From positions 161,570 through 225,569 of the forward strand of contig PEZY01000012.1 in assembly GCA_002773855.1 (NCBI GenBank): a stretch of 64,000 nucleotides of DNA, read 5' to 3'. Source of the stretch: Candidatus Buchananbacteria bacterium CG10_big_fil_rev_8_21_14_0_10_33_19. Lineage in GTDB: Bacteria; Patescibacteriota; Patescibacteriia; 2-01-FULL-39-33. The position numbers and the translations under genes were made by a program. Below are positions 1-64,000 of this stretch, piece after piece. Each line of letters begins with the position of its first letter. Within the stretch, counting starts at the first letter, position 1. The notes beneath the pieces are model-generated. The model was given only the letters and a program-made list of their open reading frames with translations, was not told where the DNA came from and made no database searches.

Positions 1-2
1 TT

Positions 3-2042
3 TTGGGTGATAATTTTTATCACAGTTTTTGGAGTAATAATGAAAGAAGCGAAGGTCTGCTTTTGTATATTCATTTGTTTGCTTTCTTAGTCATAGCTTC
101 TAGTTTTTTTCGTCAGCTGAAGGATTGGTTAATAGTTTTTGATATCTTTGTGGCCGCTAGTACAGTAGTAGCTCTAGTTGCCTTGGGTCAATTTTTAGAA
201 TTGCCTTGGTTAATGGCTTCCAGTGGTGGCGAACGGTTGGCTGGAACAATTGGTAATGCTGGTTATATGGCTGGTTATTTAATTTTTGGTGTTTTTTGGG
301 CTCTGTTATTATTTGTTTATCGCAAAAATGTATATTTAAAATATTATTATGCCTCAATTGTTCCTTTATTTATTTTTGTGATCATTAATACCCAAACTAG
401 AGGTGGTATTGTGGCTTTGGTTTTGTCTTCGTTTGTTTTTCTGATGTATTTAATTTTTTATTATTTTAAACAAAACAAGTTAGTTAAAAATATTTTAATT
501 GGCTTTTTAGTCGTGTTATTATTGGGCATTGTATTTTTATTCGCTAATAAGAATCAGGCTTTTGTGTCGGAAGATCCATTGCTGTCTAGAGTTACTGATT
601 TTTCGTTTAAATCTAATACTGTTGAAACTCGTTTGTGGACTTGGCAGTCGGCTTGGTCTGGCTTTAAAGAAAGGCCAATACTGGGCTGGGGACAAGAAAA
701 TTTTTATCAGCCATTTAACAAATATTTTAATCCTAATATTTATCGTAAAGCCACTTCAGTGGCGTGGTTTGATCGGGCTCATAATATTATTTTTGATAGA
801 TTATTAACTGGCGGTATTATTGGCTTGGCATTGTACTTGTCATTTTTATTTGTGCCATATTTTTATTTTTGGAAATATTTTTTAACTAAAGAAAAAGATT
901 CAATTAAAGATAAATATTTAATTTTGATTATATTTAGTTTGGTGATGATGGCTTATTTTTTACAAAATTTATTTATTTTTGAATCACTGGTAATTTATAT
1001 ACCTTTGTTTTTAACTTTAGCTTTTGTATCTTTGTTTAATCCAAGTATCAAGTGGGAGGTGATTAATAAACCAATTGTTAAGAAGGTGTTAGTAGTCTTG
1101 GCGGTAGTCTTTATTATGCCAGCTATTTATTTTTTTAATTTAAAACCGCTCCAGGCTAATATGGATTTAGCTAAGGCCTTGGATTCACCTAAATTTTCGG
1201 CTGATCAAAGATTAGATTTAATTAAAGATGTTTTGTCCAGTTCCACAGCTGGTAATCAGGAATATCGTTTGCAGTTATTTAACTTTTTTAATAGGTTATT
1301 AGAATCTGGTTTTAAAGATCAGGCTGTGATAGTAGATTTTGTTAATTTACTAGAGATCGAATTAAATAAACAGGTAGTGGAAAATCCTAATCGAACTATG
1401 AATAATTTAGTTTTGATTAGGTTTAATAATTTTATGTTTAATTCGACTAAACAAATAAAATATTATAATAGTAATGTTGATTTATTTAAGAAAATAAGTG
1501 TCTTGTCACCAAATAGACAGCATATTTATTATGAATCTGGGTATGGTGATTTTTATGTGGCTAATTATTATCGTGATCAAGGACAAGAAGATGTGGCCAA
1601 AGAATATTATAAGTTAGCGATTGAGAAGTTTGAAAAGGCTCTAAGTTTAAATCTTAATAATTTAGAAAGCTATAGGCAGTTATCGATGATTTTAATTTAC
1701 AGTGGTTCTAATAACGATAGAATTAAAGAGCTGTGGAGTGATTTGGATAAGTTAGATGAAATGGTTTATGCTGGTCTTAATCCAGTGCCAACACTTAGTC
1801 AGTTGCTTAATACTGCTGCTACTGCTAAAAATTATGATATCGTAAAATTTTTTGCTGATAAGTTAATAGAAATTGATCCTAATAATCCCGAGTTTCATAT
1901 TCAATCAGCCTTAGCTTTGGCTGGGTTGGGCAGAGATCAAGAGGCTATACTAGAAGCTCAAAAATTATTGGAGTTTGGTGAGGAATATAAAGAACAAGTG
2001 AATGATTTTATAAAACGAGTAAAAAATGGAGAGTTTAAATAA
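3..2042 (+). CDS. Polytopic membrane protein, O-antigen ligase/Wzy-like N-terminal region plus C-terminal TPR-like helical repeat region; TTG start at the window edge, so the 5' end may be truncated
   Basis: About 10 predicted TM helices in the first ~400 aa. The C-terminal ~250 aa have TPR-like repeat character (LAIEKFEKALSLNLNN, YESGYGDFYVANYY). Confidence 0.45.
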   Translation: MGDNFYHSFWSNNERSEGLLLYIHLFAFLVIASSFFRQLKDWLIVFDIFVAASTVVALVALGQFLELPWLMASSGGERLAGTIGNAGYMAGYLIFGVFWALLLFVYRKNVYLKYYYASIVPLFIFVIINTQTRGGIVALVLSSFVFLMYLIFYYFKQNKLVKNILIGFLVVLLLGIVFLFANKNQAFVSEDPLLSRVTDFSFKSNTVETRLWTWQSAWSGFKERPILGWGQENFYQPFNKYFNPNIYRKATSVAWFDRAHNIIFDRLLTGGIIGLALYLSFLFVPYFYFWKYFLTKEKDSIKDKYLILIIFSLVMMAYFLQNLFIFESLVIYIPLFLTLAFVSLFNPSIKWEVINKPIVKKVLVVLAVVFIMPAIYFFNLKPLQANMDLAKALDSPKFSADQRLDLIKDVLSSSTAGNQEYRLQLFNFFNRLLESGFKDQAVIVDFVNLLEIELNKQVVENPNRTMNNLVLIRFNNFMFNSTKQIKYYNSNVDLFKKISVLSPNRQHIYYESGYGDFYVANYYRDQGQEDVAKEYYKLAIEKFEKALSLNLNNLESYRQLSMILIYSGSNNDRIKELWSDLDKLDEMVYAGLNPVPTLSQLLNTAATAKNYDIVKFFADKLIEIDPNNPEFHIQSALALAGLGRDQEAILEAQKLLEFGEEYKEQVNDFIKRVKNGEFK

Positions 2043-2090
2043 TTATTTTGTTAATTAGCTTACGTACTTAATTATTTTTAATTACTACTT

Positions 2091-4274
2091 ATGAATTATC
2101 TTAAGAGTGATTTGATTAAATATTTAATTCTGACAATTTTTGTATTGTCAGGATTTTTTATGTATACAAATCCAGTTCAAGCCATTTATGCTACCACCAC
2201 TAGCCCGGCATTGAGTGGTTACAATTTTCAAAATATTAGTGGTGACTATATAGCTGATAGTAGTTTTTGGTTTGATGGTGAGCATTTTCGCTTTTCTTTT
2301 ACCCCGACCAGAGATTTTTATACGGTTTTTTATCATTATGGTGATCGTATAGCTCATTATCCATATTATTTTACATATTTAACCGCTAGTTATTTTTTTC
2401 AATCTGGAGGTGGCGGTGGTCATGGTGCTTACTTTGTTGAAAATTTAGATGATTTAAATAATTATCAAGCGGGAAATAGTATTTTCTTTTTGTGGGAAGC
2501 TGGTCAGAGGTATGATAGTTATATTATTGATGGTGACATTGCTAGTAGTGGTTTAACCGAAGATAATTTGTACTTAAATTGGCATTTTAAAGATAATCCT
2601 GATGACAAATTGAAATTAGATTATAGCTATGTGAAATTTGCTAGTCGTTATTTTGATTCTATTAATAATACTCATCCTAAAAATTATATTAATTATGATT
2701 ATGTGCCAGAAGATTACAAATTAGACCCAGTGATTATTGTGCCGGGAATTTTGGGGAGTTGGGATTTAGGCGGTGGTTGGCAATTGGATCCGATACTTAA
2801 TACTTATGATAATTTGTGGGAAGCTCTAAAGTTGGCTGGTTATGAGGAGGGAGTGAATTTGTTTGCATTTACCTACAACTGGCGACTATCAAATGTTTAT
2901 AGTGCCATGGAATTCAAAAATAAAATAGATGAGGTTAAAGCTGTTTGTGATTGTGATAAAGTTGATATTGTAGCTCATTCGATGGGAGGATTGGTGGCTC
3001 GAGCTTATGTGGAAATGGGTGATTATGAAAATGATATTGATCAATTAATATTTTTGTCTACGCCCCATAGAGGATCTGTTGTATCTTATTTAACTTGGGA
3101 GGGTGGTGAAGTTGGTTTTAAGAAAAATGAACAATTACAACAAAGAATTTTTAAGGTGGAGGCAGAGTTTAATGGCTATGGCAGTGTCTATGATTATGTT
3201 CGAGAATTGCCTATGAAATCGGTAGAAGAGGTTTTGCCAGTCTTTAATTATTTAAAGGATAAGTCTCTAGATGACAATTGGCAGATTAGGGATTATAGTC
3301 ATAACTATCCTCATAATTTGTTTCTGGAATTGTTGAATAATCCTAGTCAGCTAGATAAACTAAATAATATTGATATTACCAATATTATTGCTAATAGTGG
3401 TGAGGCAACTGTAAATTATTTAAAAGTAATATCTAAGGATTTTATTGATGGTCAGTGGCAGTATGGCTACCCTGATGGTTTTTATAGTGCGTTTGGCGAT
3501 CATGGTATTGAATACGGCCCAGGCGACGGTACTGTGCCATATACTAGTAATAGCAAGTTTTATAATTTTTCTGATGTGATTATCAATAGTTCACATAATC
3601 AAGTAGTAACTGATGCGCAGAAAGTAGTAATCAAAGAGTTAACTGGTAATGAACCGACAGTCGAAGTGCGAAAAAATATATTCTCTAAATATTTGCTGAT
3701 TAGAATATTTTCACCAGCAGATTTTGTAGTGGTTGCACCTGATGGTAAAAGAGTAGGTAAAGATTTTACTAATAATAGCTCAGTGAATGAAATTGATGGG
3801 GCTTTTTATAGTGGCTTTGAGAGTGGTCCGGAGTTTGTGGTTATCCCTGATCCTTTAGAGGGAAAGTACAATGTAGATTTACAAGGTACTGGTACGGGAG
3901 AGTATAAATTGAGTGTGAGTTTAATCGATGATAATCAGGCAATTGATAGTGATTATTCTGGTTTTGTGACGCCAGGCGGTGTAGATAGCTACAATATTAA
4001 TTTATTGGCTAATTCAATATCCAGTTTAACTCCGCAAATTAATACCCTAGAAGAATTATTAGAGGAAATAGATACTATATATCAAAAGGGTTGGCTTAAT
4101 CATTTTGGTAGTAAAAATGCCTTAGTATCTCAGCTTAAAAATGGTTTTAAGAATAATCAGCAGTTTGATCAGTTAAATAAATTTTTGGCTAATATGTTAG
4201 AGAAGAAAAGAATAAATCAACAAGCTTATGGTATAATTACATCAGCCTTAATTAATATTAAAAATAATTTATAA
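2091..4274 (+). CDS. Secreted alpha/beta-hydrolase, lipase class 2-like domain (AHSMGG nucleophile elbow) inside a 727-aa protein with signal peptide and long C-terminal extension
   Basis: N-terminal hydrophobic signal-like segment. VIIVPGILGSW ... DIVAHSMGGLVARAYVE matches the GXSXG motif of Bacillus LipA-type lipases. Confidence 0.6.
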   Translation: MNYLKSDLIKYLILTIFVLSGFFMYTNPVQAIYATTTSPALSGYNFQNISGDYIADSSFWFDGEHFRFSFTPTRDFYTVFYHYGDRIAHYPYYFTYLTASYFFQSGGGGGHGAYFVENLDDLNNYQAGNSIFFLWEAGQRYDSYIIDGDIASSGLTEDNLYLNWHFKDNPDDKLKLDYSYVKFASRYFDSINNTHPKNYINYDYVPEDYKLDPVIIVPGILGSWDLGGGWQLDPILNTYDNLWEALKLAGYEEGVNLFAFTYNWRLSNVYSAMEFKNKIDEVKAVCDCDKVDIVAHSMGGLVARAYVEMGDYENDIDQLIFLSTPHRGSVVSYLTWEGGEVGFKKNEQLQQRIFKVEAEFNGYGSVYDYVRELPMKSVEEVLPVFNYLKDKSLDDNWQIRDYSHNYPHNLFLELLNNPSQLDKLNNIDITNIIANSGEATVNYLKVISKDFIDGQWQYGYPDGFYSAFGDHGIEYGPGDGTVPYTSNSKFYNFSDVIINSSHNQVVTDAQKVVIKELTGNEPTVEVRKNIFSKYLLIRIFSPADFVVVAPDGKRVGKDFTNNSSVNEIDGAFYSGFESGPEFVVIPDPLEGKYNVDLQGTGTGEYKLSVSLIDDNQAIDSDYSGFVTPGGVDSYNINLLANSISSLTPQINTLEELLEEIDTIYQKGWLNHFGSKNALVSQLKNGFKNNQQFDQLNKFLANMLEKKRINQQAYGIITSALINIKNNL

Positions 4275-4278
4275 AATT

Positions 4279-4653
4279 ATGTCTCATAAATTAAAAAATT
4301 TTAGTTTCATAGCTTTTGCTTTTATTTTAATTATTTTATTTACACCGTTATTTGGTAGTTTATATGATAAATATTTTGGTCCAGTTACAAGTGGATTTCT
4401 TGGTCTGTCCCATCCAGAATATTTTGAAGGTTTTTTTATGAGTTATGCTTTTTTTATGACATTAGCTTTAACTTTATTTATTACTAAAAATAAGTATAAA
4501 TTGATTGCAATTTTTTTAGGTTCTCTGTTATTGTTTGATATATTTTTGGGTTCTTGGGAAGGCTTAATAATAGATTTTGGGACAATGGTTATTTCTTGGC
4601 TGTTGGCCCAATTAGGTTTATTTATTTATAAAAGTTTAAAAATTAAAAAGTAA
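4279..4653 (+). CDS. Small integral membrane protein, hypothetical
   Basis: 124 aa, 4 hydrophobic segments. Confidence 0.4.
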   Translation: MSHKLKNFSFIAFAFILIILFTPLFGSLYDKYFGPVTSGFLGLSHPEYFEGFFMSYAFFMTLALTLFITKNKYKLIAIFLGSLLLFDIFLGSWEGLIIDFGTMVISWLLAQLGLFIYKSLKIKK

Positions 4654-4661
4654 ATTAGTAC

Positions 4662-4698
4662 AAAAAAAATCTCCGGAGATATCTCCGGAGATTTTTTT
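4662..4698. terminator. Bidirectional intrinsic terminator between convergent genes
   Basis: A8 - ATCTCCGGAGAT ATCTCCGGAGAT - T7. A 12-nt self-complementary unit is present twice in tandem and flanked by A and T runs. Confidence 0.7.
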
Positions 4699-4701
4699 GA
4701 T

Positions 4702-4802
4702 GTCATTGCGAAGTAGCGGAGCGAATGAAGCAATCCCATGTTTATATCACATGAGATTGTGGAGTTTATTCTAAATAAAATAAGGGATATTCTCGCAATG
4801 AC
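4702..4802. repeat. GC-rich ~100-nt element bounded by a perfect 10-bp inverted repeat (GTCATTGCGA ... TCGCAATGAC)
   Basis: IR arms at 4702-4711 and 4793-4802 with an ~81-nt GC-richer interior and no ORF. It lies in the 3' UTR of the minus-strand GT4 gene. Confidence 0.4.
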
Positions 4803-4814
4803 GATTAAAGTTTT

Positions 4815-5939
4815 CTATTTGTATTGTAAAAAAGTTTGTTTCAGCATTTTGGCTTTAGAGAATTTTGCTGTGACATAATTTTTAGCTTGATTGGCTAGCT
4901 CTAAACTTTCAGTTTTATGATCAATTAAATATTTTATTTTATCGGCCAAGTCTTTATAGTTTTTAGGTTCTATTAAAATGCCGTTTTTATTATTTATCAT
5001 TTCTGGCACGCCACCAACATTAGTAGCGATAATTGGCAGGTTAGCAGTCATCGCTTCTAAAATAGAATAAGGCAGGCCTTCTTTAGTGGAGGTTGATACA
5101 TAGATATCCAAAGCTTTTAAATATTGTGAAGCTTGATCATGTTTACCAAGTAGTAAAAAATTATTTTTTAAATCTAGTTTGGTAATTAATTCTTCTAAAT
5201 CTGGTCTGAGGTTGCCATCGCCAATCACAACTCCAAGAATATCACTATTTTTTAATTCACCAACAGCGCGAATAAAATATTCTAAGCCCTTGGTTTGATA
5301 AAAATTAGCTACGGTACCAATAATAATTTTGTCAGTTGGTAGATTTAATTTTACTCTAGCTTCATCAGAATCTAGAAAATTTAGATTACTGATATCTAAA
5401 CCATTATAAATAACCACTGAATTTTTAATTTTTATGTTATGGTCTTTAGCTGATTGTTTGTCATAGTTTGATAAAAATATAATAGTATCTTTGTATTTGG
5501 CGGTTAACTTCTCAGTTAAATGATAAATTTTTTTATAAAGAAGAGAAATATTTTCATTAAAAGCCCAGCCATGAACCGTGTGAATTAGTTTACTTTTTTT
5601 AAGACCACTTAATCTGAAAGCATAAGAACCTTGAATACTGGGCTTACTGCTACTGGTATGGATAATATCAGGCTTTGTGGTTTTAAATAATCGGCGTAAT
5701 TCCCAAACAGCCAAAATATCATTAATCGGAGATATTGGCCTAACCATATATTTTAATTTAATTGTTTTAATGCCTTTAGATTCTAACTTATTAATTAGAG
5801 TCTCATCATGGTTTTTGCCAACCGCTACACTAATCTCGTAATTTAAAGCCCCAGGACTAGTTACTAGATCGTAGAGGTATTTTTGAGCACCACCCCATTC
5901 GGTTTGGGTAATGACATATAAAATTTTCTGCTTTTTCAT
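4815..5939 (-). CDS. Glycosyltransferase family 4 (GT-B)
   Basis: C-terminal EGLPYSILEAMTANLPIIATNVGGVPEM motif typical of GT4/GT1. Confidence 0.8.
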   Translation of the reverse strand: MKKQKILYVITQTEWGGAQKYLYDLVTSPGALNYEISVAVGKNHDETLINKLESKGIKTIKLKYMVRPISPINDILAVWELRRLFKTTKPDIIHTSSSKPSIQGSYAFRLSGLKKSKLIHTVHGWAFNENISLLYKKIYHLTEKLTAKYKDTIIFLSNYDKQSAKDHNIKIKNSVVIYNGLDISNLNFLDSDEARVKLNLPTDKIIIGTVANFYQTKGLEYFIRAVGELKNSDILGVVIGDGNLRPDLEELITKLDLKNNFLLLGKHDQASQYLKALDIYVSTSTKEGLPYSILEAMTANLPIIATNVGGVPEMINNKNGILIEPKNYKDLADKIKYLIDHKTESLELANQAKNYVTAKFSKAKMLKQTFLQYK

Positions 5940-6004
5940 AATTGACTTTTTAGCCTAAATATATAATAATATTAAGGTATATTTAAGTATTAATCAAGTA
6001 GACA

Positions 6005-6934
6005 ATGAAGTTTTTAGTAACTGGTGGCGCTGGCTTTATCGGCAGTAATTTGGTGGTTAAATTGATAGATATTGGCCATGAAGTGGTAGTAATTGATGAT
6101 TTATCTAGTGGTAATATTAAAAATCTTCAGCTAGTAATTGATCGGATAAAATTCGTTGAAGGTTCAATATTAGATTTAAATTTACTTAAAAAAGAGTTTA
6201 TAGGTATGGATTATGTACTTCATATGGCGGCCATGCCATCAGTGCCAAAATCAGTAGAGAAGCCACTAGAGACTAATGCGGCTAATATTGATGGTACTTT
6301 AAACGTTTTAATTGCTGCCAGAGATAGCGGTGTTAAGCGAGTGGTTTATGCCGCTTCCTCTTCTAGATATGGTAATTCGACAACAGATATTAAATCGGAA
6401 AGTTTACCAACTAAGCCTTTGTCACCTTATGCCTTGCAAAAATTTACTGGTGAAGAATATTGTCGAATTTTTTATAAAATTTACGGCTTGGAAACAGTGG
6501 CGACTATATTTTTTAATGTGTTTGGACCAAATCAAAATCCAGATTCGCCATACTCAGCTGTAATACCAAAGTTTATTAAATTAATGCTAAAAGGCGAGCG
6601 ACCAGTAATTTATGGTGATGGCCAAACTTCTCGTGATTTTACTTATGTTGATAATAATGTCAGTGCGGTTATTGCCGCTGCGACAGCTAAAGAGGCAGTG
6701 GGTCAATCAATTAATATTGCTTTGGGCGAATCTATTTCTTTAATTGAATTAGTTAAAAAAATAAATAAAATTTTAGGTACAAATATTGAACCACAATTTG
6801 AAGATTTTAGAACTGGTGATGTAAAGCATAGTTTAGCCGATATATCTTTAGCTAAAAAAGTGTTAGATTATCAAGTGGATGTAGATTTTAATAGTGGTTT
6901 GGAAAAAACAATTAATTTTTTAAGAAGTAATTAA
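6005..6934 (+). CDS. NAD-dependent sugar epimerase/dehydratase (extended SDR, UDP-sugar 4-epimerase-like)
   Basis: VTGGAGFIGSNL Rossmann motif. YAASSSRYG and YALQK (YxxxK) catalytic motifs. Confidence 0.8.
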   Translation: MKFLVTGGAGFIGSNLVVKLIDIGHEVVVIDDLSSGNIKNLQLVIDRIKFVEGSILDLNLLKKEFIGMDYVLHMAAMPSVPKSVEKPLETNAANIDGTLNVLIAARDSGVKRVVYAASSSRYGNSTTDIKSESLPTKPLSPYALQKFTGEEYCRIFYKIYGLETVATIFFNVFGPNQNPDSPYSAVIPKFIKLMLKGERPVIYGDGQTSRDFTYVDNNVSAVIAAATAKEAVGQSINIALGESISLIELVKKINKILGTNIEPQFEDFRTGDVKHSLADISLAKKVLDYQVDVDFNSGLEKTINFLRSN

Positions 6935-6942
6935 AATATTAT

Positions 6943-7797
6943 ATGGACAATATCAAGATTGGTTTTATTGGTCAGGGGTGGATTGGTAAAAATTATGCTG
7001 ATAATTTTGAGAACCGTGGTTACGAAGTAATTCGTTACGCCCTAGAAGAGCCCTATCTTAACAATAAAGAAAAAATTAAAGATTGTGACATTGTTTATAT
7101 CGCTGTGCCCACACCATCAACTCCTAAGGGTTTTGATAGCAGTATTGTACATGAAGCTATTAAACTAATTGGTGATGGCAAAGTGGCGGTAATTAAATCT
7201 ACTATTTTACCAGGTACTACAGAAACTATTCAAAAAGACTTTCCTAATGTTTTTGTCATGCATTCACCAGAATTTTTAACCGAGCGAACAGCCGCTTATG
7301 ATGTAGCTAATCCGGGTAGAAATTTGGTGGGTATCCCAATTGATAATGATGACTATAGGACAAAGGCTCAAGAAGTTTTAGATACTTTGCCATTAGCACC
7401 ATTGTCTAAAATTATTTCCGCCAAAGAAGCGGAACTGTTTAAATATATTAGGAATTGCTTTTTTTACACTAAAGTTATTTTTATGAATTTAGCTTATGAC
7501 TTGGCTCAGAAGAATGATTGTTCTTGGGAAACCATTCATACTATTATGAGTGCTGATCCTTGGATTGGTAATATGCATATTGATCCAGTTCACAAAAGTG
7601 GTCGGGGAGCCGGTGGACATTGTTTTATCAAAGACATGGCCGCTTTTGATGAGATGTATAAAAAATTAGTTGGCGATGAAGCTGGCCAGCAAGTTTTAAA
7701 AAGTTTACAAGCCAAAAATATTGAATTGTTGTTGTCTAGTCATAAAGATTTGGATTTACTGTCTGGGGTTTATGGCGAGGATATAATTAAAAAATAA
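6943..7797 (+). CDS. UDP-glucose/GDP-mannose dehydrogenase family protein (compact, 284 aa)
   Basis: N-terminal GFIGQGWIGK Rossmann. HSPEFLTERTAAYD resembles UDPGDH NPEFLREG. GGHCFIKD resembles the catalytic Cys region GGSCFPKD. Confidence 0.55.
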   Translation: MDNIKIGFIGQGWIGKNYADNFENRGYEVIRYALEEPYLNNKEKIKDCDIVYIAVPTPSTPKGFDSSIVHEAIKLIGDGKVAVIKSTILPGTTETIQKDFPNVFVMHSPEFLTERTAAYDVANPGRNLVGIPIDNDDYRTKAQEVLDTLPLAPLSKIISAKEAELFKYIRNCFFYTKVIFMNLAYDLAQKNDCSWETIHTIMSADPWIGNMHIDPVHKSGRGAGGHCFIKDMAAFDEMYKKLVGDEAGQQVLKSLQAKNIELLLSSHKDLDLLSGVYGEDIIKK

Positions 7798-7798
7798 T

Positions 7799-7822
7799 TG
7801 TTACGTAACATGTTACGTAATA
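7799..7822 (+). promoter_or_regulatory. Direct repeat of TGTTACGTAA (each copy holds the palindrome TTACGTAA) immediately upstream of the 7830 CDS; candidate operator
   Basis: Repeat copies at 7799-7808 and 7811-7820, separated from the ATG by 9 nt. Confidence 0.3.
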
Positions 7823-7829
7823 ACGGTTT

Positions 7830-8984
7830 ATGGAAAATAACAAGGTGAATGGCGTAGCCAGAGATGGTGGCCTGGGCCAAAAACCAAAAATTTTAATTTT
7901 CTCTTTAGCCTATCATCCTTTTGTAGGTGGGGCTGAAGTGGCTATCAAAGAAATTACTGATCGCTTGGGTGGTGATTTTGAGTTTGATATGGTGACCGCT
8001 AATTTAGATGGTCGTCAAAAGGCCACAGAAAAAATTGGCAATATTAATGTGCATAGAATTGGTAATGGTAAGTTGGGTAAATATTTATTTCCTTGTTTGG
8101 CTTATCGTTATTCTAAAAAACTTCAGGCTAAAAATAGTTATGATATGATCTGGGCGATGATGGCTAATCAGGCTGGCTGGGCAGCGATGCGATTTAAAAA
8201 GAAATTTCCAAAAGTAAAATATTTATTAAGTTTACAAGAAGGTGATAGTGAATGGGATATTTGGCTTAGAACTTTTTTTATTAGACCAATTTATAAATCT
8301 ATTTATCGCCGAGCGGACAAGATTCAGGCGATATCTAATTTTTTAAAGAATAGAGCAGTGAGATTGGGGGCTAAGGGTGATATTGTGGTGGTGCCCAATG
8401 GAGTTAAAGTCCAAAACGTAGAAATTAAAACGCAAAACTATAATTCAAAATTAAAACAAATAATCACTGTCTCTAGATTGGTGAAAAAAAATGGCGTAGC
8501 AGATTTAATTAAGGCTATGACTGATGTTAATGGCAAATTAATAATAATTGGTGATGGAAAATTAAAAAATAGCTTAGAGAGTTTGAGAAATAGATTAAAT
8601 CTAACTGACAAGATAGATTTTTGGGGAAAAATTGATAATCGTCAAGTTTATAATGCTTTAAGAGACACAACTGTTTTTGTACGTCCATCTTTAACCGAAG
8701 GATTAGGCAATGCCTTTTTGGAAGCGATGTCAGTCGGTGTACCAGTAGTCGGGACTAAAGTTGGTGGTATCCCTGATTTTTTGGAAGATAAAAAAACCGG
8801 TTATTTTTGTGAAGTAAAAAATCCCAAAAGCATTGCCAAAAAAATAAATTATATTTTAGCTGAAGAAAATAAGGCAGAGGTAGAGCAAGTTGTAGAAAAT
8901 GCTAAAAGATTAGTAGAAGATAGATATTCTTGGAATAGAATATATATTGATATTAAAAAAATTATAGATAAATTAATAAGTTAA
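7830..8984 (+). CDS. Glycosyltransferase family 4
   Basis: TEGLGNAFLEAMSVGVPVVGTKVGGIPDF GT4 C-terminal motif. Confidence 0.8.
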   Translation: MENNKVNGVARDGGLGQKPKILIFSLAYHPFVGGAEVAIKEITDRLGGDFEFDMVTANLDGRQKATEKIGNINVHRIGNGKLGKYLFPCLAYRYSKKLQAKNSYDMIWAMMANQAGWAAMRFKKKFPKVKYLLSLQEGDSEWDIWLRTFFIRPIYKSIYRRADKIQAISNFLKNRAVRLGAKGDIVVVPNGVKVQNVEIKTQNYNSKLKQIITVSRLVKKNGVADLIKAMTDVNGKLIIIGDGKLKNSLESLRNRLNLTDKIDFWGKIDNRQVYNALRDTTVFVRPSLTEGLGNAFLEAMSVGVPVVGTKVGGIPDFLEDKKTGYFCEVKNPKSIAKKINYILAEENKAEVEQVVENAKRLVEDRYSWNRIYIDIKKIIDKLIS

Positions 8985-8987
8985 GTT

Positions 8988-11300
8988 ATGAAAATTCTAA
9001 TTACTGGCTCTGGTGGAATGTTGGGGAGCTCGATGATTCCAGTCTTAAGAGAGGAGGGGTACGATGTTTATCCGACAGATAAAAATCCAGTTGAGGGGAT
9101 TGAACTATTAGATGTTCGAGAATACGATCAGGTTTTGGCTTGGGCCAGTAGATTACAACCAGATTTTATATTTCATTTGGCAGCTGAGACAGATTTAGAA
9201 ATTTGCGAAAACGATCCAGAGTATGCTTATAGTACCAACACCATTGGTACTCAAAATGTGGCTTTGATTTGTAAAAAGTTGGGTATTAAAATGGTTTATA
9301 TTTGTACGGCGGGAATTTTTGATGGTAAAAAAGAAAGTTTTTATAATGAATTTGATGAAGCAATTCCTTTGTCGATTTATGGCAAAACAAAATTAGAAGG
9401 TGAAAAAATTGTTAAAGAAATGTTGCATGAGTATTTTGTGTGTCGTCCTGGTTGGATGGTGGGTGGTGGAGCTAAAGACAAAAAATTTGTTGGTCAAATT
9501 ATCAAACAAATTAGAGACGGTGCCAAAGAGTTGCATGCGGTTGATGATAAATTTGGCACCTCCACCTATACCAAAGATTTTTGTAAAAATTTAGCAGCTC
9601 TAATTAAGACCGAGCACTATGGTTTGTATCATATGGTGTCTCGTGGTTCAGCTAGTCGATATGATGTGGCCAAAGAAATTGTGAAAATTTTAAATCGCCC
9701 AGATATTACTGTTCATAGTGTCCACTCTGATTATTTTGCTAAGCGTTATCCAGTGACTCGGCCACGTTCGGAAATGTTGGATAATTTAATGTTGGATTTA
9801 CGGGGTTTAAATTTAATGCGTAATTGGCGAGAAATATTGCCAGAATATATTAATGAACATTTTTCTGATGTTATTTTAAAAAACGATATTAATAATATGG
9901 ACAACAGTGAATCAAAAAATAAAAAAAAGTTTATTGTCATTGGTGCTGGCCTCGCCGGACTATCTACGGCTTATAAGTTATTACAGCAAGGGGCTGATGT
10001 GACTATTTTAGAAAAGGCCAAGGAAGTGGGCGGACTAGCTAGAACTATTAAGTATAAGGATTATTATTTTGATTTTTCAGCTCATCGCTTTTCGGCAAGT
10101 AAAAAAGATTTGATTGAGGAAATGAAACAAATAATGGAAGGTAATTTTACTGTTCGCTCAAAAAGATCTCGAATATTGATGTGGAACAAGTGGCTTAATT
10201 ATCCATTTGAATTATTAGATTTGATGTTGCACATGCCTAAGTTGTTGGCTATTAGAGCGGTCTTGGATTATATTTATACTTTAATTAAAGAGAAAATAAA
10301 ACCGACTAAAATTGTTTCTTTTAAGGATTGGTTTATCGCTAGCTTTGGTTATACTTTATATAAAACAAATTGCGAGCCTTATGCTACTAAGCATTGGCGC
10401 ATTGATCCCGGACAAATTTCGTCAGAGTGGGGTGAAGCTCGTTCACCAGCTAGTTTTAATTTAAAAACCATTATTGCGGATTTGATTACCAAGAAATATG
10501 CTAATGAGTTGGGTGCCGATAATCCTTATCCAGATGCGGATAGCTTCTATTATCCCAAGACTGGTGGCGTTGGCTCTATTGCCAATCGTTTTGCAGATGA
10601 AATTAGAAACATGGGCGGCAAAATTTACACTGAAGCAGAAATTACCAAAATTGATTTGTCTGGTGACAAAGCAGTAGTGGAATTTAATAAATATGGCAAC
10701 AGTCAAAAAATTGAAGCCGACAAAGTAGTGTCGACAATTTCAGTTTATATTTTATCAAATTTAGTTACTCCAGCTGTACCAGAAGAAGTCAAGGCTAGAT
10801 TGTCAAAGTTAACATACCTGAATACTATTTTTATAAATGTAATAATTAATCGTCCAAAAATTAGTGATGATTCTTGGTTATACTTTCCACAACCATCAGA
10901 AGAAATTATTTTTAATCGAGCAGTCGAATTTAAGAATTGGAGCGAAGATATGGCACCAAAAGACAAAACTAGCTTATGTTTGGATATATCTTGTACTAGT
11001 AGTGAGAAAATATGGACAGAGGATAATGATGCAGATTTAATTGCTAAAGCTAAAGAAGGACTAGTGAGGTCAAAAATTATTTCTAGTGTTGATGAGGTAG
11101 AAGAAACTTTTGTATTGAAAATTCCTTTCACTTATCCAGTTTATGATTTGGGTTATATTGATAATTTGAGACCAGTTGTAGAATCACTAGAGAAAAATGA
11201 TAAGTTAAAATTAGTGGGGCGTATTGGTAAGTTTAGTTATTCTAATATGGATGACGTTATAGCCGATGGTTTTGCTTTGGCTAATGATTTAATGAAATAA
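8988..11300 (+). CDS. Bifunctional fusion: N-terminal RmlD-like NAD(P)H sugar reductase (SDR) plus C-terminal FAD-dependent Glf/UDP-galactopyranose-mutase-like flavoprotein
   Basis: N-terminus MKILITGSGGMLGSS ... YGKTKLEGE (RmlD-like). After a Lys-rich linker (NSESKNKKK), KKFIVIGAGLAGLSTAYKLL ... EKAKEVGGLARTI ... FSAHRF resembles the Glf FAD-binding N-terminus. There is no internal stop or start. Confidence 0.65.
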   Translation: MKILITGSGGMLGSSMIPVLREEGYDVYPTDKNPVEGIELLDVREYDQVLAWASRLQPDFIFHLAAETDLEICENDPEYAYSTNTIGTQNVALICKKLGIKMVYICTAGIFDGKKESFYNEFDEAIPLSIYGKTKLEGEKIVKEMLHEYFVCRPGWMVGGGAKDKKFVGQIIKQIRDGAKELHAVDDKFGTSTYTKDFCKNLAALIKTEHYGLYHMVSRGSASRYDVAKEIVKILNRPDITVHSVHSDYFAKRYPVTRPRSEMLDNLMLDLRGLNLMRNWREILPEYINEHFSDVILKNDINNMDNSESKNKKKFIVIGAGLAGLSTAYKLLQQGADVTILEKAKEVGGLARTIKYKDYYFDFSAHRFSASKKDLIEEMKQIMEGNFTVRSKRSRILMWNKWLNYPFELLDLMLHMPKLLAIRAVLDYIYTLIKEKIKPTKIVSFKDWFIASFGYTLYKTNCEPYATKHWRIDPGQISSEWGEARSPASFNLKTIIADLITKKYANELGADNPYPDADSFYYPKTGGVGSIANRFADEIRNMGGKIYTEAEITKIDLSGDKAVVEFNKYGNSQKIEADKVVSTISVYILSNLVTPAVPEEVKARLSKLTYLNTIFINVIINRPKISDDSWLYFPQPSEEIIFNRAVEFKNWSEDMAPKDKTSLCLDISCTSSEKIWTEDNDADLIAKAKEGLVRSKIISSVDEVEETFVLKIPFTYPVYDLGYIDNLRPVVESLEKNDKLKLVGRIGKFSYSNMDDVIADGFALANDLMK

Positions 11301-11302
11301 AT

Positions 11303-14300
11303 ATGATTAAAGGTTTAGTCAAAAAACATAAAGTAATAATAATAATTTTTTTGTTGTCTTTGTTTTTGCGACTACTAACCTTTGGGCTTCTAATTGATAA
11401 TTATGGCACCGGTAGTTTTTATTTGGCCAATAATACTGAAGTTTTAGATGGTAATGATACTCAGCATTATGTGATTATTGCCAGTAATATTTCTGAACAC
11501 GGAGTGTATTCTAGATTCATAAATGAACCGTTTGAACCAGATAGTTTGCGTACACCACTTTTGCCATTGTATTTTTTGCCGTTTATTCATTTTTTAGGAT
11601 TTAGCAGTGTTTGGCTAGCAATGTTATTATTAGTAATTATTTTGTCGGCGATACCGGTAGAAGCTTATTATTTGGCAAAATTATTTTTAAGTAACAAGCT
11701 TAGCTTGGTGGCGGGATTATTAGTGGCTTTGCAGCCACTAATGATTTACTTCACTAGTATTACCGAGCCCGATATGCTGATGATTTTTTTGTTCTTGCTA
11801 GTGATTTATCATTTTTGTCTTTATTATATTAATAATACTTCTAAGAATTTATTGTTGTCAGCTCTGCTGTTAGGATTAATGACTTTGGCTAAGCCAGTTG
11901 GTATTTATATCGCGGTCATCTTGGTGATTTTTGTGGCTTTAAAAATTATAAAAAATAAAAAAGTTTTTCTAAATTTATTTTTATTTATTTTTATTTTTGG
12001 TTTGATTATATCGCCCTGGTTGTATAGAAATTATCAAGTTTTTGGCACAGTAGATATTAGTGCTATTAAATCGACCAATCTATATTTGTATTATACTGTT
12101 GGTTTTGAAAAAAATAATGAAGTCTTGCCAGTTGATTTAGGTGAAAGACAGCCAGTTAAAAATATTAAATATCAAAAGGAGTATGTTAGCTTGGCTGTAG
12201 ATAGAATTTTAAATCAGCCGATAGCTTATACCATGCATCATTTAATTGGTACTCTAAGATCGATGTTAGCCGGTGATTTGCAAGAAATTTATCACAAGGG
12301 TCATTCTAATATTTTGCCGTTTAGCTTAGATTTAGAGGGTCGAGTAAATATAACCGACAGCCTACAGTCTGGTAAATTGCTAGTGGTTATAAAATCAATT
12401 TTATTGAATTTTAATTTGTTACTTAGATATTTAATTTTAACCATTCTTTATATTCTGGTAGCTTTTGGCTGGTTGATGTCGTATAAGAGTAATAAAAAAA
12501 CTTTTGTTTTGTTTACCATGTTTGGTGTTTTAATTGCTTATTTCTTTTTGTCTTCTGGACCGTTTGTTTCGCCAAAATATCGTTTGCCAATTATGCCACT
12601 CTTGTTAATTATGTCTTTATATACTTTTTCTAATATGAAAAAAAATAAAATTAATGACAAAAAAATAGTTATTGCATCGGGCACTTATTTACCAGAAATT
12701 TCTGGTCAGTCTACCTTTGTCGATAACTTCAAAAAAAATTTACCAGCTGATTATGAATTAGTAATTGTGGCCTATGGTAATAAAACCGAAGTGGTAAATA
12801 ATAATATTTATTATATTAAACGAAATATATTTAGACATCTTAATTATTATTTAACTATTAGAAATCAGGCCAAGGACGCAGTGATTATTTATGCTCAAGA
12901 TTTGGTGTCATCAGGCTTACCAGCAGCCTTGGCCAAAAGATCAAGTAATTATTTAGTTGTTCGTATTGGTGGTGATTTCTTGTGGGAGAAGATGGTAAAT
13001 ACTGGTAAGACCGAAGTGCCAATTAGTCAGTATTACCAGCAGCCAAAAAGTTTGTTAGAAAAACTTTATTTAAAATTATATCACTATGTTATAAATAAAA
13101 GTGATAAATTAATTTTTAATACACCCTGGCCACAGAAGTGGTATGCTGATTATTTTAATATTAGTATTAATAAAATTAGTGTGATTCAAAATCCGTTTAC
13201 TATTAATAATAAAATTGATGTAAATGATTCAGTAATTGGCGATGAAATTATTTATGCTGGTCGTTTTATACCGCTTAAAAATTTAGAAAGATTGATCGAA
13301 GCTTTTAAAAAAATAAAAACTGATAAAAAATTAGTAATTATTGGTGCTGGTCCACAATATAATGATTTACAAAAATTAGCCGCTAGCGATCAGCGAATTG
13401 CTATTGTTGATAAAATGAATCAGGCACAGTTATGGCAGAGAATTGCCAAATCTTATTTGTTTATTTTGCCAAGTATTTCTGAATTCAATCCTAACGTAGC
13501 TATTGAAGCTCTGAGTTTGCACAAACCAGTTATTTTAACTAAAGAGGTTGGCTTGTCTGATGATTTAAAAAGTAAGTTTGTTTTAGCTGATCCATTAAGT
13601 GTTGATAGTATTGAAAAACAAATTGAATATTTATTGAATGGTGAAAATTATAAAAACTTTTTAGATAATTTGTCTATCGGCGATTTGTCTTATGATTGGT
13701 CAAAGGTGATGAGTGAGCATATTGAGGTGTTTAACTCTATTATTAATCAAATAAATGTATTAAATATTGGCACTGACAGAGGTTTAGCTGGCGGTAAAAA
13801 ATTAGGAGATGCTATAGCTAGACATCGAGCTTATGGCGAACACGTAGATAACTTAGATATCATCACTTATTCTAGTAGTAGAGATAATTTACTTGGCCTT
13901 AAAATATCGGATAATGTTACAGGCTATGCTACTAATTCGCTATTTAAAATATTTTTTGTATTTGATGTTATTAAAATATTTAGAAAAATAAATAAGCAAC
14001 ATAAAATTAATATCGTTGTTTGTCAGGATCCTTTTGTACCAGCTTTGGCCGGATTATTTTTAAAAATATTTTATCATGTTAAATTACAAATTAATTTTCA
14101 TGGTGATTTTTGGCAGAACAAAAATTGGCTTAAGGAAAATCCAATTAATTTTATATTTTTGTTAATATCAAAATTTACTGTTCCCTTTGCTGATGCTATT
14201 AGAGTGATGAGTGATGGTCAAAAATTAAAGTTAGGTTCTTATGCTAAAAAAGCTAGGGTGATATCAACACCAGTAGATATTAAAAAAATTTTAGATTCTA

Positions 14301-14884
14301 GTCAGACAGTGAGTTCAGAAGGGGCCTTGATGGTTTTGCATGTTGGTCGAGATGATAAAGTTAAGGATTATGATACTTTACTAAAAAGCTGGAATATAAT
14401 AAATACTGATTTAAATACTGATAAGAAAAAAAGAGTGATGTTTTATCAGTCTGGGGCTGATCAAGAATTAGATAAGGCTAAAGCCGCTTTAGGTCAAGCT
14501 GGTTTGGATATCAATATTATTAAGTTGGGGCGCAAGGATCATGATTCATTAATTAAATATTATAATCAGGCTAATGTAGTCATGTTGTCTTCCACTTCTG
14601 AAAGTTTTGGTAAAGTGTTAATAGAGGCTAGTGCCGCTGGTAAGCCGGTGGTATCAACCTCTACCACTGGCGCTAAAGAGATTATAGTTGATCAAAAAAA
14701 TGGTTATCTGGTGCCAATTGGTGACGCCAATGGTTTGGCCGAGAAAATTATTTATTTATTAGAAAATAGTGATAAGGCTAAGGCTATGGGCGAGACTGGT
14801 AGGGAAATGGTTGTAAAAAAATATGGTCATAACACTGAAAAAATTATTAAACTTTGGCAAGATATTATAAAAAATAATATATGA
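11303..14884 (+). CDS. Tri-domain protein: N-terminal polytopic GT-C-like membrane domain (~440 aa) plus two tandem GT4 domains
   Basis: About 12 TM segments at the N-terminus. The middle domain begins MKKNKINDKKIVIASGTYLPEISGQ, which is GT4 N-terminus-like. The C-terminal domain ESFGKVLIEASAAGKPVVSTSTTGAKEIIVDQKNGYLV is a GT4 motif. Confidence 0.65.
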   Translation: MIKGLVKKHKVIIIIFLLSLFLRLLTFGLLIDNYGTGSFYLANNTEVLDGNDTQHYVIIASNISEHGVYSRFINEPFEPDSLRTPLLPLYFLPFIHFLGFSSVWLAMLLLVIILSAIPVEAYYLAKLFLSNKLSLVAGLLVALQPLMIYFTSITEPDMLMIFLFLLVIYHFCLYYINNTSKNLLLSALLLGLMTLAKPVGIYIAVILVIFVALKIIKNKKVFLNLFLFIFIFGLIISPWLYRNYQVFGTVDISAIKSTNLYLYYTVGFEKNNEVLPVDLGERQPVKNIKYQKEYVSLAVDRILNQPIAYTMHHLIGTLRSMLAGDLQEIYHKGHSNILPFSLDLEGRVNITDSLQSGKLLVVIKSILLNFNLLLRYLILTILYILVAFGWLMSYKSNKKTFVLFTMFGVLIAYFFLSSGPFVSPKYRLPIMPLLLIMSLYTFSNMKKNKINDKKIVIASGTYLPEISGQSTFVDNFKKNLPADYELVIVAYGNKTEVVNNNIYYIKRNIFRHLNYYLTIRNQAKDAVIIYAQDLVSSGLPAALAKRSSNYLVVRIGGDFLWEKMVNTGKTEVPISQYYQQPKSLLEKLYLKLYHYVINKSDKLIFNTPWPQKWYADYFNISINKISVIQNPFTINNKIDVNDSVIGDEIIYAGRFIPLKNLERLIEAFKKIKTDKKLVIIGAGPQYNDLQKLAASDQRIAIVDKMNQAQLWQRIAKSYLFILPSISEFNPNVAIEALSLHKPVILTKEVGLSDDLKSKFVLADPLSVDSIEKQIEYLLNGENYKNFLDNLSIGDLSYDWSKVMSEHIEVFNSIINQINVLNIGTDRGLAGGKKLGDAIARHRAYGEHVDNLDIITYSSSRDNLLGLKISDNVTGYATNSLFKIFFVFDVIKIFRKINKQHKINIVVCQDPFVPALAGLFLKIFYHVKLQINFHGDFWQNKNWLKENPINFIFLLISKFTVPFADAIRVMSDGQKLKLGSYAKKARVISTPVDIKKILDSSQTVSSEGALMVLHVGRDDKVKDYDTLLKSWNIINTDLNTDKKKRVMFYQSGADQELDKAKAALGQAGLDINIIKLGRKDHDSLIKYYNQANVVMLSSTSESFGKVLIEASAAGKPVVSTSTTGAKEIIVDQKNGYLVPIGDANGLAEKIIYLLENSDKAKAMGETGREMVVKKYGHNTEKIIKLWQDIIKNNI

Positions 14885-15594
14885 GTAAAAAGATATTTAT
14901 CTCCATAGCCACTTATAATGAAAAAGAAAATATTGAAAAATTAATTCAAGATATTTTTGGTGTAGGTTATGACAATTTATCAATTATTATAATTGATGAT
15001 AATTCACCAGATGGTACTAGTGATATAGTTAAGAGACTGCAATCAGAATTTACTAATTTATATTTAATTCAACGGTCTGGTAAATTAGGCTATGGCAGTG
15101 CCCATATTGCGGGTTTTAAATTGGCTATGGAAAAAGGGTCTGAGATTATTATTTCTATGGATGCTGATTTTTCTCATGATCCTAAAAAAATTCCCGAGCT
15201 GGTGACAGCTATGGATAATGGCAGTGATGTGGTTATTGGCTCTAGAAGGGTAGCTGGCGGTAAGGTAGTGGGTTGGGGCTTGTGGCGTAAATTTTGTAGT
15301 GCTGGAGCTATGTTGTCATCGCAAGTAATTTTGGGTATTAAGACTAAAGATTTAACCAGTGGCTTTAGGGCTTATGATGTAAAAGTTTTTAATAAAGTAA
15401 ATTTAGATAGTATTAAAAGTAATGGCTATTCTTTTTTGGAAGAATTAATTTATTTAGTAGAAAAAAATAAATTTACAGTTAAAGAAGTGCCAATAGTTTT
15501 TCATGATCGACAACTAGGTAATTCTAAATTGTCCAAAAAAGAAATTGTAAAATTTTTTATCACTATATTTAAAATTAAATTTGGCAAAAAATGA
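14881..15594 (+). CDS. GT2 polyprenol-phosphate glycosyltransferase (DPM1-like)
   Basis: ISIATYNEKENI ... IIIDDNSPDGT ... SMDADFSHDP motifs. Confidence 0.75.
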   Translation: MSKKIFISIATYNEKENIEKLIQDIFGVGYDNLSIIIIDDNSPDGTSDIVKRLQSEFTNLYLIQRSGKLGYGSAHIAGFKLAMEKGSEIIISMDADFSHDPKKIPELVTAMDNGSDVVIGSRRVAGGKVVGWGLWRKFCSAGAMLSSQVILGIKTKDLTSGFRAYDVKVFNKVNLDSIKSNGYSFLEELIYLVEKNKFTVKEVPIVFHDRQLGNSKLSKKEIVKFFITIFKIKFGKK

Positions 15595-16619
15595 AACTAT
15601 TAATGATCACTAGAAAAGTTGATGATAATGATGCCTTGGCTGGGTTTGCTTATAATTGGGTGAGAAGTATTGCTAATAATTTAGATAAGCTATATGTGAT
15701 TACTTGGCAAAAAAGTGATAACAGTAATCTACCAAGTAACGTAGAATTAATTTCTTTAACTGGTAATAAATTTACAAAAGTTTTATTACTGCAAAAATAT
15801 CTGGTAAATATTTTACCAAAAGTTAATGGTGTGTTTTGTCATATGAATCCGGAGTATACGATTATCACTGCCCCACTGGCCAAAATATTTAGAAAAAAAG
15901 TGGTTAGTTGGTATACTCATAAATCAATTACTTGGCGCCGAAGGTTGTTAGAAATCTTAGCTGACAAAATCGTAACGGCTTCAAATTTGAGTTTTAGGAA
16001 TCCTTGGTTTTCCAAAAAGTTAGAAATAATTGGGCATGGTATAGATGTTGATTTATTTAAGTCGGTAGCAAGAGCTGGTAACTCAGAAGTATTTAATATT
16101 ATTTCGGTTGGCCGGATATCACCTACTAAGGATTATGAATCCATAATTAAAGCCTTAGACATTTTAAAAAATAAAAATATCAGATTAAAGATTATTGGTG
16201 ATGTTATTTTAGAATCTCAAAAAAGTTATTTGACTAGCTTAAAAAAAATGACATCAACTATGGCGTTAGAGGATCAAGTGGAATTCATAGGTTGGGTAGC
16301 CAATAAAAATATGCCGCCTTATTATCAAGCGGCTGATTTATTTATTAATATGAGTGGTACGGGTAGTGTTGATAAGGTAATGTTGGAGGCTATGAGTAGT
16401 GGTTGTTTGGTTTTAACATCTAATGAAGCTTTTGAAGATATAATTAGTAGTCGTTTTATGATAAATAAAGATGATCCTAGTGGACTGGCCTTAAAAATAA
16501 AATTGATAATGGCTATGTCAGACAATGACAAATTAGAAGTTAGAAATAAATTTCGACAGATAGTTATAGCTGATTATGAGTTAGAAAAATTAGCTAAAAA
16601 AATAATTAAACAGTTTTAA
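15591..16619 (+). CDS. Glycosyltransferase family 4
   Basis: GT-B C-terminal motif MLEAMSSGCLVLTSNEA. ATGA overlap with the upstream gene. Confidence 0.7.
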   Translation: MKLLMITRKVDDNDALAGFAYNWVRSIANNLDKLYVITWQKSDNSNLPSNVELISLTGNKFTKVLLLQKYLVNILPKVNGVFCHMNPEYTIITAPLAKIFRKKVVSWYTHKSITWRRRLLEILADKIVTASNLSFRNPWFSKKLEIIGHGIDVDLFKSVARAGNSEVFNIISVGRISPTKDYESIIKALDILKNKNIRLKIIGDVILESQKSYLTSLKKMTSTMALEDQVEFIGWVANKNMPPYYQAADLFINMSGTGSVDKVMLEAMSSGCLVLTSNEAFEDIISSRFMINKDDPSGLALKIKLIMAMSDNDKLEVRNKFRQIVIADYELEKLAKKIIKQF

Positions 16620-16622
16620 CAT

Positions 16623-17666
16623 ATGGTAGTTTGTTATTTTGGATTATACAATCAGAATTACAGTCGTAATAAAATTTTGATTAATGGTTTAAGAAAAAAT
16701 CAGGTTGAAGTAATTGAATGCCATAGCAATAAAAAAGGCTTGGCTAAGTTTTGGGATTTAATTGTCCAACATAATAAAATTAGAAATCAGTATGATGTGA
16801 TGGTGGTGGGTTTCCCTGGTCAGTTGTCAATGATTTTGGCTAGGTTTGTTACCAGTAAGCCAATTGTATTTGATGCTTTTTTATCGTTTTATGATTCTAT
16901 GGTTTTTGATCGTAAAATACATTCGCCAAATAGCTTAAAGGCCTTGTATTTTTGGTTTATTGATTGGTTGTCTTGCCTGCTAGCTAATAAAATATTGTTA
17001 GATACTAATGAACATATTAAATACTTTGTTAAAACATTTAATATAAATAAATCAAAGTTTCATCGGATTTTTATTGGTGCTGATGAGACAATATTTTATC
17101 CTAGAGAAAAAAATAATAAAGAAGATAAATTTGTTATTCATTTTCATGGCACTTACATTCCGCTTCAAGGCATTAAATATATTATTGATGCGGCTAATAT
17201 TTTAAAAAATGAAAATATAGTATTTAATTTAATTGGTAGTGGTCAACAATTTAAAGAGATGGAAAAATATATTACTGATTTAAAAATAAATAATATTAAT
17301 TTAACAAAATTTGTGCCAATTGAAGAGGTGGCTGAATATATTTCTAAATCAGACATGTGTTTGGGGATATTTGGTGATACTGATAAGGCCAAGCGGGTTA
17401 TTCCTAATAAGTTATATGAGTGTATTGCTATGAAGAAGCCAGTGTTGACTGCTAGTAGTGATGCTATTTTAGAAAAATTTGATAATTATGATAATATCTT
17501 ATTGTGTAATATAGCTGATAGCAATGATTTAGCCGCTAAGATATTGGAATTAAAAAATAATCATGATTTACTGGATAAAATAGCAGAAAATGGTTATAGT
17601 CTATTTACCAAAGAATTTAGTTCAGAAGTCTTGGGTAAAAAATTAATTGATATTATTAAACAATAA
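16623..17666 (+). CDS. Glycosyltransferase, GT-B fold (GT4-like)
   Basis: C-terminal PNKLYECIAMKKPVLTASSDAI donor-binding-like motif. Confidence 0.5.
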   Translation: MVVCYFGLYNQNYSRNKILINGLRKNQVEVIECHSNKKGLAKFWDLIVQHNKIRNQYDVMVVGFPGQLSMILARFVTSKPIVFDAFLSFYDSMVFDRKIHSPNSLKALYFWFIDWLSCLLANKILLDTNEHIKYFVKTFNINKSKFHRIFIGADETIFYPREKNNKEDKFVIHFHGTYIPLQGIKYIIDAANILKNENIVFNLIGSGQQFKEMEKYITDLKINNINLTKFVPIEEVAEYISKSDMCLGIFGDTDKAKRVIPNKLYECIAMKKPVLTASSDAILEKFDNYDNILLCNIADSNDLAAKILELKNNHDLLDKIAENGYSLFTKEFSSEVLGKKLIDIIKQ

Positions 17667-17669
17667 AAT

Positions 17670-18674
17670 ATGAAGGAAAAAATAAATGTACTAGTAACTG
17701 GAGGAGCTGGTTTTATTGGATCACATGTCGTTGATGAATTAGTGGCTTTAAATTATCAAGTTGTGGTTTTGGATGATCTAAGTGGTGGTTTTTTAGAGAA
17801 TGTTAATGATAATGCTATTTTTGTTAATGGCAGTATTAATGATATAGAATTAGTTAATTCTTTGTTTAAGGTTTTTAATTTTGATTATGTTTACCATTTA
17901 GCAGCCTATGCAGCCGAGGGCTTGAGTCATTTTATTAAAAATTTTAATCACAATAATAATTTAATTGGCAGTGTTAATTTAATTAATGCCGCTGTTAATT
18001 ATAATGTTAGGTGTTTTGTGTTTACATCTTCGATTGCAGTTTACGGTGCTGGTCAATTGCCCATGCACGAGGAAACAGTGCCTAAGCCAGAGGATTCTTA
18101 TGGGATTGCTAAATATGCTGTGGAAATGGAATTGCAAGTTAGTCATGAAATGTTTGGATTGGATTATATTATTTTTCGGCCACATAATGTGTTTGGTGAA
18201 AGGCAAAATTTGGGTGATAAGTATCGTAATGTAGTGGGCATTTTTATGAATCAAATTATGCAAGATCAGCCAATTACAATTTTTGGTAATGGTGAACAGA
18301 GTCGAGCCTTCACTTATATTCAGGGCGTGGCTAAAACTATTGCTAGTTCAGTTCTAAATAAGCGGGCTTACGGTGAGGTGTTTAATGTGGGGGCGGATTC
18401 AGCAATTACAGTTAACGAATTGGCTAGGTTAGTATTTGAATCTATGGGTAAGTCCACCGATATAAATTATTTACCAGTTCGTAATGAGGTAAAGCATGCT
18501 TATTCTTCACATCAAAAGGTTAAAGATATATTAAATTATCAAGAAGAAATTGATTTAAAAGAGGGAATAAAAAGAATGTCTAATTGGGCGATGATAGCTG
18601 GATCTAAAAAATCAGATTATTTTAATAATATTGAAATAACTAAAAATTTACCACCAAGTTGGAAACAAAAATAA
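17670..18674 (+). CDS. NAD-dependent sugar epimerase/dehydratase (extended SDR)
   Basis: LVTGGAGFIGSHVVDEL Rossmann motif. YGIAKYAVE (YxxxK). Confidence 0.8.
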   Translation: MKEKINVLVTGGAGFIGSHVVDELVALNYQVVVLDDLSGGFLENVNDNAIFVNGSINDIELVNSLFKVFNFDYVYHLAAYAAEGLSHFIKNFNHNNNLIGSVNLINAAVNYNVRCFVFTSSIAVYGAGQLPMHEETVPKPEDSYGIAKYAVEMELQVSHEMFGLDYIIFRPHNVFGERQNLGDKYRNVVGIFMNQIMQDQPITIFGNGEQSRAFTYIQGVAKTIASSVLNKRAYGEVFNVGADSAITVNELARLVFESMGKSTDINYLPVRNEVKHAYSSHQKVKDILNYQEEIDLKEGIKRMSNWAMIAGSKKSDYFNNIEITKNLPPSWKQK

Positions 18675-18677
18675 ATC

Positions 18678-19829
18678 ATGAAATTGCTCTACATTGCTAA
18701 TATTAGAATACCCACCGAAAAAGCTCATGGTCACCAAATAATGACTATGGGTGAAGCTTTTAGTCTGCAAGGAGTGGATACTATTTTGGTGGTGCCGAGC
18801 AGAAAGAATAATGATTTTAAAAATGTTAATCCGTTTGATTTTTATGAAATCAAGAAAAATTTTAAACTTAAAAAAATATTAACTATTGATCCGGTATTAT
18901 TATTAAAATTTCCAGCTGGTATATATATTAAGGTTCAGTCTATAATATTTATGTTTTTTTTGAGTTGGTATTTTCTGTTTATAAATAGAGGAGACTATAC
19001 TGTTTATACTCGAGATGAGTATTTATTACCATTTTTACAAATATTTTTTAAGCGAGTAGTCTGGGAAGCTCATGCCTTGCCTAATAATTTAAACAAGTAC
19101 AGAAAATATTTGAATCGCTGTTACAAGGTTATAGTTTTAACTTCTGAGATTAAAAAACAATTGACTAAATTAGGCATAAATGGTAATAAGGTTCTAGTGT
19201 CTCCGGATGCAGTAGACTTGTCTATATTTGATATTGATATAGATAAACAAGAGGCTCGTCAGTCTTTAAAGTTACCTGCTAATAAAATTTTACTAGGCTA
19301 TACTGGCAGTTTTAAAACCAAGGACATGGATAAGGGGATTAGCGACATATTAAAAGCCTTAAAAAAATTACCAGACAATATTCTATTAGTGGCTATAGGT
19401 GGTAGTGATATTGATATCGAATTTTATAAAAACATAGCCAAGAGTTTGAACATAGAAAATAGAGTGATCTGGGTTAAAAAAGTTGATCAAAAAACATTGG
19501 CAGTGTATCAAAAATCTTTTGATGTATTGTTGATGCCTTTTCCATACACTAAGCACTATGCTTATTATATGTCACCACTTAAAATGTTTGAATACATGGC
19601 ATCGAAAAGGCCAATTGTGGCCTCTAATTTGCCGACTATTAAAGAAGTTCTAAATGAGAATAATTGTATTTTTTGTCGACCAGATGATAACGCTGATTTA
19701 GCTAATAAGATAAATATATTAATAAGTAATAGTGATTTAGCTGCCAAACTTTCTAACCAGGCTTATTTGGATGTTAAAAATTATACTTGGAATAATCGAG
19801 CAAAATTAATAATTGATTTTATAAGTTAA
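18678..19829 (+). CDS. Glycosyltransferase family 4
   Basis: GT-B C-terminal motif SPLKMFEYMASKRPIVASNLPTIKEV. Confidence 0.7.
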   Translation: MKLLYIANIRIPTEKAHGHQIMTMGEAFSLQGVDTILVVPSRKNNDFKNVNPFDFYEIKKNFKLKKILTIDPVLLLKFPAGIYIKVQSIIFMFFLSWYFLFINRGDYTVYTRDEYLLPFLQIFFKRVVWEAHALPNNLNKYRKYLNRCYKVIVLTSEIKKQLTKLGINGNKVLVSPDAVDLSIFDIDIDKQEARQSLKLPANKILLGYTGSFKTKDMDKGISDILKALKKLPDNILLVAIGGSDIDIEFYKNIAKSLNIENRVIWVKKVDQKTLAVYQKSFDVLLMPFPYTKHYAYYMSPLKMFEYMASKRPIVASNLPTIKEVLNENNCIFCRPDDNADLANKINILISNSDLAAKLSNQAYLDVKNYTWNNRAKLIIDFIS

Positions 19830-22681
19830 TGGACACTAGTAAATTGATCAGAAAAATAAAAAGATTTATAAAAATAAGGCGAACAATATTATTGTACAGC
19901 ACAATAATATTATTTTTGTTATTTTTATTCTTGGCAGTTTATGTGGGAAAAGTATATCTAACAGATGGTAAAACAGGTTTAATTAGAACGCCAATTGGCA
20001 GAGCTATATTGGCACCGTATAGATCAATGCGAAAAATGTCAGATATTATGTATCTTGGCTATGCTTTTAAAAAGAATAACTTACCAAAATATAGATTAGA
20101 AATTAATCCCAATGATTTTAAGTTTTTAAACGATAATTTGCCAGAGCCATATCAAGATGATAGACAAAGCCGTTTAACCGATGAATATCGCAAGCCGGTA
20201 CCAGCGAAATTTTATTTTGATGGTCGTGAGTATAAAGTAAAAGTTAACTATCGTGGCTATGTTGGTAATCATTGGTCTAATGCTAAAAAATCATGGGACA
20301 TAAAATTTGATGATGAAAATTTATTTAATGGTTTAACTAGTATTAAATTAATTATTCCAGAGGACAGGGGAATTGTGGCTGAATATATGAATCAATATCG
20401 AGCCAATAAACTGGGGTTGTATCCACTGTTTAGTTCTTACACTACTTTAGTAGTTAATGGTAGAAACAATGGGGTTTATTTTCAGGTTGAGCCTTGGGAT
20501 GAAAGTTATTTGGCCAAGCATGAATTAATAGACCAAACAGATATGTTCGCTTTTTATGAAGATTGGAATAGAAGTGATCGTTATAGTGATTCATTCGAAA
20601 TGTTATCTTATTATGACAAGAAAGCTGATAATCCATTTTATAATTATAAAAATTATGCACCATTAAATTATGTTTTTGATTTGATAAATGATTACTCTAC
20701 CGATTTTGAGGAAAAAATTTCTAATGTTGTTGATATGAATCAGTTTTTAAATTGGCAGGCCGTACATATGTTAATGTCTAGTCCTCATAATCTTTATAGA
20801 AATATTAGATTATTTACTGATAGAGAGACAGGGAAATTGGTTTTTGTGCCGTGGGATGTTGGCTTTACTGAGCCTAGTACTAGCTTAGAAATAAATAGCT
20901 CTAGTTTGTATAATCGTATTTTTATGTCTGACAAATTTTCTTATCAAAGAAACAAAATTCTTTGGAATTACGTTGGTAATGAGGATAATTTAAAAGATGA
21001 TTTAAAATACTATGATGATTCATTTAATAATATTAAAGTAGCTTTGGCTCAAGATCATTTGAAAGTTTATAGTACTAAGTGGTTTTTTAATGAAAATAAA
21101 AAAATCAGACAAGACATTGAAGATAATTTTTATAAAGTTAGAAATATTTTAAAAAATACTAGAGCCTCTATTAGTGTTTATATGTCTGATGATAATCCAA
21201 CTTATTTTGATGTGACAGCTGATATGCTACCAGAGATTGTTTTGGATAAAGTGAGGATCTATTCACCAGAGAACGTTGCTTATAAAATATATTTTGATTC
21301 CAATCATAATAATGAATTTGATATCACGGATGTACTAGCAGGAACTTCCAGTTATGATCTTAATAAAAAATATCACTTAATATTATCTGATAGAAATATT
21401 ATTCTGTCAGCGGCCAAAAAATTAGCTAATGATAATATTAGTTTTGAATATTTTCCAAAAACTTACAGATTTTTTATTCAGTCTAGCGGTTCAGGTAAAG
21501 TAGAAAAAATTAAAATTCAAGTAGATAATGCCATCACTGATAAAAAGGTTGATGATAGAATTCAGTACATTAGTTTAGATGCCTATAAATATTTATCACA
21601 AAAGAATATTTCTATTGATGAGTTTGTAGCAAAATTTCCCATCTTTAGAAAAATAGATAACAACACCGTTGAACTTTATAGAGGTAGTTATAATTTGAAT
21701 ACCGACGTTATCATTCCAGTTGGTAAAAAATTAATTATTAATCCAGGGGTGACGATTAATTTATCTAAAGGAGTATCATTAATAACCTATGGTCCAATTT
21801 TAGCTTCTGGTACGGTTGATAGTCCTATAGTTTTTTCTGGTTATGATGCTTGGGGGTCTGTAGGTATATCTGAGGCCCAGGAAAAAAGTGTTTTTGATCA
21901 TGTTAAATTTAGCAATGGTCAGGATGCTTTAGTTAATGGTGTTTATTATAGCGGTATGTTATCGGTTTATAGGTCTGATGTGGAAATTAATAATTCAGAA
22001 TTTTCTAAGGCACAAGCTGATGATGCAATAAATGTTAAACATGCTAAAGTTTTAATTCATAATTCTGTTTTCTATAATAATTCAGCTGATTCAATTGATC
22101 TTGATTTTATTTCTGATGGCCAGATTAAGAATAATGTATTTTTGAATACTGGTAATGATTCTATGGATTTGAGTGGCTCATCGGTTTTAATAGAGGGTAA
22201 TAAAATTAAAAATTCTGGTGATAAGGGAATTAGTATTGGTGAAAAATCAAATAATGTAATTATTTATAATAATGAAATAATTGCTAATAATATTGGTATC
22301 GAGTCTAAAGATTTATCGCAGGTCTGGACTATTAATAATGTGCTTATTAATAATGGCACCGCTGTTAATGCTTACCAGAAAAAGGGAATATTCGGCGGCG
22401 GTATGCTAGTTGTTTATAATTCTATATTTTATAAAAATGATTTAAATATTAATTTTGATGAATTATCGAAAATAGAAGTATTTAATAGTAATATCGCTGA
22501 TTATTCTGTTGAAAATGGTAATTTTATCGGTGATCCGGAGTTTATTAATGAAAGAGAGGAAAACTTTACAAATAACCCTAAAAATGTTAATATTTCCTTT
22601 ATTAATAGTGGTAATACGGATATTTTAAGTGATAAATTGAATATCAATGTTGAACAGGTGCCTGTTGGTCTAAATAAGTAA
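19829..22681 (+). CDS. Large membrane-anchored CotH-like kinase family protein with C-terminal right-handed beta-helix (pectate-lyase-like) repeat domain
   Basis: N-terminal TM anchor. The central region VVNGRNNGVYFQVEPWDESYLAKHEL ... FAFYEDWN is CotH-like. The C-terminal ~300 aa hold repeated N-x-V/I-x-x-N-S-x-D motifs (NNSADSIDLD, NTGNDSMDLSG, NSGDKGISIG). Confidence 0.5.
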   Translation: MDTSKLIRKIKRFIKIRRTILLYSTIILFLLFLFLAVYVGKVYLTDGKTGLIRTPIGRAILAPYRSMRKMSDIMYLGYAFKKNNLPKYRLEINPNDFKFLNDNLPEPYQDDRQSRLTDEYRKPVPAKFYFDGREYKVKVNYRGYVGNHWSNAKKSWDIKFDDENLFNGLTSIKLIIPEDRGIVAEYMNQYRANKLGLYPLFSSYTTLVVNGRNNGVYFQVEPWDESYLAKHELIDQTDMFAFYEDWNRSDRYSDSFEMLSYYDKKADNPFYNYKNYAPLNYVFDLINDYSTDFEEKISNVVDMNQFLNWQAVHMLMSSPHNLYRNIRLFTDRETGKLVFVPWDVGFTEPSTSLEINSSSLYNRIFMSDKFSYQRNKILWNYVGNEDNLKDDLKYYDDSFNNIKVALAQDHLKVYSTKWFFNENKKIRQDIEDNFYKVRNILKNTRASISVYMSDDNPTYFDVTADMLPEIVLDKVRIYSPENVAYKIYFDSNHNNEFDITDVLAGTSSYDLNKKYHLILSDRNIILSAAKKLANDNISFEYFPKTYRFFIQSSGSGKVEKIKIQVDNAITDKKVDDRIQYISLDAYKYLSQKNISIDEFVAKFPIFRKIDNNTVELYRGSYNLNTDVIIPVGKKLIINPGVTINLSKGVSLITYGPILASGTVDSPIVFSGYDAWGSVGISEAQEKSVFDHVKFSNGQDALVNGVYYSGMLSVYRSDVEINNSEFSKAQADDAINVKHAKVLIHNSVFYNNSADSIDLDFISDGQIKNNVFLNTGNDSMDLSGSSVLIEGNKIKNSGDKGISIGEKSNNVIIYNNEIIANNIGIESKDLSQVWTINNVLINNGTAVNAYQKKGIFGGGMLVVYNSIFYKNDLNINFDELSKIEVFNSNIADYSVENGNFIGDPEFINEREENFTNNPKNVNISFINSGNTDILSDKLNINVEQVPVGLNK

Positions 22682-22682
22682 T

Positions 22683-23432
22683 ATGGTTAAACCAAAACTA
22701 CATTTTCAAAGGTTTGAATTTAAATATTATCTACCTAAGAATACGGCAGATAAGTTAATTCCAACACTTTTGAATTACATGAACTGGGATAGCTATATCC
22801 AAAATACTGGCAGGGATTATTACGAGGTTAATAGTTTGTACTTTGATACTTATAATTTTGATTGTTTTTGGGATAAGGAAGCTGGGGTGTCCAATAGAAA
22901 AAAACTTAGGTTTAGATTTTATGGCCATGACTTATTACCAGAGACGCCAGTTTTTTTGGAGATAAAACAAAAGAATAATGTTTTAGTAACCAAAGATCGA
23001 GTTAAGTTGAAAATGTCAGATTGTGTAAATGAAAATTTGGATTCAGCTTTAATGTCTAATTACGGCAATAATAATGATAAATTTTTAGATAGTTTATTTT
23101 TATTTAAAAATACTAATTTCCTAAAACCCAAACTTTATATCTCCTATAAACGTAAAGCATTGGTTGGCAAGCACGATGATCGTTTTAGAGTGACCTTTGA
23201 TTATGATATTAAAACTAAGTTATCAAGTGATATTAAAGATGGCACCTCTAGTTTAAAGGATGTTTACTTTGATGGCGTTGTTTTAGAGTTAAAATATAAT
23301 AATATTTTACCATCATGGTTTCACGGGATTATTCAATCATATCAACTTGATCGCATAGCTTATTCTAAATATTGTAATTCCTTAAGAATGTGTTTACCAA
23401 ACTTAGACGATAATAATTATTCATTAAGATAA
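22683..23432 (+). CDS. VTC-domain (polyphosphate-polymerase-like/CYTH-like) protein
   Basis: N-terminal FQRFEFKYYLP and internal NSLYFDT motifs typical of bacterial VTC-domain proteins. Confidence 0.6.
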   Translation: MVKPKLHFQRFEFKYYLPKNTADKLIPTLLNYMNWDSYIQNTGRDYYEVNSLYFDTYNFDCFWDKEAGVSNRKKLRFRFYGHDLLPETPVFLEIKQKNNVLVTKDRVKLKMSDCVNENLDSALMSNYGNNNDKFLDSLFLFKNTNFLKPKLYISYKRKALVGKHDDRFRVTFDYDIKTKLSSDIKDGTSSLKDVYFDGVVLELKYNNILPSWFHGIIQSYQLDRIAYSKYCNSLRMCLPNLDDNNYSLR

Positions 23433-23436
23433 AAAA

Positions 23437-24123
23437 ATGTTAGAAAATTTAATAGAACTGCCAAAAATAGTGACCACACTTACTGTATCAACAATTGTAT
23501 TTAATATTGTCTTGGCCTTTGTTCTGTCTTTGATTATAGCTATAGTATATAGAAACACTCACAAAGGCTTGTCGTATTCACAATCATTCACTTTTACCTT
23601 GGTTTTAATTGGTATGTTAATTGCGGTTATTATGATGGTTATTGGCAATAGTTTGGCTATTGCTTTCGGCGCTTTCGGCGCTTTTTCTTTGATTAGATTT
23701 AGAACTGCAATTAAGGATACTAAGGATTTATCATTTATATTACTAGTAGTTTCAATTGGTTTAGCTGTTGGTACTAATAATTATTTAATTGCTATAATTG
23801 TTGCTTTGTTGTCTAGTATCTTTATTTATTTAATGTCTAAATTTAATTTCGGTTCAATTAGAAAATATGACTACTTGCTTAACTTCTCTGCTAATCATGA
23901 AGAATTTTCTAATAACAGGATGAGAGAGATATTTGATGATTTTTTGAAATACGATAATCTATTAAATGTAGTCTCTCATGATAATGGTAGATTATTAGAT
24001 TATAGTTTTAATATTAAATTTATTAAAGAAGACAGTGTTAGTATTTTTGTGGAACGCTTAAGTAAAATGAATGGTGTAAAAAGTGTTAATATTGTAGCTG
24101 CTAAAAATGATATTGAGTATTAG
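23437..24123 (+). CDS. DUF4956-like membrane protein (conserved partner of CotH/VTC)
   Basis: N-terminal ~140 aa with 4 TM segments plus soluble C-terminal domain. The position downstream of the VTC gene matches the known CotH-VTC-DUF4956 neighbourhood. Confidence 0.45.
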   Translation: MLENLIELPKIVTTLTVSTIVFNIVLAFVLSLIIAIVYRNTHKGLSYSQSFTFTLVLIGMLIAVIMMVIGNSLAIAFGAFGAFSLIRFRTAIKDTKDLSFILLVVSIGLAVGTNNYLIAIIVALLSSIFIYLMSKFNFGSIRKYDYLLNFSANHEEFSNNRMREIFDDFLKYDNLLNVVSHDNGRLLDYSFNIKFIKEDSVSIFVERLSKMNGVKSVNIVAAKNDIEY

Positions 24124-24178
24124 TTTGTAGAAAGGTTTTAAAACTAATTGTTTAACCGTAATTATTTATAAAATAATA

Positions 24179-26110
24179 GTGGCTAATCATATAAAAAAAA
24201 TATATTTTCGTTTTCTGTTTTGGTTAGATGGAATATTGCCTAAACACAATATTCCAGTTTTGTTATATCACTCAATAAGTGATGATAATAGTAAAATGTC
24301 TGTCAGTCCAGAAAAATTTGAGCAGCAATTAATACAATTAAAAAAAGCAGGTTATAAATCAATTAGTCTGGCTGAGTTGAAGAGTTGTTTTGATAAAAAT
24401 ATATTTCCTACTAAAAGAGTAATGATTACTTTTGATGACGGCTTTTTGGATAATTATGAAATCGCTCGACCGTTATTAAAACAATATGGTTTTGGAGCGG
24501 TTTTTTTTATCGCTGGAAAATATATTGATTCTACCGCTGATTTTTGTACTAATGATATAGATAGGGTTAAAAAAATGATGTCCGAAGATCAGTTAGGAGA
24601 CTTATCTGGTAATAACTTGGAGGTGGCTAATCATTTCTTTTCTCATAAGATTTTATCTGATATGGATAGTGATGAAATTAAAAATGAGTATTACACTAAC
24701 CGAGATAAATTATTAAAAATAGTGGGTGATATTGAAACTTTGAAGTATGTAGCCTATCCCAAAAATAAAAAAAATAATGTAGCTAGTTTATTAGAAAAAT
24801 GTGGTGTACTTTTAGCATTTGGTGGTCGACCTGGAGTGGTGAAGCAAAATAGTTTGCGTTATGACTTGCCAAGAATTCAAGTTTATAATAACGATTCAAT
24901 TAATAAATTTTTAGCCAAGCTATCACCATATTATTATTTTTTGCCATGGATTGCATTTGTTATTAAACAGGCCATAAGATCACCTTGGTTTTATTTGCTT
25001 TTAGTTCTAGCATTGTCTAGGTTTGCTTTTTTCTGGCTTGGGTTGTTTGGCTTCCCAGCTAATGCATCTTTGGTTGGTGATTGGTGGACACTTTATGGCG
25101 GTGATGAAATAAATTATTTTAAATCAGCTAAAGAAATTATTGATGGAGATGTTATCTCTCGGGCTAGGCCTATCGGATTTCCTTTATTTTTAATTCCGTT
25201 TATTTGGTTTAGTTATTCGGTTAATTTTATTGACGCTTTCCCATTGGTATCTTTTGTTAATGGCGTTGTTCTTTACTCAGTTGCTTTGGTATTAATTTAT
25301 TTTTTAGCTAAAGAGATTCTTGGTTCAAAATTAAAGGCGTATATAGTGGCAGTGATTTTTAATATTTATCCTTATTTATTTTATTTTTTATTTAAAATAT
25401 TTGTTAGAGGTAATAATATTATTAGTCCTTTTGTAGAAAGTCGTTTTAGACAGTTAATGTTTTGGCATTTTGGATCCGATCCTTTGTCTATAGTTTTGAT
25501 ATTGGCTTCTTTATTGTGCTTTATTTTGATAATTAGGAATAAGGTGAACTCTATTTTTATAGCTTCAATAGTTGGCTTAATGTCTTCTTGGTCGGTTATA
25601 GCGAGATTACAAAATTTAATAATTTTACCGATATTTTTCTTGGCCTTTTTATTGTTTAGGAAAATAAAGTTATTAAAATATTTTTTTATCTTTAGTCTAT
25701 TGCCTCTTTTTTTACAATTATATTTTAATTTTATAAGTCAAGATTCAATTTTTTCTACTTCCTATAAATTAAATGGTGGTTCTGGATCGGATATTCCAAT
25801 TTTTAGTTTTTCTTATATTTTTAGAATAGTCACTTATCCTTTGGATTATGGAGCCATTTTGTTAGCGCCAATTATAATTATTTTAGTATTGGCAGTTGTT
25901 GGGTTTTATTATCTAATTAAATTAAATAAAAAAGTTGGATTATTTTTATTTGGTTATGTGATTTTAAATTTACTTTTTATTTTATTTTTGGAACCAACAT
26001 TTAGAAATCCTAGATATTTTTTACCGGTTATTCCTATTTTGATAATAGTTTTATATTTACCAATGGATCAGTTAATAAACAAAATAATTTTATATGTTAA
26101 ATCAAAATGA
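24179..26110 (+). CDS. Fusion: N-terminal polysaccharide deacetylase (NodB/CE4 homology) plus C-terminal polytopic membrane domain (~390 aa)
   Basis: PVLLYHSISDD ... MITFDDGFLDNYEIARPLLKQYGFGAVFF is the CE4 motif set. The C-terminal half has 10 or more TM segments. Confidence 0.65.
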   Translation: MANHIKKIYFRFLFWLDGILPKHNIPVLLYHSISDDNSKMSVSPEKFEQQLIQLKKAGYKSISLAELKSCFDKNIFPTKRVMITFDDGFLDNYEIARPLLKQYGFGAVFFIAGKYIDSTADFCTNDIDRVKKMMSEDQLGDLSGNNLEVANHFFSHKILSDMDSDEIKNEYYTNRDKLLKIVGDIETLKYVAYPKNKKNNVASLLEKCGVLLAFGGRPGVVKQNSLRYDLPRIQVYNNDSINKFLAKLSPYYYFLPWIAFVIKQAIRSPWFYLLLVLALSRFAFFWLGLFGFPANASLVGDWWTLYGGDEINYFKSAKEIIDGDVISRARPIGFPLFLIPFIWFSYSVNFIDAFPLVSFVNGVVLYSVALVLIYFLAKEILGSKLKAYIVAVIFNIYPYLFYFLFKIFVRGNNIISPFVESRFRQLMFWHFGSDPLSIVLILASLLCFILIIRNKVNSIFIASIVGLMSSWSVIARLQNLIILPIFFLAFLLFRKIKLLKYFFIFSLLPLFLQLYFNFISQDSIFSTSYKLNGGSGSDIPIFSFSYIFRIVTYPLDYGAILLAPIIIILVLAVVGFYYLIKLNKKVGLFLFGYVILNLLFILFLEPTFRNPRYFLPVIPILIIVLYLPMDQLINKIILYVKSK

Positions 26111-26954
26111 TAAATTAAGTTTTCTAATTCCAGTTCATAATGAAGATAAGGTGATTTCTAAAACTCTGCGTGAGTGTTATGAAAAATTAAAGTCTTTGAA
26201 TATTAATTTCGAAATAATTGTCATTAACGACGGTTCTACAGATACCACTAAAGAAATATTATCCCAAGTGGATTACGTTAAAGTTTTAAATAACCCGTAT
26301 AATATTGGCTACGGTGCTTCATTAAAACGAGGTATCGCTAGTAGTAGTGGTAATTGGATTATGATTATTGACGCCGATGGAACTTATCCCATTTCTGATA
26401 TTGATAAAATTATAAAGCCAGCCGGTGATTATGATATGGTGGTAGGTAATCGTCAACATGATAAGGATCATTTTGGTCGTAAGCCAGCCAAGTGGTTTTT
26501 GAAAAAGCTGGCTAGTTTTTTGGCTGGTAAAAAAATTCCAGATTTAAATTCCGGCATGAGAATATTTAAGAAAAGTGTTGCTTTAGAATTTTGGCATTTG
26601 TATCCGTCGAGATTTTCTTTTACTAGCACTATTACTTTGGCTTGCTTTGCTAACGATTATTTTGTGAAGTATGTAGATATCCCGTATTATTCTAGAGTCG
26701 GAAGATCAGGTATAAAGCCTCGTAATTTTTTTGACTTCATAGCTTTGATTCTTAAATTGGTTGTTTACTTTAAGCCACTTAAGATGCTTAGTCCTTTGGC
26801 ATTGTTGTTTTTGCTAGCAGGTCTGGCAAAACTAGTCAAAGATTTTGTGGTTAATGGTTATATAGGTACGTTGGCTTTGTTATTAATCTTATTTGCAGTA
26901 CAGATATTTATTATGGCTATTATATCTGAAGTAATAATCAAGAGACAAAAATAA
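26094..26954 (+). CDS. GT2 polyprenol-phosphate glycosyltransferase (DPM1-like) with C-terminal TM helices
   Basis: FLIPVHNE ... IVINDGSTDTT ... IIDADGTYP. Confidence 0.7.
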   Translation: MLNQNDKLSFLIPVHNEDKVISKTLRECYEKLKSLNINFEIIVINDGSTDTTKEILSQVDYVKVLNNPYNIGYGASLKRGIASSSGNWIMIIDADGTYPISDIDKIIKPAGDYDMVVGNRQHDKDHFGRKPAKWFLKKLASFLAGKKIPDLNSGMRIFKKSVALEFWHLYPSRFSFTSTITLACFANDYFVKYVDIPYYSRVGRSGIKPRNFFDFIALILKLVVYFKPLKMLSPLALLFLLAGLAKLVKDFVVNGYIGTLALLLILFAVQIFIMAIISEVIIKRQK

Positions 26955-28046
26955 ATGAATAATACATTTGCAAAATATATTATTGGTGGATTCATTAGCT
27001 ACGGAATAAAAATTATTTTAACTTATACAGTGATTAATTTTTTTGACCTTTGGTATTTTTATGCTTATCTATTTTCTTTGGGAGTGGTTATTTTTATAAA
27101 TTTTGTTATTAATTCATTTTTTATTTTTAAGGTTAGTGATTTTAACGTTATTAGGATTATAAAATATGTAGTATCAATTTTTATATTTAATTCTTTGGAT
27201 GCTGGATTGGTAGTTATTTTAACTGATAAGTTTTTCTTATATTATTTACTATCAATTACTATATCTACTATTGTTATTTTTTTGGTAAAATTTATTATTT
27301 ATAAATATTTTATTTTTAATACTAATTCTAATTATAATTCTAATGTAAATACCGATAACAAAAATATTTTTTCGTCAAAGGCTTATCTAAAAGAACATGA
27401 CAAGCCTTATCTTAAGGGTTATGAAAAAGTAGTAATTGAAAAATATTTTACTTCAAATATGAAGATTTTAGATTTGGGTTGTGGTGCTGGCAGAACTAGT
27501 AAGATTTTAAGTGATATGGGTTGTAGGGTTATTGGTGTGGATATTTCTGACAATCTAATTGATCTAGCCAAACAAAAATATCCCAATCTAGATTTTAGAA
27601 TTGGCGATGCTACTAGTTTAGATTTTGAAGACAATTATTTTGATGCTGTGTTATTTTCTTTTAATGGTATTGACTATGTTCATCCTAGAAAACTTCGCTT
27701 GCAAGTTTTAGAAGAGATTAATAGGGTGTTAAAAAATGGCGGGTTATTTGTTTATTCATCTCATAATGCTTTAAATATTCCTAGAACTAAGATATCGATA
27801 TTAACATTTTTAAATAGTCTATTAACTTTAAGAATTTTTAGTTATTATAGAAATGAAAAACATGATTTAGGAGATATTGTTACTTATTATGGTAATATTT
27901 GGTCTGAGGAAAAAGATTTAAATAAGCATGGTCTAGTTTTAATTGATTGCGTAGGCGTTGGATCTGTATCTAGTATTAAAAATAAATTATTACTTAGTTT
28001 ATTATCTAAGCATATAATGTATGTGGCAAAGTCTAATAATCAATAA
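26955..28046 (+). CDS. Fusion: N-terminal GtrA-like 4-TM domain plus C-terminal class I SAM-dependent methyltransferase
   Basis: GtrA-like KYIIGGFISYGIKIIL ... INFVINSFFIFK. MTase motif I ILDLGCGAGRTSKIL ... VIGVDIS. Confidence 0.65.
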   Translation: MNNTFAKYIIGGFISYGIKIILTYTVINFFDLWYFYAYLFSLGVVIFINFVINSFFIFKVSDFNVIRIIKYVVSIFIFNSLDAGLVVILTDKFFLYYLLSITISTIVIFLVKFIIYKYFIFNTNSNYNSNVNTDNKNIFSSKAYLKEHDKPYLKGYEKVVIEKYFTSNMKILDLGCGAGRTSKILSDMGCRVIGVDISDNLIDLAKQKYPNLDFRIGDATSLDFEDNYFDAVLFSFNGIDYVHPRKLRLQVLEEINRVLKNGGLFVYSSHNALNIPRTKISILTFLNSLLTLRIFSYYRNEKHDLGDIVTYYGNIWSEEKDLNKHGLVLIDCVGVGSVSSIKNKLLLSLLSKHIMYVAKSNNQ

Positions 28047-28048
28047 AT

Positions 28049-28804
28049 ATGATTTTAAAAAAGAAAAAAGCATTTTTAAGTTTAGTTGAAGTGTCTTTGG
28101 ATGATGCTGAAGCTATTAGCGTAATGACTCAAAGAAAAAAATACGATCATATTAATATTGTTAGTTATAATTTTTTGGATCATGATAACAATTTTAAATT
28201 AAAGAAAAAGCAGAGTGCTAGAATTGTTTTGGGTGACGACATCGATAAGTTATTGGCCGCCTTTTCAGATACTTGTCGTAAGCATATCAGGAGAACTTTT
28301 AAAATTGATAATTTATATTTTAAAATGATGGATTCAAATTTTGATAAAACTTATTTAGCTTATTGTAATTTTGAATTAGCTAATGGTAGAACGCCATTTT
28401 CAAAATCAACACTTAATAAGATGTTAATTTTTAATGCTTATTATAATAATGAAATTATTTCTTCTATTTTGTGTTATGATACCAAGCCATCGTTGAAAGC
28501 CCATACTATTTTTTCTAAGCGTTTGGAAATTGATAATAAGGATGAATATAAGATAATAGGTTACGCCTCCAAAAGATTGATATATGAAATTTGTAAATAT
28601 GGAATTTTGAATAATTATACTCATTTTGATTTAGGGTCGGTTAATTTTGATGATGAGTCTAAACGGGGTATAAATAATTTTAAACTAAGTTTTAATCCAT
28701 TAGTGGTCGAAGAGTACCACTATATTTATACTAGTAAGAGATTCATATTATTGAATTATATTAATAAAATTGTTAAAAAAATATTGGCTATTATTGGACG
28801 ATAA
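28049..28804 (+). CDS. Hypothetical protein; weak FemAB/GNAT-like (Acetyltransf_6-like) character
   Basis: No strong motif; weak FemAB/GNAT-like character only. Confidence 0.25.
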   Translation: MILKKKKAFLSLVEVSLDDAEAISVMTQRKKYDHINIVSYNFLDHDNNFKLKKKQSARIVLGDDIDKLLAAFSDTCRKHIRRTFKIDNLYFKMMDSNFDKTYLAYCNFELANGRTPFSKSTLNKMLIFNAYYNNEIISSILCYDTKPSLKAHTIFSKRLEIDNKDEYKIIGYASKRLIYEICKYGILNNYTHFDLGSVNFDDESKRGINNFKLSFNPLVVEEYHYIYTSKRFILLNYINKIVKKILAIIGR

Positions 28805-28853
28805 AACAACGATGTATGATATACTTAATAAAATAGTGTTAACTATAAAATAA

Positions 28854-30185
28854 ATGTTAGTTAGATTAAAAAACTTATTCTCTAAGAAATTCATCAAAGA
28901 TGCCATGGTTTTACAGGTTGGTAGTGTTTTTTCTAGTAGTATATTTTTCTTGGGTTCTGTGGCTTTGGCTAGATTTTTAGGAGTTGAACTTTACGGTCAA
29001 TATGCTTTGATATTTACTTTCATTAGTTTAGTTAATTTGTTTACTAATTGGGGTGAGCAGGGTGTGGCTTTAACAATTGCCCCAGAAGCTTATGCCAAGG
29101 GTGATATTAATAAGTTTCAAGAGGTGATTAAGTATTTCTTTTTTATTACCACTATATCAACATTAATTGTTAATGTTGGTGTATTTTTCTTTGCTCCTAG
29201 GTTAACAGAAATACTTTACCATAATCCGCAAATAGGAAATTTTGCTAGAGTTGTTTTGCTGATGAGCATACTTCAGATAATTTATTTATTTTTTACAGTA
29301 ATTTTACAAATTGTGAGAAATGTAAAATATCTCTCTGTTCTCGATGCTATTAATAAATTTTTACATGTTGGTATTTCTGTCTTACTTGTATTTTTGGGCT
29401 ACGGCCTGTGGGGAGTAGTATATGGTAAATTAATTGTGGCTATTATTTTCTTGATATTCTCAGTGGTAGCTTATAAAATTTTATTTAAAAATAATAGTTT
29501 AATGCCATCAATCAAAGAATTATTGTTTGGGATTAACTATAAAATTATTAAGAAATTTTTTAGATTTGGGATAGCTATTTCTTTGGATAAAAATATCGGT
29601 AGTTTATTTGGAATTTTGCCACTAATGTTACTGGGTTATTATGGTTCTATTGAGCAGGTGAGTTACTATAAGGTGGCTTATGGCTATATATCCTTGCCAA
29701 TGATACTCTTAGGTCCAGTTTCTAGATTACTGTCGGTTCAATTACCACAGTCTAAAGCTTATGGTCTTAATGTTTTAAGACGAGACTTTTGGCGGAGCAC
29801 TTTATTCTCTGGTTTTATTAATATGTCTTTGGTTTTAATATTTTTAATTCCGGCTAAATTTTTAGTGGAGACTTTTTATGGTGCAGATTTTATGGGTAGT
29901 GTGCCAGCTATTTATTTTCTATCAATAGTGGTAATACTTAGTGGTTTTAATATTGGACTAGGGTCAATTATGAAGACAATCAGAAAAATGAAATATTCAA
30001 TTGTCATTAATGTTTCTACTATCGTTGTTCAATTATTAACTTTTTGGATTATGATTCAATATTTACATTTTAGTGCTTTGATTTCAGTAATAGCGTCTTT
30101 GGTTTTTTTGACAATTTTTAATATGATATTTATGTTTGGCTTGTTAATTAGAAATGTTGGTTTAAGTAAAAAAAGTGATTTTTAA
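28854..30185 (+). CDS. Polysaccharide/oligosaccharide flippase (Wzx/MOP superfamily)
   Basis: 443 aa with about 12-14 TM segments inside a glycan cluster. Confidence 0.6.
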   Translation: MLVRLKNLFSKKFIKDAMVLQVGSVFSSSIFFLGSVALARFLGVELYGQYALIFTFISLVNLFTNWGEQGVALTIAPEAYAKGDINKFQEVIKYFFFITTISTLIVNVGVFFFAPRLTEILYHNPQIGNFARVVLLMSILQIIYLFFTVILQIVRNVKYLSVLDAINKFLHVGISVLLVFLGYGLWGVVYGKLIVAIIFLIFSVVAYKILFKNNSLMPSIKELLFGINYKIIKKFFRFGIAISLDKNIGSLFGILPLMLLGYYGSIEQVSYYKVAYGYISLPMILLGPVSRLLSVQLPQSKAYGLNVLRRDFWRSTLFSGFINMSLVLIFLIPAKFLVETFYGADFMGSVPAIYFLSIVVILSGFNIGLGSIMKTIRKMKYSIVINVSTIVVQLLTFWIMIQYLHFSALISVIASLVFLTIFNMIFMFGLLIRNVGLSKKSDF

Positions 30186-30194
30186 ATAAATTTT

Positions 30195-31382
30195 ATGTTA
30201 ACAATTTTTGCCAATATGATGATAAATAGTCCTGTAAGATTACAACATCTTAAGGACTCATTTAATTCATTTGAAAATATTTCTGATAATTGGTTGATTA
30301 ATATTAGAGGGAAATATCGAGATGAGGCCTTGGACTTTTTAGCTGATAGATTAAAAGAAAAAATGATTAGATTTGATCTATTAGATGAAAAACGTGGCTG
30401 GTATACTAATTCACTGGAAATACTAAAGTCTGCAAAGTATGATTATGTTTTATTGTGGCTAGAGGATCATATTAATATTGTTTCTCAAGGGGTATATTCT
30501 GAATTAGTAGCTGAAATGAAAAATAATAATGTAGATTATTTGATGTATTCGTGGTGGATGAATGGTGAAAGTAGAAAGCCATTTGAATTGGATAGTTTAA
30601 AGGCGGGAACGTATATTGATACAGTTGAATTAGATAAAAATAATTGGCAAAAAAGATTAAATGATGGTTATCAGGGACATCTAATATCTTTACTTGGTAT
30701 ATTTAATAAAAATTTTTTAATGAAGATTTTAGAATTAGAAAATGGTTATAAGTTTCCACGTTGGGTAACTACTAACATTTTTAGAGTGATGATTATCTTG
30801 TCTCGGCTGGGTGTTAAGTTTAATCACGGAAAGTTGTTTGATTCTATTAATACAGTGTTAGGTGGTAAACTAATTAAAAACCTCAAAGATCGACCATTTG
30901 AATTTGAAAAATCAGCTTACAGATTGGATGTTTTGCCGATTAATATGGGTTTAACTAAAATGGAATTATTTGTCTGCATAGATGATGATTTGACACTTGA
31001 CGGTAGTCAATTAATTAAGCGTGGTTTATATCCAATTGTTGACAGCATAAGTGTTGACTCAGGACTTAAAAAGGAGTACGATTGGGGGATGGAAGAAATA
31101 TTGTCGGATAATCATTTTTATATAATTACGCGTTATAAATTAAGGGAAAACCAGGTTTTCTCGGAAATTTATTATCAAGATATTCAGAGAATAGATGTAG
31201 TTCCAAGGATGACTATTATTAATAATTCTGGTAAATTAAAAGTTACTATTGGTAATAATATTAATGAGTTATTAAGTGGTCAGACTATGACAGTTTATTC
31301 GAATATTAAGTGTGAATTATTGGCAGTGGATGGTGATTGTGAGTTTATTTTGGTAATTCCATCTGGATTAAAAAAAATGTAA
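30195..31382 (+). CDS. Hypothetical protein, possibly GT-A-like (LLWLEDH acidic motif)
   Basis: Soluble 395-aa protein inside the cluster; no firm family assignment. Confidence 0.25.
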   Translation: MLTIFANMMINSPVRLQHLKDSFNSFENISDNWLINIRGKYRDEALDFLADRLKEKMIRFDLLDEKRGWYTNSLEILKSAKYDYVLLWLEDHINIVSQGVYSELVAEMKNNNVDYLMYSWWMNGESRKPFELDSLKAGTYIDTVELDKNNWQKRLNDGYQGHLISLLGIFNKNFLMKILELENGYKFPRWVTTNIFRVMIILSRLGVKFNHGKLFDSINTVLGGKLIKNLKDRPFEFEKSAYRLDVLPINMGLTKMELFVCIDDDLTLDGSQLIKRGLYPIVDSISVDSGLKKEYDWGMEEILSDNHFYIITRYKLRENQVFSEIYYQDIQRIDVVPRMTIINNSGKLKVTIGNNINELLSGQTMTVYSNIKCELLAVDGDCEFILVIPSGLKKM

Positions 31383-31390
31383 TATATATT

Positions 31391-31930
31391 ATGAGTGATG
31401 ATATTATAATTAAAAAAATTCCTAAAAACTTAATTTTGGATGTGGATGGAGTTTTGACTGATGGCACTTACCACTATACTATTGATGGCAAGGTGGCTAA
31501 GATTTTTGGACCCGATGATAATGATGCTCTGTGTTTATTGAAAAAATATTTAACCATTCATATGGTTAGTGGTGATAAAAGAGGTTTTGATATTACCAAA
31601 AAAAGGATTGATGACATGAAATTTCCTATTGATTTGGTAAGTACTTTTGATAGACTAAAATGGATAACTGATCGATTTAATCCAGAAGAAACAATTTATA
31701 TGGGTGATGGAATTTTTGATGCATCTATTTTTAATGGCGTGATGTATGGTATTGCCCCAGCAAATGCTTTTATCACAACCAAACAACATGCCAATTACGT
31801 AACACCATCCAGAGGAGCTGATAGTGCGGTAGCTGAAGCTTGCTTGCATATACTAGAGAAATTTTTTGAACCATTTGACCCACTTAATTTAAATGTGGAT
31901 AGTGTTGGCGTCTGGCAGAATAAAAAATAA
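31391..31930 (+). CDS. HAD-superfamily phosphatase, KdsC (YrbI)-like sugar-phosphate phosphatase
   Basis: LILDVDGVLTDG motif I. 179-aa size and GDGIFDASIF motif IV-like as in KdsC. Confidence 0.7.
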   Translation: MSDDIIIKKIPKNLILDVDGVLTDGTYHYTIDGKVAKIFGPDDNDALCLLKKYLTIHMVSGDKRGFDITKKRIDDMKFPIDLVSTFDRLKWITDRFNPEETIYMGDGIFDASIFNGVMYGIAPANAFITTKQHANYVTPSRGADSAVAEACLHILEKFFEPFDPLNLNVDSVGVWQNKK

Positions 31931-31944
31931 ATAATTATATTTCT

Positions 31945-32769
31945 ATGAAAATTGATAAAGATACAATTGCCTGTATTTCTATGGCATCTCGACCTGGTGA
32001 TTTGGGCGCCACTATTTTTAATGCTAGTTTTGACCACCTATCTTTGAATTATATTTATAAGCCATTTGGGGTGACCTTGAAAAATTTAGATAAGGGCGTT
32101 AATGGTATTAGGGCTTTTGGCATTAGAGGCTGTGGTGTATCTATGCCACATAAAGTGGAAGTGATGAAATATTTAGATGAGATTGATGACGTTGCTAAAA
32201 AAATTGGTGCTATCAATACTATTGTTAATAATGATGGAAAGTTAACTGGCTATAATACTGATTTTTTTGGTGCTAAAAAAATTATATCTGAAACTTATAA
32301 TTTATCCGGTAAAAAAGTTTTAATAATTGGAGCCGGAGGTGTATCTCGAGCGATTATTATGGCCTTAAAAGAAAATGGGGCTGGTGAAATTTTTATTGCC
32401 AATAGAAATGAATCTAAGGCAGAAACTTTGGCTACAGAATTTGAATTGACTACATTGCCTTATGATAAGATTAATGATTTTTCTGCTGACTTGCTAGTAA
32501 ATGCCACTGCAGTTGGCATGTCTCCAGATGTTGATGAGATGATTATTTTAGAAAGTGCTATTGATAATTTTGAGGCTGTTATGGATGTTGTAATATACCC
32601 CAGTGTTACTAAATTAATGGCCTTAGCCCAGAATAAGGGCAAGGTGGTCATTGCTGGTTTTAATATGGCCCTATATCAGGCGGCTGAGCAGTTTAAGATG
32701 TACACTGGAGTTGAAGCTCCACTAGGAGTGATGAAAGAAAATATGATAAATTTATTTAGTCAAAAGTAA
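31945..32769 (+). CDS. Shikimate/quinate dehydrogenase (AroE) family NAD(P) oxidoreductase
   Basis: S-M-P-H-K substrate motif, YNTDFFG (NTD motif), and IGAGGVSRAI Rossmann motif. Confidence 0.7.
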   Translation: MKIDKDTIACISMASRPGDLGATIFNASFDHLSLNYIYKPFGVTLKNLDKGVNGIRAFGIRGCGVSMPHKVEVMKYLDEIDDVAKKIGAINTIVNNDGKLTGYNTDFFGAKKIISETYNLSGKKVLIIGAGGVSRAIIMALKENGAGEIFIANRNESKAETLATEFELTTLPYDKINDFSADLLVNATAVGMSPDVDEMIILESAIDNFEAVMDVVIYPSVTKLMALAQNKGKVVIAGFNMALYQAAEQFKMYTGVEAPLGVMKENMINLFSQK

Positions 32770-32781
32770 GTTAATAAAATT

Positions 32782-34362
32782 ATGAATTACAAAGTATGTA
32801 TTTTGGCTGCAGGAGTTGGGAGTCGAATGGGAGAATTATCAAATCATGTTAATAAGGCAATTTTACCGGTTAAGTTTAAGGCCGTTATTTCATATATAGT
32901 AGAAAAGTTTTCCGAAAATGTTGAGATAATAGTGGCTGTTGGTCATAAAAGTGATACAGTTATTAATTATTTAACTTTGGCTTATCCTAATCGAAAATTT
33001 ACTTATGTCGAGGTTGATAAATATATGGGTCCAGGTACTGGACCAGGTTATTCTTTGTTGCAGTGTAAAGATAGTTTGCAATCACCATTTATTTTCTTTG
33101 CGGCTGATACTATCGTTTTAGAGGATATTCCAATACCAGATCATAATTGGTTTGGCATAGCACCAGTTAAAGAGACTGAGCCTTATTGTACAATTAAGAT
33201 TAAAAATAATTTGGTCTATCAATTAGATGATAAAATTAAAACCGATAATAAGTTTGCTTTTATTGGTTTAGCTGGTGTTAAGGACTTTGAAGATTTTTTT
33301 GATTCCTTAGAAAAAAATAAAGAAATTGCTAGTGGTGAAATTCAAGTTTCCAATGGTTTTAGAGCCCTAGTGTCAAAAGAATTGAAACCGGTCGGCTTTA
33401 CTTGGTTTGATACTGGTACTATGGAAAGTTATCAAAAAGTTAATAAGAATTTTTCTGGCCAAGCCGAGAAGTTTGATTTTTCTAAAGGTGATGAGTTTTT
33501 ATATTTTGTAGAAAATAGAGTGATCAAATTTTTTGCTGATGAGTCAATAGTTAAAAATAGATATTTTAGATCTAAAAACTCGCTAAAGGGTTTGTGTCCT
33601 GATGTTTTAGAGCCATTAGGAAATTTTTATGCTTATGACAAAATTGATGGCCAAGTATTGTACAATGTTATGAATTCTCAGATTGTTAATGATTTTTTGG
33701 AATGGGCTAGGATAAATATTTGGCAAGAAAATAAGCTGAGCGATGAAGATAAAAAGATTTTTAATGATGCTTGTCATAAGTTTTATTATGATAAAACTAT
33801 GAAGCGAATAGAGTTGGCACAAAATAAGTTGGGAATTATAGATGGTCAGAATGTTATTAATGGTTTAGCTGTGCCTAGCTTAAGCGAATTACTATCAAAA
33901 ATAGATTGGGCTAATATAGAAAGTGGTGTGTCATGTAATTTTCATGGTGATTTACAGTTTGATAATATACTAGTAACTCGTGATAAAATCAGTAATTTAA
34001 ATAAATTTGTACTATTAGATTGGCGTCAGGATTTTGGTGGTTTAAATACATCAGGTGATTTATATTATGATTTAGCTAAGCTTTATGGTGGTTTAACTAT
34101 GTCTTATCAGTTAATTAAGGATGGTATGTTTGATTTTGATAGAAGTGGTGAAAGTGTTTATTATAATTTTTATATTAAGAGTGATTTATTAGAGGCTAAA
34201 GAGGAATATGAAAAGTTTTTGATTAAAAATAATTTTGATTTGAAAAAAATTAAAATTATGACAGCTTTAATATTTTTTAATATGTCACCATTACATCATG
34301 ATCCGTTTGATGTGATGTTATATTTTTTGGGTAAAAATATGTTACATAAATTGTTAAAGTAA
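32782..34362 (+). CDS. Bifunctional sugar-1-phosphate nucleotidyltransferase (N-terminal) plus APH/choline-kinase-like sugar kinase (C-terminal)
   Basis: ILAAGVGSRMG nucleotidyltransferase G-x-G-x-R motif. C-terminal HGDLQFDNILV (Brenner motif) and LLDWRQDFG. Confidence 0.7.
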   Translation: MNYKVCILAAGVGSRMGELSNHVNKAILPVKFKAVISYIVEKFSENVEIIVAVGHKSDTVINYLTLAYPNRKFTYVEVDKYMGPGTGPGYSLLQCKDSLQSPFIFFAADTIVLEDIPIPDHNWFGIAPVKETEPYCTIKIKNNLVYQLDDKIKTDNKFAFIGLAGVKDFEDFFDSLEKNKEIASGEIQVSNGFRALVSKELKPVGFTWFDTGTMESYQKVNKNFSGQAEKFDFSKGDEFLYFVENRVIKFFADESIVKNRYFRSKNSLKGLCPDVLEPLGNFYAYDKIDGQVLYNVMNSQIVNDFLEWARINIWQENKLSDEDKKIFNDACHKFYYDKTMKRIELAQNKLGIIDGQNVINGLAVPSLSELLSKIDWANIESGVSCNFHGDLQFDNILVTRDKISNLNKFVLLDWRQDFGGLNTSGDLYYDLAKLYGGLTMSYQLIKDGMFDFDRSGESVYYNFYIKSDLLEAKEEYEKFLIKNNFDLKKIKIMTALIFFNMSPLHHDPFDVMLYFLGKNMLHKLLK

Positions 34363-34375
34363 ATTATTAAATATC

Positions 34376-35386
34376 ATGAATGATAATCAAATAGAATTAG
34401 GGTTTGGGCCAATGAGTTCAGAATCCATTGAAGCAGTATATCGCTATTCAAATTATAATCGGCGACGATTAATGTTGATTGCATCAAAAAATCAAATTGA
34501 TCATAGTGGTGGCTATGTTAATAATTGGACCACAGATCAGTACGCTGCTTATATTTCTAAGATGAAAGAATTATATCCTCAGGCTGAGGTTTTGGTTTGT
34601 CGAGATCATTGTGGACCTGGTTTTAATGGTAATGACGACTTAAGTGATGTCTATAAGACTATTGATGCTGACATTAAAAATAATTTTGATTTAATTCATA
34701 TTGATTTTTGTCACATAAAAGGTGATAAAGATCATCAATTAAGTGAATCAAAAAAAGTCATTGAATATTGTAAAAAATTAAATCCAAAGATAAAATTGGA
34801 AGTGGGTACTGATGAAAATTTGGGTATAAATTATAGCATTAATAATTTAGACGAAATTGAGAAGGAGGTTGATTATTTTACAGAATTTTGTCAGCCAGAT
34901 TTTTTTGTGGTTCAGACTGGAACATTAATTAAAGAGGTTAATCAGGTTGGTAATTTTAATCAAGAGTTTATTACTGATGCGTCTAAGATTTTACAAAATA
35001 GAAATATCAAATTAAAAGAGCACAACGCTGATTATTTGTCTGAAGATGAGATTAATAAAAGAATCGGTATAGTTGGGGCTATGAATATAGCGCCTCAGCT
35101 TGGAGTGGTGCAGACGATGACAGTTTTAAATAAGTGCTTGATTTATGGCATTGATTTTACTGACTATGCTAATGAAGTATATAATGGTAAAAAATGGTCT
35201 AAATGGTTGAATACGAATACACCAGAAAATAAATTTTTGTGTATAGCTATTGCTGGACATTATCATTTTGCCTCGTCAACCTATCAGCGCTTAATTGAAC
35301 AATTAAATAAACAAGAAGATATAGTAGAGACTATAATTAATAATTTAACAGAAATAATAAATCATTATGCAAAAACACGAGAATAA
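34376..35386 (+). CDS. GatZ/KbaZ (tagatose-6-phosphate kinase/epimerase-like, PF08013-type) family protein
   Basis: Recalled alignment to E. coli KbaZ: [31 protein letters not shown] vs [41 protein letters not shown] vs LILGGDHLGPN; LIHIDFC vs IHLDCS; LEVGTDE vs VIGTEVP. Confidence 0.55.
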   Translation: [336 protein letters not shown]

Positions 35387-35762
35387 ATTTTTTAGAGAAG
35401 TTAAAAAGCCATGGGGTAAGGAAATGTGGATGGCTTTAACAGATAGGTATTGCTATAAGCGAATCTATTTAAATGCTGGGACTCGGACTAGTTTTCAGTA
35501 CCACAATTATAAAGTGGAGACTAATTATATTATATCTGGTGAGGCAGAAATTTGGTTAGAAAATGATGATGGAGTAGTGGAAAAATTTCTTATGAAAGAA
35601 AACGATTTCTTTAATGTTACACCACCAAAGAAGCATCGAGTTATTGCCATTACTGATGTGATTTTGCAAGAAGTATCTACTCCTGAAGTTGATGATGTAA
35701 TTAGAATTGAAGATGATTCTAATCGACCGGATGGTAAAATTGAAAGTGAACAGGTTAAATAG
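35367..35762 (+). CDS. Cupin-domain protein (sugar-phosphate isomerase-like)
   Basis: KPWGKEMW ... YHNYKVETNYIISGEA is a cupin_2 pattern. Confidence 0.5.
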   Translation: MQKHENKFFREVKKPWGKEMWMALTDRYCYKRIYLNAGTRTSFQYHNYKVETNYIISGEAEIWLENDDGVVEKFLMKENDFFNVTPPKKHRVIAITDVILQEVSTPEVDDVIRIEDDSNRPDGKIESEQVK

Positions 35763-35823
35763 TTTAAGTTGTTAATTTCTAGTAGTGAATTAATTTAATA
35801 TTTTGTGTATTTAAAGATTATTT

Positions 35824-37038
35824 TTGGTAGTTATTATGAAAGTATTACTTCTTACTCAAATCTATTCCGATAAGCCAATCTCAGGCGGCGTTAGAATAAT
35901 TTGGAATTATTCTCAGGAATTAGCTCGGCAAGGGATTAAAGTATATGTAGTGGCAAATAGCATTGATACTGATAATTTGCCCCAGCATCCCAACTTAAAA
36001 ATATATAAAGTACCGTTTAGTAGCTACGCCCTAGAGCCAGTTAGTCAAGATGTTTTGAAATCATTTTTTTTCTCGATTCCAATTATTTTATGGCATCGTA
36101 TTAAAATAATTCACATGGTGCCAGTACAAACACCTTGTCCTTTTTCTAAATTTAAATTTGGGGCTAAATTTATTGAGAGCGCTGAAAGAACTTGGAATTA
36201 TGAAGATCGTAGAGTTAAACACGATTTAGCTAGAGATAGAAGAAAGAAAGAGGCTCCAACATTTAATTTTTTTGAAAAAGTTTTTTTGAGATTTTCACGT
36301 TTATTTTACTGGCTATTTAAAATTAATCAGGAATACCCACATGGAGCGGATGCCTTTTTTTGTCGCTCGCAATCTATGTTTGATTATATTAGAAATAATC
36401 ATGGCATTAAATCACCACTATACTATGTGCCAATAGGCGTTAATACAAATGAATTTTCTCCGAAGTCTATTAATAAGGCGGATGACAAGTTTATTTTTTT
36501 AACCACCGGTGCTTTATCATATAGAAAAGGTACTCATTATTTGATTGATGCATATAATGAATTTTCCAGCAAATATAAAAACAAGACAGAACTTTGGTTA
36601 ATAGGTAATTCTAACTCAGAAATTTTGAAAGAATTAAAACAAAGAACTAAGACTGGTTCAATTAAATTTATTGATTCAGTGACACCACAACAAATAGCCG
36701 AATATTACACTAAGTGCCAAGTTTATATTTCTTTGGCTTTAATTGCTGAGCCGGGACCACTTCAGCCAAATGTTTTAGAGGCCATGGCTTCTGGCAAACC
36801 ATTGATTATTAGTGAGTATGGTGATACTAGATATTTTGATAAATCTGGAATTGCTTTAACTTGTCGACCATATAATAAAAAGTCAGTTGTGCTAGCCATG
36901 GAAAGGTTATTTTGTGATGAATCTTTGAGAAATAGGCTGTCAGCTAATTCTCTGAAATACGTACAAAACAATTTTGATTGGCAGGTCGTGACAAAAAATT
37001 GTATTAAGTATTATCAAGAGTTATTAACTAAAAAATAG
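35824..37038 (+). CDS. Glycosyltransferase family 4
   Basis: EPGPLQPNVLEAMASGKPLIISEYG. Confidence 0.75.
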   Translation: MVVIMKVLLLTQIYSDKPISGGVRIIWNYSQELARQGIKVYVVANSIDTDNLPQHPNLKIYKVPFSSYALEPVSQDVLKSFFFSIPIILWHRIKIIHMVPVQTPCPFSKFKFGAKFIESAERTWNYEDRRVKHDLARDRRKKEAPTFNFFEKVFLRFSRLFYWLFKINQEYPHGADAFFCRSQSMFDYIRNNHGIKSPLYYVPIGVNTNEFSPKSINKADDKFIFLTTGALSYRKGTHYLIDAYNEFSSKYKNKTELWLIGNSNSEILKELKQRTKTGSIKFIDSVTPQQIAEYYTKCQVYISLALIAEPGPLQPNVLEAMASGKPLIISEYGDTRYFDKSGIALTCRPYNKKSVVLAMERLFCDESLRNRLSANSLKYVQNNFDWQVVTKNCIKYYQELLTKK

Positions 37039-37040
37039 CT

Positions 37041-37688
37041 ATGTATATTTTTCAACCAGATAGGTATTTGCTTAAAAAACAAATTAAAGAATTCGGCCAT
37101 TATATTGGCGGTAAAACTTTGGATGTGGGAGCTGGTGGCTTTAGTCGTTATGAGCAGTTTTTTAAATCGAGTGAATATATAAAAATGGATATTGGTGACG
37201 ATGATAATTTAGATGTGATTGGTAGTGCCGATAATATTCCACTGGCAGATGCTTCATTTGATTCGGTGGTATCTACTCAGGTTTTCGAACATTTAAAAAA
37301 TCCATTTAAAGCAGCTGATGAAATACACCGAGTTTTAAAATCCGGTGGCGTTTGTCTATTAACTGTACCACAGTGGAATGAATTACATGAGGAACCCCAT
37401 GATTATTATCGCTATACTAAATTTGGTATTGGTGAAATTTTTGAAAGTAGAGGTTTTGAAGTTTTAGTAATTGATCAACGCGGTGGATTTTTTGTATCTT
37501 TATTTCAAATAAAGGTTCGGTATCTATTAGATAGATTTAAGTTGCATAGTCGCCCAGTTGTTGGCAGAATTTTTAGTCGGTTATTTAAAATTGGCACTGG
37601 CTTGGCTATGTGGTTGGATAAAAAAGATAAAAGTCCGGCTAATAAAAAGCATGCTATTGGTTGGTTGTTTATATTAAGAAAAAAATAA
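37041..37688 (+). CDS. Class I SAM-dependent methyltransferase (Methyltransf_11-like)
   Basis: TLDVGAGGFSRY motif I. GGVCLLTVPQ. Confidence 0.7.
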   Translation: MYIFQPDRYLLKKQIKEFGHYIGGKTLDVGAGGFSRYEQFFKSSEYIKMDIGDDDNLDVIGSADNIPLADASFDSVVSTQVFEHLKNPFKAADEIHRVLKSGGVCLLTVPQWNELHEEPHDYYRYTKFGIGEIFESRGFEVLVIDQRGGFFVSLFQIKVRYLLDRFKLHSRPVVGRIFSRLFKIGTGLAMWLDKKDKSPANKKHAIGWLFILRKK

Positions 37689-38942
37689 TTGTTTATTATG
37701 AGAATACTTATTCTGTCTGATGATTTTCCACCTATCAGTTTTGGTGGGGCTGGTATTGCAGCTTATCGCTTGACTAATGAATTACAAGCTAGGGGGCATG
37801 AAGTCGAAGTATTTTCTACTGTTCAGTCTAAAGCGTTAGCTGGTCAATCTGATTATGGTGGATTATTGACGCATTTTTATTATTGTAATTACAAACATTG
37901 TTTAAGTGGCTGGGTCAGCTTGTATAACCCACAAATATTAAGGAGTTTGGAATATAAAATTAAAACTTTTCAGCCAGATGTAGTTCATGCTCATAACATT
38001 CATTATTATATTTCTTATGGGGCTTTAAGGCTGGCTAAGAAATATTGTAATCGAGTTTTTTTGACTGCTCATGATACTAATATTTTTTATCCAGATAAAT
38101 TTAATGAATATATAGATAGGAGCAATTTGGCGATACCGACAACTGTTAATTATAAATTAACGCCAATTTTAAAATTAAAAGTTATTAAAAAAACTTTTAA
38201 CCCGTTTAGACTATTAATTATTAAATATTATTTAAAATCAGCTAATAAGATATTTGCGGTTAGTGATAAATTAACTCAGGCCTTAGAGCAAAATAGTATT
38301 ACAAATGTGGAAACTATATATAATGGTGTGCCACTAAATGATAATTTTAATAATATTGATGCTAAAAACAATTTTAGGGATAAATTTAATATTCCACAGG
38401 ATAAGAAAATTATTTTAATGGCAGGCAGGTTTAATACCTTTAAGGGAGCTAGATTAATTTTGCCTTACATATCAGAACTGGCAAAGCATAGACATGATTT
38501 TTTGTTTGTTTTTGCTGGTCAAAAAAATAATTTAACTAAGGAAATTACCAAACAGGCAGAAGAGTTGGGCTTGAGTCAGTACTTGTTGTTTTCTGATTGG
38601 ATTGAATCAGAAATGATGGAGTCAGCATATGAGGCTTGTGATGTAATAGTGACACCCTCAGTGTATTTAGATGTTTTCAATTTAACCAATATTGAGGCTA
38701 TGAAGCATAAAAAGCCAGTGGTGGGCACTTGCTTTGGTGGTACTTCAGAAATTGTGGTCGATGGTGTAACTGGTTATATTGTTAATCCTTATGATATTAA
38801 AAAAACAGCTGAGCGTATTGTGGAACTGTTAAATAATAGAGAGAAGAGAATTAATTTTGGTATGGCTGGCTACAACAGAGTATTGGAGAAATTTTCTTTA
38901 GATTATTTGATAGATAAAACAGTGATCTATTATAAAAAATAA
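37689..38942 (+). CDS. Glycosyltransferase family 4
   Basis: N-terminal ILILSDDFPPISFGGAGI. C-terminal NIEAMKHKKPVVGTCFGGTSEIV. Confidence 0.8.
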   Translation: MFIMRILILSDDFPPISFGGAGIAAYRLTNELQARGHEVEVFSTVQSKALAGQSDYGGLLTHFYYCNYKHCLSGWVSLYNPQILRSLEYKIKTFQPDVVHAHNIHYYISYGALRLAKKYCNRVFLTAHDTNIFYPDKFNEYIDRSNLAIPTTVNYKLTPILKLKVIKKTFNPFRLLIIKYYLKSANKIFAVSDKLTQALEQNSITNVETIYNGVPLNDNFNNIDAKNNFRDKFNIPQDKKIILMAGRFNTFKGARLILPYISELAKHRHDFLFVFAGQKNNLTKEITKQAEELGLSQYLLFSDWIESEMMESAYEACDVIVTPSVYLDVFNLTNIEAMKHKKPVVGTCFGGTSEIVVDGVTGYIVNPYDIKKTAERIVELLNNREKRINFGMAGYNRVLEKFSLDYLIDKTVIYYKK

Positions 38943-38950
38943 TATAAAAA

Positions 38951-38973
38951 CGCCACCATTATTAATGGTGGCG
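38951..38973. terminator. Stem-loop terminator between convergent genes (9-bp perfect stem CGCCACCAT/ATGGTGGCG)
   Basis: A5 run upstream on the + strand supplies the U-tract for the minus-strand transcript. Confidence 0.6.
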
Positions 38974-38984
38974 TGGTGCTTTAA

Positions 38985-39656
38985 TCAAAGATAGAGATAG
39001 TATTTCCCTGGACTTGAATCAGGGAAGAAATTTCTGCAGGAGTCATGACTACGAAAGAAATATTTAATGACTTCAAAAAGAAAACTACAGTAGTTAAATG
39101 TTGGACTAGTACCATATCTAGCTACAATCTCTTCAATGGTCAGCCACTCTTGATTGTTTACCTCACCATCGGTTTCTTGATGCTGTAGTATGTCCTTTGT
39201 GTAGGCAATGAATAATGTTAAGACAAATGGAGCAGTAGGCTCTGCTTGTTCTTTCAATATGTCCAATATTAATGTGGGGTTCTGTACATCAGTTGGATTG
39301 TCTTTTAGATACATATTTGAGCGATAGAGCTCTGGACCAAACATAGCCACAAATTGTACATCATCTGTGTTAAATGCGAAACCAGTCTCTTCTCTGATTT
39401 CTCGCACTGCTGCTGATTTGGCGTTTATATCTGTGACATCAAAATGACCACCGTGGTGGATCTGGTAGTGGCCTTTGGCCGCACCCTTGACTCTCTGAGT
39501 TACTAAAAATTCAAACGGTAATAAAGGTAATTGAGGATTATTGTTTTTGCCCGTACTTAGTCGATATAAAATAGTAGCTACCACTGAGTGGGCTATTGGA
39601 TTTTTCCAATTTTTAGTTTTTTCATCTTGCATGGATTTCGTCAGTTCTTCAAACAT
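38985..39656 (-). CDS. NUDIX hydrolase with C-terminal extension
   Basis: Nudix box GHFDVTDINAKSAAVREIREETGF. The gene is visibly GC-richer than its neighbours. Confidence 0.65.
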   Translation of the reverse strand: MFEELTKSMQDEKTKNWKNPIAHSVVATILYRLSTGKNNNPQLPLLPFEFLVTQRVKGAAKGHYQIHHGGHFDVTDINAKSAAVREIREETGFAFNTDDVQFVAMFGPELYRSNMYLKDNPTDVQNPTLILDILKEQAEPTAPFVLTLFIAYTKDILQHQETDGEVNNQEWLTIEEIVARYGTSPTFNYCSFLFEVIKYFFRSHDSCRNFFPDSSPGKYYLYL

Positions 39657-39739
39657 TGGAGTATACCTTTCCTTTTGGTTGATTTGTAATGTACACTTTA
39701 TGAAATAATATACACTATGATAGTGTTTCTGTCAATGTA

Positions 39740-40855
39740 TTATAAATTATAATATTTAATATAACTATCTATAGTTTTATTCCAGGTAAAAGTGTTGGCA
39801 AATGATTTGGCTTTTTCTCCCATGGTTTTTCTAAGAGATTCATTGGATATTAAGTAGTTAATTTTTTGAGCTAGTAATTCAATGTTGTTTTGAACAATTA
39901 AATACCCAGTTTGACCGTCAACAATAGCGTCTTCAGCGCCACAATTACTAGAACCGATTGACGGTACACCAAATAGACCAGCTTCGATATAAACCAAACC
40001 AAAACCCTCGTAGTGTTTATTGTCATTAATTGATGAGAGTATTAGTAACTTGGCTTTGGTATATAGAGCTTTTAGATTGTTATCACTGATACCAGATAAG
40101 AATATAATTTTGTCAGACACAGAATGTTTATCGGCTAATTCTTTTAATTCATTGAAATAGTTAGAATTAAATTGATAGCCAACAATAACATAATACAAAT
40201 CCTGGTGGTCTTTGGCTACTTTGGCAAAAGCTGGGATAGATATGTGGTAGCCTTTTCTGGGTTTTAAATCGCCAACACTCAATATAAAATTATATGGAAT
40301 ATCATCGTTGTTTGCTGGTGACGTTTTTAAATCTAAAATATCATGATTGACTCCCATATAAACAACTTCAATATTTGATAAATTAATTTTTGATTTTAAT
40401 TTATCAGCTGTAAATTCACTAATAGAAAAAATTTTCTTAGCCTTGGTGTAGGCTTTTTTTAGTAACCAACCAAAATATATATTGTCGAGGGGGGTAGTAG
40501 TATAAGTGCCAATAGCGGTGATATAAAATTTTTGTTTTCTTCTACCGAGCGATGCTAAATAGGCAATGATGCTATACGGATAACCGTCTAGGGCGTGAAT
40601 TATTTCGCAGTTTTTAGAAATTTTTCTAATATATAAAACATTAGGTATTATGTTTTTTATAAAAGATAGATTGCTATCGATTTTTTTAAATCTGAATTCA
40701 CTAGATTCATCATCAGTAATCACTGTTACATTAATTGATGGTCTAGTTTTTAATTCTTTGTAGACTTCAAGAGAATACCTGGCCCAACCGCCATAGCCCT
40801 CTTTAATAGATGAAGTTAAAATACAAATATTCATGTTCTTATTGTCCTCGACCAT
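39740..40855 (-). CDS. Glycosyltransferase family 4
   Basis: EGFGLVYIEAGLFGVPSIGSSNCGAEDAIVDGQTGY. Confidence 0.75.
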   Translation of the reverse strand: MVEDNKNMNICILTSSIKEGYGGWARYSLEVYKELKTRPSINVTVITDDESSEFRFKKIDSNLSFIKNIIPNVLYIRKISKNCEIIHALDGYPYSIIAYLASLGRRKQKFYITAIGTYTTTPLDNIYFGWLLKKAYTKAKKIFSISEFTADKLKSKINLSNIEVVYMGVNHDILDLKTSPANNDDIPYNFILSVGDLKPRKGYHISIPAFAKVAKDHQDLYYVIVGYQFNSNYFNELKELADKHSVSDKIIFLSGISDNNLKALYTKAKLLILSSINDNKHYEGFGLVYIEAGLFGVPSIGSSNCGAEDAIVDGQTGYLIVQNNIELLAQKINYLISNESLRKTMGEKAKSFANTFTWNKTIDSYIKYYNL

Positions 40856-42173
40856 TAACTACAACTTTAATTGTTTTGAGTATAATGCTTAGATCTAATA
40901 TTAGAGATCTATTTTTTATATAGTATAAATCGTATTTTAATTTTTCTAGTGACTCTTCTTTAGAGCCACCATAAGCTGGTCCATATAATTGAGCCCAGCC
41001 AACTAAGCCCGGTTTGACTAGTAAACGTTCTTTATAGAAGGGTATTTCTTTTTCTAAAATTTCTACAAATTCTGGTCGCTCTGGTCTGGGACCGACAAAA
41101 CTCATTTCTCCTTTGAGTACGTTTATTAATTGTGGTATTTCATCAATCCTAGTCTTCCTCATAAATAATCCAAATTTGGTAACACGTTTGTCATTTTTTT
41201 GAGCCCACTCGGCACCATTTTTTTCAGCATTATCTATCATTGATCTAAATTTCATAGCAGTAAATGTCTTGCCGTTCTTGCTAGTCCTTATTTGTTTAAA
41301 AATAATGGGACCAGGACTTTCTAGTCGTATAATCAAAGAAACAATTGGAGTTATTATTAAAGCGAATAGAAGACCTGTTAAGGCTAAAATAATATCTAAT
41401 ATTCTTTTGGTGACTTCGTATAATTTTTTGGAATGTTCTGATAGATTCTCTAAAAACCAACTATGGTCTATATGCTCGACAGGTATTTTATTGGTAATTT
41501 GCTCATAGAAACTATTGATATTATAAACATCTATTTCTAATGATAGACAGTCAAATATTTTTCTAGATGTTGATTCGTCCTTTAGGCTAATAGCGCTAAC
41601 TAAAATATCGATATCTTTTTCTAAACAGAATGTATTCAAATCATCAGGTAGATTTTCTAAAACAGTAACTTGATAGCCAAGTTGTGGCCTTTTTTTGATT
41701 TGTTCTTCTAATTCCGTGCTTAATTTATTTCTTCCAATAATTAAGACTTTATTAGCAATAGCTGACGATTTTATGAATTTATAAAATATTTTACGCCAAG
41801 TAAATATAAGTATAGCTGCTACAATTAAATTTATGATTAATATTCTTTGAGGCTTTAGATTGGCGATGAAAGGTGATAGAAAATAAAATATAGTAACAGC
41901 AATAGCCCCATTGATGACAAATATTTTGGCTAGTGAGTTAAATAGAGATGAATTATTGTAACTAGTTTTTAGGTCATAGAGGTCATTAATAAAGAAAACA
42001 ATTATCCAGGTTAAAAAAACTACAGAAAACAATAATAAATGCCTTGACCAAGTTTCTTGTTCAATTAAATAGCCATATCTAATGATCAGTGTTAAGTATA
42101 GAGACAAGTAAAAAAAACCAATATCGCCTATTAGTAGGGTTATTTTTTTAGTTTTGGTGACAAAGCTGGACAT
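40839..42173 (-). CDS. Polyprenyl-phosphate glycosylphosphotransferase (WbaP/CpsE-like bacterial sugar transferase), priming enzyme
   Basis: TM N-terminus. C-terminal RILDIILALTGL ... GPIIFKQIRTSKNGKTFTAMKFRSM ... DEIPQLINVLKGEMSFVGPRP. Confidence 0.85.
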   Translation of the reverse strand: MSSFVTKTKKITLLIGDIGFFYLSLYLTLIIRYGYLIEQETWSRHLLLFSVVFLTWIIVFFINDLYDLKTSYNNSSLFNSLAKIFVINGAIAVTIFYFLSPFIANLKPQRILIINLIVAAILIFTWRKIFYKFIKSSAIANKVLIIGRNKLSTELEEQIKKRPQLGYQVTVLENLPDDLNTFCLEKDIDILVSAISLKDESTSRKIFDCLSLEIDVYNINSFYEQITNKIPVEHIDHSWFLENLSEHSKKLYEVTKRILDIILALTGLLFALIITPIVSLIIRLESPGPIIFKQIRTSKNGKTFTAMKFRSMIDNAEKNGAEWAQKNDKRVTKFGLFMRKTRIDEIPQLINVLKGEMSFVGPRPERPEFVEILEKEIPFYKERLLVKPGLVGWAQLYGPAYGGSKEESLEKLKYDLYYIKNRSLILDLSIILKTIKVVVNGRGQ

Positions 42174-42300
42174 ATTTTTATGAGAAAATTATACCATAAA
42201 ACTATATTTTTTTCAAGTCTATACTGGTGGTTGTAATTAACATTTTATTTCTATTAATTTAATTGTTTTGATATAATTACAAAATACTTAAAATGATTTA

Positions 42301-43998
42301 ATGTCTATAAATAACTTTAAAATAATTTTGGCTTTGACTGTCTTGGGGTTTTTAGTGTCAGTAAATTTGGCTTTTGCCTATGTGCCGTCAGATCCAATGT
42401 ATAATCTTCAAAGTGAATATTTAAATTATTTAAATATTCCTAAGGCTTGGGATATTGCTCGTGGTGAAAAAGTAGTGGTGGCTGTGTTGGATTCCGGAGT
42501 AGATATTAATAATCCTGATATTACTTTTAATATTTGGAAAAATCAGAGTGAGGTCGCTGGTGATAATATTGATAATGATCATAATGGTTATATTGATGAT
42601 GTTTCTGGTTGGGATTTTGTGGATCAAGATAATAATCCATCACCAGTAGTAGATGATGGTTATGACAAATCATCTCTTAACCATGGTACGGCTTTAGCGG
42701 GTATTATTGGTGCGGTAGCCAATAATGGCGTTGGCATTACCGGCATTGCTTTCAATTCTAAAATAATGCCGATTAGAATTTTGAAAAGTAATGGCGAAGG
42801 TTTTGTTGACAGTTTAGTTGAGGCTATGGATTATGCAGTTAAAAATGGTGCTGATATTATCAATTTAAGTTTAGTCGGCTTTGAAAAGAGTGCCGCCTTA
42901 GAAGATGCTATTTTGCGGGCACACAGAAATGGGGTGCTAATAGTGGCAGCTAGTGGCAACTCCGAATCAGGTAAAGAGGCTAGAGATCTTGATTTAGAGC
43001 CCGCCTACCCAGTTTGTTATGGTTTAGACTCCGATAATACAGTATTAGGTGTTGCTTCAATTGGCTTAACAGACGAAAAGTCAGTTTTTTCTAATTATGG
43101 GTCTACTTGTGTGGATGTATCAACTTTGGGAGAAAGATTGATTAGTTTGGCTTATTATAATCCTGGTCAAAATTTAAATGATTATTATTCTTATAACTGG
43201 TATGGCACCTCATTTTCAACGGCCATTGTTTCTGGTATGGCTGCTTTGATTAAATCAAAAAATTTATCTTTGGATGCTAGTGATATTATTAACATACTTG
43301 TAGACAATACCACTGACATTAATGATGTAAATAATCAATTTATAGATAAGCTTGGTAGTGGTAAAGTTAATATAATAGAATCATTAAACAATACATCTCA
43401 AACTATTGGTAAATTAATAAAATTAGATAATTCTAATTCTATTTATTATTTAGATCAAAGTCAGACGAGGCATTTATTTTCTAATCAAAACGTCTTCTTT
43501 AGTTGGTATAATGGTAATTGGAGTGATCAGGATATAGAAATCGTTTCTCAGTCTAAATTTGATACATTTACTGTTGGCAATAATATAGTGATTAGACCGG
43601 GTACCAAGTTAATAAAATTTCAAAATAGTGGTCGGATTTATGCGGTATCGGCTCCCAATGTTTTACATTATGTTGATAATGATGTGTTAAAAAAATTGTA
43701 TGGTGAAGATTATGCCTCTAGATTGGTTACTATGCAAAATTCTTTTGAAGCTGATTATTTTTATGGAGGTAAGTTAGATGGTAGTAGTTATCCAAGCAGT
43801 TCTTTGATTCAGTATAGTAATTCTGATACGATTTGGTATATTGATAACGAAAGTCAAAGAGAATTTTTGGACAATTCTTTCTCTTTGAATAGTTTTAGTG
43901 ATCAAGATGTTATTAGAAATGTTAGTTTAGATTTTTCTTATGAGGTGTCTTCACCAATTAAAAATTTAAATTCTAGTTTATTCCCTTATTTTAAATAG
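42301..43998 (+). CDS. Secreted subtilisin-like serine protease (S8) with C-terminal ~190-aa domain shared with the CDS at 59623
   Basis: Signal peptide. Asp VAVLDSGVD, His HGTALAGIIGA, Ser GTSFSTAIVSGMAAL. Confidence 0.85.
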   Translation: MSINNFKIILALTVLGFLVSVNLAFAYVPSDPMYNLQSEYLNYLNIPKAWDIARGEKVVVAVLDSGVDINNPDITFNIWKNQSEVAGDNIDNDHNGYIDDVSGWDFVDQDNNPSPVVDDGYDKSSLNHGTALAGIIGAVANNGVGITGIAFNSKIMPIRILKSNGEGFVDSLVEAMDYAVKNGADIINLSLVGFEKSAALEDAILRAHRNGVLIVAASGNSESGKEARDLDLEPAYPVCYGLDSDNTVLGVASIGLTDEKSVFSNYGSTCVDVSTLGERLISLAYYNPGQNLNDYYSYNWYGTSFSTAIVSGMAALIKSKNLSLDASDIINILVDNTTDINDVNNQFIDKLGSGKVNIIESLNNTSQTIGKLIKLDNSNSIYYLDQSQTRHLFSNQNVFFSWYNGNWSDQDIEIVSQSKFDTFTVGNNIVIRPGTKLIKFQNSGRIYAVSAPNVLHYVDNDVLKKLYGEDYASRLVTMQNSFEADYFYGGKLDGSSYPSSSLIQYSNSDTIWYIDNESQREFLDNSFSLNSFSDQDVIRNVSLDFSYEVSSPIKNLNSSLFPYFK

Positions 43999-44430
43999 AT
44001 GATTAATTTTTTTAGAAAGAAAGCTAATAGCTTTTATTTATTTAACAAATACCCGGTTACCAAGCAGTTTGTAAAATTTGCCTTGGTGGGTTCTAGTAAT
44101 ATGGTTGTTGATTTTGTGGTTTATTTATTTTTAACTAGAAATCTTCATATGTATTACATAGTGGCTGCAGTAATGTCGTTTGTGGTAGCTGTTACTTGGA
44201 GTTTTTTTCTAAATAGGAAGTGGACATTTAGTCATAATGGCAAAAATACTACTAGTCAATATATAAAGTTTTTTGCAGTTAATACGATAGTAATGGTATT
44301 AAACTTGTCATCTTTATTTATTTTAGTCGATTTATTTAATATCTATGATTTAGTGGCTAAGTTGATTGCGGCGGTATTCTTGGCAATATTAAACTTTTCT
44401 TTAAATAAGGTTTGGACATTTAGGAAATAA
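43999..44430 (+). CDS. GtrA-family membrane protein
   Basis: FVKFALVGSSNMVVDFVVYLFL ... LNRKWTF is the GtrA signature. Confidence 0.7.
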   Translation: MINFFRKKANSFYLFNKYPVTKQFVKFALVGSSNMVVDFVVYLFLTRNLHMYYIVAAVMSFVVAVTWSFFLNRKWTFSHNGKNTTSQYIKFFAVNTIVMVLNLSSLFILVDLFNIYDLVAKLIAAVFLAILNFSLNKVWTFRK

Positions 44431-44446
44431 TCATTAAATTTTTTTA

Positions 44447-44475
44447 TTGACAAATTGTATAATATATGATATATG
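44447..44475 (+). promoter_or_regulatory. Candidate sigma70-like promoter (TTGACA at 44447-44452; TATAAT at 44458-44463, or TATATG at 44470-44475)
   Basis: Perfect -35 and -10 hexamers are present but spaced ambiguously. The site lies upstream of the orphan CDS at 44549. Confidence 0.35.
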
Positions 44476-44548
44476 TTAATTGTTAGCTGTACATTAATAT
44501 AGTCTTGAACATAGTGTTTGGGACAGTAAATACCAGAGGAGACTTCCA

Positions 44549-45007
44549 GTGTCTATGGATGAAAGTGTCGAAAGATTTTTTGATGAGTACAAATTTTTGA
44601 ATAGTTGCTTTAAATTGCATGGAATAGGTAGTGTAGAGATTTCTGATATACAGGTAAAAAAAATGGACAGATATGTGTTGTTTGAGTCCATACGTTATCA
44701 TGTACAGGTTTTTTTACTTGATAAACAGGGTCGGATACTCGAGTCAGTGGGAGTAAGTAGCGGCTTTTGGTCTAATATTCGTTATCGTTTATTCGGTCAT
44801 GGATGTCATACGACAGTTGCCAGACTTTTACGTGATTTGGGTGGTAAAGTAAATGATTTGGGTTATATTGTTCGTTTACAACCATATAGTGAAATGTATA
44901 CCACTATAAATGTGGTAGAGTTATATAAAATTCCTGATGATTTTAATTTTCGGGATATGATGGCTGAGATACAAAAAAACACCCGACTGGAAATGGAAAT
45001 TTGCTAA
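44549..45007 (+). CDS. Hypothetical 152-aa soluble protein (GTG start 7 nt after the RBS AGAGGAG), orphan between GtrA and epimerase genes
   Basis: Own promoter-like site and own terminator, no recognisable motif, slightly elevated GC. Confidence 0.4.
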   Translation: MSMDESVERFFDEYKFLNSCFKLHGIGSVEISDIQVKKMDRYVLFESIRYHVQVFLLDKQGRILESVGVSSGFWSNIRYRLFGHGCHTTVARLLRDLGGKVNDLGYIVRLQPYSEMYTTINVVELYKIPDDFNFRDMMAEIQKNTRLEMEIC

Positions 45008-45021
45008 AAATATGAAATTTT

Positions 45022-45050
45022 GAGGATCATAAAATGTGGTCCTCTTTTTA
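45022..45050 (+). terminator. Intrinsic terminator (GAGGATCA ... TGGTCCTC stem plus T5)
   Basis: Stem-loop plus U-tract immediately after the stop of the 44549 CDS. Confidence 0.55.
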
Positions 45051-45205
45051 ATTCATATTTATTTATCAGTTGATAGTAGGTTGTCTTTTGAGTATCAATC
45101 ATATATACTGGTAGTGATACTGTTAGATAATCAATTATTAAGATTTAATGAAAATTTTATTTTTTTTGATTTTAATTTTAAACTTTATTAATTTTAATTA
45201 ATTTT

Positions 45206-46216
45206 ATGGCTGATCAAGCAATTTTTGACAAGAAAAATATACTTGTCGTTGGAGGGGCTGGTTTTGTTGGGTCTCATCTTTGTGATGAACTAGTAAAAGA
45301 GGCTAAAGTAATTTGTTTAGACAATTTTTTAACTGGTAGTGAATCAAATATCACTCATTTGCATCAAAATTCAAGTTTTGAGTTTATCAATCATGATATT
45401 AATACTTCTATTGAGTTAGAAACAAGGCCAGAGCTTAGAGATTTTAAAATTGAGTTTCAGGGTATTCAGGAAATTTATTTTTTGGCTACACCTGGATCAC
45501 CTAAATTTTATAGTGATTATTCCGTCGAGACTATGATGGTTAATTCATTGGGCTTGAATAATGCCTTGCAAATGGCTTTAAAATATAAAGCTAAGTTAAT
45601 TTATGCTTCTAGTCCAGCTGTTTATGGTGACATAGAAGATGGTCAAAGAGTTAAGGAGGATTATGTGGGTAGTGTTGACCAATTGGGACCTAGAGCGATT
45701 TATTCCGAAGCTAAAAGATTTGGCGAAACATTAGTAAACAACTATAGATTAAAATTTGATCTTGATACTAAGATAGTTAGAATTTTTAATTGCTATGGTC
45801 CGAATATGAAATTAGAGGACGGCAGAATGATTCCAGAATTAATTAAATCGGCTTTAAATAATAGAGACTTAGTAGTGTTTGGTCAAGCCGAAGATATTGG
45901 ATCATATCTATACATATCAGATTTAATTCAGGCTTTAGTTGGCACTATGAATGGTAGCGAATCAGGTCCTATTAATTTAGCTTCTGATGCTAAGTATAAA
46001 TTTTCAGAAATAGCCGATAAAATAATAGAATTAACAGAATCCAGATCAGTTATTACTTATCATGATAGAGAAAGCATAATGGCACCTCAATTTTTAGCCG
46101 ATATAACTTTAGCCAAAGAAAGTCTAGGCTGGTTTCCGATTACTTTATTGGATCAAGGACTTAAGAATACTATTGATTACTTAAGCGCTCAAAAGGGTAT
46201 ATTACAGCCAAAATAA
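45206..46216 (+). CDS. NAD-dependent epimerase/dehydratase (UDP-glucuronate decarboxylase/UXS-like SDR)
   Basis: ILVVGGAGFVGSHLCDEL. YSEAKRFGE (YxxxK). Confidence 0.75.
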   Translation: MADQAIFDKKNILVVGGAGFVGSHLCDELVKEAKVICLDNFLTGSESNITHLHQNSSFEFINHDINTSIELETRPELRDFKIEFQGIQEIYFLATPGSPKFYSDYSVETMMVNSLGLNNALQMALKYKAKLIYASSPAVYGDIEDGQRVKEDYVGSVDQLGPRAIYSEAKRFGETLVNNYRLKFDLDTKIVRIFNCYGPNMKLEDGRMIPELIKSALNNRDLVVFGQAEDIGSYLYISDLIQALVGTMNGSESGPINLASDAKYKFSEIADKIIELTESRSVITYHDRESIMAPQFLADITLAKESLGWFPITLLDQGLKNTIDYLSAQKGILQPK

Positions 46217-46312
46217 ATTTTTAACTTTAAAATTACCGTTCGTTTGAGCGGTTTTTTTATTTGTATTTTGTGGTTTTACATGGCATAATTATAGGGAAAT
46301 AATATTAAGATA

Positions 46313-46975
46313 ATGAAAACTTTAGTTTTAATACCTGCCTATAATGAAGACAAAAAAATAGGTGATGTGGTTTCTGATGTTAAGTCCAAGGGGATTGATG
46401 TTTTGGTTGTTGATGATGGTTCAATGGATCAAACTAGTAGCATCTCTTTAAAAAAAGGAGCCATTGTTCTAAAGCATAAAATCAACAGAGGTCAGGGAGC
46501 GGCTATTGCAACTGGTATTGAATATGCTAAGCGAAATCATTATGAGGTAGTAGTTTTTTTTGACGCTGATGGTCAAATGAAATCAGAAGAGATTAGGAAA
46601 TTAATTGACCCAGTAATCAAAAATGAATCAGAAGTGGTTTTGGGTTCTAGGTTTTTGGGTTTAGCTAAAAATATACCAATTTCTAAATTATTAGTTTTAA
46701 AATTAGCCATACTGTTTACCAGATTAACTACCGGTTTAAAATTGACCGATACCCATAATGGTTTTCAGGCTTGGAGCATGCTGGCTTTAGATAAAATTAA
46801 CTTGACTCAGGATCGTCAAGCTTATGCTTCTGAGTTACTCCAAGAGATTTCTGAAAATAACATAAAATACAAAGAAGTGCCAGTTACTATTGAATATACC
46901 GATTATTCCAAACAAAAAGGACAAAGTATTTTTAATGCTATTAACATTGTTTTTAATTTATTAATTAAAAAATAA
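46313..46975 (+). CDS. GT2 polyprenol-phosphate glycosyltransferase (DPM1-like, short)
   Basis: LVLIPAYNEDKKI ... VVDDGSMDQT ... FDADGQ. Confidence 0.7.
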   Translation: MKTLVLIPAYNEDKKIGDVVSDVKSKGIDVLVVDDGSMDQTSSISLKKGAIVLKHKINRGQGAAIATGIEYAKRNHYEVVVFFDADGQMKSEEIRKLIDPVIKNESEVVLGSRFLGLAKNIPISKLLVLKLAILFTRLTTGLKLTDTHNGFQAWSMLALDKINLTQDRQAYASELLQEISENNIKYKEVPVTIEYTDYSKQKGQSIFNAINIVFNLLIKK

Positions 46976-46981
46976 ATAACT

Positions 46982-47323
46982 ATGCCAATTCAATTCATAT
47001 TAGTGATTTTAATTATTTTGGCAGTTTTAAGATTGCTTTATCAATTAAAAAATAAAAATATTGGCTTTAATCAGTTTTTTACTTGGCTAGTTATTTGGTT
47101 GGTGGCTATTGTAATTATTAGTCAACCAAAAATTACTACCTATTTAGCCACAATAGTTGGCATTGGTCGAGGTGTTGATTTGGCAATTTATGTTTCGATT
47201 ATTGTAATTTTTTATTTAATGTTTAGACTTTTACTGAGAATTGAAAAGATTGAAAAAGATATTACTAAAATTGTTAGGACTGATTCTTTGAAAAAAAATA
47301 ACGATCATGAAAATAAACACTAA
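46982..47323 (+). CDS. Small membrane protein (DUF2304-like GT2 partner)
   Basis: 113 aa, 3 TM segments, directly follows the GT2 gene. Confidence 0.35.
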   Translation: MPIQFILVILIILAVLRLLYQLKNKNIGFNQFFTWLVIWLVAIVIISQPKITTYLATIVGIGRGVDLAIYVSIIVIFYLMFRLLLRIEKIEKDITKIVRTDSLKKNNDHENKH

Positions 47324-48173
47324 ACCAATATTAGTCACCGGATCACATCGGAGTGGTAGTACTTGGGTTGGTCAAATGTTATCTTTACCTTATAATATAA
47401 AGTATGTATCTGAGCCATTTAACCCTAGTTACGGTCTGAGAAAGTTTAAATCATGGTTTGTTTATATTAATAGTAATAATGAAAACAATTATAGATCAGA
47501 AATAAATAAATTATTAAAGTTTAGAGGCAATTACCGTTTTAATTTACCAGCTTTGCGATATTGGTCTAATCTAGTGTGGCCGTTTAATAAGAGAGTGGTA
47601 GTTAAAGATCCGATTGCTTGTTTTTCTAGTCAGTGGTTGTCAGATAATTTTGATATGGAGGTGATTGTTTTGTTTCGTCATCCGGTGGCTTTTTACACAA
47701 GTCTCAAGAGATTGGATTGGCATTTTGATTTTGATAATTTTTTAAATCAGTCGGATTTGATGGCGGATCATTTGGGGTTATTTAGCGATTTGATCAAAAA
47801 AGACAATAAAAGTTATGCCGAAGAGGCGGCAATTTTATGGCTTTGTATTTATCACGTGTTAGATAAATATATTACTAGTCATCCAGATTGGATTGTTAAA
47901 AGGCATGAGGATATATCTACCGATCCGATTAAAGAATTTACAGAGATTTATAGTAAATTAAATTTACCGTTTACTAGTAAAGTGAATAAGAAAATTATTG
48001 AATATTCGTCTGGCAAAAACACCGAACCAACTAAAGTACTAGATTTAAAAAGAGATAGTAAAACAGTAGTCGATCAGTGGTCAAAGCACGCAAGCAGTGA
48101 AGAGATAAAAATAATTAAAAATATTACTGGCGACTTAGCCTTGAAATATTATCCAGAGGATAAATGGCATTAA
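47307..48173 (+). CDS. Sulfotransferase-family protein (PAPS-dependent)
   Basis: 5'-PSB-like motif ILVTGSHRSGSTWVGQML. A downstream R-x-x-x-x-x-x-S motif (FRHPVAFYTS). Confidence 0.6.
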   Translation: MKINTKPILVTGSHRSGSTWVGQMLSLPYNIKYVSEPFNPSYGLRKFKSWFVYINSNNENNYRSEINKLLKFRGNYRFNLPALRYWSNLVWPFNKRVVVKDPIACFSSQWLSDNFDMEVIVLFRHPVAFYTSLKRLDWHFDFDNFLNQSDLMADHLGLFSDLIKKDNKSYAEEAAILWLCIYHVLDKYITSHPDWIVKRHEDISTDPIKEFTEIYSKLNLPFTSKVNKKIIEYSSGKNTEPTKVLDLKRDSKTVVDQWSKHASSEEIKIIKNITGDLALKYYPEDKWH

Positions 48174-48174
48174 T

Positions 48175-49224
48175 ATGAATAAAAAAATTACTATAATTAT
48201 TGTTACTCATAATTCTCGGCATTATTTGCCAGACTGTTTTGATAGTTTAAAGCGTCAAGACTATCCAAATAATTTGGTTAAAATTGTGGTGATTGATAAT
48301 AATTCTACTGACAGTACTGTTGGTTACATAAAAGAAAAAATGCCAGCAGTTAAATTGATTACTAATCGGCAGAACATGGGTTTTGCTACGGCTAATAATC
48401 AGGGTTATTATTTGGCGAAGAAAAATAATTCTGATTATATTGTCTTATTAAATCAAGACACTATTGTCGAAAAAAATTGGCTATCTCACATGGTAAAAAT
48501 TGCTGAAAAAGATCAGCAGATAGCTGCGGTTCAGCCAAAATTATTACTACATCCAGATACTAATAAAATTAATAGTTTTGGTAATAGTGTGCATTATTTA
48601 GGTTTTGCTTTTTGTAATTATTATAAATGTAAGGATAATTTAGGGATTGCTGATTATTTTGATATTCCTTACCCATCAGGAGCGGCTGTTTTAATAAAAA
48701 TGTCAGCTTTAGAGCAGACTGGACTCTTTGATAATAAATTATTTATGTATCATGAAGATGTCGATTTGGGTTGGCGACTTAGACTAGCTGGTTATAGAGT
48801 TGTTTTGGATCCTCTCTCAGTTGTTTATCATAAGTATAGTTATAGTAAGGCCAAGTATAAATTTTATTATATGGATCGTAATCGATTTATTGTGTTGTTA
48901 CAAAATTATCGCTTGTTAACAATTTTGTTAATACTGCCAATGTTAATTTTTATGGAATTAGGCATATTATTTTTCTCCATAAAAAATGGTTGGTTCAAAG
49001 AAAAATTAAAGGGTTATGGCTGGATTATTTTACATTTACCATCAATTTTAATGGAGCGTATAAATGTTCAATTTAAAATTAGAAAAGTTAAAGACAGGGA
49101 AGTGATTAAATATTTTATTGGTGTTATTAAATTTCAAGAAATTGATAATCCTATTTTAAAATTTATAGTGAACCCACTGATGCAAATTTATTGGTTTGTA
49201 ATTAAGAGATTAATTTTTTGGTAA
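48175..49224 (+). CDS. GT2 glycosyltransferase (rhamnosyltransferase-like) with C-terminal TM segments
   Basis: ITIIIVTHNSRHYLPDCFDSLKRQDYP ... VIDNNSTDST. Confidence 0.75.
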   Translation: MNKKITIIIVTHNSRHYLPDCFDSLKRQDYPNNLVKIVVIDNNSTDSTVGYIKEKMPAVKLITNRQNMGFATANNQGYYLAKKNNSDYIVLLNQDTIVEKNWLSHMVKIAEKDQQIAAVQPKLLLHPDTNKINSFGNSVHYLGFAFCNYYKCKDNLGIADYFDIPYPSGAAVLIKMSALEQTGLFDNKLFMYHEDVDLGWRLRLAGYRVVLDPLSVVYHKYSYSKAKYKFYYMDRNRFIVLLQNYRLLTILLILPMLIFMELGILFFSIKNGWFKEKLKGYGWIILHLPSILMERINVQFKIRKVKDREVIKYFIGVIKFQEIDNPILKFIVNPLMQIYWFVIKRLIFW

Positions 49225-49263
49225 TTTGATTAAATTACATTGGTACTTTTTTAGAAAAAGTAC

Positions 49264-49495
49264 CACAAAAATCGCGAGCGATGAGAAAATTCAGGTAAGG
49301 CTGTACCGAATCTACGCTAATTTCCGAACTCGCCATTTTCTTCTATTTGTATGTGTAGAAAATGTCTCAAACATGCGGAAATTTTATTTATAGACGATTC
49401 ATAAACGCTTGATTCGCTCCAGCCTTACAACAGAATTTTTCATATGCTCGCACTATTTATGAAGATGCTTTGAAGATATTACACAGATTATTTCA
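49264..49495 (+). ncRNA. Candidate small non-coding RNA or gene remnant: GC-richer ~230-nt ORF-free segment between an inverted repeat and an intrinsic terminator
   Basis: About 38-40% GC against about 30% for the surroundings. No ORF longer than 17 codons. Bounded by a 10-bp-stem hairpin (49242-49264) and the terminator at 49496-49520. Confidence 0.2.
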
Positions 49496-49520
49496 ACTGG
49501 ATAGTAAATCCAGTTTTTTT
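49496..49520 (+). terminator. Intrinsic terminator (ACTGGAT-AGTAA-ATCCAGT plus T7) overlapping the alr stop codon
   Basis: Perfect 7-bp stem plus U-tract. Confidence 0.5.
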
Positions 49521-50649
49521 ATATATAAAATCTTGGTAGGCTTTCTCGTAGTCTAGTAACTATTTCGTAGTTGATGGTATTAGCCCAGTCGGCTAACTGT
49601 TCGACAGTAATTATCTCAGATTGTTGTTGACCAATTAAAACTACCTCATCACCGCTTTTTACGTGACCACAATCAGTAATATCTATAATTGTGACATTCA
49701 TGCAAATACGGCCTAAGACTGGGGCTTTCTTACCGTTCACCAAAACATAAGCTTTATTGCTTAGTTTTCGATCGTAGCCGTCGTAGTAACCAACGGGAAT
49801 AGTGGCGGCGGTGGTAGGGCGAGTAGTTTTGTAAGTACAGCCATAACCAACCAAACTGTTTTCCGGTATGTTCTTTATTTGACCGACAATGGTTTTAAAT
49901 TCTAAGGCTGGTTGTAGAATCATGTTTTTTTCTTTAGTCAATTTGGCAACATCCGGGCCAGGGTAATAGCCGTAAACAGAAATACCAGGTCTAATTAAAT
50001 TACCAATATTATCTCTCGATAGTAATACCGAAGCACTTTTATGGCAGTGAATAATTAAATCATGACCAATGATTTTTTTTAGATTATTGATAGCGATTTT
50101 AAATTTTTCTAATTGTCGGTTGAAATAAGCAGGGTTAAGTGGATCGTCAGAATTGGCAAAGTGTGTCGCTAGGCCTTCGATTTTTATATTAGGTAGTTTT
50201 AATATTTCTTTAGCTAAATTAGATGAGTGCTCTAGAAGAACGCCATGTCGGTGCATGCCAGTATCTATTTTTAGGTGAATATTAGCAGTTTGATTTCTAG
50301 ACTTACCAAGATCTGATAATTTTTTAGCGTAATTAATATTGCTAATAAATAATCTAAGATTTAAATCAAAAATTTTTTCTAATTCATATTCAGCTACAAA
50401 GCCAATAACTAAAATAGGATGATTAATGCCAGCAGATCTAACTCTTTGGGCTTCTTCTGTAGAATTAACAGATAACCATTCAACACCAGATTCAATAAGT
50501 ATTTTAGTAGTTTCTATTAAGCCATGGCCGTAAGCATTGGCTTTAACACAAGGAGAAATTATGGTGTTTGGACCATTTATTTCTCGTATTGTTTTGATGT
50601 TATGCGCTATTTTAGCTTTAGAGATTTCGATCCAGGCTAGGTGGTTCAT
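49519..50649 (-). CDS. alr: Alanine racemase
   Basis: PLP-binding motif VKANAYGHG near the N-terminus; ~376 aa. Confidence 0.9.
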   Translation of the reverse strand: MNHLAWIEISKAKIAHNIKTIREINGPNTIISPCVKANAYGHGLIETTKILIESGVEWLSVNSTEEAQRVRSAGINHPILVIGFVAEYELEKIFDLNLRLFISNINYAKKLSDLGKSRNQTANIHLKIDTGMHRHGVLLEHSSNLAKEILKLPNIKIEGLATHFANSDDPLNPAYFNRQLEKFKIAINNLKKIIGHDLIIHCHKSASVLLSRDNIGNLIRPGISVYGYYPGPDVAKLTKEKNMILQPALEFKTIVGQIKNIPENSLVGYGCTYKTTRPTTAATIPVGYYDGYDRKLSNKAYVLVNGKKAPVLGRICMNVTIIDITDCGHVKSGDEVVLIGQQQSEIITVEQLADWANTINYEIVTRLRESLPRFYI

Positions 50650-50725
50650 GGTTAGTTATAATTTATTTGATTTAAGACAGTCGTTATATTACTCCAAAGT
50701 AATAAAAAATCAATAGGCTAATATA

Positions 50726-50764
50726 TACTTATTTTATAAAATAAACAGCCAAGTATTTTGGCTG
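50726..50764 (-). terminator. Intrinsic terminator for the minus-strand membrane-protein gene (ACAGCCAA-GTATT-TTGGCTGT stem, T-rich tract following on the minus strand)
   Basis: Stem-loop plus U-tract immediately after the stop of the 50792-51307 gene. Confidence 0.5.
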
Positions 50765-50791
50765 TTGATTAAGGGTTAAAGTTATAATTTA

Positions 50792-51307
50792 TTAATTGGT
50801 AGAAAAAAACATGTTAATTAATACACCGGCATAGTAGCTAATGACAATGACCATCGTAGCTGTTAATAAATGCTCAAATACCATTTTTGCCGGACTCATT
50901 TTATTTGATTTAGCAATGATTAAGCTAAGTATTGTTAATAAAAATATTCCCCAAAGACAACTAATCAGTACCGCTGTTTGGAGACTAAATAAAACTATCG
51001 GGATAATAAAAGTGATAGCAAATACAAATTTTGATAAAAAGGTAGCAATAGTGGCTTGCCAAACAGCTCGTGGGTGCTTACCATCAGTAGATTCCTCTGA
51101 GATATGTATACCAAAAGCATCAGACATGGCATCGGCAATAGCAATAGTTAGGACACCGCCTAAAACGGCTAATTTTGAGCCGGTGCTTTCTAATAGACCG
51201 ATCATTAGGCCTAGAGTGGTAATTACCCCAGATGTTAGGCCAAAATTAAGCCCAGATTTTAAAGAGTCGTTTAATTTAATGAAGGTTTTTTTCTTTGACC
51301 AAAACAT
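50792..51307 (-). CDS. Small polytopic membrane protein, VIT1/CCC1-like
   Basis: GLTSGVITTLGLMIGL ... AIADAMSDAFG pattern; 171 aa. Confidence 0.45.
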   Translation of the reverse strand: MFWSKKKTFIKLNDSLKSGLNFGLTSGVITTLGLMIGLLESTGSKLAVLGGVLTIAIADAMSDAFGIHISEESTDGKHPRAVWQATIATFLSKFVFAITFIIPIVLFSLQTAVLISCLWGIFLLTILSLIIAKSNKMSPAKMVFEHLLTATMVIVISYYAGVLINMFFSTN

Positions 51308-51388
51308 AGTTTAATATTAGTTTGTTAAATACATTATATCACATAAATAACAATACTATTGCTATTTATTGAGTTACTAGGTCTTGTA

Positions 51389-51417
51389 TTGACAAAGTTT
51401 TATATATATGTTAATAT
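51389..51417 (+). promoter_or_regulatory. Strong sigma70-like promoter: TTGACA - 17 nt - TAATAT
   Basis: -35 at 51389-51394 and -10 at 51412-51417. The -10 overlaps the six-frame-track start at 51408, so the real start is more likely the ATG at 51480. Confidence 0.5.
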
Positions 51418-51479
51418 ATAAAGTTACTAGAGTAACAATTGTTCATTTCAATGTTATAACTCGAAAGGAATTAATTGAG

Positions 51480-51839
51480 ATGGGTAGACCCAGAAGTCGT
51501 AGAATTTTTTATACCAATTGGCAAGAGGCCAGTGTGGCTACTAGAAAACTTGGTATTACTAGTTATCTGGATTATAAGCGGAGATACAAGGAGGATGCGA
51601 GGTTACCGTCTAATCCCAATACGTTTTATTCAGATTTTCCTGGGCGGCCGATGTTTTTAAGGGGAGAATCTAAGAATATTTATTCAACCTGGCAAGAGGC
51701 CAGTGTGGTTGCCAAAAAACTTGGCATTGTTAAGTGCTTGGATTATAATCGGAGGCATAAGGAGGATGCGAGGTTACCGTCTAATCCCAATACGTTTTAT
51801 TCAGATTTTCCTGGGTGGAAAATTTTTTTGAGTAAATAA
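51480..51839 (+). CDS. Small protein made of two tandem ~50-aa repeats (W-QEAS-V-KLGI-DY-RR-KEDARLPSNPNTFYSDFPGW), resembling the repeat found N-terminal to some phage/ICE integrases
   Basis: Start moved from the track's 51408 to the ATG at 51480 (AAGGA 10 nt upstream). The two repeats are also near-identical at the DNA level, with a 57-nt identical stretch. Confidence 0.5.
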   Translation: MGRPRSRRIFYTNWQEASVATRKLGITSYLDYKRRYKEDARLPSNPNTFYSDFPGRPMFLRGESKNIYSTWQEASVVAKKLGIVKCLDYNRRHKEDARLPSNPNTFYSDFPGWKIFLSK

Positions 51840-51860
51840 GACTGGTAAATAATGACATAA

Positions 51861-51886
51861 CTGAGGTTTTTCGACCTCAGTTTTTT
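51861..51886 (+). terminator. Intrinsic terminator (CTGAGGT-TTTTCG-ACCTCAG plus T6)
   Basis: Stem-loop plus U-tract immediately after the repeat-protein stop. Confidence 0.6.
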
Positions 51887-51961
51887 ATTTTATCTAAAAT
51901 ATTGATCTAGACTTAAATAAGTTTAAAATATATACTTACAAATATTACTATAAATTAAATA

Positions 51962-53119
51962 ATGCATAATATTAGAGACAAAAAAGTAGCCATTGTGGTG
52001 TGTGCTTGGCCGCCTAGTGGTGGTGGGATTGGTAATAATGCTAGTTACCATTTACATTACTTAAAACAACTGGGTTACAAGGCCCAGGCTTTTACGCCGC
52101 AGTATAAAAATATTTCTATTATTAGTGATCCAGCTATTGAATACTTGCCAGTAACTTTGCCAATCGGTAAGGCTGGTTTTATTTTCTCATTGTATAAAAA
52201 ATTAAAAGACTTTGATATTATTCATCTTTATTATCCGTTTTTTGGTACGGACATAATAATTTTGTTTTTTAAATTATTGAATAGGAATAAAAAAATAATT
52301 GTTCATTATCAAATGGATCCAGTAGGACGAGGTTATCAAAAAATTATTTTTAAAATTCACATTAAAATATTTTTACCTTTAATTGTTAAGGTTAGTAATA
52401 AGATATTTGTTTTATCTTGGGATAACGCTAGACATACGTATTTAAATACGTATTTAAATACGTATAATAAAAAATTTATTGAAATCCCAAATGGAATTGA
52501 CACCAGTATATTTAAAATAAAAACAAAAAATATTGATCTAGCTGGCCAATATAACATTACAAGTAAAAATAAATTATTAATTTTTGCTGGCGGTTTGGAT
52601 GACCAGCACTTCTTTAAGGGGGTTGATGTTTTAATTAGGGCATTTGATAAAATATCAAAAAATAATAAAGAGGTTAAGTTAATGATTATCGGTGATGGTA
52701 ATAGAAAGAAATTTTATGAAAGATTAGTTGATGATTTCGGATTGGGTGAGCGAGTTATTTTTACCGGTTGGATTGATAATAAAAAATTGGCGGACTATTA
52801 TAATTTGGGCAGTGTTTTTGTTTTACCATCTACCGAGAGAACTGAAAGTTTTGGTATTGTAATAGCTGAGGCCCAGGCTTGTGGTTTGCCAGCTATTGTG
52901 TCGAACTGGCCGGGTAGTCGTTTAACTATTGAAGATGGCAAAACAGGGTTATTAGTGGAACCTAAAAATGAAAATGATTTGACTAATAAAATTATCAGAT
53001 TATTAAATGATAATGATTTAAGACAGGCTATGAGTAGAAAGGCTATAGTTCGAGCTAACGAAAAATATTCTTGGGACTCTATTATAATCAAAATTGATTC
53101 TGTCTATAAAAATTTATGA
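51962..53119 (+). CDS. Glycosyltransferase family 4
   Basis: ESFGIVIAEAQACGLPAIVSNWPGS. Confidence 0.8.
   Translation: MHNIRDKKVAIVVCAWPPSGGGIGNNASYHLHYLKQLGYKAQAFTPQYKNISIISDPAIEYLPVTLPIGKAGFIFSLYKKLKDFDIIHLYYPFFGTDIIILFFKLLNRNKKIIVHYQMDPVGRGYQKIIFKIHIKIFLPLIVKVSNKIFVLSWDNARHTYLNTYLNTYNKKFIEIPNGIDTSIFKIKTKNIDLAGQYNITSKNKLLIFAGGLDDQHFFKGVDVLIRAFDKISKNNKEVKLMIIGDGNRKKFYERLVDDFGLGERVIFTGWIDNKKLADYYNLGSVFVLPSTERTESFGIVIAEAQACGLPAIVSNWPGSRLTIEDGKTGLLVEPKNENDLTNKIIRLLNDNDLRQAMSRKAIVRANEKYSWDSIIIKIDSVYKNL
52435..52468 (+). repeat. In-frame 12-nt tandem repeat (TACGTATTTAAA x2.8) encoding TYLNTYLNTY inside the GT4 gene
   Basis: Seen directly in the sequence. Confidence 0.6.
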
Positions 53120-53496
53120 AAAAAAATAATTTAAAATTTTTTTATATCATCGCAAGTATTATTTGGATGCTGTTGATTTTTTGGGAATCATCAATTGGTG
53201 ATTATTCGGTGGTGCCAGGTGTTAGCGATGGTCACAATGATGTAATGTCTTCCATTGTTCATGTGCTAACTTATTTGATATTGTGTTTTTTATTTATTAA
53301 ATCTTTTATCGTAAATGGCGTTAGAAGAAATCAGGCTATAATTTATGGATTTTTATTGTCGGCTTTATATGGGGCGACAGATGAATGGCATCAATTTTTT
53401 GTACCCGGTCGTGAGATGCATTTTGGTGATTGGCTACTAGATGTTGCTGGCTCATTGATTGTTTTTAGTTTTTATAAATATAAAATTAAAAAATGA
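53116..53496 (+). CDS. VanZ-like membrane protein
   Basis: DEWHQFFVPGREMHFGDWLLDVAG matches the VanZ family motif; 126 aa. Confidence 0.65.
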   Translation: MKKNNLKFFYIIASIIWMLLIFWESSIGDYSVVPGVSDGHNDVMSSIVHVLTYLILCFLFIKSFIVNGVRRNQAIIYGFLLSALYGATDEWHQFFVPGREMHFGDWLLDVAGSLIVFSFYKYKIKK

Positions 53497-54668
53497 AACT
53501 AGCTATTATTCATTCAATTTATAAACCCTATTCTCGTGGCGGTGCTGAAGTAGTAGTAGAGAATATTGCTAATGGTTTTAAAAAAAACGGTAATGATGTT
53601 TTGGTTATTGCTTTGGGTTATAAAAATGAAATTAAAGATGTAGATGGCGTAAAAGTTTATTATATTAAACCTTTTAATTTGTTTAATTTTTTAGATATTA
53701 ATTCTAAGCCGGCTTGGTTCAGGTTGCCTTGGCATATTATTGATATGATTAATGATGTTCAGACTTGGAGAATTTATAAGATTTTAAAGCAAGAAAATCC
53801 AGATTTAGTATTGACCCATAATCTCAAAGGCTTAGGTTATTATATTCCTTGGCTCTTGAAAATTATGAAGCTAAGACATATTCATACGATTCATGATATG
53901 CAATTAATTCATCCGTCTGGGCTACTGCAAAAAAATCAAAAACTTAATTTGGTTGTGAGTTTTTATGCTTGGCTTAATAAAAAATTATTTAATAAAGTAG
54001 AAAAAGTTATTTTTCCATCTAATTATATAAAAACTGCTTATGAGTCTTATGGGTTTTTTGCTAGTGCTGATAAATTGGTAGTAGCTAACCCTGTAGAAAT
54101 TCATGATTATGATTTCAAGCCAAAATGTAAAAATAGTCAAAATCCGCAGTTATTGTTTTTGGGTCAAGTCGAAGAATATAAGGGAATTCTAGATTTAATT
54201 GCGGCGACTAAAAAAATAAAAATAAATTTTACATTGCATATTGTCGGTGATGGCTCGGCTTTGGCTAAAGCTAAAGATTTAGTGACTAATGATTTAAGAT
54301 TTAAGTTCTATGGTCGTTTGTCACAAGCTGAATTAAAAAATAATATTTGGTCTAAAATTGATTTATTAATTAACCCAACTAAAGTGCCAGAAAGTTTTGG
54401 CCTGGTAGTAGCCGAGGCTTTTTCTTATGGCATACCAGTTTTAGCCTCTGACATTGGAGCGATACCAGAGTTAATCGATGATGGTAAAAATGGCTGGTTG
54501 TTTAAACCGGGTGACATTGACGAACTTAGTTATAAGATTAAGTCTATTACTGGTAGTATTTGTGCTTATGAATCAATTGGTCTTTTAGGGCATCAAAAGG
54601 TTAAAGATATGAGCATTGACCACTATTTGAATAAGCTAGAGGAATTTGCTAAGATAACATCATCTTAA
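53493..54668 (+). CDS. Glycosyltransferase family 4
   Basis: ESFGLVVAEAFSYGIPVLASDIGAIPEL. Confidence 0.8.
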   Translation: MKLAIIHSIYKPYSRGGAEVVVENIANGFKKNGNDVLVIALGYKNEIKDVDGVKVYYIKPFNLFNFLDINSKPAWFRLPWHIIDMINDVQTWRIYKILKQENPDLVLTHNLKGLGYYIPWLLKIMKLRHIHTIHDMQLIHPSGLLQKNQKLNLVVSFYAWLNKKLFNKVEKVIFPSNYIKTAYESYGFFASADKLVVANPVEIHDYDFKPKCKNSQNPQLLFLGQVEEYKGILDLIAATKKIKINFTLHIVGDGSALAKAKDLVTNDLRFKFYGRLSQAELKNNIWSKIDLLINPTKVPESFGLVVAEAFSYGIPVLASDIGAIPELIDDGKNGWLFKPGDIDELSYKIKSITGSICAYESIGLLGHQKVKDMSIDHYLNKLEEFAKITSS

Positions 54669-54685
54669 ATTAAATCTAAATTGTA

Positions 54686-55744
54686 ATGGAAGCTATTTTG
54701 GTAATTTTAATTTTATTCATTGTATTTTTTGCAGTAGCTGTAGGCGGACTGTTTTTATTTTTTAATAAGAAATTTACCGAACTTCAAGCTAGTAAAAAAG
54801 ATGATCAATCATTTTTAATGTTGCAGGAAAGGATTAAAGAACTTAATCAAACAATGGATGTTAAATTGTCTGACTCAACAAGACAAATGCAAACTCAATT
54901 TAGTCATAGCTTAAGTGTGATTAAAGATGTAGCCGAAAAAGCTGCTCAGATTCAAGAAACTAATAAACAAGTTAAAGACTTTTCTCAGCAATTATTTGAT
55001 TTGAAACGAGTCTTAACTTCCCAAAAGCAAAGAGGTAATCTGGGAGAAGCCGGATTACATTTAGTTTTAGAAAATATATTGCCACCATCAGCTTACCAGT
55101 TTCAATATAAAATTAATGATGGCGCAGTAGTAGATGCAGCAATTTTTACCAAAGATGGGGTGATCCCAGTTGATGCTAAATTTTCTTTGGAGAATTATAA
55201 TCGAATTGTTAATGAAGACGATGAAGATCGCAGAAAGCAATTAGAGAAAGAATTTAAAAATGATTTAAAGAAGCGAATTGATGAAACTGCTAAATATATT
55301 CAACCAAATAAAGGGACAATGGATTTTGCCTTTATGTTTATTCCAGCTGAAGCTATTTATTATGATTTATTAGTAAATGAAGTGGGAGCGGTTAAGGTGG
55401 ACACCGGTGGTTTAATTGATTATGCTTTCAAAGAAAAAAAAGTTATAATAGTATCACCAACGACTTTTGCGGCTTATTTACAAACTGTGTTACAGGGTTT
55501 AAGAGCTTTAAAAATTGAAGGTCAGGCTAAAGATATAATTAAAAATGTTGAGAAGTTGCAAAGACATTTAATTTCCTATGATGATCGATTACAGAAATTG
55601 GGTAATAGTTTAAACACCACAGTCAATGCTTATAATATTTCTTACAAAGAATTTAATAAAATTGATAAAGACATTGTAAAAATTACTGATCAAGAATCAA
55701 AGATAGATATTTTAGAAATTGATAATCCAAGATTCGAAAAATAA
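54686..55744 (+). CDS. rmuC: DNA recombination protein RmuC
   Basis: N-terminal TM, long coiled-coil, C-terminal FMFIPAEAIYYDLL motif. Confidence 0.75.
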   Translation: MEAILVILILFIVFFAVAVGGLFLFFNKKFTELQASKKDDQSFLMLQERIKELNQTMDVKLSDSTRQMQTQFSHSLSVIKDVAEKAAQIQETNKQVKDFSQQLFDLKRVLTSQKQRGNLGEAGLHLVLENILPPSAYQFQYKINDGAVVDAAIFTKDGVIPVDAKFSLENYNRIVNEDDEDRRKQLEKEFKNDLKKRIDETAKYIQPNKGTMDFAFMFIPAEAIYYDLLVNEVGAVKVDTGGLIDYAFKEKKVIIVSPTTFAAYLQTVLQGLRALKIEGQAKDIIKNVEKLQRHLISYDDRLQKLGNSLNTTVNAYNISYKEFNKIDKDIVKITDQESKIDILEIDNPRFEK

Positions 55745-56111
55745 CTACAAAAATATGGATTACGCTAAGCAATTTTTGGGAAAAATAGTTTCAGCGAAGA
55801 TAGATAGACCAATGGGGTCTATTCATCCCACTCACGGCTTCGCTTATACGGTTAATTATGACTTTATTCCTAATACTAGTGCTCCAGATGGTGAAGAAGT
55901 GGATGTTTATGTAGTGGGTGTTTTTGAACCAATAGAAAAGTTTACTGGTAAATGTATTGCCGTTATTCATCGAACTAATGACAATGACGATAAGGTTATT
56001 TTGGCACCGGAAGATGTTGATTATACTGATAAACAGATAATGGCTTTGACAGAATTTCAAGAAAGATTTTTTAAATCAAAGGTAATTAAAAAAAATAGAA
56101 AAATAATTTAA
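55719..56111 (+). CDS. Truncated family-I inorganic pyrophosphatase-like protein, lacking the N-terminal ~35 residues of canonical PPase
   Basis: [21 protein letters not shown] against PPase [31 protein letters not shown] against [22 protein letters not shown] against IAHFFEHY. The start overlaps the rmuC 3' end by 26 nt. Confidence 0.45.
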   Translation: [130 protein letters not shown]

Positions 56112-56461
56112 TGAAATTTTATTATATAATAGCTGTATTAGGTATTCCATTTATTTTAGGTGGCTGTAGTAGTCAGACACAGGTGGTTAATACCGATAAT
56201 AATTTAATTATTGCTGATGAGGAATTTTGTATTGCTCACACCGAATCAAATATCAGTAGTGATGAGGCTTATGGTGTAGCTAAAAATAGTGAATGTGCCA
56301 TGGTAGGCACATTTAAAGAAGATTGTAGCTGTGATCCAGAGACATATATTTGCACTTTTGAGATAGAAACTGATAAACCAGATTGTAGTCCTGTTTGTTT
56401 GGTTGATTTAAAAACCAGTGAAGCAAGAGTTGATTGGCGTTGTAATCCTGACTCCCAGTAG
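56111..56461 (+). CDS. Small Cys-rich secreted lipoprotein (lipobox ILGGC, 10 Cys in the mature part)
   Basis: Signal peptide plus LGGCSS; 116 aa. Confidence 0.5.
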   Translation: MKFYYIIAVLGIPFILGGCSSQTQVVNTDNNLIIADEEFCIAHTESNISSDEAYGVAKNSECAMVGTFKEDCSCDPETYICTFEIETDKPDCSPVCLVDLKTSEARVDWRCNPDSQ

Positions 56462-56483
56462 GGATTTAATTTACTTGTCGTGC

Positions 56484-56516
56484 ACCCGGTTTATACTGTG
56501 TAGGCCGGGTTTTTTA
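56484..56516 (+). terminator. Intrinsic terminator (ACCCGG ... CCGGGT stem plus T6)
   Basis: Stem-loop plus U-tract. Confidence 0.6.
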
Positions 56517-56545
56517 TTTTTGGTTTTATTTGTTAAGATGTCACT

Positions 56546-57796
56546 ATGTCATACAATAAATTGATTATCATTTTTTCATTTATTTTGTTTTTATTGTTTT
56601 TGGTGATAAATGTACCAGTACCAATTAGAATCGAAGGCGATGGAGTTTTTTATTATAGTTGGTTAAGATCAGCTATTTTTGATCATGATTTTGATTTTTA
56701 TAATGAGCTTAAATATTTTTCTGATTATGATGTTGGTAGTCGAGCTATACTGCATGACCAGCTTAAAACCTATATTGGTAAAGTGCCCAGTCCCTACGCT
56801 TATGGCACGGCTCTTTTATGGTTACCATTGTTTGTTATAGCTAGTCTGTTGTCATTCATCTTTAATTTACCACTCAATGGTTATTCCTGGTTTTATGTTT
56901 TTTTTGTTAATTTGTCCAGTTGGTTATTTGGTGTTGCTGCATATTTGATTGTTTATTCTAATTTAAAGAAATTTTTTTCCACTAGAATATCTTTTTGGAC
57001 ATCATTAGGAATTTATCTGGCGACACCGTGGTTTTATTATCAATTCTTTGAGCCATCAATGTCGCATTTGGCTTCTTTGTTTATGGTTTGTTGTTTTTTA
57101 CATTTCGTTATTAAATTTTATAAACAAGAAGAGGTTACTTTGTGGCTCTTGTCATTAGTAGTTTTTTTAATGATAGCTACGAGGTGGCAAAATTTACTTT
57201 TTTTAATTATCTTATTACCCATTTTTTGGCAAGAGAGATACAACTGGCAGCTATCTTTGAAGAGACTCTTGGTAGTTATTGGTTCTGTTGCTTTTTTTTG
57301 GTTAACTCAGTCTTTGATTTGGAAGCATCTTTATGGTTATTATTTTTTGCAGCCACAGGGTAGAGGATTTATCAGGTTGGATTTTCATGGTTGGTATGTT
57401 CTATTTTCATCTGATCGCGGGTTACTATTATGGACACCACTTTTGATTTTGGCTTTTTGTGGGTTTTATTATTTGTATAGAAAGTCCAGATTTTTGTTTT
57501 TAGTGTCTTTATTAGCCTTTTTTGTTCAGTGGCTGATTAATGGTTCGGTGCATGATTTAGGTGGCGGCGATGCCTATGGAGCCAGAAGATTTATTGAAAC
57601 ATTGCCATTTTTGGCACTAGCTTTGGCTGCGTTTTTGCAGAATATTAAATTTAAACAGCTTGTTGTTGGTCTAACTATTACATTAGTAATTTGGAATATG
57701 ATTTTAATTCAAAATTATAGACATGGTAATATACCGCATCATGGTGAGTTTAATTTATTGGAGATTAATTATTTAAATGGTATTATTAATAAATAG
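56546..57796 (+). CDS. Polytopic membrane protein, possibly a GT-C-like glycosyltransferase/polymerase
   Basis: 416 aa with about 11 TM segments; no firm motif. Confidence 0.35.
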   Translation: MSYNKLIIIFSFILFLLFLVINVPVPIRIEGDGVFYYSWLRSAIFDHDFDFYNELKYFSDYDVGSRAILHDQLKTYIGKVPSPYAYGTALLWLPLFVIASLLSFIFNLPLNGYSWFYVFFVNLSSWLFGVAAYLIVYSNLKKFFSTRISFWTSLGIYLATPWFYYQFFEPSMSHLASLFMVCCFLHFVIKFYKQEEVTLWLLSLVVFLMIATRWQNLLFLIILLPIFWQERYNWQLSLKRLLVVIGSVAFFWLTQSLIWKHLYGYYFLQPQGRGFIRLDFHGWYVLFSSDRGLLLWTPLLILAFCGFYYLYRKSRFLFLVSLLAFFVQWLINGSVHDLGGGDAYGARRFIETLPFLALALAAFLQNIKFKQLVVGLTITLVIWNMILIQNYRHGNIPHHGEFNLLEINYLNGIINK

Positions 57797-57823
57797 TTTA
57801 TTTTATTATTAATATTAAATATT

Positions 57824-57964
57824 ATGATCGCAGCCAGTTTGGTAATTATAGGTATTGTGTTTTTATTTAAAAATCTAGGCATTATGCCAGAGATTGCCTG
57901 GGATATTGTGTGGCCAGTAATTTTAATTGTTCTTGGTCTGACAATGATTTTTAAAAAGAAATAG
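57824..57964 (+). CDS. 46-aa two-TM small membrane protein (DUF5668/LiaF-TM-like); not in the supplied ORF track
   Basis: MIAASLVIIGIVFLFKNLGIMPEIAWDIVWPVILIVLGLTMIFKKK, followed directly by a terminator. Confidence 0.35.
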   Translation: MIAASLVIIGIVFLFKNLGIMPEIAWDIVWPVILIVLGLTMIFKKK

Positions 57965-57990
57965 TAATTAATTTGGAGATAAAAAGTTGC

Positions 57991-58021
57991 TATGAGAATA
58001 GCAACTTTTTTAATTTTAAAT
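57991..58021 (+). terminator. Intrinsic terminator (AAAAAGTTGCTAT-GAGA-ATAGCAACTTTTT)
   Basis: Stem-loop plus U-tract. Confidence 0.55.
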
Positions 58022-58131
58022 GAACCAGGTGGTGATTTCGTAAAAATTAAAAATTTGTTATACTATATTTAGTAAAGACCTTGTTTTTAAGTAATTGGAT
58101 ATATTGTAAGTATTGAAGTTTTTAATTAATT

Positions 58132-58428
58132 TTGCTAGATTTTAGCTATAAGTATATTTATTTAAATATGAATCAAGAAGTATTAAAATCAACAATTTTA
58201 GATAGGCTTGATTTAAAACATCGAGCTGATTTGCAAATAGAATTAATTAGACAAATGTTGGGTGATAATCCTTCACCAGAAGATGAGTTTAATTGGGTCA
58301 AAGAGTATGGTAAAAAGGTTAGTGACTTAATTGATTATCATGAACACGATGATATTAGAGATTTGTCTTTGAGAGGCGATTATAGTGCTGCTGCTGAGTT
58401 AATATTAGATTTATTAGAAGTAAAATAA
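58132..58428 (+). CDS. Hypothetical small acidic protein upstream of pgk
   Basis: 98 aa, no recognisable motif. Possible extended -10 promoter TGTTATACT near 58056. Confidence 0.3.
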   Translation: MLDFSYKYIYLNMNQEVLKSTILDRLDLKHRADLQIELIRQMLGDNPSPEDEFNWVKEYGKKVSDLIDYHEHDDIRDLSLRGDYSAAAELILDLLEVK

Positions 58429-58435
58429 TAAATTT

Positions 58436-59620
58436 GTGAGAGTCAGATCAATTAGAGAATTAAAGAATATTAAAAATAAGCGTATTTTATTACGCGTTGA
58501 TTTTAACGTTCCAATTTCTAAGTCTGGTAAGATTGATCAAAATGAAGATTATCGAATTGTACAAACTCTACCGACTATAAAATATCTACTCAAAAAGAAA
58601 GCCAAGGTTGTTATATTAGCTCATTTAGGTAGACCAGGCGGTAAGGTTGTGGAAAGTCTAAGATTAGATCCAGTGGCTATTAGATTGTCACAGTTACTTA
58701 AAAAAGACATTTATAAAAGTGACAGTATTATAGACAAAGACACACTTAAAAATATTGATAGCTTAGCAGGTGGTAATATTTTGATGTTAGAAAATATTCG
58801 CTTTGATAAACGTGAGGAAAAGGCTGATAAAAAATTTGCTAATGAGCTAGCTGGTTTAGGTGATATTTATGTCAATGATGCTTTTGCTGTTTGCCATCGT
58901 GATCAGGCTTCGGTGTCTACGATTCAAAACCATTTACCAGCTTATGCTGGGTTGTTGTTAGAAGATGAATTAAAAAATTTAAATTCTGCAGTAATCAAAC
59001 CGTTTAAACCTTTGACCGTGATAATTGGTGGCGCTAAAATTTCTACTAAGATTAAATTAATTCAAAGGTTTTTAAAAATTTCTGACCATGTTTTATTGGG
59101 TGGGGCCTTAGCCAATACAGTTTTGCACGTGATGGGAGTGTCAGTGGGAAAATCTTTGGTAGAGCCAGAAATGTATCCAGTGATTAGAAAGATTAAATTA
59201 ACTGATAATCAATTAAGAGTGCCAGTGGACGGTTTATTGGCTAAAAATTATCAGGCTAAGACTGGTAGATTAGATGCTTTAGCTGATGTTCGACCAGATG
59301 AATTGATTTTGGATATTGGCCCAGATACTATTAAACTATATGAAAAGATTATCAAATCTTCGAAGATGATTGTTTGGAATGGCCCCATGGGTTTAATTGA
59401 AACGCCATTTTTTGCTAAAGGTACAGAGTCTTTAATTAAAATACTGGCCAAAACAAAGGCTTATACGGTAGTGGGTGGTGGTGAAAGTGTCCAAGTTATT
59501 AGACGACTTAATTTAGAAAAAAAATTTAATTTTATTTCGACTGGTGGTGGGGCCATGTTAGAATTTTTGGAGGGCAAAAAATTACCAGGACTTAAAAAAA
59601 TATTATTAACTAATAAATAA
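58436..59620 (+). CDS. pgk: Phosphoglycerate kinase (GTG start)
   Basis: LRVDFNVP, GRPGG, GGGA motifs; 394 aa. Confidence 0.95.
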   Translation: MRVRSIRELKNIKNKRILLRVDFNVPISKSGKIDQNEDYRIVQTLPTIKYLLKKKAKVVILAHLGRPGGKVVESLRLDPVAIRLSQLLKKDIYKSDSIIDKDTLKNIDSLAGGNILMLENIRFDKREEKADKKFANELAGLGDIYVNDAFAVCHRDQASVSTIQNHLPAYAGLLLEDELKNLNSAVIKPFKPLTVIIGGAKISTKIKLIQRFLKISDHVLLGGALANTVLHVMGVSVGKSLVEPEMYPVIRKIKLTDNQLRVPVDGLLAKNYQAKTGRLDALADVRPDELILDIGPDTIKLYEKIIKSSKMIVWNGPMGLIETPFFAKGTESLIKILAKTKAYTVVGGGESVQVIRRLNLEKKFNFISTGGGAMLEFLEGKKLPGLKKILLTNK

Positions 59621-59622
59621 GT

Positions 59623-60603
59623 ATGAAAAGCAAATATCTTTATTTAGTACCTTTGTTTTTATTTATAGTTCTTTTTTCTTTCGGTGGTAGCGTAATAGCA
59701 GCAGACAAAGACTTATTAATTGACAGTGTTGCCTTTGATCCAGTTCAGCCAGTTGTTGGTCAAACCACTAAGATAATAGTTAAAGCTAGATATTATGGTA
59801 CCAATCCGTTGACTATTAATTATGGTGTAGATAATGTTGCTTTTTCTCATAGTGATTTTTGGCAAATAGATAGTTCTAATAATGGGTCATCAATCAAGCC
59901 AGCAAGTTATAATCCGCTTTATTCGGGTGCGGAATTCACATATGTTTTTACTGGCCGGTTTACTGGCGGTGGTGAAAAAATGTTAGTCTTTAAAATTGAT
60001 GGCTATAATCAATTAGCAGAATATAACGAGTACAATAATATTATAAATGTCAATATTAATGTTTTACAAACTGGTGATTTGATTAAATTAACAAATGATC
60101 CAGCTGTTTATATGATTGGCGATGATGGTAAAAAACATCTCTATGTTAATGCTCCAACTTTTTGGAGTTATTATAGAGGTAGTTGGGGTAATTTAATTTT
60201 AGATAATAAAAATGTTTATATTAAAATAATTTCACAGGCAAATTTTGATGAGATAGATATTGGCAAAAACATTACCATGAAGCCAGGTGCTAAGTTGGTT
60301 AAATTTCAAAACAGTCCTAGAATTTATTCAGTATTCGGTTCAGCCAAGCTTCGATATATGTCAGATCAAACAGTTGCAAATTTGTATGGTTATAATTGGG
60401 GTAATAAAGTAATAACTCTTCAAAATGGTTTTGAATCAGATTATTTTTTAGCCAGCCAGGATTTTGTTGATAGTGATGGTGATGGCTTGTCTGATGAAGA
60501 TGAATTTAGTATTTATCGAACTAATCCTTATAATGTTGACACAGATCACGATGGCCACAGAGACGGAGTAGAAGTGATTAATAGTTATAGTCCAATAATA
60601 TAA
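59623..60603 (+). CDS. Secreted protein: CARDB-like N-terminal domain, central domain shared with the S8 protease C-terminus, C-terminal TSP3-like Ca-binding motif
   Basis: Signal peptide. DSVAFDPVQPVVGQTTKIIVKARYYGTNP is CARDB-like. MKPGAKLVKFQNSPRIYSV ... LQNGFESDYF is homologous to protease residues ~420-500. DSDGDGLSDEDE ... DTDHDG. Confidence 0.6.
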   Translation: MKSKYLYLVPLFLFIVLFSFGGSVIAADKDLLIDSVAFDPVQPVVGQTTKIIVKARYYGTNPLTINYGVDNVAFSHSDFWQIDSSNNGSSIKPASYNPLYSGAEFTYVFTGRFTGGGEKMLVFKIDGYNQLAEYNEYNNIINVNINVLQTGDLIKLTNDPAVYMIGDDGKKHLYVNAPTFWSYYRGSWGNLILDNKNVYIKIISQANFDEIDIGKNITMKPGAKLVKFQNSPRIYSVFGSAKLRYMSDQTVANLYGYNWGNKVITLQNGFESDYFLASQDFVDSDGDGLSDEDEFSIYRTNPYNVDTDHDGHRDGVEVINSYSPII

Positions 60604-60650
60604 TAAATTTAATTAAATCAAATCAATTAATAATTAATTAGAAAAAATAT

Positions 60651-61448
60651 ATGGAAGGTCAAATGATGGATAAAAAACACTATATGCCTAAAAAAATTAT
60701 GATAATTTTTTTGAGCGTAGTATTAGTGCTTTTGGGAATTTATTTAATTTCTTTAACTAGAAATTCGTTAAAGAGTTATAGCTATATAGGTAAATCACCA
60801 GAATTTAAAAATATTATAACAGTAGATGGTAGTGGTAAGGTAACTGCTAAATCCGATGTGGCTATAATTAATGCTGGAGTTGTGACTGAGAAATTAACAG
60901 TAGAGCAAGCGCAAAAAGAGAACACCGATAAAATGAATGCTATTGTTAAGGCTTTAAAAGATGAATTTAAGATTGCTGATAGTGATATTAAAACTAATCA
61001 GTATGGTATTAATCCTAGATATGATTGGAGCGATGGCACACAACGAATTATTGGCTATACAGTTAATCAGTCTGTAGAAATTAAAGTGAGAGATTTTAGT
61101 AAAATCGGTGATATTTTGGCGCGGTCCGCTGAACTAGGTACTAATAGTTTGAATGGTCCAAATTTTACTATTGACGATCCAGAAGAGTTTAAGGCTCAAG
61201 CTAGGGAAAAGGCCATAGCACAAGCTAAAGAAAAGGCTAAAGTTTTGTCTGATCAAGTGGGAATTAAATTGGGATCAATCGTTAATTTCTCAGAAAATTT
61301 TAATGGTTCATCTGGACCAATACTTTATGCTAACGATATGGCTTATGGTTTAGGTGGTGGTGGTGAAAAATCATTACCAGTACCAACTATTGAGGTTGGC
61401 AGCGAAGAAGTAGCTGTTAGTGTTAGTATAAGCTATGAAATAAGATAA
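60651..61448 (+). CDS. SIMPL-domain (DUF541/BP26-like) protein with N-terminal TM anchor
   Basis: SIMPL-like layout with GxxxNAGVxTE start; 265 aa. Confidence 0.65.
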   Translation: MEGQMMDKKHYMPKKIMIIFLSVVLVLLGIYLISLTRNSLKSYSYIGKSPEFKNIITVDGSGKVTAKSDVAIINAGVVTEKLTVEQAQKENTDKMNAIVKALKDEFKIADSDIKTNQYGINPRYDWSDGTQRIIGYTVNQSVEIKVRDFSKIGDILARSAELGTNSLNGPNFTIDDPEEFKAQAREKAIAQAKEKAKVLSDQVGIKLGSIVNFSENFNGSSGPILYANDMAYGLGGGGEKSLPVPTIEVGSEEVAVSVSISYEIR

Positions 61449-61471
61449 TTTTAAGAAATAAAATAATTATA

Positions 61472-62722
61472 ATGGCAAAAATAAAATCAGTTAAAGCTCG
61501 AGAAATTTTAGATTCCAGAGGTAATCCCACTGTGGAAGTGGAGATTATTTTGGATAATAATAAAAAAGTTTGGGCTAGTGTACCATCTGGTGCTTCAACT
61601 GGTGTTTATGAAGCCTTAGAGCTACGCGATGGTGATAAAAAGAGATATGGCGGTAAGGGTGTGTTAAAAGCCGTTAAAAATATTAATAAAAAAATAGCCC
61701 CTAAAATTATTGGCCTAGATCCTACTAGTCAAATAGAAATTGATAATCTAATGATTAAGTTGGATGGTACAGAAAATAAATCTAAATTGGGGGCTAATGC
61801 TATTTTGGGGGTTTCAATGGCGGTGGCCAGAGCTGGAGCTCAGGCTACAAATCAACCACTTTATTTATACTTACGCAAAAAGTTTTGGAGCCAACAAAAG
61901 AAATGGCAATTTCCAATGCCAACAATGAATATTTTAAATGGCGGTGTTCATGCTGGCTGGTCTATAGATGTTCAAGAGTTTATGGTGGTACCACAACAAA
62001 AAAATATTCATCAGGCTATTAGGTGTGGGGTAGAAATATTTCATAGCTTAAAATCTATTTTAAAAGATATGAATTACCCAGTGACGGTAGGTGATGAGGG
62101 TGGTTATGCTCCAGCACTAGGCGGTAATGAACAAGCGATGCAATTGATGTCCAAGGCTATTAAAAAAGCTGGTTATAATTTTGGTCGTGATGTAAAAATT
62201 TCTATGGATCCAGCTTCATCAGAATTTTATAAAAATGGTCAATATGAAATGAAAGCTGATAAGAGAAATAGAACATCTGATGAGATGATAGAGATGTATA
62301 AAAAGTGGGTAGCTAAATATCCCATTGCTTTTATTGAAGATGGCTTAGCTGAAGATGATTGGGCTGGTTGGCAAAAATTAACTACCGAACTTGGTAAAAA
62401 AATACCTCTCATAGGTGATGATTTATTTGTGACCAATGTTAAGAGATTACAAGAAGGTATAGATAAAAAAGTTGGCAATGCTATTTTGATAAAATTAAAT
62501 CAAATTGGTAGCGTGTCAGAGACAATAGAAACTATGCTTTTGGCTCAGAAAAATAAATATAAACTAGCCATATCTCATCGTAGCGGTGAGACGGTGGATG
62601 ATTTCATTGCTGATTTGGCAGTTGCCTCAAGTGCCGAGTTTATTAAGACCGGATCATTATCTCGCGGTGAAAGAATTACCAAATACAATAGATTAATGGA
62701 AATTTGGGACGAAGTTAAGTAA
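61472..62722 (+). CDS. eno: Enolase
   Basis: MAKIKSVKAREILDSRGNPTVEVEI and downstream enolase motifs; 416 aa. Confidence 0.95.
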   Translation: MAKIKSVKAREILDSRGNPTVEVEIILDNNKKVWASVPSGASTGVYEALELRDGDKKRYGGKGVLKAVKNINKKIAPKIIGLDPTSQIEIDNLMIKLDGTENKSKLGANAILGVSMAVARAGAQATNQPLYLYLRKKFWSQQKKWQFPMPTMNILNGGVHAGWSIDVQEFMVVPQQKNIHQAIRCGVEIFHSLKSILKDMNYPVTVGDEGGYAPALGGNEQAMQLMSKAIKKAGYNFGRDVKISMDPASSEFYKNGQYEMKADKRNRTSDEMIEMYKKWVAKYPIAFIEDGLAEDDWAGWQKLTTELGKKIPLIGDDLFVTNVKRLQEGIDKKVGNAILIKLNQIGSVSETIETMLLAQKNKYKLAISHRSGETVDDFIADLAVASSAEFIKTGSLSRGERITKYNRLMEIWDEVK

Positions 62723-62736
62723 TAGTTGTTTCAAAA

Positions 62737-62761
62737 GGCGGTCAATTCTGGCCGCTTTTTT
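62737..62761 (+). terminator. Intrinsic terminator (GCGGTC-AATTCT-GGCCGC plus T6)
   Basis: Stem-loop plus U-tract after the eno stop. Confidence 0.6.
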
Positions 62762-62763
62762 AA

Positions 62764-62792
62764 TTGACAAAATAGATTAAATGTGGAATTAT
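62764..62792 (+). promoter_or_regulatory. Candidate promoter (TTGACA - 17 nt - AATTAT) for the downstream oxidoreductase gene
   Basis: Perfect -35 at 62764-62769 and a weak -10. Confidence 0.3.
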
Positions 62793-62866
62793 GTCAGTGA
62801 GTTTGTTCTTTAAATATATAACAAATACCAACAAAGCTAGGCTTATACGCCTCAGGAGGAAGTGTT

Positions 62867-64000
62867 ATGACAATAGACAGGCCTTATGATGCAATTATTA
62901 TTGGTGGCGGACATAATGGGTTGGTTTGTGCCACATATTTGGCTAGAGCTGGTTTAAGGGTGGTAGTTTTGGAGCGTCGCCCGGTTTTGGGTGGTGCCTG
63001 TGTCACTGAAGAAATGGCTGGTTGTCAGGTATCTCGAACCTCTTATGTTTCTAGTTTGTTTCCACCAAAAATTATTCAAGATTTAGATCTTCATAATTTT
63101 GGCTTAGAATTGCTAGAAAGAAATCCACCGTCATTTACACCATACTTAGATGGTCGGTATTTAATTTTACATCAGGATCTGCACAAGACTCAGGCGGAAA
63201 TACTTAAATTTTCTAAAAATGATGCTTACTATTATCCAATATACGAAGCTAACCTTGATCGAGTAGTAGGTTTTGTTGAAGATTTACTTTTTATGACGCC
63301 GCCAGATCCGACCAAGAAAAAAGATTGGTTGAAACTAGCTATGTTAGGCTTAAAAGCTTTAGGCTTGAAACAAGATTTAGTAACTTTATCAGAACTTTTT
63401 AGTTTGAGCGCTTATGATTTTGTTAAAAAGCATTTTGAAAGCGATATTTTGATAGCCACTTTGTGTACCGACGGTATAATTGGGGCGGTGGGCGGACCAT
63501 TTTGTCCTGGTACGGCTTATGTTTTATTACATCATGTGATGGGTGAGATTAATGGTCATCGTGGCCGTTGGGGTTATGTACGTGGTGGTATGGGTGGCTT
63601 AACTAGATCAATTTCGATATCATTGATACGTCACGGCGGATTTTATGATACCAGCTCTGAGGTTGCTAATATTTTAATAGATAATAGCAGGGTCAGTGGC
63701 GTTCTTTTAACCGATGGTCGAGTTTTCAAATCTAAGATTGTTGTTTCTGGCGCTGATTTGCATAACACCTTTGATAAAATGCTACAGGGTGTAGAATTGC
63801 CAGATGATTTTAGAAAAGGCTTAGACGCCATAGACTACAGTAGCGCCACTTCTAAAATTAATCTAGTAATTGAAGGTGAGTTAAAATTTAAGTGTTATGA
63901 TGGTCAGGTGCCAGGTACTTTCCATATTTGTGAAAATGTGGCGTATATGGAACGAGCAGCTGATGTGGCCAAACATGGCGGTATTTCTGATGATTTAGTG
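62867..64000 (+). CDS. FAD/NAD(P)-dependent oxidoreductase, phytoene-desaturase (CrtI)-like family, 3'-partial (runs off the window end); not in the supplied ORF track
   Basis: RBS AGGAGGA. MTIDRPYDAIIIGGGHNGLVCATYLARAGLRVVVLERRPVLGGA is a dinucleotide-binding motif. Open frame of 378 codons to the window edge. Confidence 0.7.
   Translation, partial: MTIDRPYDAIIIGGGHNGLVCATYLARAGLRVVVLERRPVLGGACVTEEMAGCQVSRTSYVSSLFPPKIIQDLDLHNFGLELLERNPPSFTPYLDGRYLILHQDLHKTQAEILKFSKNDAYYYPIYEANLDRVVGFVEDLLFMTPPDPTKKKDWLKLAMLGLKALGLKQDLVTLSELFSLSAYDFVKKHFESDILIATLCTDGIIGAVGGPFCPGTAYVLLHHVMGEINGHRGRWGYVRGGMGGLTRSISISLIRHGGFYDTSSEVANILIDNSRVSGVLLTDGRVFKSKIVVSGADLHNTFDKMLQGVELPDDFRKGLDAIDYSSATSKINLVIEGELKFKCYDGQVPGTFHICENVAYMERAADVAKHGGISDDLV

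Follow-up and report, generated by a model that had tools for sequence, protein, structure and literature searches.

The locus lies in a 64,000-nt window (the whole stretch of DNA analysed) from the public metagenome-assembled genome of the groundwater bacterium Candidatus Buchananbacteria CG10_big_fil_rev_8_21_14_0_10_33_19 (CPR/Patescibacteria), whose genome is small and low in GC, as supposed by an earlier sequence-only reading. The Pfam scan took in every non-spurious ORF of at least 100 aa in the window, 56 in all, and the JGI gene calls of the source contig gave protein lengths identical to those of the window ORFs. Within positions 4815-54668, 45 ORFs occupy 48,264 of 49,854 bp, and 18 of the 45 carry a glycosyltransferase (GT) or phosphoglycosyltransferase domain, far beyond chance, as a typical prokaryote has such a domain in roughly 1-2% of its genes. 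The features are listed below; GT4, SDR, methyltransferase, NUDIX and VanZ entries without a score are Pfam assignments.

3-2042 (+): Wzy_C (O-antigen ligase/polymerase family) membrane protein, C-terminal TPR (Wzy_C, 80 bits)
4815-5939 (-): GT4 (Glycos_transf_1, 127 bits, plus Glyco_transf_4)
6005-6934 (+): TviC/GalE-like SDR nucleotide-sugar epimerase/dehydratase (Epimerase, 197 bits)
6943-7797 (+): short NDP-sugar dehydrogenase-like protein without C-terminal domain (UDPG_MGDP_dh_N and central domain only)
7830-8984 (+): GT4 (Glycos_transf_1, 126 bits)
8988-11300 (+): RmlD-type 4-keto-6-deoxyhexose reductase fused to eukaryote-type UDP-galactopyranose-mutase (UGM)-like flavoenzyme (RmlD_sub_bind, 207 bits; Amino_oxidase, 103 bits)
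11303-14884 (+): 1193-aa protein, N-terminal PMT_2 (GT-C) domain (38-41 bits) and two GT4 domains (two Glycos_transf_1 stretches)
14881-15594 (+): short GT2, polyprenyl-phosphate sugar synthase-like (Glycos_transf_2, 101 bits)
15591-16619 (+): GT4
16623-17666 (+): GT4
17670-18674 (+): SDR epimerase
18678-19829 (+): GT4, adjoining the CotH gene
19829-22681 (+): membrane-anchored extracytoplasmic CotH-kinase-like domain with right-handed beta-helix (CotH, 70 bits; Beta_helix, 47 bits)
22683-23432 (+): cytoplasmic VTC (polyphosphate-polymerase-type tunnel) domain protein (VTC, 158 bits)
23437-24123 (+): DUF4956 membrane protein with MgtC-like TM region, VTC partner (DUF4956, 43 bits)
24179-26110 (+): cytoplasmic NodB-type polysaccharide deacetylase fused to 9-TM GT-C-like domain (Polysacc_deac_1, 63 bits)
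26094-26954 (+): AglJ/ArnC/PgfS-like GT2 with two C-terminal TM helices (Glycos_transf_2, 101 bits)
26955-28046 (+): GtrA-type flippase domain fused to class I SAM methyltransferase (GtrA_DPMS_TM, 36 bits; Methyltransf_25, 81 bits)
28049-28804 (+): conserved soluble protein, possibly FemAB/BioF2-like acyl- or aminoacyl-transferase
28854-30185 (+): MOP-family (Wzx-type) flippase (Polysacc_synt_3, 81 bits; Polysacc_synt, 60 bits)
30195-31382 (+): predicted divergent GT-A-fold GT (residues 1-285) with C-terminal cupin
31391-31930 (+): KdsC-like HAD phosphatase (Pfam/NCBIfam)
31945-32769 (+): AroE-family dehydrogenase (TIGR00507, 224, above its cutoff of 200)
32782-34362 (+): nucleotidyltransferase with kinase-like C-terminus (PDB matches RmlA, LicC, HddC)
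34376-35386 (+): class II aldolase/GatZ-like protein (Pfam/NCBIfam)
35367-35762 (+): cupin isomerase-like protein (Pfam/NCBIfam)
35824-37038 (+): GT4
37041-37688 (+): SAM methyltransferase, the second of two
37689-38942 (+): GT4, last gene of the 27-gene run
38950-38974: bidirectional terminator-like hairpin just past that run
38985-39656 (-): NUDIX hydrolase
39740-40855 (-): GT4
40839-42173 (-): polyprenyl-phosphate hexose-1-phosphate (priming, WbaP/WcaJ-type) transferase (Bac_transf, 222 bits)
42301-43998 (+): secreted subtilase (Peptidase_S8, 153 bits)
43999-44430 (+): GtrA flippase (GtrA, 98 bits)
44549-45007 (+): 152-aa protein, function unassigned
45206-46216 (+): SDR
46313-46975 (+): PpgS-like GT2 (PpgS model, 196 bits, below its cutoff of 370)
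46982-47323 (+): DUF2304 small membrane protein, partner of the PpgS-like GT2 (DUF2304, 83 bits)
47307-48173 (+): sulfotransferase-fold protein
48175-49224 (+): GT2 resembling MftF, rhamnosyltransferase and GlfT1
49519-50649: alanine racemase, not glycan-related
50792-51307: VIT, not glycan-related
51408-51839: INT_rpt, not glycan-related
51962-53119 (+): GT4
53116-53496 (+): VanZ-like membrane protein between two GT4 genes
53493-54668 (+): GT4
56546-57796 (+): 10-TM protein, probably a further GT-C-type transferase, beyond the range of the sequence-only reading

Far from failing for most of the GT4 and GT2 assignments, Pfam confirmed them: the "12 or more" GT4s correspond to 12 domains in 11 ORFs (Glycos_transf_1, E 1e-17 to 1e-54), and the four GT2s, four SDRs, MOP flippase, priming transferase, two GtrA proteins, two methyltransferases and NodB deacetylase were likewise found. 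The claim that nearly 50 kb serve glycans stands except for about 2.1 kb of clearly unrelated genes (49519-51839). Twenty-seven ORFs form a run of about 33 kb on the + strand (6005-38942) with spacers of median 3 bp and maximum 61 bp; the run had been described as overlapping, which is true of five junctions only. The CotH/VTC/DUF4956 triad, a sugar-activation cassette, the additional GT-A enzyme, the domain fusions and the upstream extension described below had not been mentioned.

Two other CPR lineages (L012 and L013) keep the core gene order, with proteins 50-78% identical: PMT_2-GT4, GT2, three GT4s, VTC, DUF4956, NodB-GT-C, GT2, GtrA/methyltransferase, a ~250-aa protein and the flippase. 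Orthologues of the genes at 15591-19829 (GT4, GT4, SDR, GT4) are 51-69% identical and in the same order in both, with the SDR of the core kept in L012 only; in L013, CotH has moved behind the flippase. Variable cassettes sit between the conserved core genes. Among other blocks, 35824-38942 (GT4, methyltransferase, GT4) is 60-85% identical in L010, and the GT4 at 4815-5939 shares 45% identity with its syntenic counterpart in L004, a second Buchananbacteria species. The 1193-aa protein (11303-14884) has about nine predicted TM segments in its first 420 aa, and several contigs carry the identical gene call; L013 and L004 encode its domains in separate genes, and L013 does so for the GtrA and methyltransferase parts of 26955-28046 as well.

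The proposed pairing of polyprenol-phosphate sugar synthases with GtrA and GT-C proteins is borne out at the domain level by three short GT2s, two GtrA proteins and GT-C-type membrane domains (PMT_2 in 11303-14884 and the PMT_2-related domain fused to the deacetylase). Each best NCBIfam match of the short GT2s is a polyprenyl-phosphate sugar synthase (for 14881-15594 AglJ, PpgS and dolichyl-P hexose transferase; PgfS and ArnC also appear), and counterparts of 26094-26954 in L012 and L013 are 75-78% identical. None of the cluster's glycosyltransferases reaches an NCBIfam equivalog cutoff, so sugar and linkage are not assignable. The parts of a Wzx/Wzy-type pathway are likewise present as domains: one priming transferase (TIGR03025, 365 bits, cutoff 296; WcaJ, 292 bits; five predicted TM segments), one MOP flippase (at least nine) and the Wzy_C protein (ten), whose ORF begins before the window (full length 768 aa on the source contig) and which has orthologues in L004, L015 and L017. 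The latter may be a polymerase, a ligase or an O-oligosaccharyltransferase; its best NCBIfam match scores 39 bits (cutoff 188). No unambiguous polymerase was found, and the genes in view include no regulator of chain length, no sortase, no LCP ligase and no recognised S-layer domain. L015 has the order Peptidase_S8-GtrA-GT2-SDR beside the priming transferase and Wzy_C too; in L017, Wzy_C adjoins the priming transferase and is itself followed by a Peptidase_S8 gene.

Among the precursor and modification enzymes, 6005-6934 matches TviC best (234 bits, below the TviC cutoff), 6943-7797 covers positions 71-279 of the 413 of the dehydrogenase profile, and 8988-11300 matches RmlD (5u9c, E 6.5e-48) and, over residues 315-752, UGM (4u8i/3ute, E ~2e-23). 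The sulfotransferase suggested earlier exceeds the cutoffs of two Pfam models, marginally in both (29.4 and 26.5 bits against 27, for Sulfotransfer_3, and 22); with no PAPS genes in view, sulfation of the glycan would rest on this one marginal domain. The protein at 28049-28804 has no Pfam match even at E <= 1; its UniRef name is 'BioF2-like acetyltransferase domain', and its position is kept in L012 and L013.

No Pfam model covers the family of the protein at 30195-31382, which has 125 homologues from CPR and Nanoarchaeota; the match of this protein to GT2 is weak (E 0.006). Its predicted structure (AF2 pLDDT 94.6 and 92.9) identifies it as a divergent GT-A glycosyltransferase, with Foldseek matches to TarP (6h1j, E 8.6e-6), RmlT, TarS and SpsA, cupin matches for the C-terminal domain, and E90-D91-H92 past strand 4 invariant or nearly so. 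The five genes that follow (31391-35762) probably make a special activated sugar; they occur together with this family again in L010, L011 and the P0081 locus. The nucleotidyltransferase carries an HGDLQFDN...DW motif and a weak APH match (E 0.02) below the threshold for a kinase assignment; its L010 orthologue has APH and SIS domains.

In the triad, the CotH protein aligns to Bacillus cereus CotH (5jd9, E 5.7e-9) and has a Lys/Arg-rich N-terminus followed by a single predicted TM segment (13-31). Patescibacteria supply all of the top matches among the 727 homologues of the VTC protein, and the DUF4956 protein matches MgtC weakly (E 0.006). DUF4956 adjoins VTC, and the triad lies within glycan clusters, in seven of seven CPR loci examined. 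In the neighbouring fusion, newly described here, the deacetylase spans about residues 26-250 and the GT-C-like domain residues 260-643 by TM prediction, with a GGDExxYF motif in its first loop. The TM-domain family comprises 117 clusters; PMT_2 was matched by 9 of 54 relatives, and hhalign aligned the domain with the PMT_2 domain of 11303-14884 (93%, E 2.8e-7). The 10-TM protein at 56546-57796 has no Pfam match; it aligned with the GT-C-like profile A2 (probability 79%, E 1.5e-5).

Upstream of the window the cluster goes on, to about 57 kb in total, with genes for a secreted protein of 1240 aa (24.6% Ser+Thr), a TPR protein and a PMT-type GT-C. The block of Ser/Thr-rich protein, TPR protein, PMT and Wzy_C is kept in L004, which lends support to the earlier suggestion of an S-layer or glycoprotein system. 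Composition, secretion signal and conserved adjacency make this protein, whose gene is outside the window, the likely O-glycosylation target.

We therefore favour, with a probability of about 60%, the reading of this region as the bacterium's main locus for cell-envelope glycosylation, an assembly line for a complex surface sugar coat that is probably attached to the adjacent Ser/Thr-rich protein. The four SDRs, the RmlD/UGM-like fusion (probably yielding a furanose or 6-deoxy sugar) and the activation cassette would supply unusual activated sugars, and the WcaJ/WbaP-type transferase would prime polyprenyl phosphate. The lipid-linked oligosaccharide would then be extended by about 14 cytoplasmic Leloir GT domains (12 GT4, one GT2 and the GT-A-cupin protein), modified by the SAM methyltransferases and perhaps the sulfotransferase, exported by the MOP flippase, and polymerised or ligated by the Wzy_C-TPR protein. 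Outside the membrane, at least three multi-component transmembrane systems, each with a short GT2 making a polyprenyl-P-sugar, a GtrA flippase and a GT-C transferase, would add further sugars, one of them transferring, through the NodB-GT-C fusion, a de-N-acetylated and possibly re-modified amino sugar. CotH (outside), VTC (inside) and DUF4956 (membrane) may provide a phosphate-related modification or control step, and the most likely acceptor of this S-layer-type O-glycosylation would be the 1240-aa surface protein.

Alternatively, independent pathways may lie side by side: a Wzx/Wzy heteropolysaccharide, separate lipid-linked decoration of other polymers, and GT4s for housekeeping glycolipids or the cell wall. 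We consider this a tentative alternative. Downstream of 38942 there are at least six transcription units parted by terminator-like hairpins (23 sites observed, 7.7 expected), with the three unrelated genes interrupting 49.5-51.9 kb, so that the downstream third may serve different products; relatives also exchange whole cassettes (radical-SAM methyltransferases, GT9, transketolase), and a single GtrA flippase is shared by three different polymers in Lactococcus (PMC8035078). The tight packing of the 33-kb run, the core order kept across lineages and the single priming transferase and MOP flippase argue against it.

A secondary cell-wall polymer on peptidoglycan (teichoic-acid-like or rhamnan-like) appears rather unlikely. 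CPR cells are monoderm, the nearest structural matches of the GT-A enzyme are the wall-teichoic-acid glycosyltransferases TarP, TarS and RmlT, an NDP-alditol or NDP-sugar phosphate could be the product of the nucleotidyltransferase/phosphatase/reductase cassette, and a phosphate-related CotH/VTC module and an alanine racemase are present; yet the window lacks a TagF-type glycerol/ribitol-phosphate transferase, an LCP ligase and a TagGH-type ABC exporter, and the conserved adjacency of PMT and Ser/Thr-rich protein points to protein.

A Pel-like synthase-dependent exopolysaccharide locus is already largely refuted. In streptococci, clostridia and bifidobacteria the triad genes have been published as accessory to pel (PMC7112168, PMC12345266), and here they are flanked by an SDR epimerase, a GT4 and a deacetylase, but no GT4 reaches the PelF cutoff (best 62.8 of 100 bits), the GT4 adjoining CotH has no PelF match at all, PelD, PelE, PelG equivalents and DUF4832 are absent, and a priming transferase, Wzx-type flippase and Wzy_C are found instead. 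Least probable of all is an anti-phage or 'conflict' GT system in part of the cluster, since the secondary GT4-conflict matches of several GT4s (26-58 bits) fall in every case far below the generic GT4 matches to the same residues, nuclease, toxin and other defence partners are absent, and the setting is sugar-precursor and lipid-carrier machinery throughout.

The preferred reading, an envelope glycosylation locus, places these genes in a pathway of known type with several unstudied modules. Multi-component transmembrane glycosylation has been described (PMC8035078, PMC11127046), as have PpgS with its small membrane partner, and Rv3779 (PMC3485146), and the predicted transfer of a de-N-acetylated amino sugar would resemble the Arn and mycobacterial GalN pathways. 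The literature places the CotH/VTC/DUF4956 triad beside Pel loci only (PMC7112168, PMC12345266), CotH and DUF4956-type genes affecting Pel polysaccharide levels in Streptococcus intermedius (PMC12345266), whereas the seven CPR loci have it within glycan clusters.

Between positions 4815 and 54668, a glycosyltransferase or phosphoglycosyltransferase domain was found in 18 of the 45 ORFs. For this, all ORFs of the window of at least 100 aa were scanned with Pfam and most of them with NCBIfam. The inventory proposed in the sequence-only reading was confirmed by Pfam: GT4 enzymes were abundant (12 domains in 11 ORFs), and the four GT2 and four SDR proteins, two GtrA proteins, two methyltransferases, the single NodB deacetylase, one MOP flippase, one Bac_transf priming enzyme and, for the O-antigen-ligase-like protein (3-2042), a Wzy_C+TPR protein were all present. 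The claimed sulfotransferase has the fold, though the Pfam cutoffs were passed only just (Sulfotransfer_3, 29.4 bits, cutoff 27; Sulfotransfer_1, 26.5 bits, cutoff 22); NCBIfam gave no match, and neither ATP sulfurylase nor APS kinase, which would supply PAPS, was found in the window. While the whole of the nearly 50 kb had been assigned to glycan assembly, this holds for the bulk of it, about 2 kb being taken up by genes for an alanine racemase, a VIT protein and an INT_rpt protein. The run 6005-38942 is indeed confined to a single strand (27 ORFs, all (+), median spacer 3 bp, maximum 61 bp), but its genes, described as overlapping, do so at five junctions only. The protein lengths were the same in independent JGI gene calls. 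Terminator-like hairpins were about three-fold enriched between 36000 and 55000 (23 found, 7.7 expected), and they subdivide the third of the range beyond 38942. They sit in intergenic gaps (for example 38950-38974, 45022-45044, 46235-46252 and 51859-51882) and mark the ends of transcription units. The GC content of the window ranges from 0.28 to 0.37, the GC skew is positive throughout, and a scan of the whole window for tRNAs and Rfam families found none. Identical proteins occur in at least 24 assemblies, whose GenBank labels include a 'Candidatus Falkowbacteria' MAG. Since no glycosyltransferase of the cluster reached an equivalog cutoff in NCBIfam, no sugar or linkage can be named.

Of the components of a Wzx/Wzy-dependent assembly pathway, the priming enzyme and the flippase were identified. 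The priming transferase (40839-42173, (-) strand) scored 222 bits with Bac_transf and 365 bits with TIGR03025 (cutoff 296), and the flippase (28854-30185), with at least nine TM segments, scored 81 bits with Polysacc_synt_3 (cutoff 23) and 60 bits with Polysacc_synt. The Wzy_C domain was matched at 80 bits in Pfam; the best NCBIfam match of this protein was a putative O-glycosylation ligase (39 bits, cutoff 188). Among the window ORFs of at least 100 aa, no Pfam match to a Wzz/PCP chain-length regulator was detected. ORF 30195-31382, which follows the flippase, was considered as the missing Wzy and rejected, as the protein is soluble and has no TM segment. Genes for wall teichoic acid (TagF/TarL, TagGH, LCP) were not found either, there being no match to Glyphos_transf, ABC2_membrane or LytR_cpsA_psr in the window.

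The GtrA proteins and GT-C-like membrane domains of the sequence-only reading were borne out at the domain level (GtrA_DPMS_TM, PMT_2, hhalign). Three short GT2s (starting at 14881, 26094 and 46313) scored above the Pfam GT2 cutoff, and their best NCBIfam models (AglJ, dolichyl-P hexose transferase, PpgS, PgfS and ArnC) all remained below equivalog cutoffs. GtrA_DPMS_TM was matched at 98 bits in 43999-44430 and at 36 bits (cutoff 26) in 26955-28046, each with four TM segments. With 196 bits against the PpgS model NF058614 (cutoff 370), the GT2 at 46313 is, judged by its score, a relative of PpgS and not an equivalog. Directly downstream of it lies a DUF2304 protein (46982-47323, 83 bits, 3 TM); Rv3632 is presumably a member of DUF2304 as well.

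Several of the membrane proteins and sugar-modifying enzymes are fusions:

8988-11300, (+), RmlD-type reductase fused to a flavoenzyme
11303-14884, (+), PMT_2 GT-C fused to two GT4 domains (1193 aa)
24179-26110, (+), NodB deacetylase without signal peptide joined to nine TM helices in one polypeptide
26955-28046, (+), GtrA joined to a methyltransferase

A homologue search with the whole NodB fusion returned only 6 proteins, and an exhaustive search with its TM domain no more than 117 clusters, most of them made up of proteins of about 385 aa in which the domain stands alone. A Pfam scan of the relatives of the TM domain gave a PMT_2 match in 9 of 54 and a GT87 match in one, and the family profile aligned with the PMT_2 domain of 11303-14884 (38-41 bits in Pfam) at an hhalign probability of 93% (E 2.8e-7). 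These profile comparisons identify the membrane half of the fusion as GT-C-like. It carries a GGDExxYF motif after the first TM helix, where the catalytic acidic residues of GT-C enzymes are located; this position predicts an extracellular loop and a cytoplasmic NodB domain. Just beyond the range, 56546-57796 encodes a protein of 416 aa with 10 TM segments and no match in Pfam or NCBIfam, which aligned with the same GT-C-like profile (hhalign 79%, E 1.5e-5) and is probably a further GT-C transferase.

The flavoenzyme half of 8988-11300 can be aligned over its whole length with UDP-galactopyranose mutases of the eukaryote type (UGM; E about 2e-23). Pairs of a reductase and a mutase make dTDP-fucofuranose, and by analogy the fusion points to a furanose or 6-deoxy sugar as product. 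At the window end (62867-64000) lies the first part of another gene of the FAD amine-oxidase family, the same broad family as this UGM-like half (528 aa on the source contig). In relatives, the domains of 11303-14884 are encoded by two or three separate genes; a search of genome contigs with the fusion found only distant relatives, the best match (51%) being from Ca. Buchananbacteria. An NDP-sugar dehydrogenase homologue (6943-7797, 284 aa) comprises the N-terminal and central domains only; it lacks the C-terminal nucleotide-sugar-binding domain, for which the next gene leaves no space, and represents a functional short version or else a gene in decay.

ORF 30195-31382 had no Pfam match and belongs to a family with 125 matches in CPR and Nanoarchaeota, in which a domain of about 285 aa, sometimes SIS-fused, is combined with a cupin. 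AlphaFold models were obtained with a pLDDT of 94.6 for the full-length protein and 92.9 for the N-terminal domain, which was modelled alone for a second Foldseek run, the results of the full-length run being dominated by cupin matches. The modelled N-terminal domain matches GT-A glycosyltransferases, with TarP (E 8.6e-6, TM-score 0.43) and also RmlT, TarS and SpsA among the hits. Throughout the family, E-D is invariant and the H after it nearly so; these residues lie after strand 4, which is the DxD position. There is no Pfam model for this GT-A+cupin family, which is present in many CPR lineages and one Nanoarchaeota (DPANN) MAG. This distribution suggests that the cassette has been traded between ultra-small bacteria and archaea. 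The genes that follow encode a presumed sugar-activation cassette (31391-35762):

from 31391, (+), KdsC-like HAD phosphatase
31945-32769, (+), AroE-family dehydrogenase
32782-34362, (+), nucleotidyltransferase
34376-35386, (+), GatZ/class II aldolase-like protein
up to 35762, (+), cupin

The C-terminal 300 aa of the nucleotidyltransferase contain an HGDxxxxN...DW kinase-like motif (weak APH match, E 0.02). The AroE-family protein passes TIGR00507, the curated shikimate dehydrogenase cutoff; a relative is found in the same cassette of L010, a comparison locus, and the likely substrate of the protein is a ketone derived from a sugar, a role in making aromatic amino acids being less likely. A PDB sequence search gave nothing informative for 30195 (single sequence) or for the aldolase-like protein. 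In relatives, the kinase-like/nucleotidyltransferase protein, the phosphatase and the GT-A+cupin protein travel together, accompanied by SIS isomerases, ribulose-phosphate epimerase or transketolase, and GT9. By analogy, the cassette resembles the way in which NDP-heptose is made (isomerase, kinase, phosphatase, nucleotidyltransferase), with parts that are not orthologous; both this logic and that of NDP-alditol synthesis (reductase, nucleotidyltransferase) fit the cassette.

Most of the core order is kept in two lineages (L010 and L012, which lie on one 710-kb contig, and L013), with 50-78% protein identity. The shared order comprises PMT_2-GT4, GT2, three GT4s, VTC and DUF4956, followed by NodB-GT-C, GT2, GtrA/methyltransferase (split into separate genes in L013), a protein of about 250 aa and the flippase. 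Only L012 has retained the core SDR, and CotH precedes VTC in L012 and follows the flippase in L013. Between the core genes, whole cassettes are exchanged among relatives. The order Peptidase_S8-GtrA-GT2-SDR beside the priming transferase and Wzy_C was found again in L015 (Komeilibacteria), and in L017 a Peptidase_S8 gene follows Wzy_C, which lies beside the priming transferase. The secreted subtilase encoded at 42301-43998 is no interruption of the locus, and may process a glycoprotein substrate.

On the source contig, the Wzy_C protein has a full length of 768 aa and is preceded by three genes; the upstream sequence was taken from JGI contig Ga0100379_10000008, on which the window corresponds to about 140,168-204,167. 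These genes (locus L018) and the two that separate Wzy_C from the first GT4 are:

L018 1361-5083, about 2.8-6.5 kb upstream of window position 1, 1240-aa signal-peptide protein (...VVPASA-AY cleavage)
L018, between the genes for the 1240-aa protein and PMT, membrane-anchored TPR protein
L018, upstream of Wzy_C, 555-aa PMT+PMT_2 protein, another multi-spanning GT-C
within 2091-4653, 727-aa secreted alpha/beta-hydrolase (LCAT/PGAP1/lipase-like) with a weak adhesin-type C-terminal domain
within 2091-4653, 124-aa protein with 4 TM segments

Serine and threonine make up 24.6% of the 1240-aa protein (Thr 12.7%, Ser 11.9%; Ala 10.9%), compared with a median of 10.7% for the proteins of the window. 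No relative was found in Pfam or PDB, and the PDB search with the upstream PMT was uninformative. The PMT+PMT_2 gene lies about 860 bp downstream of the gene for the 1240-aa protein, a pairing expected of protein O-mannosylation-type (PMT/GT39) glycosylation, and the arrangement is conserved in another Buchananbacteria species (L004), with 36.5% identity over the full length of the large protein, 40% for PMT and 35% for Wzy_C; there, orthologues of the first two GT4s of the window come after the conserved block. Because this Ser/Thr-rich protein block is conserved, the most plausible acceptor, going by composition and gene order, would be an S-layer-type O-glycoprotein, for which the 1240-aa protein is the candidate. 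With the upstream block, the locus therefore extends to about 57 kb. On the other side of the range, an inorganic pyrophosphatase homologue of fragment size (130 aa) is encoded at 55719-56111, and 59623-60603, between glycolysis genes, encodes another possible surface protein, 326 aa long and secreted, in which CARDB and bacterial TSP3 repeats occur.

The core of the cluster contains a triad of consecutive genes, each scoring above its cutoff:

19829-22681, (+), N-terminally anchored CotH-kinase-like protein with a beta-helix, 70 bits
22683-23432, (+), cytoplasmic VTC protein, 158 bits
23437-24123, (+), DUF4956 membrane protein, 43 bits

In the literature, the triad has been described only beside the pel operons of Gram-positive bacteria, as accessory genes (PMC7112168). 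In a 2025 study, mutants of CotH-like and DUF4956-like genes had lower Pel polysaccharide levels; its authors report that they did not find the synteny of the triad beyond Pel loci (PMC12345266). This is not a Pel locus: the best PelF score was 62.8 bits (cutoff 100), the GT4 beside CotH had no PelF match, and PelD, PelE and PelG were not detected in the window by Pfam or NCBIfam. The triad lies inside glycan clusters in 7 of 7 Patescibacteria loci, namely the window, L012, L013 and four more distant loci picked via VTC homologues (L014-L017). Across these four, the gene pool comprises Bac_transf, Wzy_C(+TPR), Peptidase_S8, GtrA, GT2, GT4, PMT_2 and methyltransferases, with flippases or ABC exporters for export. 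Alignment to B. cereus CotH showed that the PWD segment is kept, kinase activity being putative; the PDB sequence search found no solved relative of the VTC protein. As the CotH protein is anchored N-terminally, it is placed outside the cytoplasm. The triad could constitute a trans-membrane phosphorylation device that is a standard part of CPR envelope glycan clusters rather than a Pel-specific accessory, a long shot to which we give about one chance in eight. In such a device, polyphosphate made in the cytoplasm by the VTC tunnel enzyme would be carried outward by DUF4956 (MgtC-like), as in the eukaryotic VTC complex. Outside the cell, the anchored CotH kinase would bind the surface glycan or glycoprotein through its beta-helix and phosphorylate it. 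If true, this would solve substrate phosphorylation in an ATP-free compartment.

As far as computation can test it, namely by domains, fusions, predicted topology and synteny, the interpretation of the locus as a surface glycan cluster stands. What the enzymes act on, in which order they act, what the glycan is attached to and what the triad does are inferred from these observed features. The priming transferase would load polyprenyl phosphate in the cytoplasm, and the chain would be elongated by about 14 Leloir glycosyltransferase domains fed by locally made special sugars, then methylated and perhaps also sulfated. Export would proceed via the MOP flippase and polymerisation or ligation via Wzy_C, and outside the membrane at least three GT2/GtrA/GT-C systems would decorate the product (compare PMC8035078, PMC11127046).

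A large part of bacterial diversity belongs to the CPR/Patescibacteria, which live attached to host cells; to our knowledge, their envelope is essentially uncharacterised. A high glycosyltransferase content is known from a Parcubacterium, with 20 counted in the whole genome (PMC5220378); about 20 such domains are encoded in this one locus. Our literature search found nothing on glycosyltransferases in Buchananbacteria and nothing specific on Patescibacteria glycan clusters. The pathway types are well known and the sequences are already public with automatic annotation. New are the lineage-conserved CPR architecture with several unusual fusions, a GT-A+cupin family that had not been recognised and comes with a sugar-activation cassette of its own, the occurrence of the triad outside any Pel context and the link to a candidate surface glycoprotein. 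The locus is a concrete, lineage-conserved candidate for a surface glycan that would act in attachment, recognition by phages or host specificity, and it comes with a candidate protein that this glycan would be attached to. Three poorly understood elements, namely the triad, the NodB-GT-C fusion and the GT-A+cupin family shared by CPR and DPANN, are found here in a defined, comparable setting that is open to experiment.

Compared with known systems, the short polyprenyl-P-sugar-synthase-like GT2s, GtrA flippases and multi-spanning GT-Cs are like those of three-component systems (GtrA/GtrB/GtrC, CsbB/GtcA/YfhO, Lactococcus CsdAB/CD/EF with CflA, GacI/GacJ; PMC8035078, PMC11127046), as are a GT2 with C-terminal TM helices and another with a 3-TM DUF2304 partner. 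Unlike these, the locus contains at least three sets, the GT-C+NodB, GT-C+two GT4 and GtrA+methyltransferase fusions, and two GT-C domains too divergent for Pfam. The NodB-GT-C fusion resembles, by analogy, the Arn (ArnC/ArnD/ArnEF/ArnT, lipid A Ara4N) and mycobacterial PpgS-Rv3632-Rv3779 (GalN on arabinogalactan, PMC3485146) pathways, in which, as here, a GT2 of the polyprenyl-P-(N-acyl)amino-sugar synthase type is linked with a NodB-family enzyme (a de-N-acylase that works ahead of flipping), a small flippase and a PMT_2-like GT-C; the PpgS-like GT2 with its DUF2304-type small membrane partner recalls the latter pathway. Here, however, deacetylase and GT-C are fused, the models reached 196 of 370 bits (PpgS) and 72 of 529 bits (ArnC), equivalents of ArnA or ArnB are lacking, and the acceptors differ. 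With the pel accessory genes (PMC7112168, PMC12345266), the triad shares the adjacency of three domains at a surface polysaccharide locus (secreted or anchored CotH, cytoplasmic VTC, membrane DUF4956), but it has no pel genes or DUF4832 around it, its CotH carries a beta-helix instead of FN3, and it lies within a Wzx/GT-C-type cluster of Patescibacteria. Like Wzx/Wzy-dependent heteropolysaccharide clusters and S-layer or general protein O-glycosylation clusters, for example the O-glycosylation cluster of Tannerella forsythia (PMC6120980) and Gram-positive S-layer slg loci (PMC2943079), the locus combines Bac_transf, many Leloir glycosyltransferases, methyltransferases, a MOP flippase, a Wzy_C-family protein and a Ser/Thr-rich secreted protein, here a candidate acceptor; it differs in that no chain-length regulator was found, in its Wzy_C, which has TPR repeats and is accompanied by a PMT-family GT-C and by a subtilase that is secreted, and in its size, about 57 kb being large for a CPR genome. 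Finally, whereas the rhamnan ABC-transporter core, RmlA/RmlB/RmlC and LCP ligase of rhamnose-rich/enterococcal Epa loci (PMC9574508) were not found here and export is by a flippase, the locus is like these in its length of several tens of kb in a monoderm bacterium and in combining a conserved core, variable cassettes and extracytoplasmic GT-C decoration.

Follow-up and report, generated by a model that had tools for sequence, protein, structure and literature searches.

A recurrent gene fusion in uncultured Patescibacteria joins an RmlD-type reductase to a UGM-type flavoprotein: a candidate bifunctional enzyme for an activated furanose sugar

In a 64-kb stretch of Candidatus Buchananbacteria DNA (the window), a single open reading frame joins an RmlD-type SDR reductase to a flavoprotein of the UGM (pyranose-furanose mutase) superfamily. 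We confirm that the fusion is a genuine, recurrent single gene of uncultured CPR bacteria (Patescibacteria). Judging from sequence, it is rather probable that the protein is a bifunctional NDP-4-keto-sugar reductase and pyranose-to-furanose mutase, most likely one that would make an activated furanose deoxysugar for a cell-surface glycan.

Results

Architecture of the fusion

The protein is laid out exactly as the initial annotation had it, a 770-aa ORF with an RmlD-type SDR (aa 1-290), a short Lys-rich linker and a FAD domain (aa ~314-770):

8988..11300, + strand: complete fusion ORF (RmlD-like reductase, linker, UGM-like flavoprotein); ATG start, 770 aa, stop codon included
8988..9857, + strand: RmlD-family extended-SDR domain, aa 1-290 (Pfam RmlD_sub_bind, 206.8 bits)
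9879..9926, + strand: basic, variable inter-domain linker, about aa 298-313 (...LKNDINNMDNSESKNKK), from translation, model pLDDT and comparison of fusions
9921..9928, + strand: A8 homopolymer encoding part of the linker KKK (sequence reading)
9927..11297, + strand: FAD domain, UGM superfamily, PRK07208 family, aa 314-770 (profiles, structure model)

Pfam recognizes RmlD_sub_bind over aa 1-290 (206.8 bits, E 4.9e-61), NAD_binding_8 over aa 317-372 and Amino_oxidase over aa 322-676 (102.9 bits). PF03275 (GLF), which the annotation had also named for a domain search, does not appear in the top 25 Pfam families for the fusion protein, nor does it occur in the precomputed Pfam lists of any of its full-length homologues. 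The ORF is far beyond chance: it runs for 770 codons in DNA of 31 % G+C, and both domains match over their full length (E 1e-29 to 1e-61).

The A8 tract had been singled out as a place where a frameshift artefact might have merged two genes. The run is indeed there, within the linker (...NNMDNSESKNKKKF...) and just behind an A6 run (9914-9919); the window holds 17 runs of at least eight A, at 31 % G+C. The fusion is nonetheless genuine. This fused architecture is shared by at least 19 full-length homologues of 49-89 % identity, the A8 tract is missing from all three homologous junctions read as DNA (L001, L003 and L005), and fused ORFs of 737-797 aa occur in five species-level GTDB genomes. 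A protein identical to the fusion (P0001) is on record on 13 contigs from NCBI, JGI, ENA and Logan assemblies. Among fusions the linker differs in sequence and length while the frame is kept, and in the full-length model pLDDT drops below 50 at aa 303-307. A hypothetical A7 or A9 at this site would stop translation at aa 338 or 330.

The N-terminal domain

The catalytic equipment of the N-domain lies in two segments:

9006..9026, + strand: NAD(P)H-binding glycine motif G7-S-G-G10-M-L-G13 (translation)
9306..9392, + strand: SDR catalytic residues T107 (in CTAGIFDG) and Y131-G-K-T-K135 (YxxxK) (alignment with solved RmlD chains)

G7, G10 and G13 are kept in 19-20 of 20 fusions, T107 in 19 and both Y131 and K135 in all 20. 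The best solved relatives are dTDP-4-dehydrorhamnose reductases (PDB 5u9c, 3sc6 and 1vl0; E 1e-45 to 1e-49), and E. coli RfbD is 25 % identical (E 5e-30). The domain is an RmlD-family reductase whose GxxGxxG motif and Thr/Tyr/Lys triad are intact. The domain resembles RmlD (E. coli RfbD; PDB 1kbz, 3sc6, 1vl0, 5u9c) in its full-length RmlD_sub_bind match, glycine motif and triad, and has the AAETD and GWM(I/V)GGG..KD.KFVG motifs in common with 5u9c, the closest solved RmlD. It differs from RmlD in reading CTAGIF rather than the canonical STDYVF after the catalytic Thr, in scoring 202.8, under the TIGR01214 (rmlD) cut-off of 224, in carrying a C-terminal partner, and in lying in a window without rmlA, rmlB and rmlC. 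Since other CPR proteins join the same RmlD-like subfamily to GT2, GT4 and methyltransferase domains (P0022-P0037, P0032, P0042, P0053), it may be a general-purpose module.

The C-terminal domain

All motifs quoted for the FAD domain in the initial annotation (GxGxxG, E, GG, T and AHxF) were found in the translation, as G319-A-G321-L-A-G324, ILE342, G348-G349, T353 and A365-H366-R367-F368. The segments that bear on its identity are:

9942..9959, + strand: FAD dinucleotide-binding motif G319-A-G-L-A-G324 (translation; three Gly in 106-107 of 107 family members)
10071..10091, + strand: UGM 'histidine loop' D362-F-S-A-H366-R-F (alignment)
10440..10442, + strand: R485, counterpart of mobile-loop Arg182 (Aspergillus fumigatus UGM) and Arg174 (K. 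pneumoniae UGM) (alignment; 107 of 107)
10875..10940, + strand: active-site strand W630-L-Y632-F-P ... F-N-R644-A-V-E647-F-K-N650-W (alignment)
11133..11252, + strand: C-terminal UGM motifs Y716-P and G744-R745-x-G-x-F-x-Y751-x-N753-M-D755 (alignment)

When the family profile was run against PDB, 27 distinct UGM sequences ranked ahead of every other enzyme: the eukaryotic A. fumigatus UGM at E 7e-57 and bacterial UGMs at 1e-20 to 4e-26, with the first non-UGM, a protoporphyrinogen oxidase, at 3.5e-19. A single-sequence phmmer search of PDB aligned A. fumigatus UGM over its full length (E 3.6e-24), and hhalign paired the domain with E. coli Glf at 99.2 % probability over 358 columns. In Foldseek the AF2 model of the domain (pLDDT 93.5) found only UGMs among its best 34 matches (TM 0.81-0.85), with A. 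fumigatus and T. cruzi UGM at 0.84.

The active site follows suit. H366, present in all 107 family members, corresponds in the alignments to His63 of A. fumigatus UGM and His56 of E. coli Glf; W630, Y632 and R644 align with A. fumigatus W315, Y317 and R327 and are present in 107, 103 and 104 of them. The C-terminal motifs match Y419, R447, Y453 and N457 of A. fumigatus UGM and Y311, R340, Y346 and D348/M349 of E. coli Glf. The roles of the histidine loop and the mobile-loop Arg in UGM have been described, and R327 is essential in the A. fumigatus enzyme, R327A being inactive (PMC3322874). We checked 12 of the 20 active-site positions given in that study (in A. fumigatus numbering His63, Tyr162, Trp167, Arg182, Trp315, Tyr317, Arg327, Glu373 (as D/E), Tyr419, Arg447, Tyr453 and Asn457), and each is kept in 103-107 of the 107 family members.

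Sequence and model together support a UGM-type mutase that is most like those of eukaryotes. A generic amine oxidase, the identity against which the annotation had warned, is rejected on the UGM profile ranking, the model's TM of 0.84 and the UGM active-site residues. The Glf-like label itself needs qualifying: the kinship to UGM is real, but it is more distant than the label implied, with 51.7 bits against the curated bacterial Glf model TIGR00031 (cut-off 303.75) alongside the PF03275 result. Against UGMs (bacterial Glf, A. fumigatus, T. cruzi) the domain shares the fold, FAD motifs, histidine loop, both essential Arg, the Tyr/Arg cluster that binds phosphate and the Asn that binds the sugar, yet identity is only 21-23 %. 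It possesses the WLYFP motif (Trp315/Tyr317), described as missing from prokaryotic UGMs (PMC3322874), while at A. fumigatus Gln458 it has Met, as prokaryotic UGMs do. It also lacks the eukaryote-specific inserts (about 460 versus 510 aa) and, unlike UGM, is fused to a reductase. Its substrate is probably other than UDP-Galp.

The best NCBIfam family is PRK07208 (PRK07208.1-4; 292 bits, under the cut-off of 389), titled 'hypothetical protein'; database entries call its members FAD-dependent oxidoreductase or protoporphyrinogen oxidase. Stand-alone homologues, 465-495 aa long, number in the hundreds and are spread over many phyla; unlike the protein studied here, members are normally unfused. 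Our literature search found no characterized member or published function for the family.

Split pairs and a second fusion lineage

The closest unfused mutase homologues have an RmlD-like SDR gene just upstream, overlapping by 17-43 nt. Eight or more unfused loci, from CPR bacteria and DPANN archaea, keep this SDR-then-mutase order with overlapping stop and start (L009, L015 and the P0091 contig; L021, L022, L023, L026 and L027: Peribacteria, Peregrinibacteria, Woesearchaeota). For the two SDRs compared with the fusion N-domain, membership of the same RmlD-like subfamily was established (L009, 52 % identity, E 1e-104; L015, 32 %, E 4e-51). At the archaeal locus L023 the pair adjoins rmlA (254 bits) and the start of rmlB.

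A second, collinear fusion lineage (P0279, on 19 contigs) is 26 % identical and ends an operon for a glucose-1-phosphate cytidylyltransferase (305 bits, cut-off 300), a CDP-glucose 4,6-dehydratase (444, cut-off 278) and an FdtA-like cupin. In a distant stand-alone mutase homologue the partner gene encodes a GalE-like epimerase. The split pairs, the rmlA/rmlB neighbours and the CDP-glucose 4,6-dehydratase operon lend independent support to a reductase-then-mutase logic.

Proposed reaction sequence

We infer that the two domains act in sequence. In the N-domain, NAD(P)H and the Thr107/Tyr131/Lys135 triad would reduce the keto group of an NDP-4-keto-sugar, most likely an NDP-4-keto-6-deoxyhexose supplied by a nucleotidyltransferase and a 4,6-dehydratase encoded elsewhere in the genome, with or without a cupin epimerase/isomerase. 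The resulting NDP-pyranose, with its newly made C4 hydroxyl, would then be handed to the tethered UGM-type domain, where N5 of the reduced flavin would attack C1 and displace NDP. The ring would open as a flavin iminium, O4 would reclose it to the furanose and NDP would return. The product would be an NDP-6-deoxyhexofuranose, for example D-fucofuranose or 6-deoxy-L-altrofuranose; NDP-L-arabinofuranose is less likely. Neighbouring GT4, GT2 and GT-C enzymes would use the furanose sugar to build a surface glycan. At equilibrium the pyranose form outweighs the furanose, and fusion and co-translation with the transferases may plausibly have been selected for this reason, the mutase being tied to the maker of its substrate.

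The initial annotation went one step further and had the fusion channel an NDP-4-keto-6-deoxyhexose into a furanose. The order of reactions agrees with the split pairs and the P0279 operon, whereas channelling is not supported by the full-length model: with a whole-protein pTM of 0.67 and a disordered linker, it predicts no fixed inter-domain interface or tunnel.

Gene neighbourhood

The fusion is tightly flanked by glycosyltransferase genes:

7830..8984, + strand: GT4 glycosyltransferase upstream of the fusion, 3-nt gap (Pfam)
11303..14884, + strand: membrane glycosyltransferase, PMT_2 (GT-C) plus two GT4 domains, 1193 aa, downstream, 2-nt gap (Pfam)

The upstream GT4 neighbour is also found in L001 and L003, and L016-L019 have an ORF of similar size abutting the fusion. 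On the downstream side, PMT_2+GT4 fusions (823-828 aa) follow directly in L003 and beyond one radical-SAM gene in L001. The 1193-aa transferase is the likely user of the fusion's product. We found no homologue of a 4,6-dehydratase, an RmlA/cytidylyltransferase/nucleotidyltransferase or an RmlC/FdtA-type epimerase in the 64-kb window, where none of the three other SDRs has the dehydratase T-D-E motif; the same sugar-nucleotide genes (dehydratase, RmlA/cytidylyltransferase, RmlC/FdtA) are missing from the ~20-kb contexts of other lineage-1 fusions. What sugar-nucleotide genes do recur next to it, for a TviC-like 4-epimerase and a short NDP-sugar dehydrogenase, point to uronic-acid rather than deoxysugar chemistry and speak against the reductase-mutase reading. 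The missing pathway genes also weigh against this reading, as do the other fusion partners of the RmlD-like subfamily, the GalE-like partner of the distant stand-alone mutase, the lack of a predicted fixed interface, the scores of both domains below the NCBI equivalog cut-offs, the CTAG in place of STDY after the catalytic Thr, and a PRK07208 family with no characterized member in the literature searched.

Discussion

Alternative functions

Alternatively, the two domains could work independently of each other within a shared polypeptide, with the RmlD-like domain finishing an ordinary deoxysugar (e.g. dTDP-L-rhamnose) for the neighbouring transferases and the mutase converting another donor (e.g. 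UDP-Galp to UDP-Galf, or UDP-L-Arap to UDP-L-Araf), with the fusion merely ensuring co-expression in a streamlined genome. Such an arrangement would suit the joining of the reductase subfamily to GT2, GT4 and methyltransferase domains, the flexible linker and pTM of 0.67, and the lack of a nearby dehydratase in lineage-1 fusions. The GalE-like partner of the distant stand-alone member recalls the classical UDP-Gal/UDP-Galf pairing, and the mutase active site retains the Asn that in A. fumigatus UGM (N457) binds the sugar through O3 and O4 of galactose. We nevertheless hold it to be unlikely: the overlapping SDR-then-mutase order at at least eight unfused loci specifically involves an RmlD-like SDR (subfamily shown for L009 and L015), the 26 %-identical collinear fusion closes a CDP-6-deoxyhexose operon, and the characterized precedents are exactly a reductase followed by a mutase (PMC12369002).

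It is distinctly improbable that the domains form a redox pair in which the ketone that the flavin domain makes from a sugar hydroxyl is reduced by the SDR from the opposite face, a net epimerization functionally like that of DprE1/DprE2 (unrelated fold). An FAD enzyme beside an NAD(P)H enzyme makes a natural redox couple, Pfam places the C-domain in Amino_oxidase (102.9 bits), the fold resembles protoporphyrinogen oxidase (TM 0.78, E 1e-29) and the literature search yielded no characterized PRK07208 member. However, the residues for UGM chemistry and for binding the NDP-sugar diphosphate (histidine loop, both essential Arg, Tyr/Arg cluster, WLYFP, GR..Y.NMD) are invariant or nearly so, UGMs outscore every oxidase in the profile search by some 37 orders of magnitude, and in UGM the flavin acts as a nucleophile in a reaction that is redox-neutral overall (PMC3322874; PMC12369002).

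UGM-type mutases work only with reduced flavin (PMC3322874; PMC12369002), and NAD(P)H is bound by the nearest relatives of solved structure, the eukaryotic UGMs (PDB 5vwt and 5vwu are among the Foldseek matches), which could make the SDR a built-in NAD(P)H-dependent reductase that holds the mutase FAD reduced. This we regard as very improbable, since the RmlD substrate-binding domain is retained in full, as is the Thr/Tyr/Lys sugar-ketone triad, no predicted inter-domain interface brings nicotinamide to flavin, and in the split pairs, L011 and L023 the domain occupies the position of the pathway reductase.

Finally, a one-base assembly or sequencing error that merged two neighbouring genes would fit an A8 run at the junction, overlapping genes in the closest unfused relatives that a single-base change could fuse, and an in-frame ATG (Met304, 9897-9899) before the FAD domain, but deserves next to no credence given the identical protein in four repositories, the divergent fused homologues with differing linkers and A8-free junctions, the five GTDB genomes, and, with A7 or A9, no suitably placed downstream start codon to recover the FAD domain.

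Comparison with known pathways

For the preferred reading, a reductase followed by a mutase, the Campylobacter HS:41 pathway to CDP-fucofuranose and CDP-6-deoxy-altrofuranose is a characterized parallel (PMC12369002). The same order is proposed for the fusion: NADPH reduction of an NDP-4-keto-6-deoxyhexose, then FADH2-dependent ring contraction. The upstream Campylobacter enzymes (glucose-1-phosphate cytidylyltransferase, CDP-glucose 4,6-dehydratase, cupin) are mirrored in the P0279 operon but missing from the fusion's window. The comparison with HS41.17/HS41.18 is drawn at the level of the pathway; Campylobacter uses two separate proteins instead of one polypeptide, and HS41.18 is provisionally annotated in UniProt as a nucleotidyl-sugar dehydratase, whereas the fusion N-domain is of RmlD type.

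In E. coli O52, dTDP-D-fucofuranose is reportedly made by Fcf1, a dTDP-4-keto-6-deoxyglucose reductase, and Fcf2, a Glf-like mutase said to be a classical bacterial Glf homologue, the two genes being separate. The two-step reductase-then-mutase logic, there on a dTDP-6-deoxyhexose, is common to both systems, and the archaeal split pair L023 sits beside rmlA and rmlB, as a dTDP route of this type would predict; the fusion C-domain, unlike the classical Glf Fcf2, belongs to the PRK07208/eukaryote-like branch. The fusion would thus unite in one gene a job that is done by two separate enzymes in known bacteria.

Architecture of the fusion protein

A single ORF of 770 codons occupies window positions 8988-11300 on the forward strand. 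The initial annotation described it as an RmlD-type reductase joined to a FAD-binding domain, and the flavin motifs it quoted are all found: G319xG321xxG324, E342, G348-G349, T353 and A365-H366-R367-F368. The two domains are joined by a Lys-rich linker (...NNMDNSESKNKKKF) within which lies an A8 run at 9921-9928. The RmlD substrate-binding domain, PF04321, is matched over its full length at aa 1-290 (206.8 bits versus a cut-off of 27; profile positions 1-284 of 287), and Pfam FAD/NAD(P) Rossmann and Amino_oxidase matches span aa 317-676. The Glf family PF03275, which had been named for the C-terminal domain, is missing from the 25 top-scoring Pfam families shown for the query.

With an A7 or A9 tract, translation would end at aa 338 or 330, and a sequencing error at this site had been raised as a possible source of the fusion. 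At 31 % G+C the window contains 17 runs of eight or more A, and A8 runs are common in such DNA. A protein identical to the query (P0001; NCBI label 'FAD-dependent oxidoreductase [Candidatus Falkowbacteria bacterium]') is recorded on 13 contigs across four repositories. Nineteen further proteins of 765-837 aa, 49-89 % identical to the query, align with it over ~100 % of its length, and in GTDB, scanned at one genome per species, five genomes have a fused ORF of 737-797 aa. The linkers of the other fusions vary in length and sequence; in three fusion homologues the junction DNA is without A8 (A6 at most, or no run of six or longer) and the frame is unbroken. Since diverged fusions have no A8 tract and the identical protein recurs in many assemblies, we rule out a frameshift at A8, and the probability that the fusion is an artefact is negligible.

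An in-frame ATG (Met304, window 9897-9899) stands 10 codons ahead of the first beta-strand of the FAD domain. A Met in the linker is also found in one other fusion, P0002, and in no further one; Met304 may mark the place where a separate mutase gene once began, or may serve as an internal start. Two loci, L016 and L020, come from fusion-carrying MAGs titled 'uncultured Gammaproteobacteria bacterium', probably mislabelled bins. The remaining carriers with a lineage in their title or source label are Patescibacteria/CPR, and one is titled only 'bacterium'.

The C-terminal domain is a predicted mutase of the UGM superfamily

Among NCBIfam models, the C-terminal domain scores best with PRK07208, labelled 'hypothetical protein' (292 bits, cut-off 389). 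The curated model of UDP-galactopyranose mutase (UGM), TIGR00031, scores 51.7 bits versus a cut-off of 303.75 and matches the N-terminal half only; PF03275 is the sole precomputed match in some stand-alone relatives of the domain. Of the models for protoporphyrinogen oxidase or flavin amine oxidase, PF01593, which spans the whole superfamily, is matched at 102.9 bits, and TIGR00562 at 60 bits, below its cut-off of 97.85. The score below the equivalog cut-off rules out a bacterial Glf orthologue. Because the domain fails the curated TIGR00031 and PF03275 models, it is, as judged from sequence, a distinct family inside the UGM/Glf superfamily. This family yields 273 matches at E<=1e-15, mostly stand-alone proteins of 465-495 aa, with source labels including Planctomycetota, Spirochaetes, Deltaproteobacteria, Glassbacteria, Solirubrobacteraceae and CPR.

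Comparisons with solved structures place the domain among the UGMs. A single-sequence search of the PDB matches the domain along its whole length to the UGMs of A. fumigatus (3.6e-24) and T. cruzi (2.5e-18). With profile A1, built from 107 family members, the same two enzymes reach 7e-57 and 2e-53 and bacterial UGMs 1e-20 to 4e-26, and every UGM ranks above the first non-UGM, protoporphyrinogen oxidase (3.5e-19). Alignment of the family with E. coli K-12 Glf by hhalign gives 99.2 % probability over 358 columns. The AlphaFold model of the domain (pLDDT 93.5, pTM 0.92) has the three-domain UGM fold; its best 34 Foldseek matches in the PDB are all UGM (TM 0.81-0.85, E ~1e-34), followed by protoporphyrinogen oxidase at TM 0.78.

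Residues were compared with those tabulated for the active site by van Straaten et al. (PMC3322874). Twelve A. fumigatus UGM residues have counterparts in the domain, each present in 103-107 of 107 family members, and G319/G321/G324, E342 and G348-G349 are kept in 106-107 of 107.

Active-site residues of A. fumigatus UGM and their counterparts in the C-terminal domain
His63: H366, histidine loop, 107/107, aligned by both phmmer and hhalign
Tyr162: Y465
Trp167: W470
Arg182: R485, essential Arg, 107/107
Trp315: W630
Tyr317: Y632
Arg327: R644, essential Arg, 104/107
Glu373: D666
Tyr419: Y716
Arg447: R745
Tyr453: Y751
Asn457: N753, sugar-binding Asn/Asp

In A. fumigatus UGM the His63 loop lies over the flavin, the corresponding residues being His60 in K. 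pneumoniae UGM and His56 in E. coli Glf (role per PMC3322874, Table 2). Two essential arginines, Arg182/Arg327 in A. fumigatus and Arg174/Arg280 in K. pneumoniae, hold the diphosphate and the sugar (mutant data, PMC3322874), and the set Y162, W167, Y419, R447 and Y453 binds nucleotide or phosphate in the A. fumigatus enzyme (PMC3322874). The motif 'WLYFP', reported as eukaryote-specific among UGMs (PMC3322874), is shared by eukaryotic UGMs and the PRK07208-type family of the C-terminal domain, whereas at the position of A. fumigatus Gln458 the family has Met, as prokaryotic UGMs do.

An amine oxidase or protoporphyrinogen oxidase is ruled out by how the profile and fold searches rank the matches and by the residues specific to UGM, so the concern that the domain might be a generic amine oxidase unrelated to Glf is not borne out. 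The proposed Glf relationship thus stands at the level of the UGM superfamily, by profile, fold and residues, and falls at the level of the bacterial Glf family. Given these rankings and the conserved UGM active-site residues, the C-terminal domain is a predicted pyranose-furanose mutase of an uncharacterised family.

The N-terminal domain is an RmlD-like reductase

The top solved relatives of the N-terminal domain are dTDP-4-dehydrorhamnose reductases (5u9c, 1e-48; 3sc6, 8e-46; 1vl0, 6e-45), and it aligns with E. coli RfbD over the full length at 25 % identity (E 5e-30). The glycine motif G7/G10/G13 and T107, Y131 and K135 match the solved RmlDs and are kept in 19-20 of 20 fusions. On the RmlD equivalog model TIGR01214 the domain scores 202.8 bits, under the cut-off of 224.05, which rules out RmlD proper. 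The canonical S-T-D-Y-V-F after the catalytic Thr, present in 3sc6, 1vl0 and E. coli RfbD, is replaced by C-T-A-G-I-F, with A108 in 20 and G109 in 19 of the 20 fusions; 5u9c has S-S-S-N-V-F here. The motifs AAETD and GWM(I/V)GGG..KD.KFVG are shared with 5u9c only. We infer that these replacements suggest a sugar pocket distinct from that of canonical RmlD.

In other CPR proteins, RmlD-like domains of this subfamily, with 39-52 % identity to the N-terminal domain, are fused to GT4+DUF1972, GT2 or methyltransferase domains (P0022-P0037, P0032, P0042, P0053), and the subfamily looks like a promiscuous reductase module. Distant RmlD-like relatives at 27-35 % identity (P0065, P0068-P0071, P0075, P0077) are fused to RmlC. 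The closest stand-alone homologue of the N-terminal domain, P0168, lies on a short contig.

Reductase and mutase are encoded as overlapping gene pairs in relatives

Among the 150 best matches in a representative library of 1.84 billion sequences, the full architecture occurs only in P0019, the representative of the query's 50 %-identity cluster, and in P0279, a 724-aa collinear fusion on 19 contigs that is 26 % identical to the query and stands for a second lineage. Each half alone is common. The closest stand-alone homologues of the mutase domain have an RmlD-like SDR gene upstream, the end of which overlaps the mutase start, and such adjacency with overlapping ends is seen in at least eight unfused loci. 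In L009 the SDR is 52 % identical to the N-terminal domain (E 1e-104) and the overlap is 23 nt; in L015 the corresponding values are 32 %, 4e-51 and 43 nt. Membership of the SDR in the subfamily of the N-terminal domain holds where compared, namely in these two loci. The contig of P0091 likewise has an RmlD-like SDR gene overlapping the mutase start. Five further GTDB genomes, from Peribacteria, Peregrinibacteria and Woesearchaeota, encode the split pair (L021, L022, L023, L026 and L027); an unfused pair with overlapping ends is also noted for the GTDB genome L025.

Together the split pairs and the fusion form a classical Rosetta-stone pattern across CPR bacteria and DPANN archaea, and their distribution suggests that ultra-small bacteria and archaea either exchanged these genes or inherited them from a common ancestor. 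P0040, a more distant member at 31 % identity, is coupled to a GalE-like epimerase and not to an RmlD-like SDR, which is the ordinary UDP-Gal/UDP-Galf logic.

Genomic context of the fusion and its relatives

Approximately 30 kb around the fusion form a cluster for glycan assembly, whose genes encode Wzy_C ligase, GT4 and GT2 enzymes, SDR epimerase, flippase and deacetylase. The nearest neighbours are as follows.

6005-7797: TviC-like SDR 4-epimerase and 284-aa NDP-sugar-dehydrogenase-like protein, a conserved pair (L001, a relative's locus, 5459-7599)
7830-8984: GT4 gene, 3 nt upstream of the fusion, a conserved neighbour
11303-14884: 1193-aa PMT_2 protein with two GT4 domains (GT-C, membrane), 2 nt downstream of the fusion

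Versions of the PMT_2 gene with a single GT4 domain (823-828 aa) lie directly downstream of the fusion in L003 and beyond one radical-SAM gene in L001. In the 284-aa dehydrogenase-like protein the UDP-binding domain at the C-terminus is missing, as is part of the N-terminal domain; its length is identical in the window and L001, and it is therefore no truncation artefact. At the end of the glycosyltransferase run (19829-24123) stand a 950-aa CotH kinase and right-handed beta-helix protein, then VTC-domain and DUF4956 proteins. A CrtO/CrtI-like flavoprotein of the phytoene-desaturase family runs off the window end (62876-64000), in the most G+C-rich 2-kb block (37 %), and has only the FAD Rossmann motif in common with the mutase domain.

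Pfam, NCBIfam and tblastn searches of the 64-kb window, the last seeded with E. coli K-12 and L011 sequences, revealed nothing convincing for rmlA, rmlB, rmlC, cytidylyltransferase, CDP-glucose dehydratase or FdtA. The sole finds, ~21 kb away, are an ORF with a weak match to NTP-transferases (32782-34362) and a cupin of the PMI type (35367-35762). The former codes for 526 aa, with a weak match to sugar-1-phosphate nucleotidyltransferases at its N-terminus, and is the window's only candidate gene for nucleotide-sugar activation; a weak class-II-aldolase-like ORF and the 131-aa cupin complete this stretch (32782-35762), which stands ahead of a second GT4 and methyltransferase block. The three other SDRs of the window are ruled out as 4,6-dehydratases, as the T-D-E motif is absent, and look like epimerases.

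In two relatives, genes for such steps are found beside the predicted reductase and mutase. In the archaeal locus L023 the split pair has as neighbours rmlA (TIGR01207, 254 bits; 47 % identity with E. coli RfbA) and the start of rmlB (top match TIGR01181; 51 % identity with E. coli RfbB), forming a four-gene island bordered by housekeeping genes. P0279 closes a compact operon (L011/L012, 5758-10175) with the following other members.

Glucose-1-phosphate cytidylyltransferase, 305 bits, cut-off 300
CDP-glucose 4,6-dehydratase, 444 bits, cut-off 278
FdtA-family cupin, ahead of the fusion

A nucleotidyltransferase and a 4,6-dehydratase are thus clustered with both the second-lineage fusion and an archaeal split pair. 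The C-terminal domain of P0279 lacks an equivalent of Asn753 and probably has Lys for Arg485. The ~20-kb contexts of the other fusions of the query's own lineage contain no nucleotidyltransferase, 4,6-dehydratase or RmlC/FdtA genes. Because neither these contexts nor the window contain the pathway genes, the 4-keto substrate must be supplied by other parts of the genome, unless it is of a different kind, for example a UDP-4-keto-pentose.

Radical-SAM enzymes, B12-binding or other, and SAM methyltransferases recur beside the fusions of relatives (L001 12316-13728, L002 3163-4593, L005 2546-3610, L006 7071-8474 and the ends of L011), where they may methylate the sugar at carbon or oxygen; in the window no such gene adjoins the fusion.

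Predicted function and implications

We consider the fusion to be probably a sequential bifunctional enzyme, a predicted reductase followed by a predicted mutase. The N-terminal domain would reduce an NDP-4-keto-sugar in an NAD(P)H-dependent step to give a C4 hydroxyl; a UGM-type, reduced-flavin-dependent ring contraction would then engage the new O4 to yield the furanose, and downstream transferases would pull the unfavourable equilibrium. The full-length AlphaFold model (pLDDT 91.7, pTM only 0.67) shows two well-folded domains and disorder in the linker at aa 303-307. The model predicts no fixed inter-domain interface or tunnel, so the channelling put forward in the initial annotation would be proximity at most.

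That the two halves are unrelated activities sharing one chain is rather unlikely, beside the gene pairs of relatives. An oxidation-reduction epimerase of the DprE1/DprE2 kind is improbable, as the UGM-specific residues speak against it, and an SDR domain acting as flavin reductase is more improbable still.

A sequential reductase and mutase would have parallels. One is the Fcf1/Fcf2 pair of E. coli O52, reportedly described by Wang in 2008. In both this pathway and that of Campylobacter HS:41 (HS41.18/HS41.17) the 4-ketoreductase and the flavin mutase are encoded together; here they are fused, and in relatives adjacent. A nucleotidyltransferase and an NDP-glucose 4,6-dehydratase would be expected in the cluster of such a pathway, and rmlA, rmlB and rmlC beside an RmlD; no convincing homologue of any of these is in the 64-kb window, although rmlA and rmlB flank the L023 pair. 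In HS:41 the NADPH-dependent C4-reductase and the FADH2-dependent mutase are separate proteins (PMC12369002). A literature search on PRK07208, 5U9C, UGM-like enzymes in CPR and RmlD-mutase or reductase-mutase fusions found nothing relevant, and public labels of the fusion sequences read only 'FAD-dependent oxidoreductase' or 'dTDP-4-dehydrorhamnose reductase'.

The chemistry is already known in kind; what is new is that the two domains are joined in one protein, and that a large family so far unannotated is assigned to that chemistry. The natural fusion and its split-gene relatives are strong guilt-by-association evidence for the function of PRK07208, a widespread family currently labelled 'hypothetical', 'FAD-dependent oxidoreductase' or 'protoporphyrinogen oxidase', as an NDP-sugar pyranose-furanose mutase acting on the product of a 4-ketoreductase. 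This is a solid result, useful for annotation and enzymology, that overturns no expectations. NDP-furanoses are hard to make, and one polypeptide that yields a furanosyl donor from a 4-keto sugar nucleotide would therefore be a useful biocatalyst. The mix of eukaryotic (WLYFP) and prokaryotic UGM features bears on the origin of eukaryotic UGMs.

For the organisms themselves, our results suggest that the surfaces of CPR bacteria and DPANN archaea are decorated with furanose deoxysugars, which to our knowledge are absent from animals and often antigenic or relevant as drug targets. The RmlD-lineage members that we know of reduce L-configured 4-keto sugars. Since the N-terminal domain is of this lineage and yet its sugar pocket appears remodelled, the product might be a nucleotide-activated furanose new to nature, for which dTDP-L-rhamnofuranose and 6-deoxy-L-talofuranose could be candidates, and PRK07208 a second, eukaryote-like mutase branch behind a hidden furanose diversity; we regard this as a long shot. 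If true, the PRK07208 mutase branch would span many bacterial phyla and the DPANN archaea, making furanoses in uncultured microbes.

Follow-up and report, generated by a model that had tools for sequence, protein, structure and literature searches.

Genes for CotH, a 'poly-phosphate polymerase' and DUF4956, in some cases with DUF4832, have been described together as accessory genes of Gram-positive Pel loci, without a mechanism (Whitfield et al. 2020, PMC7112168; PMC12345266). In S. intermedius, where the triad is SIR_1594-SIR_1592, Pel-dependent aggregation falls by half and Pel levels change when either the CotH or the DUF4956 gene is deleted, whereas no phenotype was reported for deletion of the VTC gene (PMC12345266). 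Members of two of the three families are better described elsewhere. Bacillus CotH is a Ser/Thr protein kinase related to Fam20C, and the D228Q variant of B. subtilis CotH is inactive (PMC7821199). In yeast Vtc4, residues K200, R264, R266, K281, Y359 and R361 bind triphosphate, E426 is a Mn ligand, and S457-K458 (K458) sets active Vtc4 apart from the inactive Vtc2/3 (bioRxiv 10.1101/2023.01.27.525886). The yeast VTC complex (Vtc4/Vtc3/Vtc1) is the model for coupling polyphosphate (polyP) synthesis to membrane translocation. Polyphosphate polymerases of the VTC type are regarded as eukaryotic.

Here, we have analysed a window of 64,000 nucleotides (the whole stretch of DNA under study) from a member of the Patescibacteria (CPR), in which the triad sits inside a glycan cluster with many GT4 and GT2 genes and a MOP-flippase gene. 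The features of the locus are listed in Table 1. A sequence-only reading had assigned three ORFs to CotH, VTC and DUF4956; the ORFs lie exactly where it placed them, and the Pfam matches to all three families are above the gathering cut-offs, with a CotH fold in the first ORF and a VTC fold in the second. The three ORFs are co-oriented and closely packed, with genes in the triad neighbourhood overlapping by 1 nt or standing 1-4 nt apart; the stop codon of the upstream GT4 gene overlaps the start codon of the CotH gene as TAATG, and the same GT4-CotH junction is found in loci L001, L002 and L004. Between positions 15000 and 30500, promoter-like sites were at background level (116 vs 99±11 in shuffles) and terminator-like sites numbered 6 vs 5.2 in shuffles, and internal transcription units were not indicated. 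tRNA and Rfam scans of the window returned nothing, and NCBIfam gave zero family matches for the three triad proteins.

Table 1. Coordinates of the triad, its domains and its flanking genes, numbered from the first letter of the window.
Feature	Position (nt)	Strand	Residues or length	Remarks
GT4 glycosyltransferase, conserved upstream neighbour	18678..19829	+		Pfam Glycos_transf_1 E=6e-20
CotH-fold/beta-helix gene	19829-22681	+	950 aa	Membrane-anchored
Single N-terminal TM anchor	19886..19942	+	20-38	Hydropathy peak 2.65
CotH kinase-like domain	20084..21163	+	86-445
All-beta sandwich linker domain	21164..21574	+	446-582	AF2 secondary structure; no Pfam match
Right-handed parallel beta-helix	21647..22573	+	607-915
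VTC-domain gene	22683-23432	+	249 aa
DUF4956 gene	23437-24123	+	228 aa
Five TM helices of DUF4956 protein	23485-23841	+	17-135
C-terminal ACT-like (MgtC-like) domain of DUF4956 protein	23869-24102	+	145-222
CE4 polysaccharide deacetylase + multi-TM domain fusion	24179..26110	+		Pfam Polysacc_deac_1 E=2.7e-17; TM scan

The locus shares with the Gram-positive Pel set the three contiguous families, an exopolysaccharide cluster with a CE4 deacetylase and GT4 enzymes, a CotH protein that is secreted or surface-located, and a DUF4956 protein that combines an MgtC-like TM region with an ACT domain. It differs from that set in lacking pelD/E/F/G. That it could be a Pel locus was ruled out by a scan of 32 window proteins, which gave no match to PelD, PelE or PelG and a best PelF score of 62.8 vs a cut-off of 100, the upstream GT4 enzyme also scoring below the PelF cut-off. 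No DUF4832 hydrolase was matched among the scanned neighbours; a beta-helix is fused to CotH instead, where the CotH tail of the Pel accessory set is FN3. The CPR host and the replacement of the catalytic Asp by His (see below) are further differences. That the cluster is not a Pel locus is new here; its exporter is of the MOP/Wzx flippase type. The sequence-only reading was correct that the triad is embedded in a glycan cluster, but the link to exopolysaccharide loci had already been published (PMC7112168, PMC12345266). The authors of the Pel-locus work reported no triad outside Pel loci, whereas in the present survey the triad is common outside them.

For synteny we used 80 species-representative loci, retrieved by VTC only. 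The gene immediately downstream of VTC encodes DUF4956 in 72 of the 80; CotH adjoins the VTC-DUF4956 pair in 47 loci and lies no more than 10 kb away in 62. This synteny is far beyond chance. The earlier description of the neighbourhood as conserved and functionally uncharacterised is fair on these counts, and we found no biochemical data on bacterial VTC, DUF4956 or secreted CotH proteins in the literature searched. In every lineage the CotH partners carry extracellular modules, namely a beta-helix, Big_2, fn3, LTD/CHB_HEX or a signal peptide. The fusion of CotH to a beta-helix is neither unusual nor peculiar to this window: it is found in 41 of the 80 loci and is the commonest CotH architecture beside VTC. 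A CE4 deacetylase as universal fourth member was likewise ruled out, being present in only 13 of the 80 loci. The CE4 gene fused to a multi-TM domain is kept as downstream neighbour in the closest relatives (3' of the triad in L001, L002/L003 and L007), and shorter CE4 genes are found 3' of the triad in L004, L009 and L015; we regard it as context that possibly belongs to the same surface-decoration block.

The VTC protein matches PF09359 over residues 10-235 (model positions 2-232 of 235; E=3.2e-46, 158 bits vs a cut-off of 23), and a profile search matched it to yeast Vtc4 (3g3q) with E=4.1e-12. The two motifs pointed out in the sequence-only reading, R-x-E-x-KYY and YFDT, are present as R10-F-E12-F-K14-Y-Y and Y53-F-D-T; Glu12 of the first is kept here, whereas Vtc4 has Thr. 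In the profile alignment to 3g3q, the six triphosphate-binding residues of Vtc4 correspond, in the order given above, to K14, R76, R78, K95, Y155 and R157, all of which are invariant in 86/86 VTC homologues across phyla. Residues E202 and S228-K229 are also invariant among the homologues and lie in the last strands, as would be expected, so that S228-K229 may correspond to the S457-K458 pair. By sequence, however, the C-terminal part is not alignable to Vtc4: PDB searches with the C-terminal third for counterparts of Vtc4 E426/S457/K458, by single sequence and by profile, matched nothing but the SARM1 SAM domain, weakly and probably by chance (best profile E=0.0054). The protein has a pI of 9.1 and, since the TM scan found no TM helix, is predicted to be cytoplasmic. 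Taken as a sequence assignment, it would be a Vtc4-like triphosphate-tunnel enzyme and a putative polyphosphate polymerase. The VTC family is represented by 6,200 cluster representatives matching at E≤1e-10, and most of the best 150 of these are short proteins that stand alone, at ~250 aa, in contrast to eukaryotic Vtc4.

The arrangement resembles the yeast VTC complex in its shared triphosphate-binding tunnel residues and in its combination of a cytoplasmic catalytic domain with a membrane protein. It differs in that the bacterial VTC chain has neither an SPX domain nor a DUF202-type TM/channel domain, its partner in the membrane being a separate and unrelated MgtC-like protein that combines five TM helices with an ACT domain. 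This partner matches DUF4956 (PF16316; E=5.9e-11, 42.8 bits vs a cut-off of 30.6) and scores below the cut-off of the MgtC Pfam model (17.4 vs 31.4). By prediction, the ACT domain and the conserved loops lie on the cytoplasmic side, and R87 and R89 are invariant in one such loop. The structure model is of a monomer and of moderate confidence (pLDDT 70.7). MgtC relatives are regulators (PMC12345266), and proteins of this type are not known as channels.

The 950-residue protein has the atypical protein-kinase-like CotH fold, matching PF08757 at residues 146-440 (E=3.3e-19, 70 bits vs a cut-off of 23.8) and Bacillus CotH (5jd9) in phmmer with E=5.7e-9. The TM and Pfam analyses bear out what had been read from the sequence on the membrane anchor, the C-terminal beta-helix and the surrounding glycan cluster. 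The net charge of the regions flanking the anchor is +7 on the N-terminal side and +2 on the C-terminal side, giving a predicted N-in, C-out topology, and a hydrophobic N-terminus is common to all CPR CotH homologues. To locate the catalytic residues, we used PMC7821199 with numbering deduced via the 5jd9 alignment. His320 (nt 20786-20788) occupies the position of the catalytic Asp D228 of B. subtilis CotH according to phmmer, a custom HMM and hhalign. This position is His in 56/56 CPR/planctomycete-type CotH sequences and Asp in 10 others. Other active-site features are retained: D343 of the PWD motif (nt 20855-20857), equivalent to the metal-binding Asp D251 of B. subtilis, is kept in 54/56 sequences, the catalytic-loop Asn N325 in 53/56, and the RG...KKS and NG.Y motifs are strongly conserved. 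The His-for-Asp swap in CPR-type CotH, which is new here, is invariant in the aligned sequences of the clade and suggests that CotH activity may be altered or lost.

Compared with the Bacillus spore-coat kinase (PDB: 5jd9/5jda), the CPR protein has His320 for D228 and a second clade-specific His, H148, and it is ~590 residues longer, with beta-sandwich and beta-helix domains added. The beta-sandwich linker contains a D-x-N-x-N-x-x-x-D loop, similar to Ca-binding loops and conserved in the homologue alignment. Whereas Bacillus CotH acts in the mother-cell cytoplasm, the CPR protein is membrane-anchored and predicted to be extracytoplasmic, which argues against ATP as the donor. We know of no ATP pool outside the bacterial membrane. 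Secretory-pathway glycan kinases of the Fam20 clan, such as the xylose kinase Fam20B and POMK, have a kinase fold and act on glycans outside the cytosol, drawing on ATP that is brought into the lumen of the Golgi or ER. Likened by description rather than by direct sequence comparison, they offer a parallel for the phosphorylation of a sugar, and not a protein, by a CotH-like domain.

The beta-helix (Beta_helix PF13229, residues 715-851, E=2.9e-12) had been read as a carbohydrate-binding module, a view that the conservation of its groove does not favour. A near-invariant Asp/Lys ladder runs over six rungs (D731 D732 N735 K737; D754 D757 D759; D777 D780; D798 K799 S802 G804 E805; K827 D828; K851 K852), and the groove is nearly invariant over phyla whose glycan clusters differ, suggesting that they share a ligand, which would not be the glycan of a particular strain. 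Judged from this pattern, a catalytic or metal-binding groove seems likelier than a module for binding one specific glycan. The fold and the Pfam Beta_helix repeat are shared with pectate-lyase-fold enzymes (PL9 Pel9A, the C5-epimerase AlgG, PL6 lyases and phage depolymerases), but no catalytic motif of a particular PL, GH or epimerase family was assignable. As the beta-helix is acidic (pI 4.7), it could bind polyP only via metal ions.

How might the three proteins work together? We argue, with somewhat less than even confidence, that the triad is one membrane-spanning accessory module of the surface-glycan cluster that carries phosphate chemistry from the cytoplasm to the surface. The soluble VTC protein would polymerise polyP from ATP at the inner membrane face, as its intact active site suggests. 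DUF4956 would dock VTC through its cytoplasmic ACT-like domain and invariant Arg-rich loops, and a DUF4956 oligomer would pass the polyP chain, or phosphoryl units, across the membrane; this step is proposed from the obligate adjacency, the topology and the analogy with the yeast VTC complex. With its N-in, C-out topology and no ATP at hand, surface CotH could then use the exported polyP as substrate or donor and (poly)phosphorylate a surface glycan or protein, while the beta-helix would hold or process the polymer. To our knowledge, no kinase-fold enzyme takes polyP as donor. A surface kinase/polyphosphate module had already been suggested in the sequence-only reading; it fits the predicted topology, with CotH and the beta-helix outside, VTC inside and DUF4956 in the membrane, but the word 'kinase' is weakened by H320 in place of D228.

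The VTC-DUF4956 pair is found without CotH within 10 kb in 10 of the 59 loci with full flanks, so the pair can work alone; Oceanobacillus and Planococcus are among the bacteria with a CotH-free pair. Such loci, together with H320 and the regulatory role of MgtC relatives (PMC12345266), would fit two functions in one operon, a reading that we consider unlikely without being negligible. VTC-DUF4956 would then serve membrane-tethered intracellular homeostasis of polyphosphate, phosphate or Mg2+ with no export, and the CotH/beta-helix protein would be a surface glycan-processing enzyme or adhesin, in which the beta-helix is active as in lyases or epimerases and CotH is a pseudokinase scaffold. SIR_1591, an active glycoside hydrolase that adjoins the triad in Firmicutes (PMC12345266), points in the same direction. 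However, if the two had no functional link, one would hardly expect CotH to accompany the pair in many phyla and with varied accessory domains. Conservation of N325, D343, RG...KKS and NG.Y, with His invariant at position 320, is the opposite of the decay of a dead site, and in other phyla a D-type CotH with its Asp intact adjoins VTC at the same position.

That VTC may be tied to polysaccharide synthesis came from the observation of a natural gene fusion, new here, in P0359: a processive GT2 synthase (QxxRW motif) is fused to VTC and followed by DUF4956 and CotH, on two independent contigs. The fusion ties VTC physically to a polysaccharide-exporting membrane enzyme. No VTC–DUF4956 fusion was found in the 80 loci or in the best 150 of the 6,200 VTC representatives. 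One could suppose that VTC acts on the glycan pathway from the cytoplasmic side and (poly)phosphorylates the nascent polysaccharide or lipid carrier entering export, with DUF4956 tethering or regulating VTC, and the CotH/beta-helix protein later recognising, trimming or extending the phosphorylated polymer outside. The contiguity of the triad with synthase-dependent Pel loci (PMC7112168) and its embedding in, and translational coupling to, GT genes here and in relatives are in line with this. Yet all alignable tunnel residues match those of Vtc4, which enclose triphosphate and the growing polyP, leaving no obvious room for a bulky glycan acceptor; non-CPR loci, moreover, often have no glycosyltransferase within 10 kb, a weak point as the GT HMMs are CPR-derived and of weak sensitivity. 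We regard this explanation as rather improbable. Still less probable is that CotH is a protein kinase regulating polysaccharide synthesis via biosynthetic or surface proteins, with VTC and DUF4956 acting indirectly through phosphate metabolism: this was suggested for streptococcal Pel loci (PMC7112168) and agrees with the activity of Bacillus CotH (PMC7821199) and with the shifted Pel levels of the CotH and DUF4956 deletion mutants (PMC12345266), but the catalytic domain is predicted to lie outside, as in secreted or extracellular homologues, away from cytoplasmic glycosyltransferases and ATP, its catalytic Asp is replaced in the clade, and the near-obligate VTC/DUF4956 pairing is left unexplained.

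The membrane-spanning module is consistent with the fold and family assignments, the Vtc4-like active site, the topology, the synteny, the extracellular modules of CotH, the GT2–VTC fusion and the S. intermedius genetics. Against it stand the regulatory nature of MgtC-type proteins, the moderate monomer model of DUF4956, the Asp-to-His change, the acidic beta-helix and the CotH-free pairs. The genetics also cut the other way, since the silent VTC deletion, next to the effects of the other two deletions, argues against a strict dependence of CotH on VTC. In its most specific form, which we put forward only tentatively and hold to be doubtful, the module might be a bacterial VTC-like machine, in which a Vtc4-like polymerase and an unrelated MgtC-like partner synthesise polyP and pass it through the membrane as phosphoryl donor or substrate for a surface CotH-fold enzyme that, in the CPR/planctomycete clade, carries His in place of the catalytic Asp and has acquired a conserved beta-helix for binding metal or phosphate.

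If true, this would be the first polyphosphate-driven extracytoplasmic (poly)phosphorylation system, and what it decorates would be surface polysaccharides, in particular cationic polymers that have been de-N-acetylated. Among bacteria, secreted proteins with a kinase fold are common. A polymerase inside, an Arg-lined partner in the membrane and a kinase-like enzyme outside offer a testable hypothesis on the donor of such proteins and on the role of bacterial VTC, and the same hypothesis would also explain the biofilm phenotypes of the streptococcal Pel accessory genes. Should polyP export prove wrong, biochemistry would still have two solid starting points in the fusion of a GT2 synthase to VTC and in the invariant replacement of Asp by His. 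The surface glycans of CPR bacteria probably mediate attachment to host cells, and the triad belongs to the small number of conserved candidate systems for surface modification in these organisms.

The three triad genes could hardly lie closer together: the CotH start codon overlaps, as TAATG, the stop codon of the GT4 gene upstream, and the spacers are 1 nt (CotH-VTC) and 4 nt (VTC-DUF4956). The sequence-only reading had proposed these open reading frames, and their coordinates, strand and lengths proved exact. Pfam bore out its domain calls with matches that each exceed the curated cut-off: CotH at residues 146-440 (E=3.3e-19) and Beta_helix at residues 715-851 (E=2.9e-12) of the 950-aa protein, VTC over the full length of the 249-aa protein (E=3.2e-46), and DUF4956 in the 228-aa protein (E=5.9e-11), the last with a sub-threshold MgtC match. 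The CotH and VTC folds thus lie in the genes to which they had been ascribed, and the quoted motifs RFEFKYY and YFDT are both present in the VTC protein.

Features of the triad, its proteins and related loci (window positions unless stated; L handles denote homologous loci compared with the window triad)
Feature	Position	Strand	Basis or remark
CotH-fold protein, 950 aa	19829-22681	+	ORF + Pfam
VTC-domain protein, 249 aa	22683-23432	+	ORF + Pfam
DUF4956 protein, 228 aa	23437-24123	+	ORF + Pfam
CotH long helical stalk			AF2 model
CotH kinase-like domain	about residues 86-445		AF2 model
CotH beta-sandwich	residues 446-582		AF2 model
CotH YFDSNHNNEFDITD segment	21290-21340 (residues ~490-505)		
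CotH right-handed beta-helix	residues 607-915		AF2 model
VTC K14	Vtc4 K200		profile alignment
VTC R76/R78	Vtc4 R264/R266		profile alignment
VTC E93/K95	Vtc4 E279/K281		profile alignment
VTC K104/R106	Vtc4 K294/R296		profile alignment
VTC Y155/R157	Vtc4 Y359/R361		profile alignment
VTC R169	Vtc4 R373		profile alignment
727-aa protein	2091-4274		
770-aa fusion	8988-11300		
1193-aa PMT_2-GT4-GT4 fusion	11303-14884		
CE4, GT2 and GtrA genes	24179-28046		
Four-gene run	31391-35386		
P0359 gene	L086 3251-5407; L087 607-2763		two independent metagenome contigs, 55% G+C
Short tandem CotH paralogue	L004 13031-14608; also L005, L008, L017, L045, L050, L051, L055, L057		
Loci under Gammaproteobacteria titles	L006, L009, L012, L018, L019, L023, L025, L033, L036		

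The window has ~30% G+C and carries nearly every gene on one strand; tRNA and Rfam scans of it gave no match. The triad sits within a ~33-kb glycan cluster that encodes numerous GT4/GT2 enzymes, epimerases, one UDP-sugar dehydrogenase, a MOP-type flippase and a PMT_2 (GT-C) membrane domain fused to two GT4 modules, a fusion kept intact in the related CPR locus L001 and split in L002. Directly 3' of the triad, the first gene joins a CE4 deacetylase to a domain with about 10-13 TM helices and no Pfam match; next is a GT2 (polyprenyl-phosphate-sugar-synthase type, AglJ/ArnC/PgfS-like), and then a fusion of GtrA-TM to a SAM-methyltransferase. The three together resemble an extracytoplasmic glycan-decoration module in the style of Gtr/Arn/CsbB-GtcA-YfhO. 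Elsewhere in the window, the 770-aa fusion of an RmlD-like reductase and a flavin amine-oxidase-like domain, kept in L001, is an unusual sugar-nucleotide tailoring enzyme. Four genes in a run, for a HAD phosphatase, a shikimate-dehydrogenase-like protein, a 526-aa nucleotidyltransferase and a protein resembling class-II aldolases, look like a pathway that makes a nucleotide-activated sugar or polyol for the glycan. The 727-aa protein combines a lipase/LCAT-like alpha/beta-hydrolase domain with a weak match to a 'putative adhesive domain' and could be an episymbiont's secreted lipase or adhesin.

As a gene neighbourhood the triad is already known. Whitfield et al. 2020 (PMC7112168) listed an accessory gene set, contiguous with pelDEADAFG in streptococci, clostridia and bifidobacteria, made up of cotH, a 'poly-phosphate polymerase', DUF4956 and DUF4832. 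The window cluster is not a Pel locus: none of the 32 window proteins scanned matched PelD/E/G, and PelF scores fall under the cut-off. In Streptococcus intermedius, loss of SIR_1592 (DUF4956) or SIR_1594 (CotH-FN3) lowered aggregation in artificial sputum medium by >50% and altered Pel levels, no effect was reported for loss of SIR_1593 (VTC), the adjoining SIR_1591 has glycoside hydrolase activity, and the triad was not found beyond Pel loci (PMC12345266). NELoc-2 of Clostridium perfringens carries VTC, CotH and membrane genes of 222-226 aa annotated 'tubulin/FtsZ, GTPase' (PMC2879425), which may be DUF4956. Our literature search for biochemistry of bacterial VTC, DUF4956 or secreted CotH found none. 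The sequence-only interpretation, a kinase/polyphosphate-related module acting on the surface glycan, is reasonable but unproven, and less original than assumed.

The claim that the neighbourhood is conserved across bacteria held. A VTC profile searched against one genome per GTDB species gave 80 loci, on which the HMMs used to call CotH and DUF4956 neighbours were iterated. Patescibacteria are in the majority, the remainder being Chloroflexi, Planctomycetes, Spirochaetia, Fibrobacteres, Bacillales, Actinomycetota and two MAGs labelled archaea. Of the 80 loci, 72 have DUF4956 directly 3' of VTC and 77 have it within 10 kb. CotH is directly adjacent in 47 (41 upstream, 6 downstream), lies within 10 kb in 62, and bears a beta-helix in 41. 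Since 10 of the 59 loci having ≥3 kb on each side hold the pair and lack CotH (Oceanobacillus, Planococcus and others), the core is VTC plus DUF4956, with CotH a frequent but sometimes missing third member. Close homologues all belong to Patescibacteria/CPR, and the DUF4956 protein shows 100% identity to one recorded under 'Candidatus Falkowbacteria bacterium'. The nearest relatives preserve the block GT4–CotH–VTC–DUF4956–CE4–GT2. Nine loci 40-62% identical to the window triad, with CPR-like gene content, come from MAG records titled 'uncultured Gammaproteobacteria bacterium'; these titles look like mislabels.

The VTC protein has no TM helix and a pI of 9.1. A profile built from 16 homologues matches yeast Vtc4 (3g3q, E=4e-12). 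Vtc4 residues K200, R264, R266, K281, Y359 and R361 are among those that bind triphosphate and are required for polyP synthesis (bioRxiv 10.1101/2023.01.27.525886). Across phyla, their six equivalents stay unchanged in 85-86 of 86 homologues, as do E202, K204, S228 and K229. Sequence alignment did not pair E202 and S228-K229 with Vtc4 E426 and S457-K458, a correspondence that is plausible. At E≤1e-3 the family comprises 12,483 cluster representatives, a number that falls to 6,200 at E≤1e-10, and the best 150 matches listed are almost all stand-alone proteins of about 250 aa. The SARM1 SAM domain recurred as a weak match to residues 207-235 (NILPSWF...YSKYCNSLR), with E about 0.005 by profile, probably by chance.

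The CotH protein has one TM helix (residues 20-38), and its flank charges, +7 (N) versus +2 (C), predict an N-in/C-out topology with the remainder outside the membrane. The AF2 model (pLDDT 81.9) has four parts, among them a kinase-like domain and a beta-helix. In three independent alignments (phmmer, our own profile and hhalign), His320 aligns with D224 of B. cereus CotH, equivalent to D228 of B. subtilis CotH, an enzyme inactivated by the D228Q substitution (PMC7821199). The protein retains the Asn of the catalytic loop (N325) and the metal-binding Asp (D343, B. subtilis D251). Among non-identical aligned CotH domains found beside VTC genes, 56 have His at position 320 (CPR or planctomycete-type sequences, with a few unclassified ones from MAGs), 10 have Asp (the B. 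cereus reference and sequences from Bacillales, Chloroflexi, Fibrobacteres, Glycomyces and one spirochaete) and a handful have another residue; H148 is a second clade-specific His co-occurring with H320. Because this His has stayed invariant instead of decaying, and because H- and D-type proteins share one genomic slot, we infer that H320 is a working residue, either general base or phospho-acceptor, and not a dead site. The beta-helix is restricted to the H-type (39 of 56, against 0 of 10 D-type). Outside CPR, the extracellular modules of the CotH partners are of other kinds: Big_2, fn3/CBM-like, or, together with a signal peptide, LTD-ILEI-CHB_HEX. With a pI of 4.7 the beta-helix is acidic, and over six successive rungs it bears a ladder (nine Asp, one Glu, five Lys) that is near-invariant among 52 distinct sequences belonging to several phyla. 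That the ladder is kept across organisms with differing glycan clusters points to a groove that is catalytic or binds metal and has a ligand common to all. Within the beta-sandwich, YFDSNHNNEFDITD, of the D-x-N-x-N/D-x-x-x-D type and kept in CPR homologues, resembles a dockerin/EF-hand Ca-binding loop. Many CPR loci also carry, in tandem with the long CotH, a shorter H-type paralogue (about 520-600 aa) without the beta-helix.

How might the three proteins work together? The layout of cytoplasmic polymerase, membrane partner and ectoenzyme, together with the analogy to the yeast VTC complex, in which polyP synthesis is coupled to translocation, suggests a relay that would bring phosphate chemistry outside; we favour it tentatively, at somewhat short of an even chance. 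Exported polyP could be the donor or substrate of the kinase-fold CotH since, to our knowledge, ATP is missing outside the cytoplasm. Substantial evidence stands against the relay: the S. intermedius VTC deletion without a reported phenotype, the regulatory role known for MgtC-type proteins, the VTC-DUF4956 pairs without CotH, the acidic beta-helix, and the fact that we know of no kinase-fold enzyme using polyP. It is unlikely, though worth keeping in view, that the triad has two independent functions, an intracellular polyP/Mg unit and a beta-helix glycan-processing enzyme on a pseudokinase scaffold. A reading with a small chance is that VTC works from the cytoplasmic side, on the glycan as it is being made or on its lipid carrier; it is favoured by P0359, a 718-aa cluster-representative protein that naturally fuses a C-terminal VTC domain to a processive GT2 synthase with a QRHRW motif and TM helices. 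This fusion, preceded by a DUF2334 deacetylase-like gene and followed by DUF4956 and an LTD-ILEI-CHB_HEX-CotH protein, physically ties VTC to a polysaccharide-exporting membrane enzyme. That CotH is a regulatory protein kinase is improbable.

The window triad is a CPR, non-Pel, beta-helix-bearing and His-substituted variant of a published module. The most useful new facts are that the Vtc4-type active site is intact across phyla and that the predicted topology is inside/membrane/outside; to these are added the swap of Asp for an invariant His, the conservation of the beta-helix groove and the synthase–VTC fusion.
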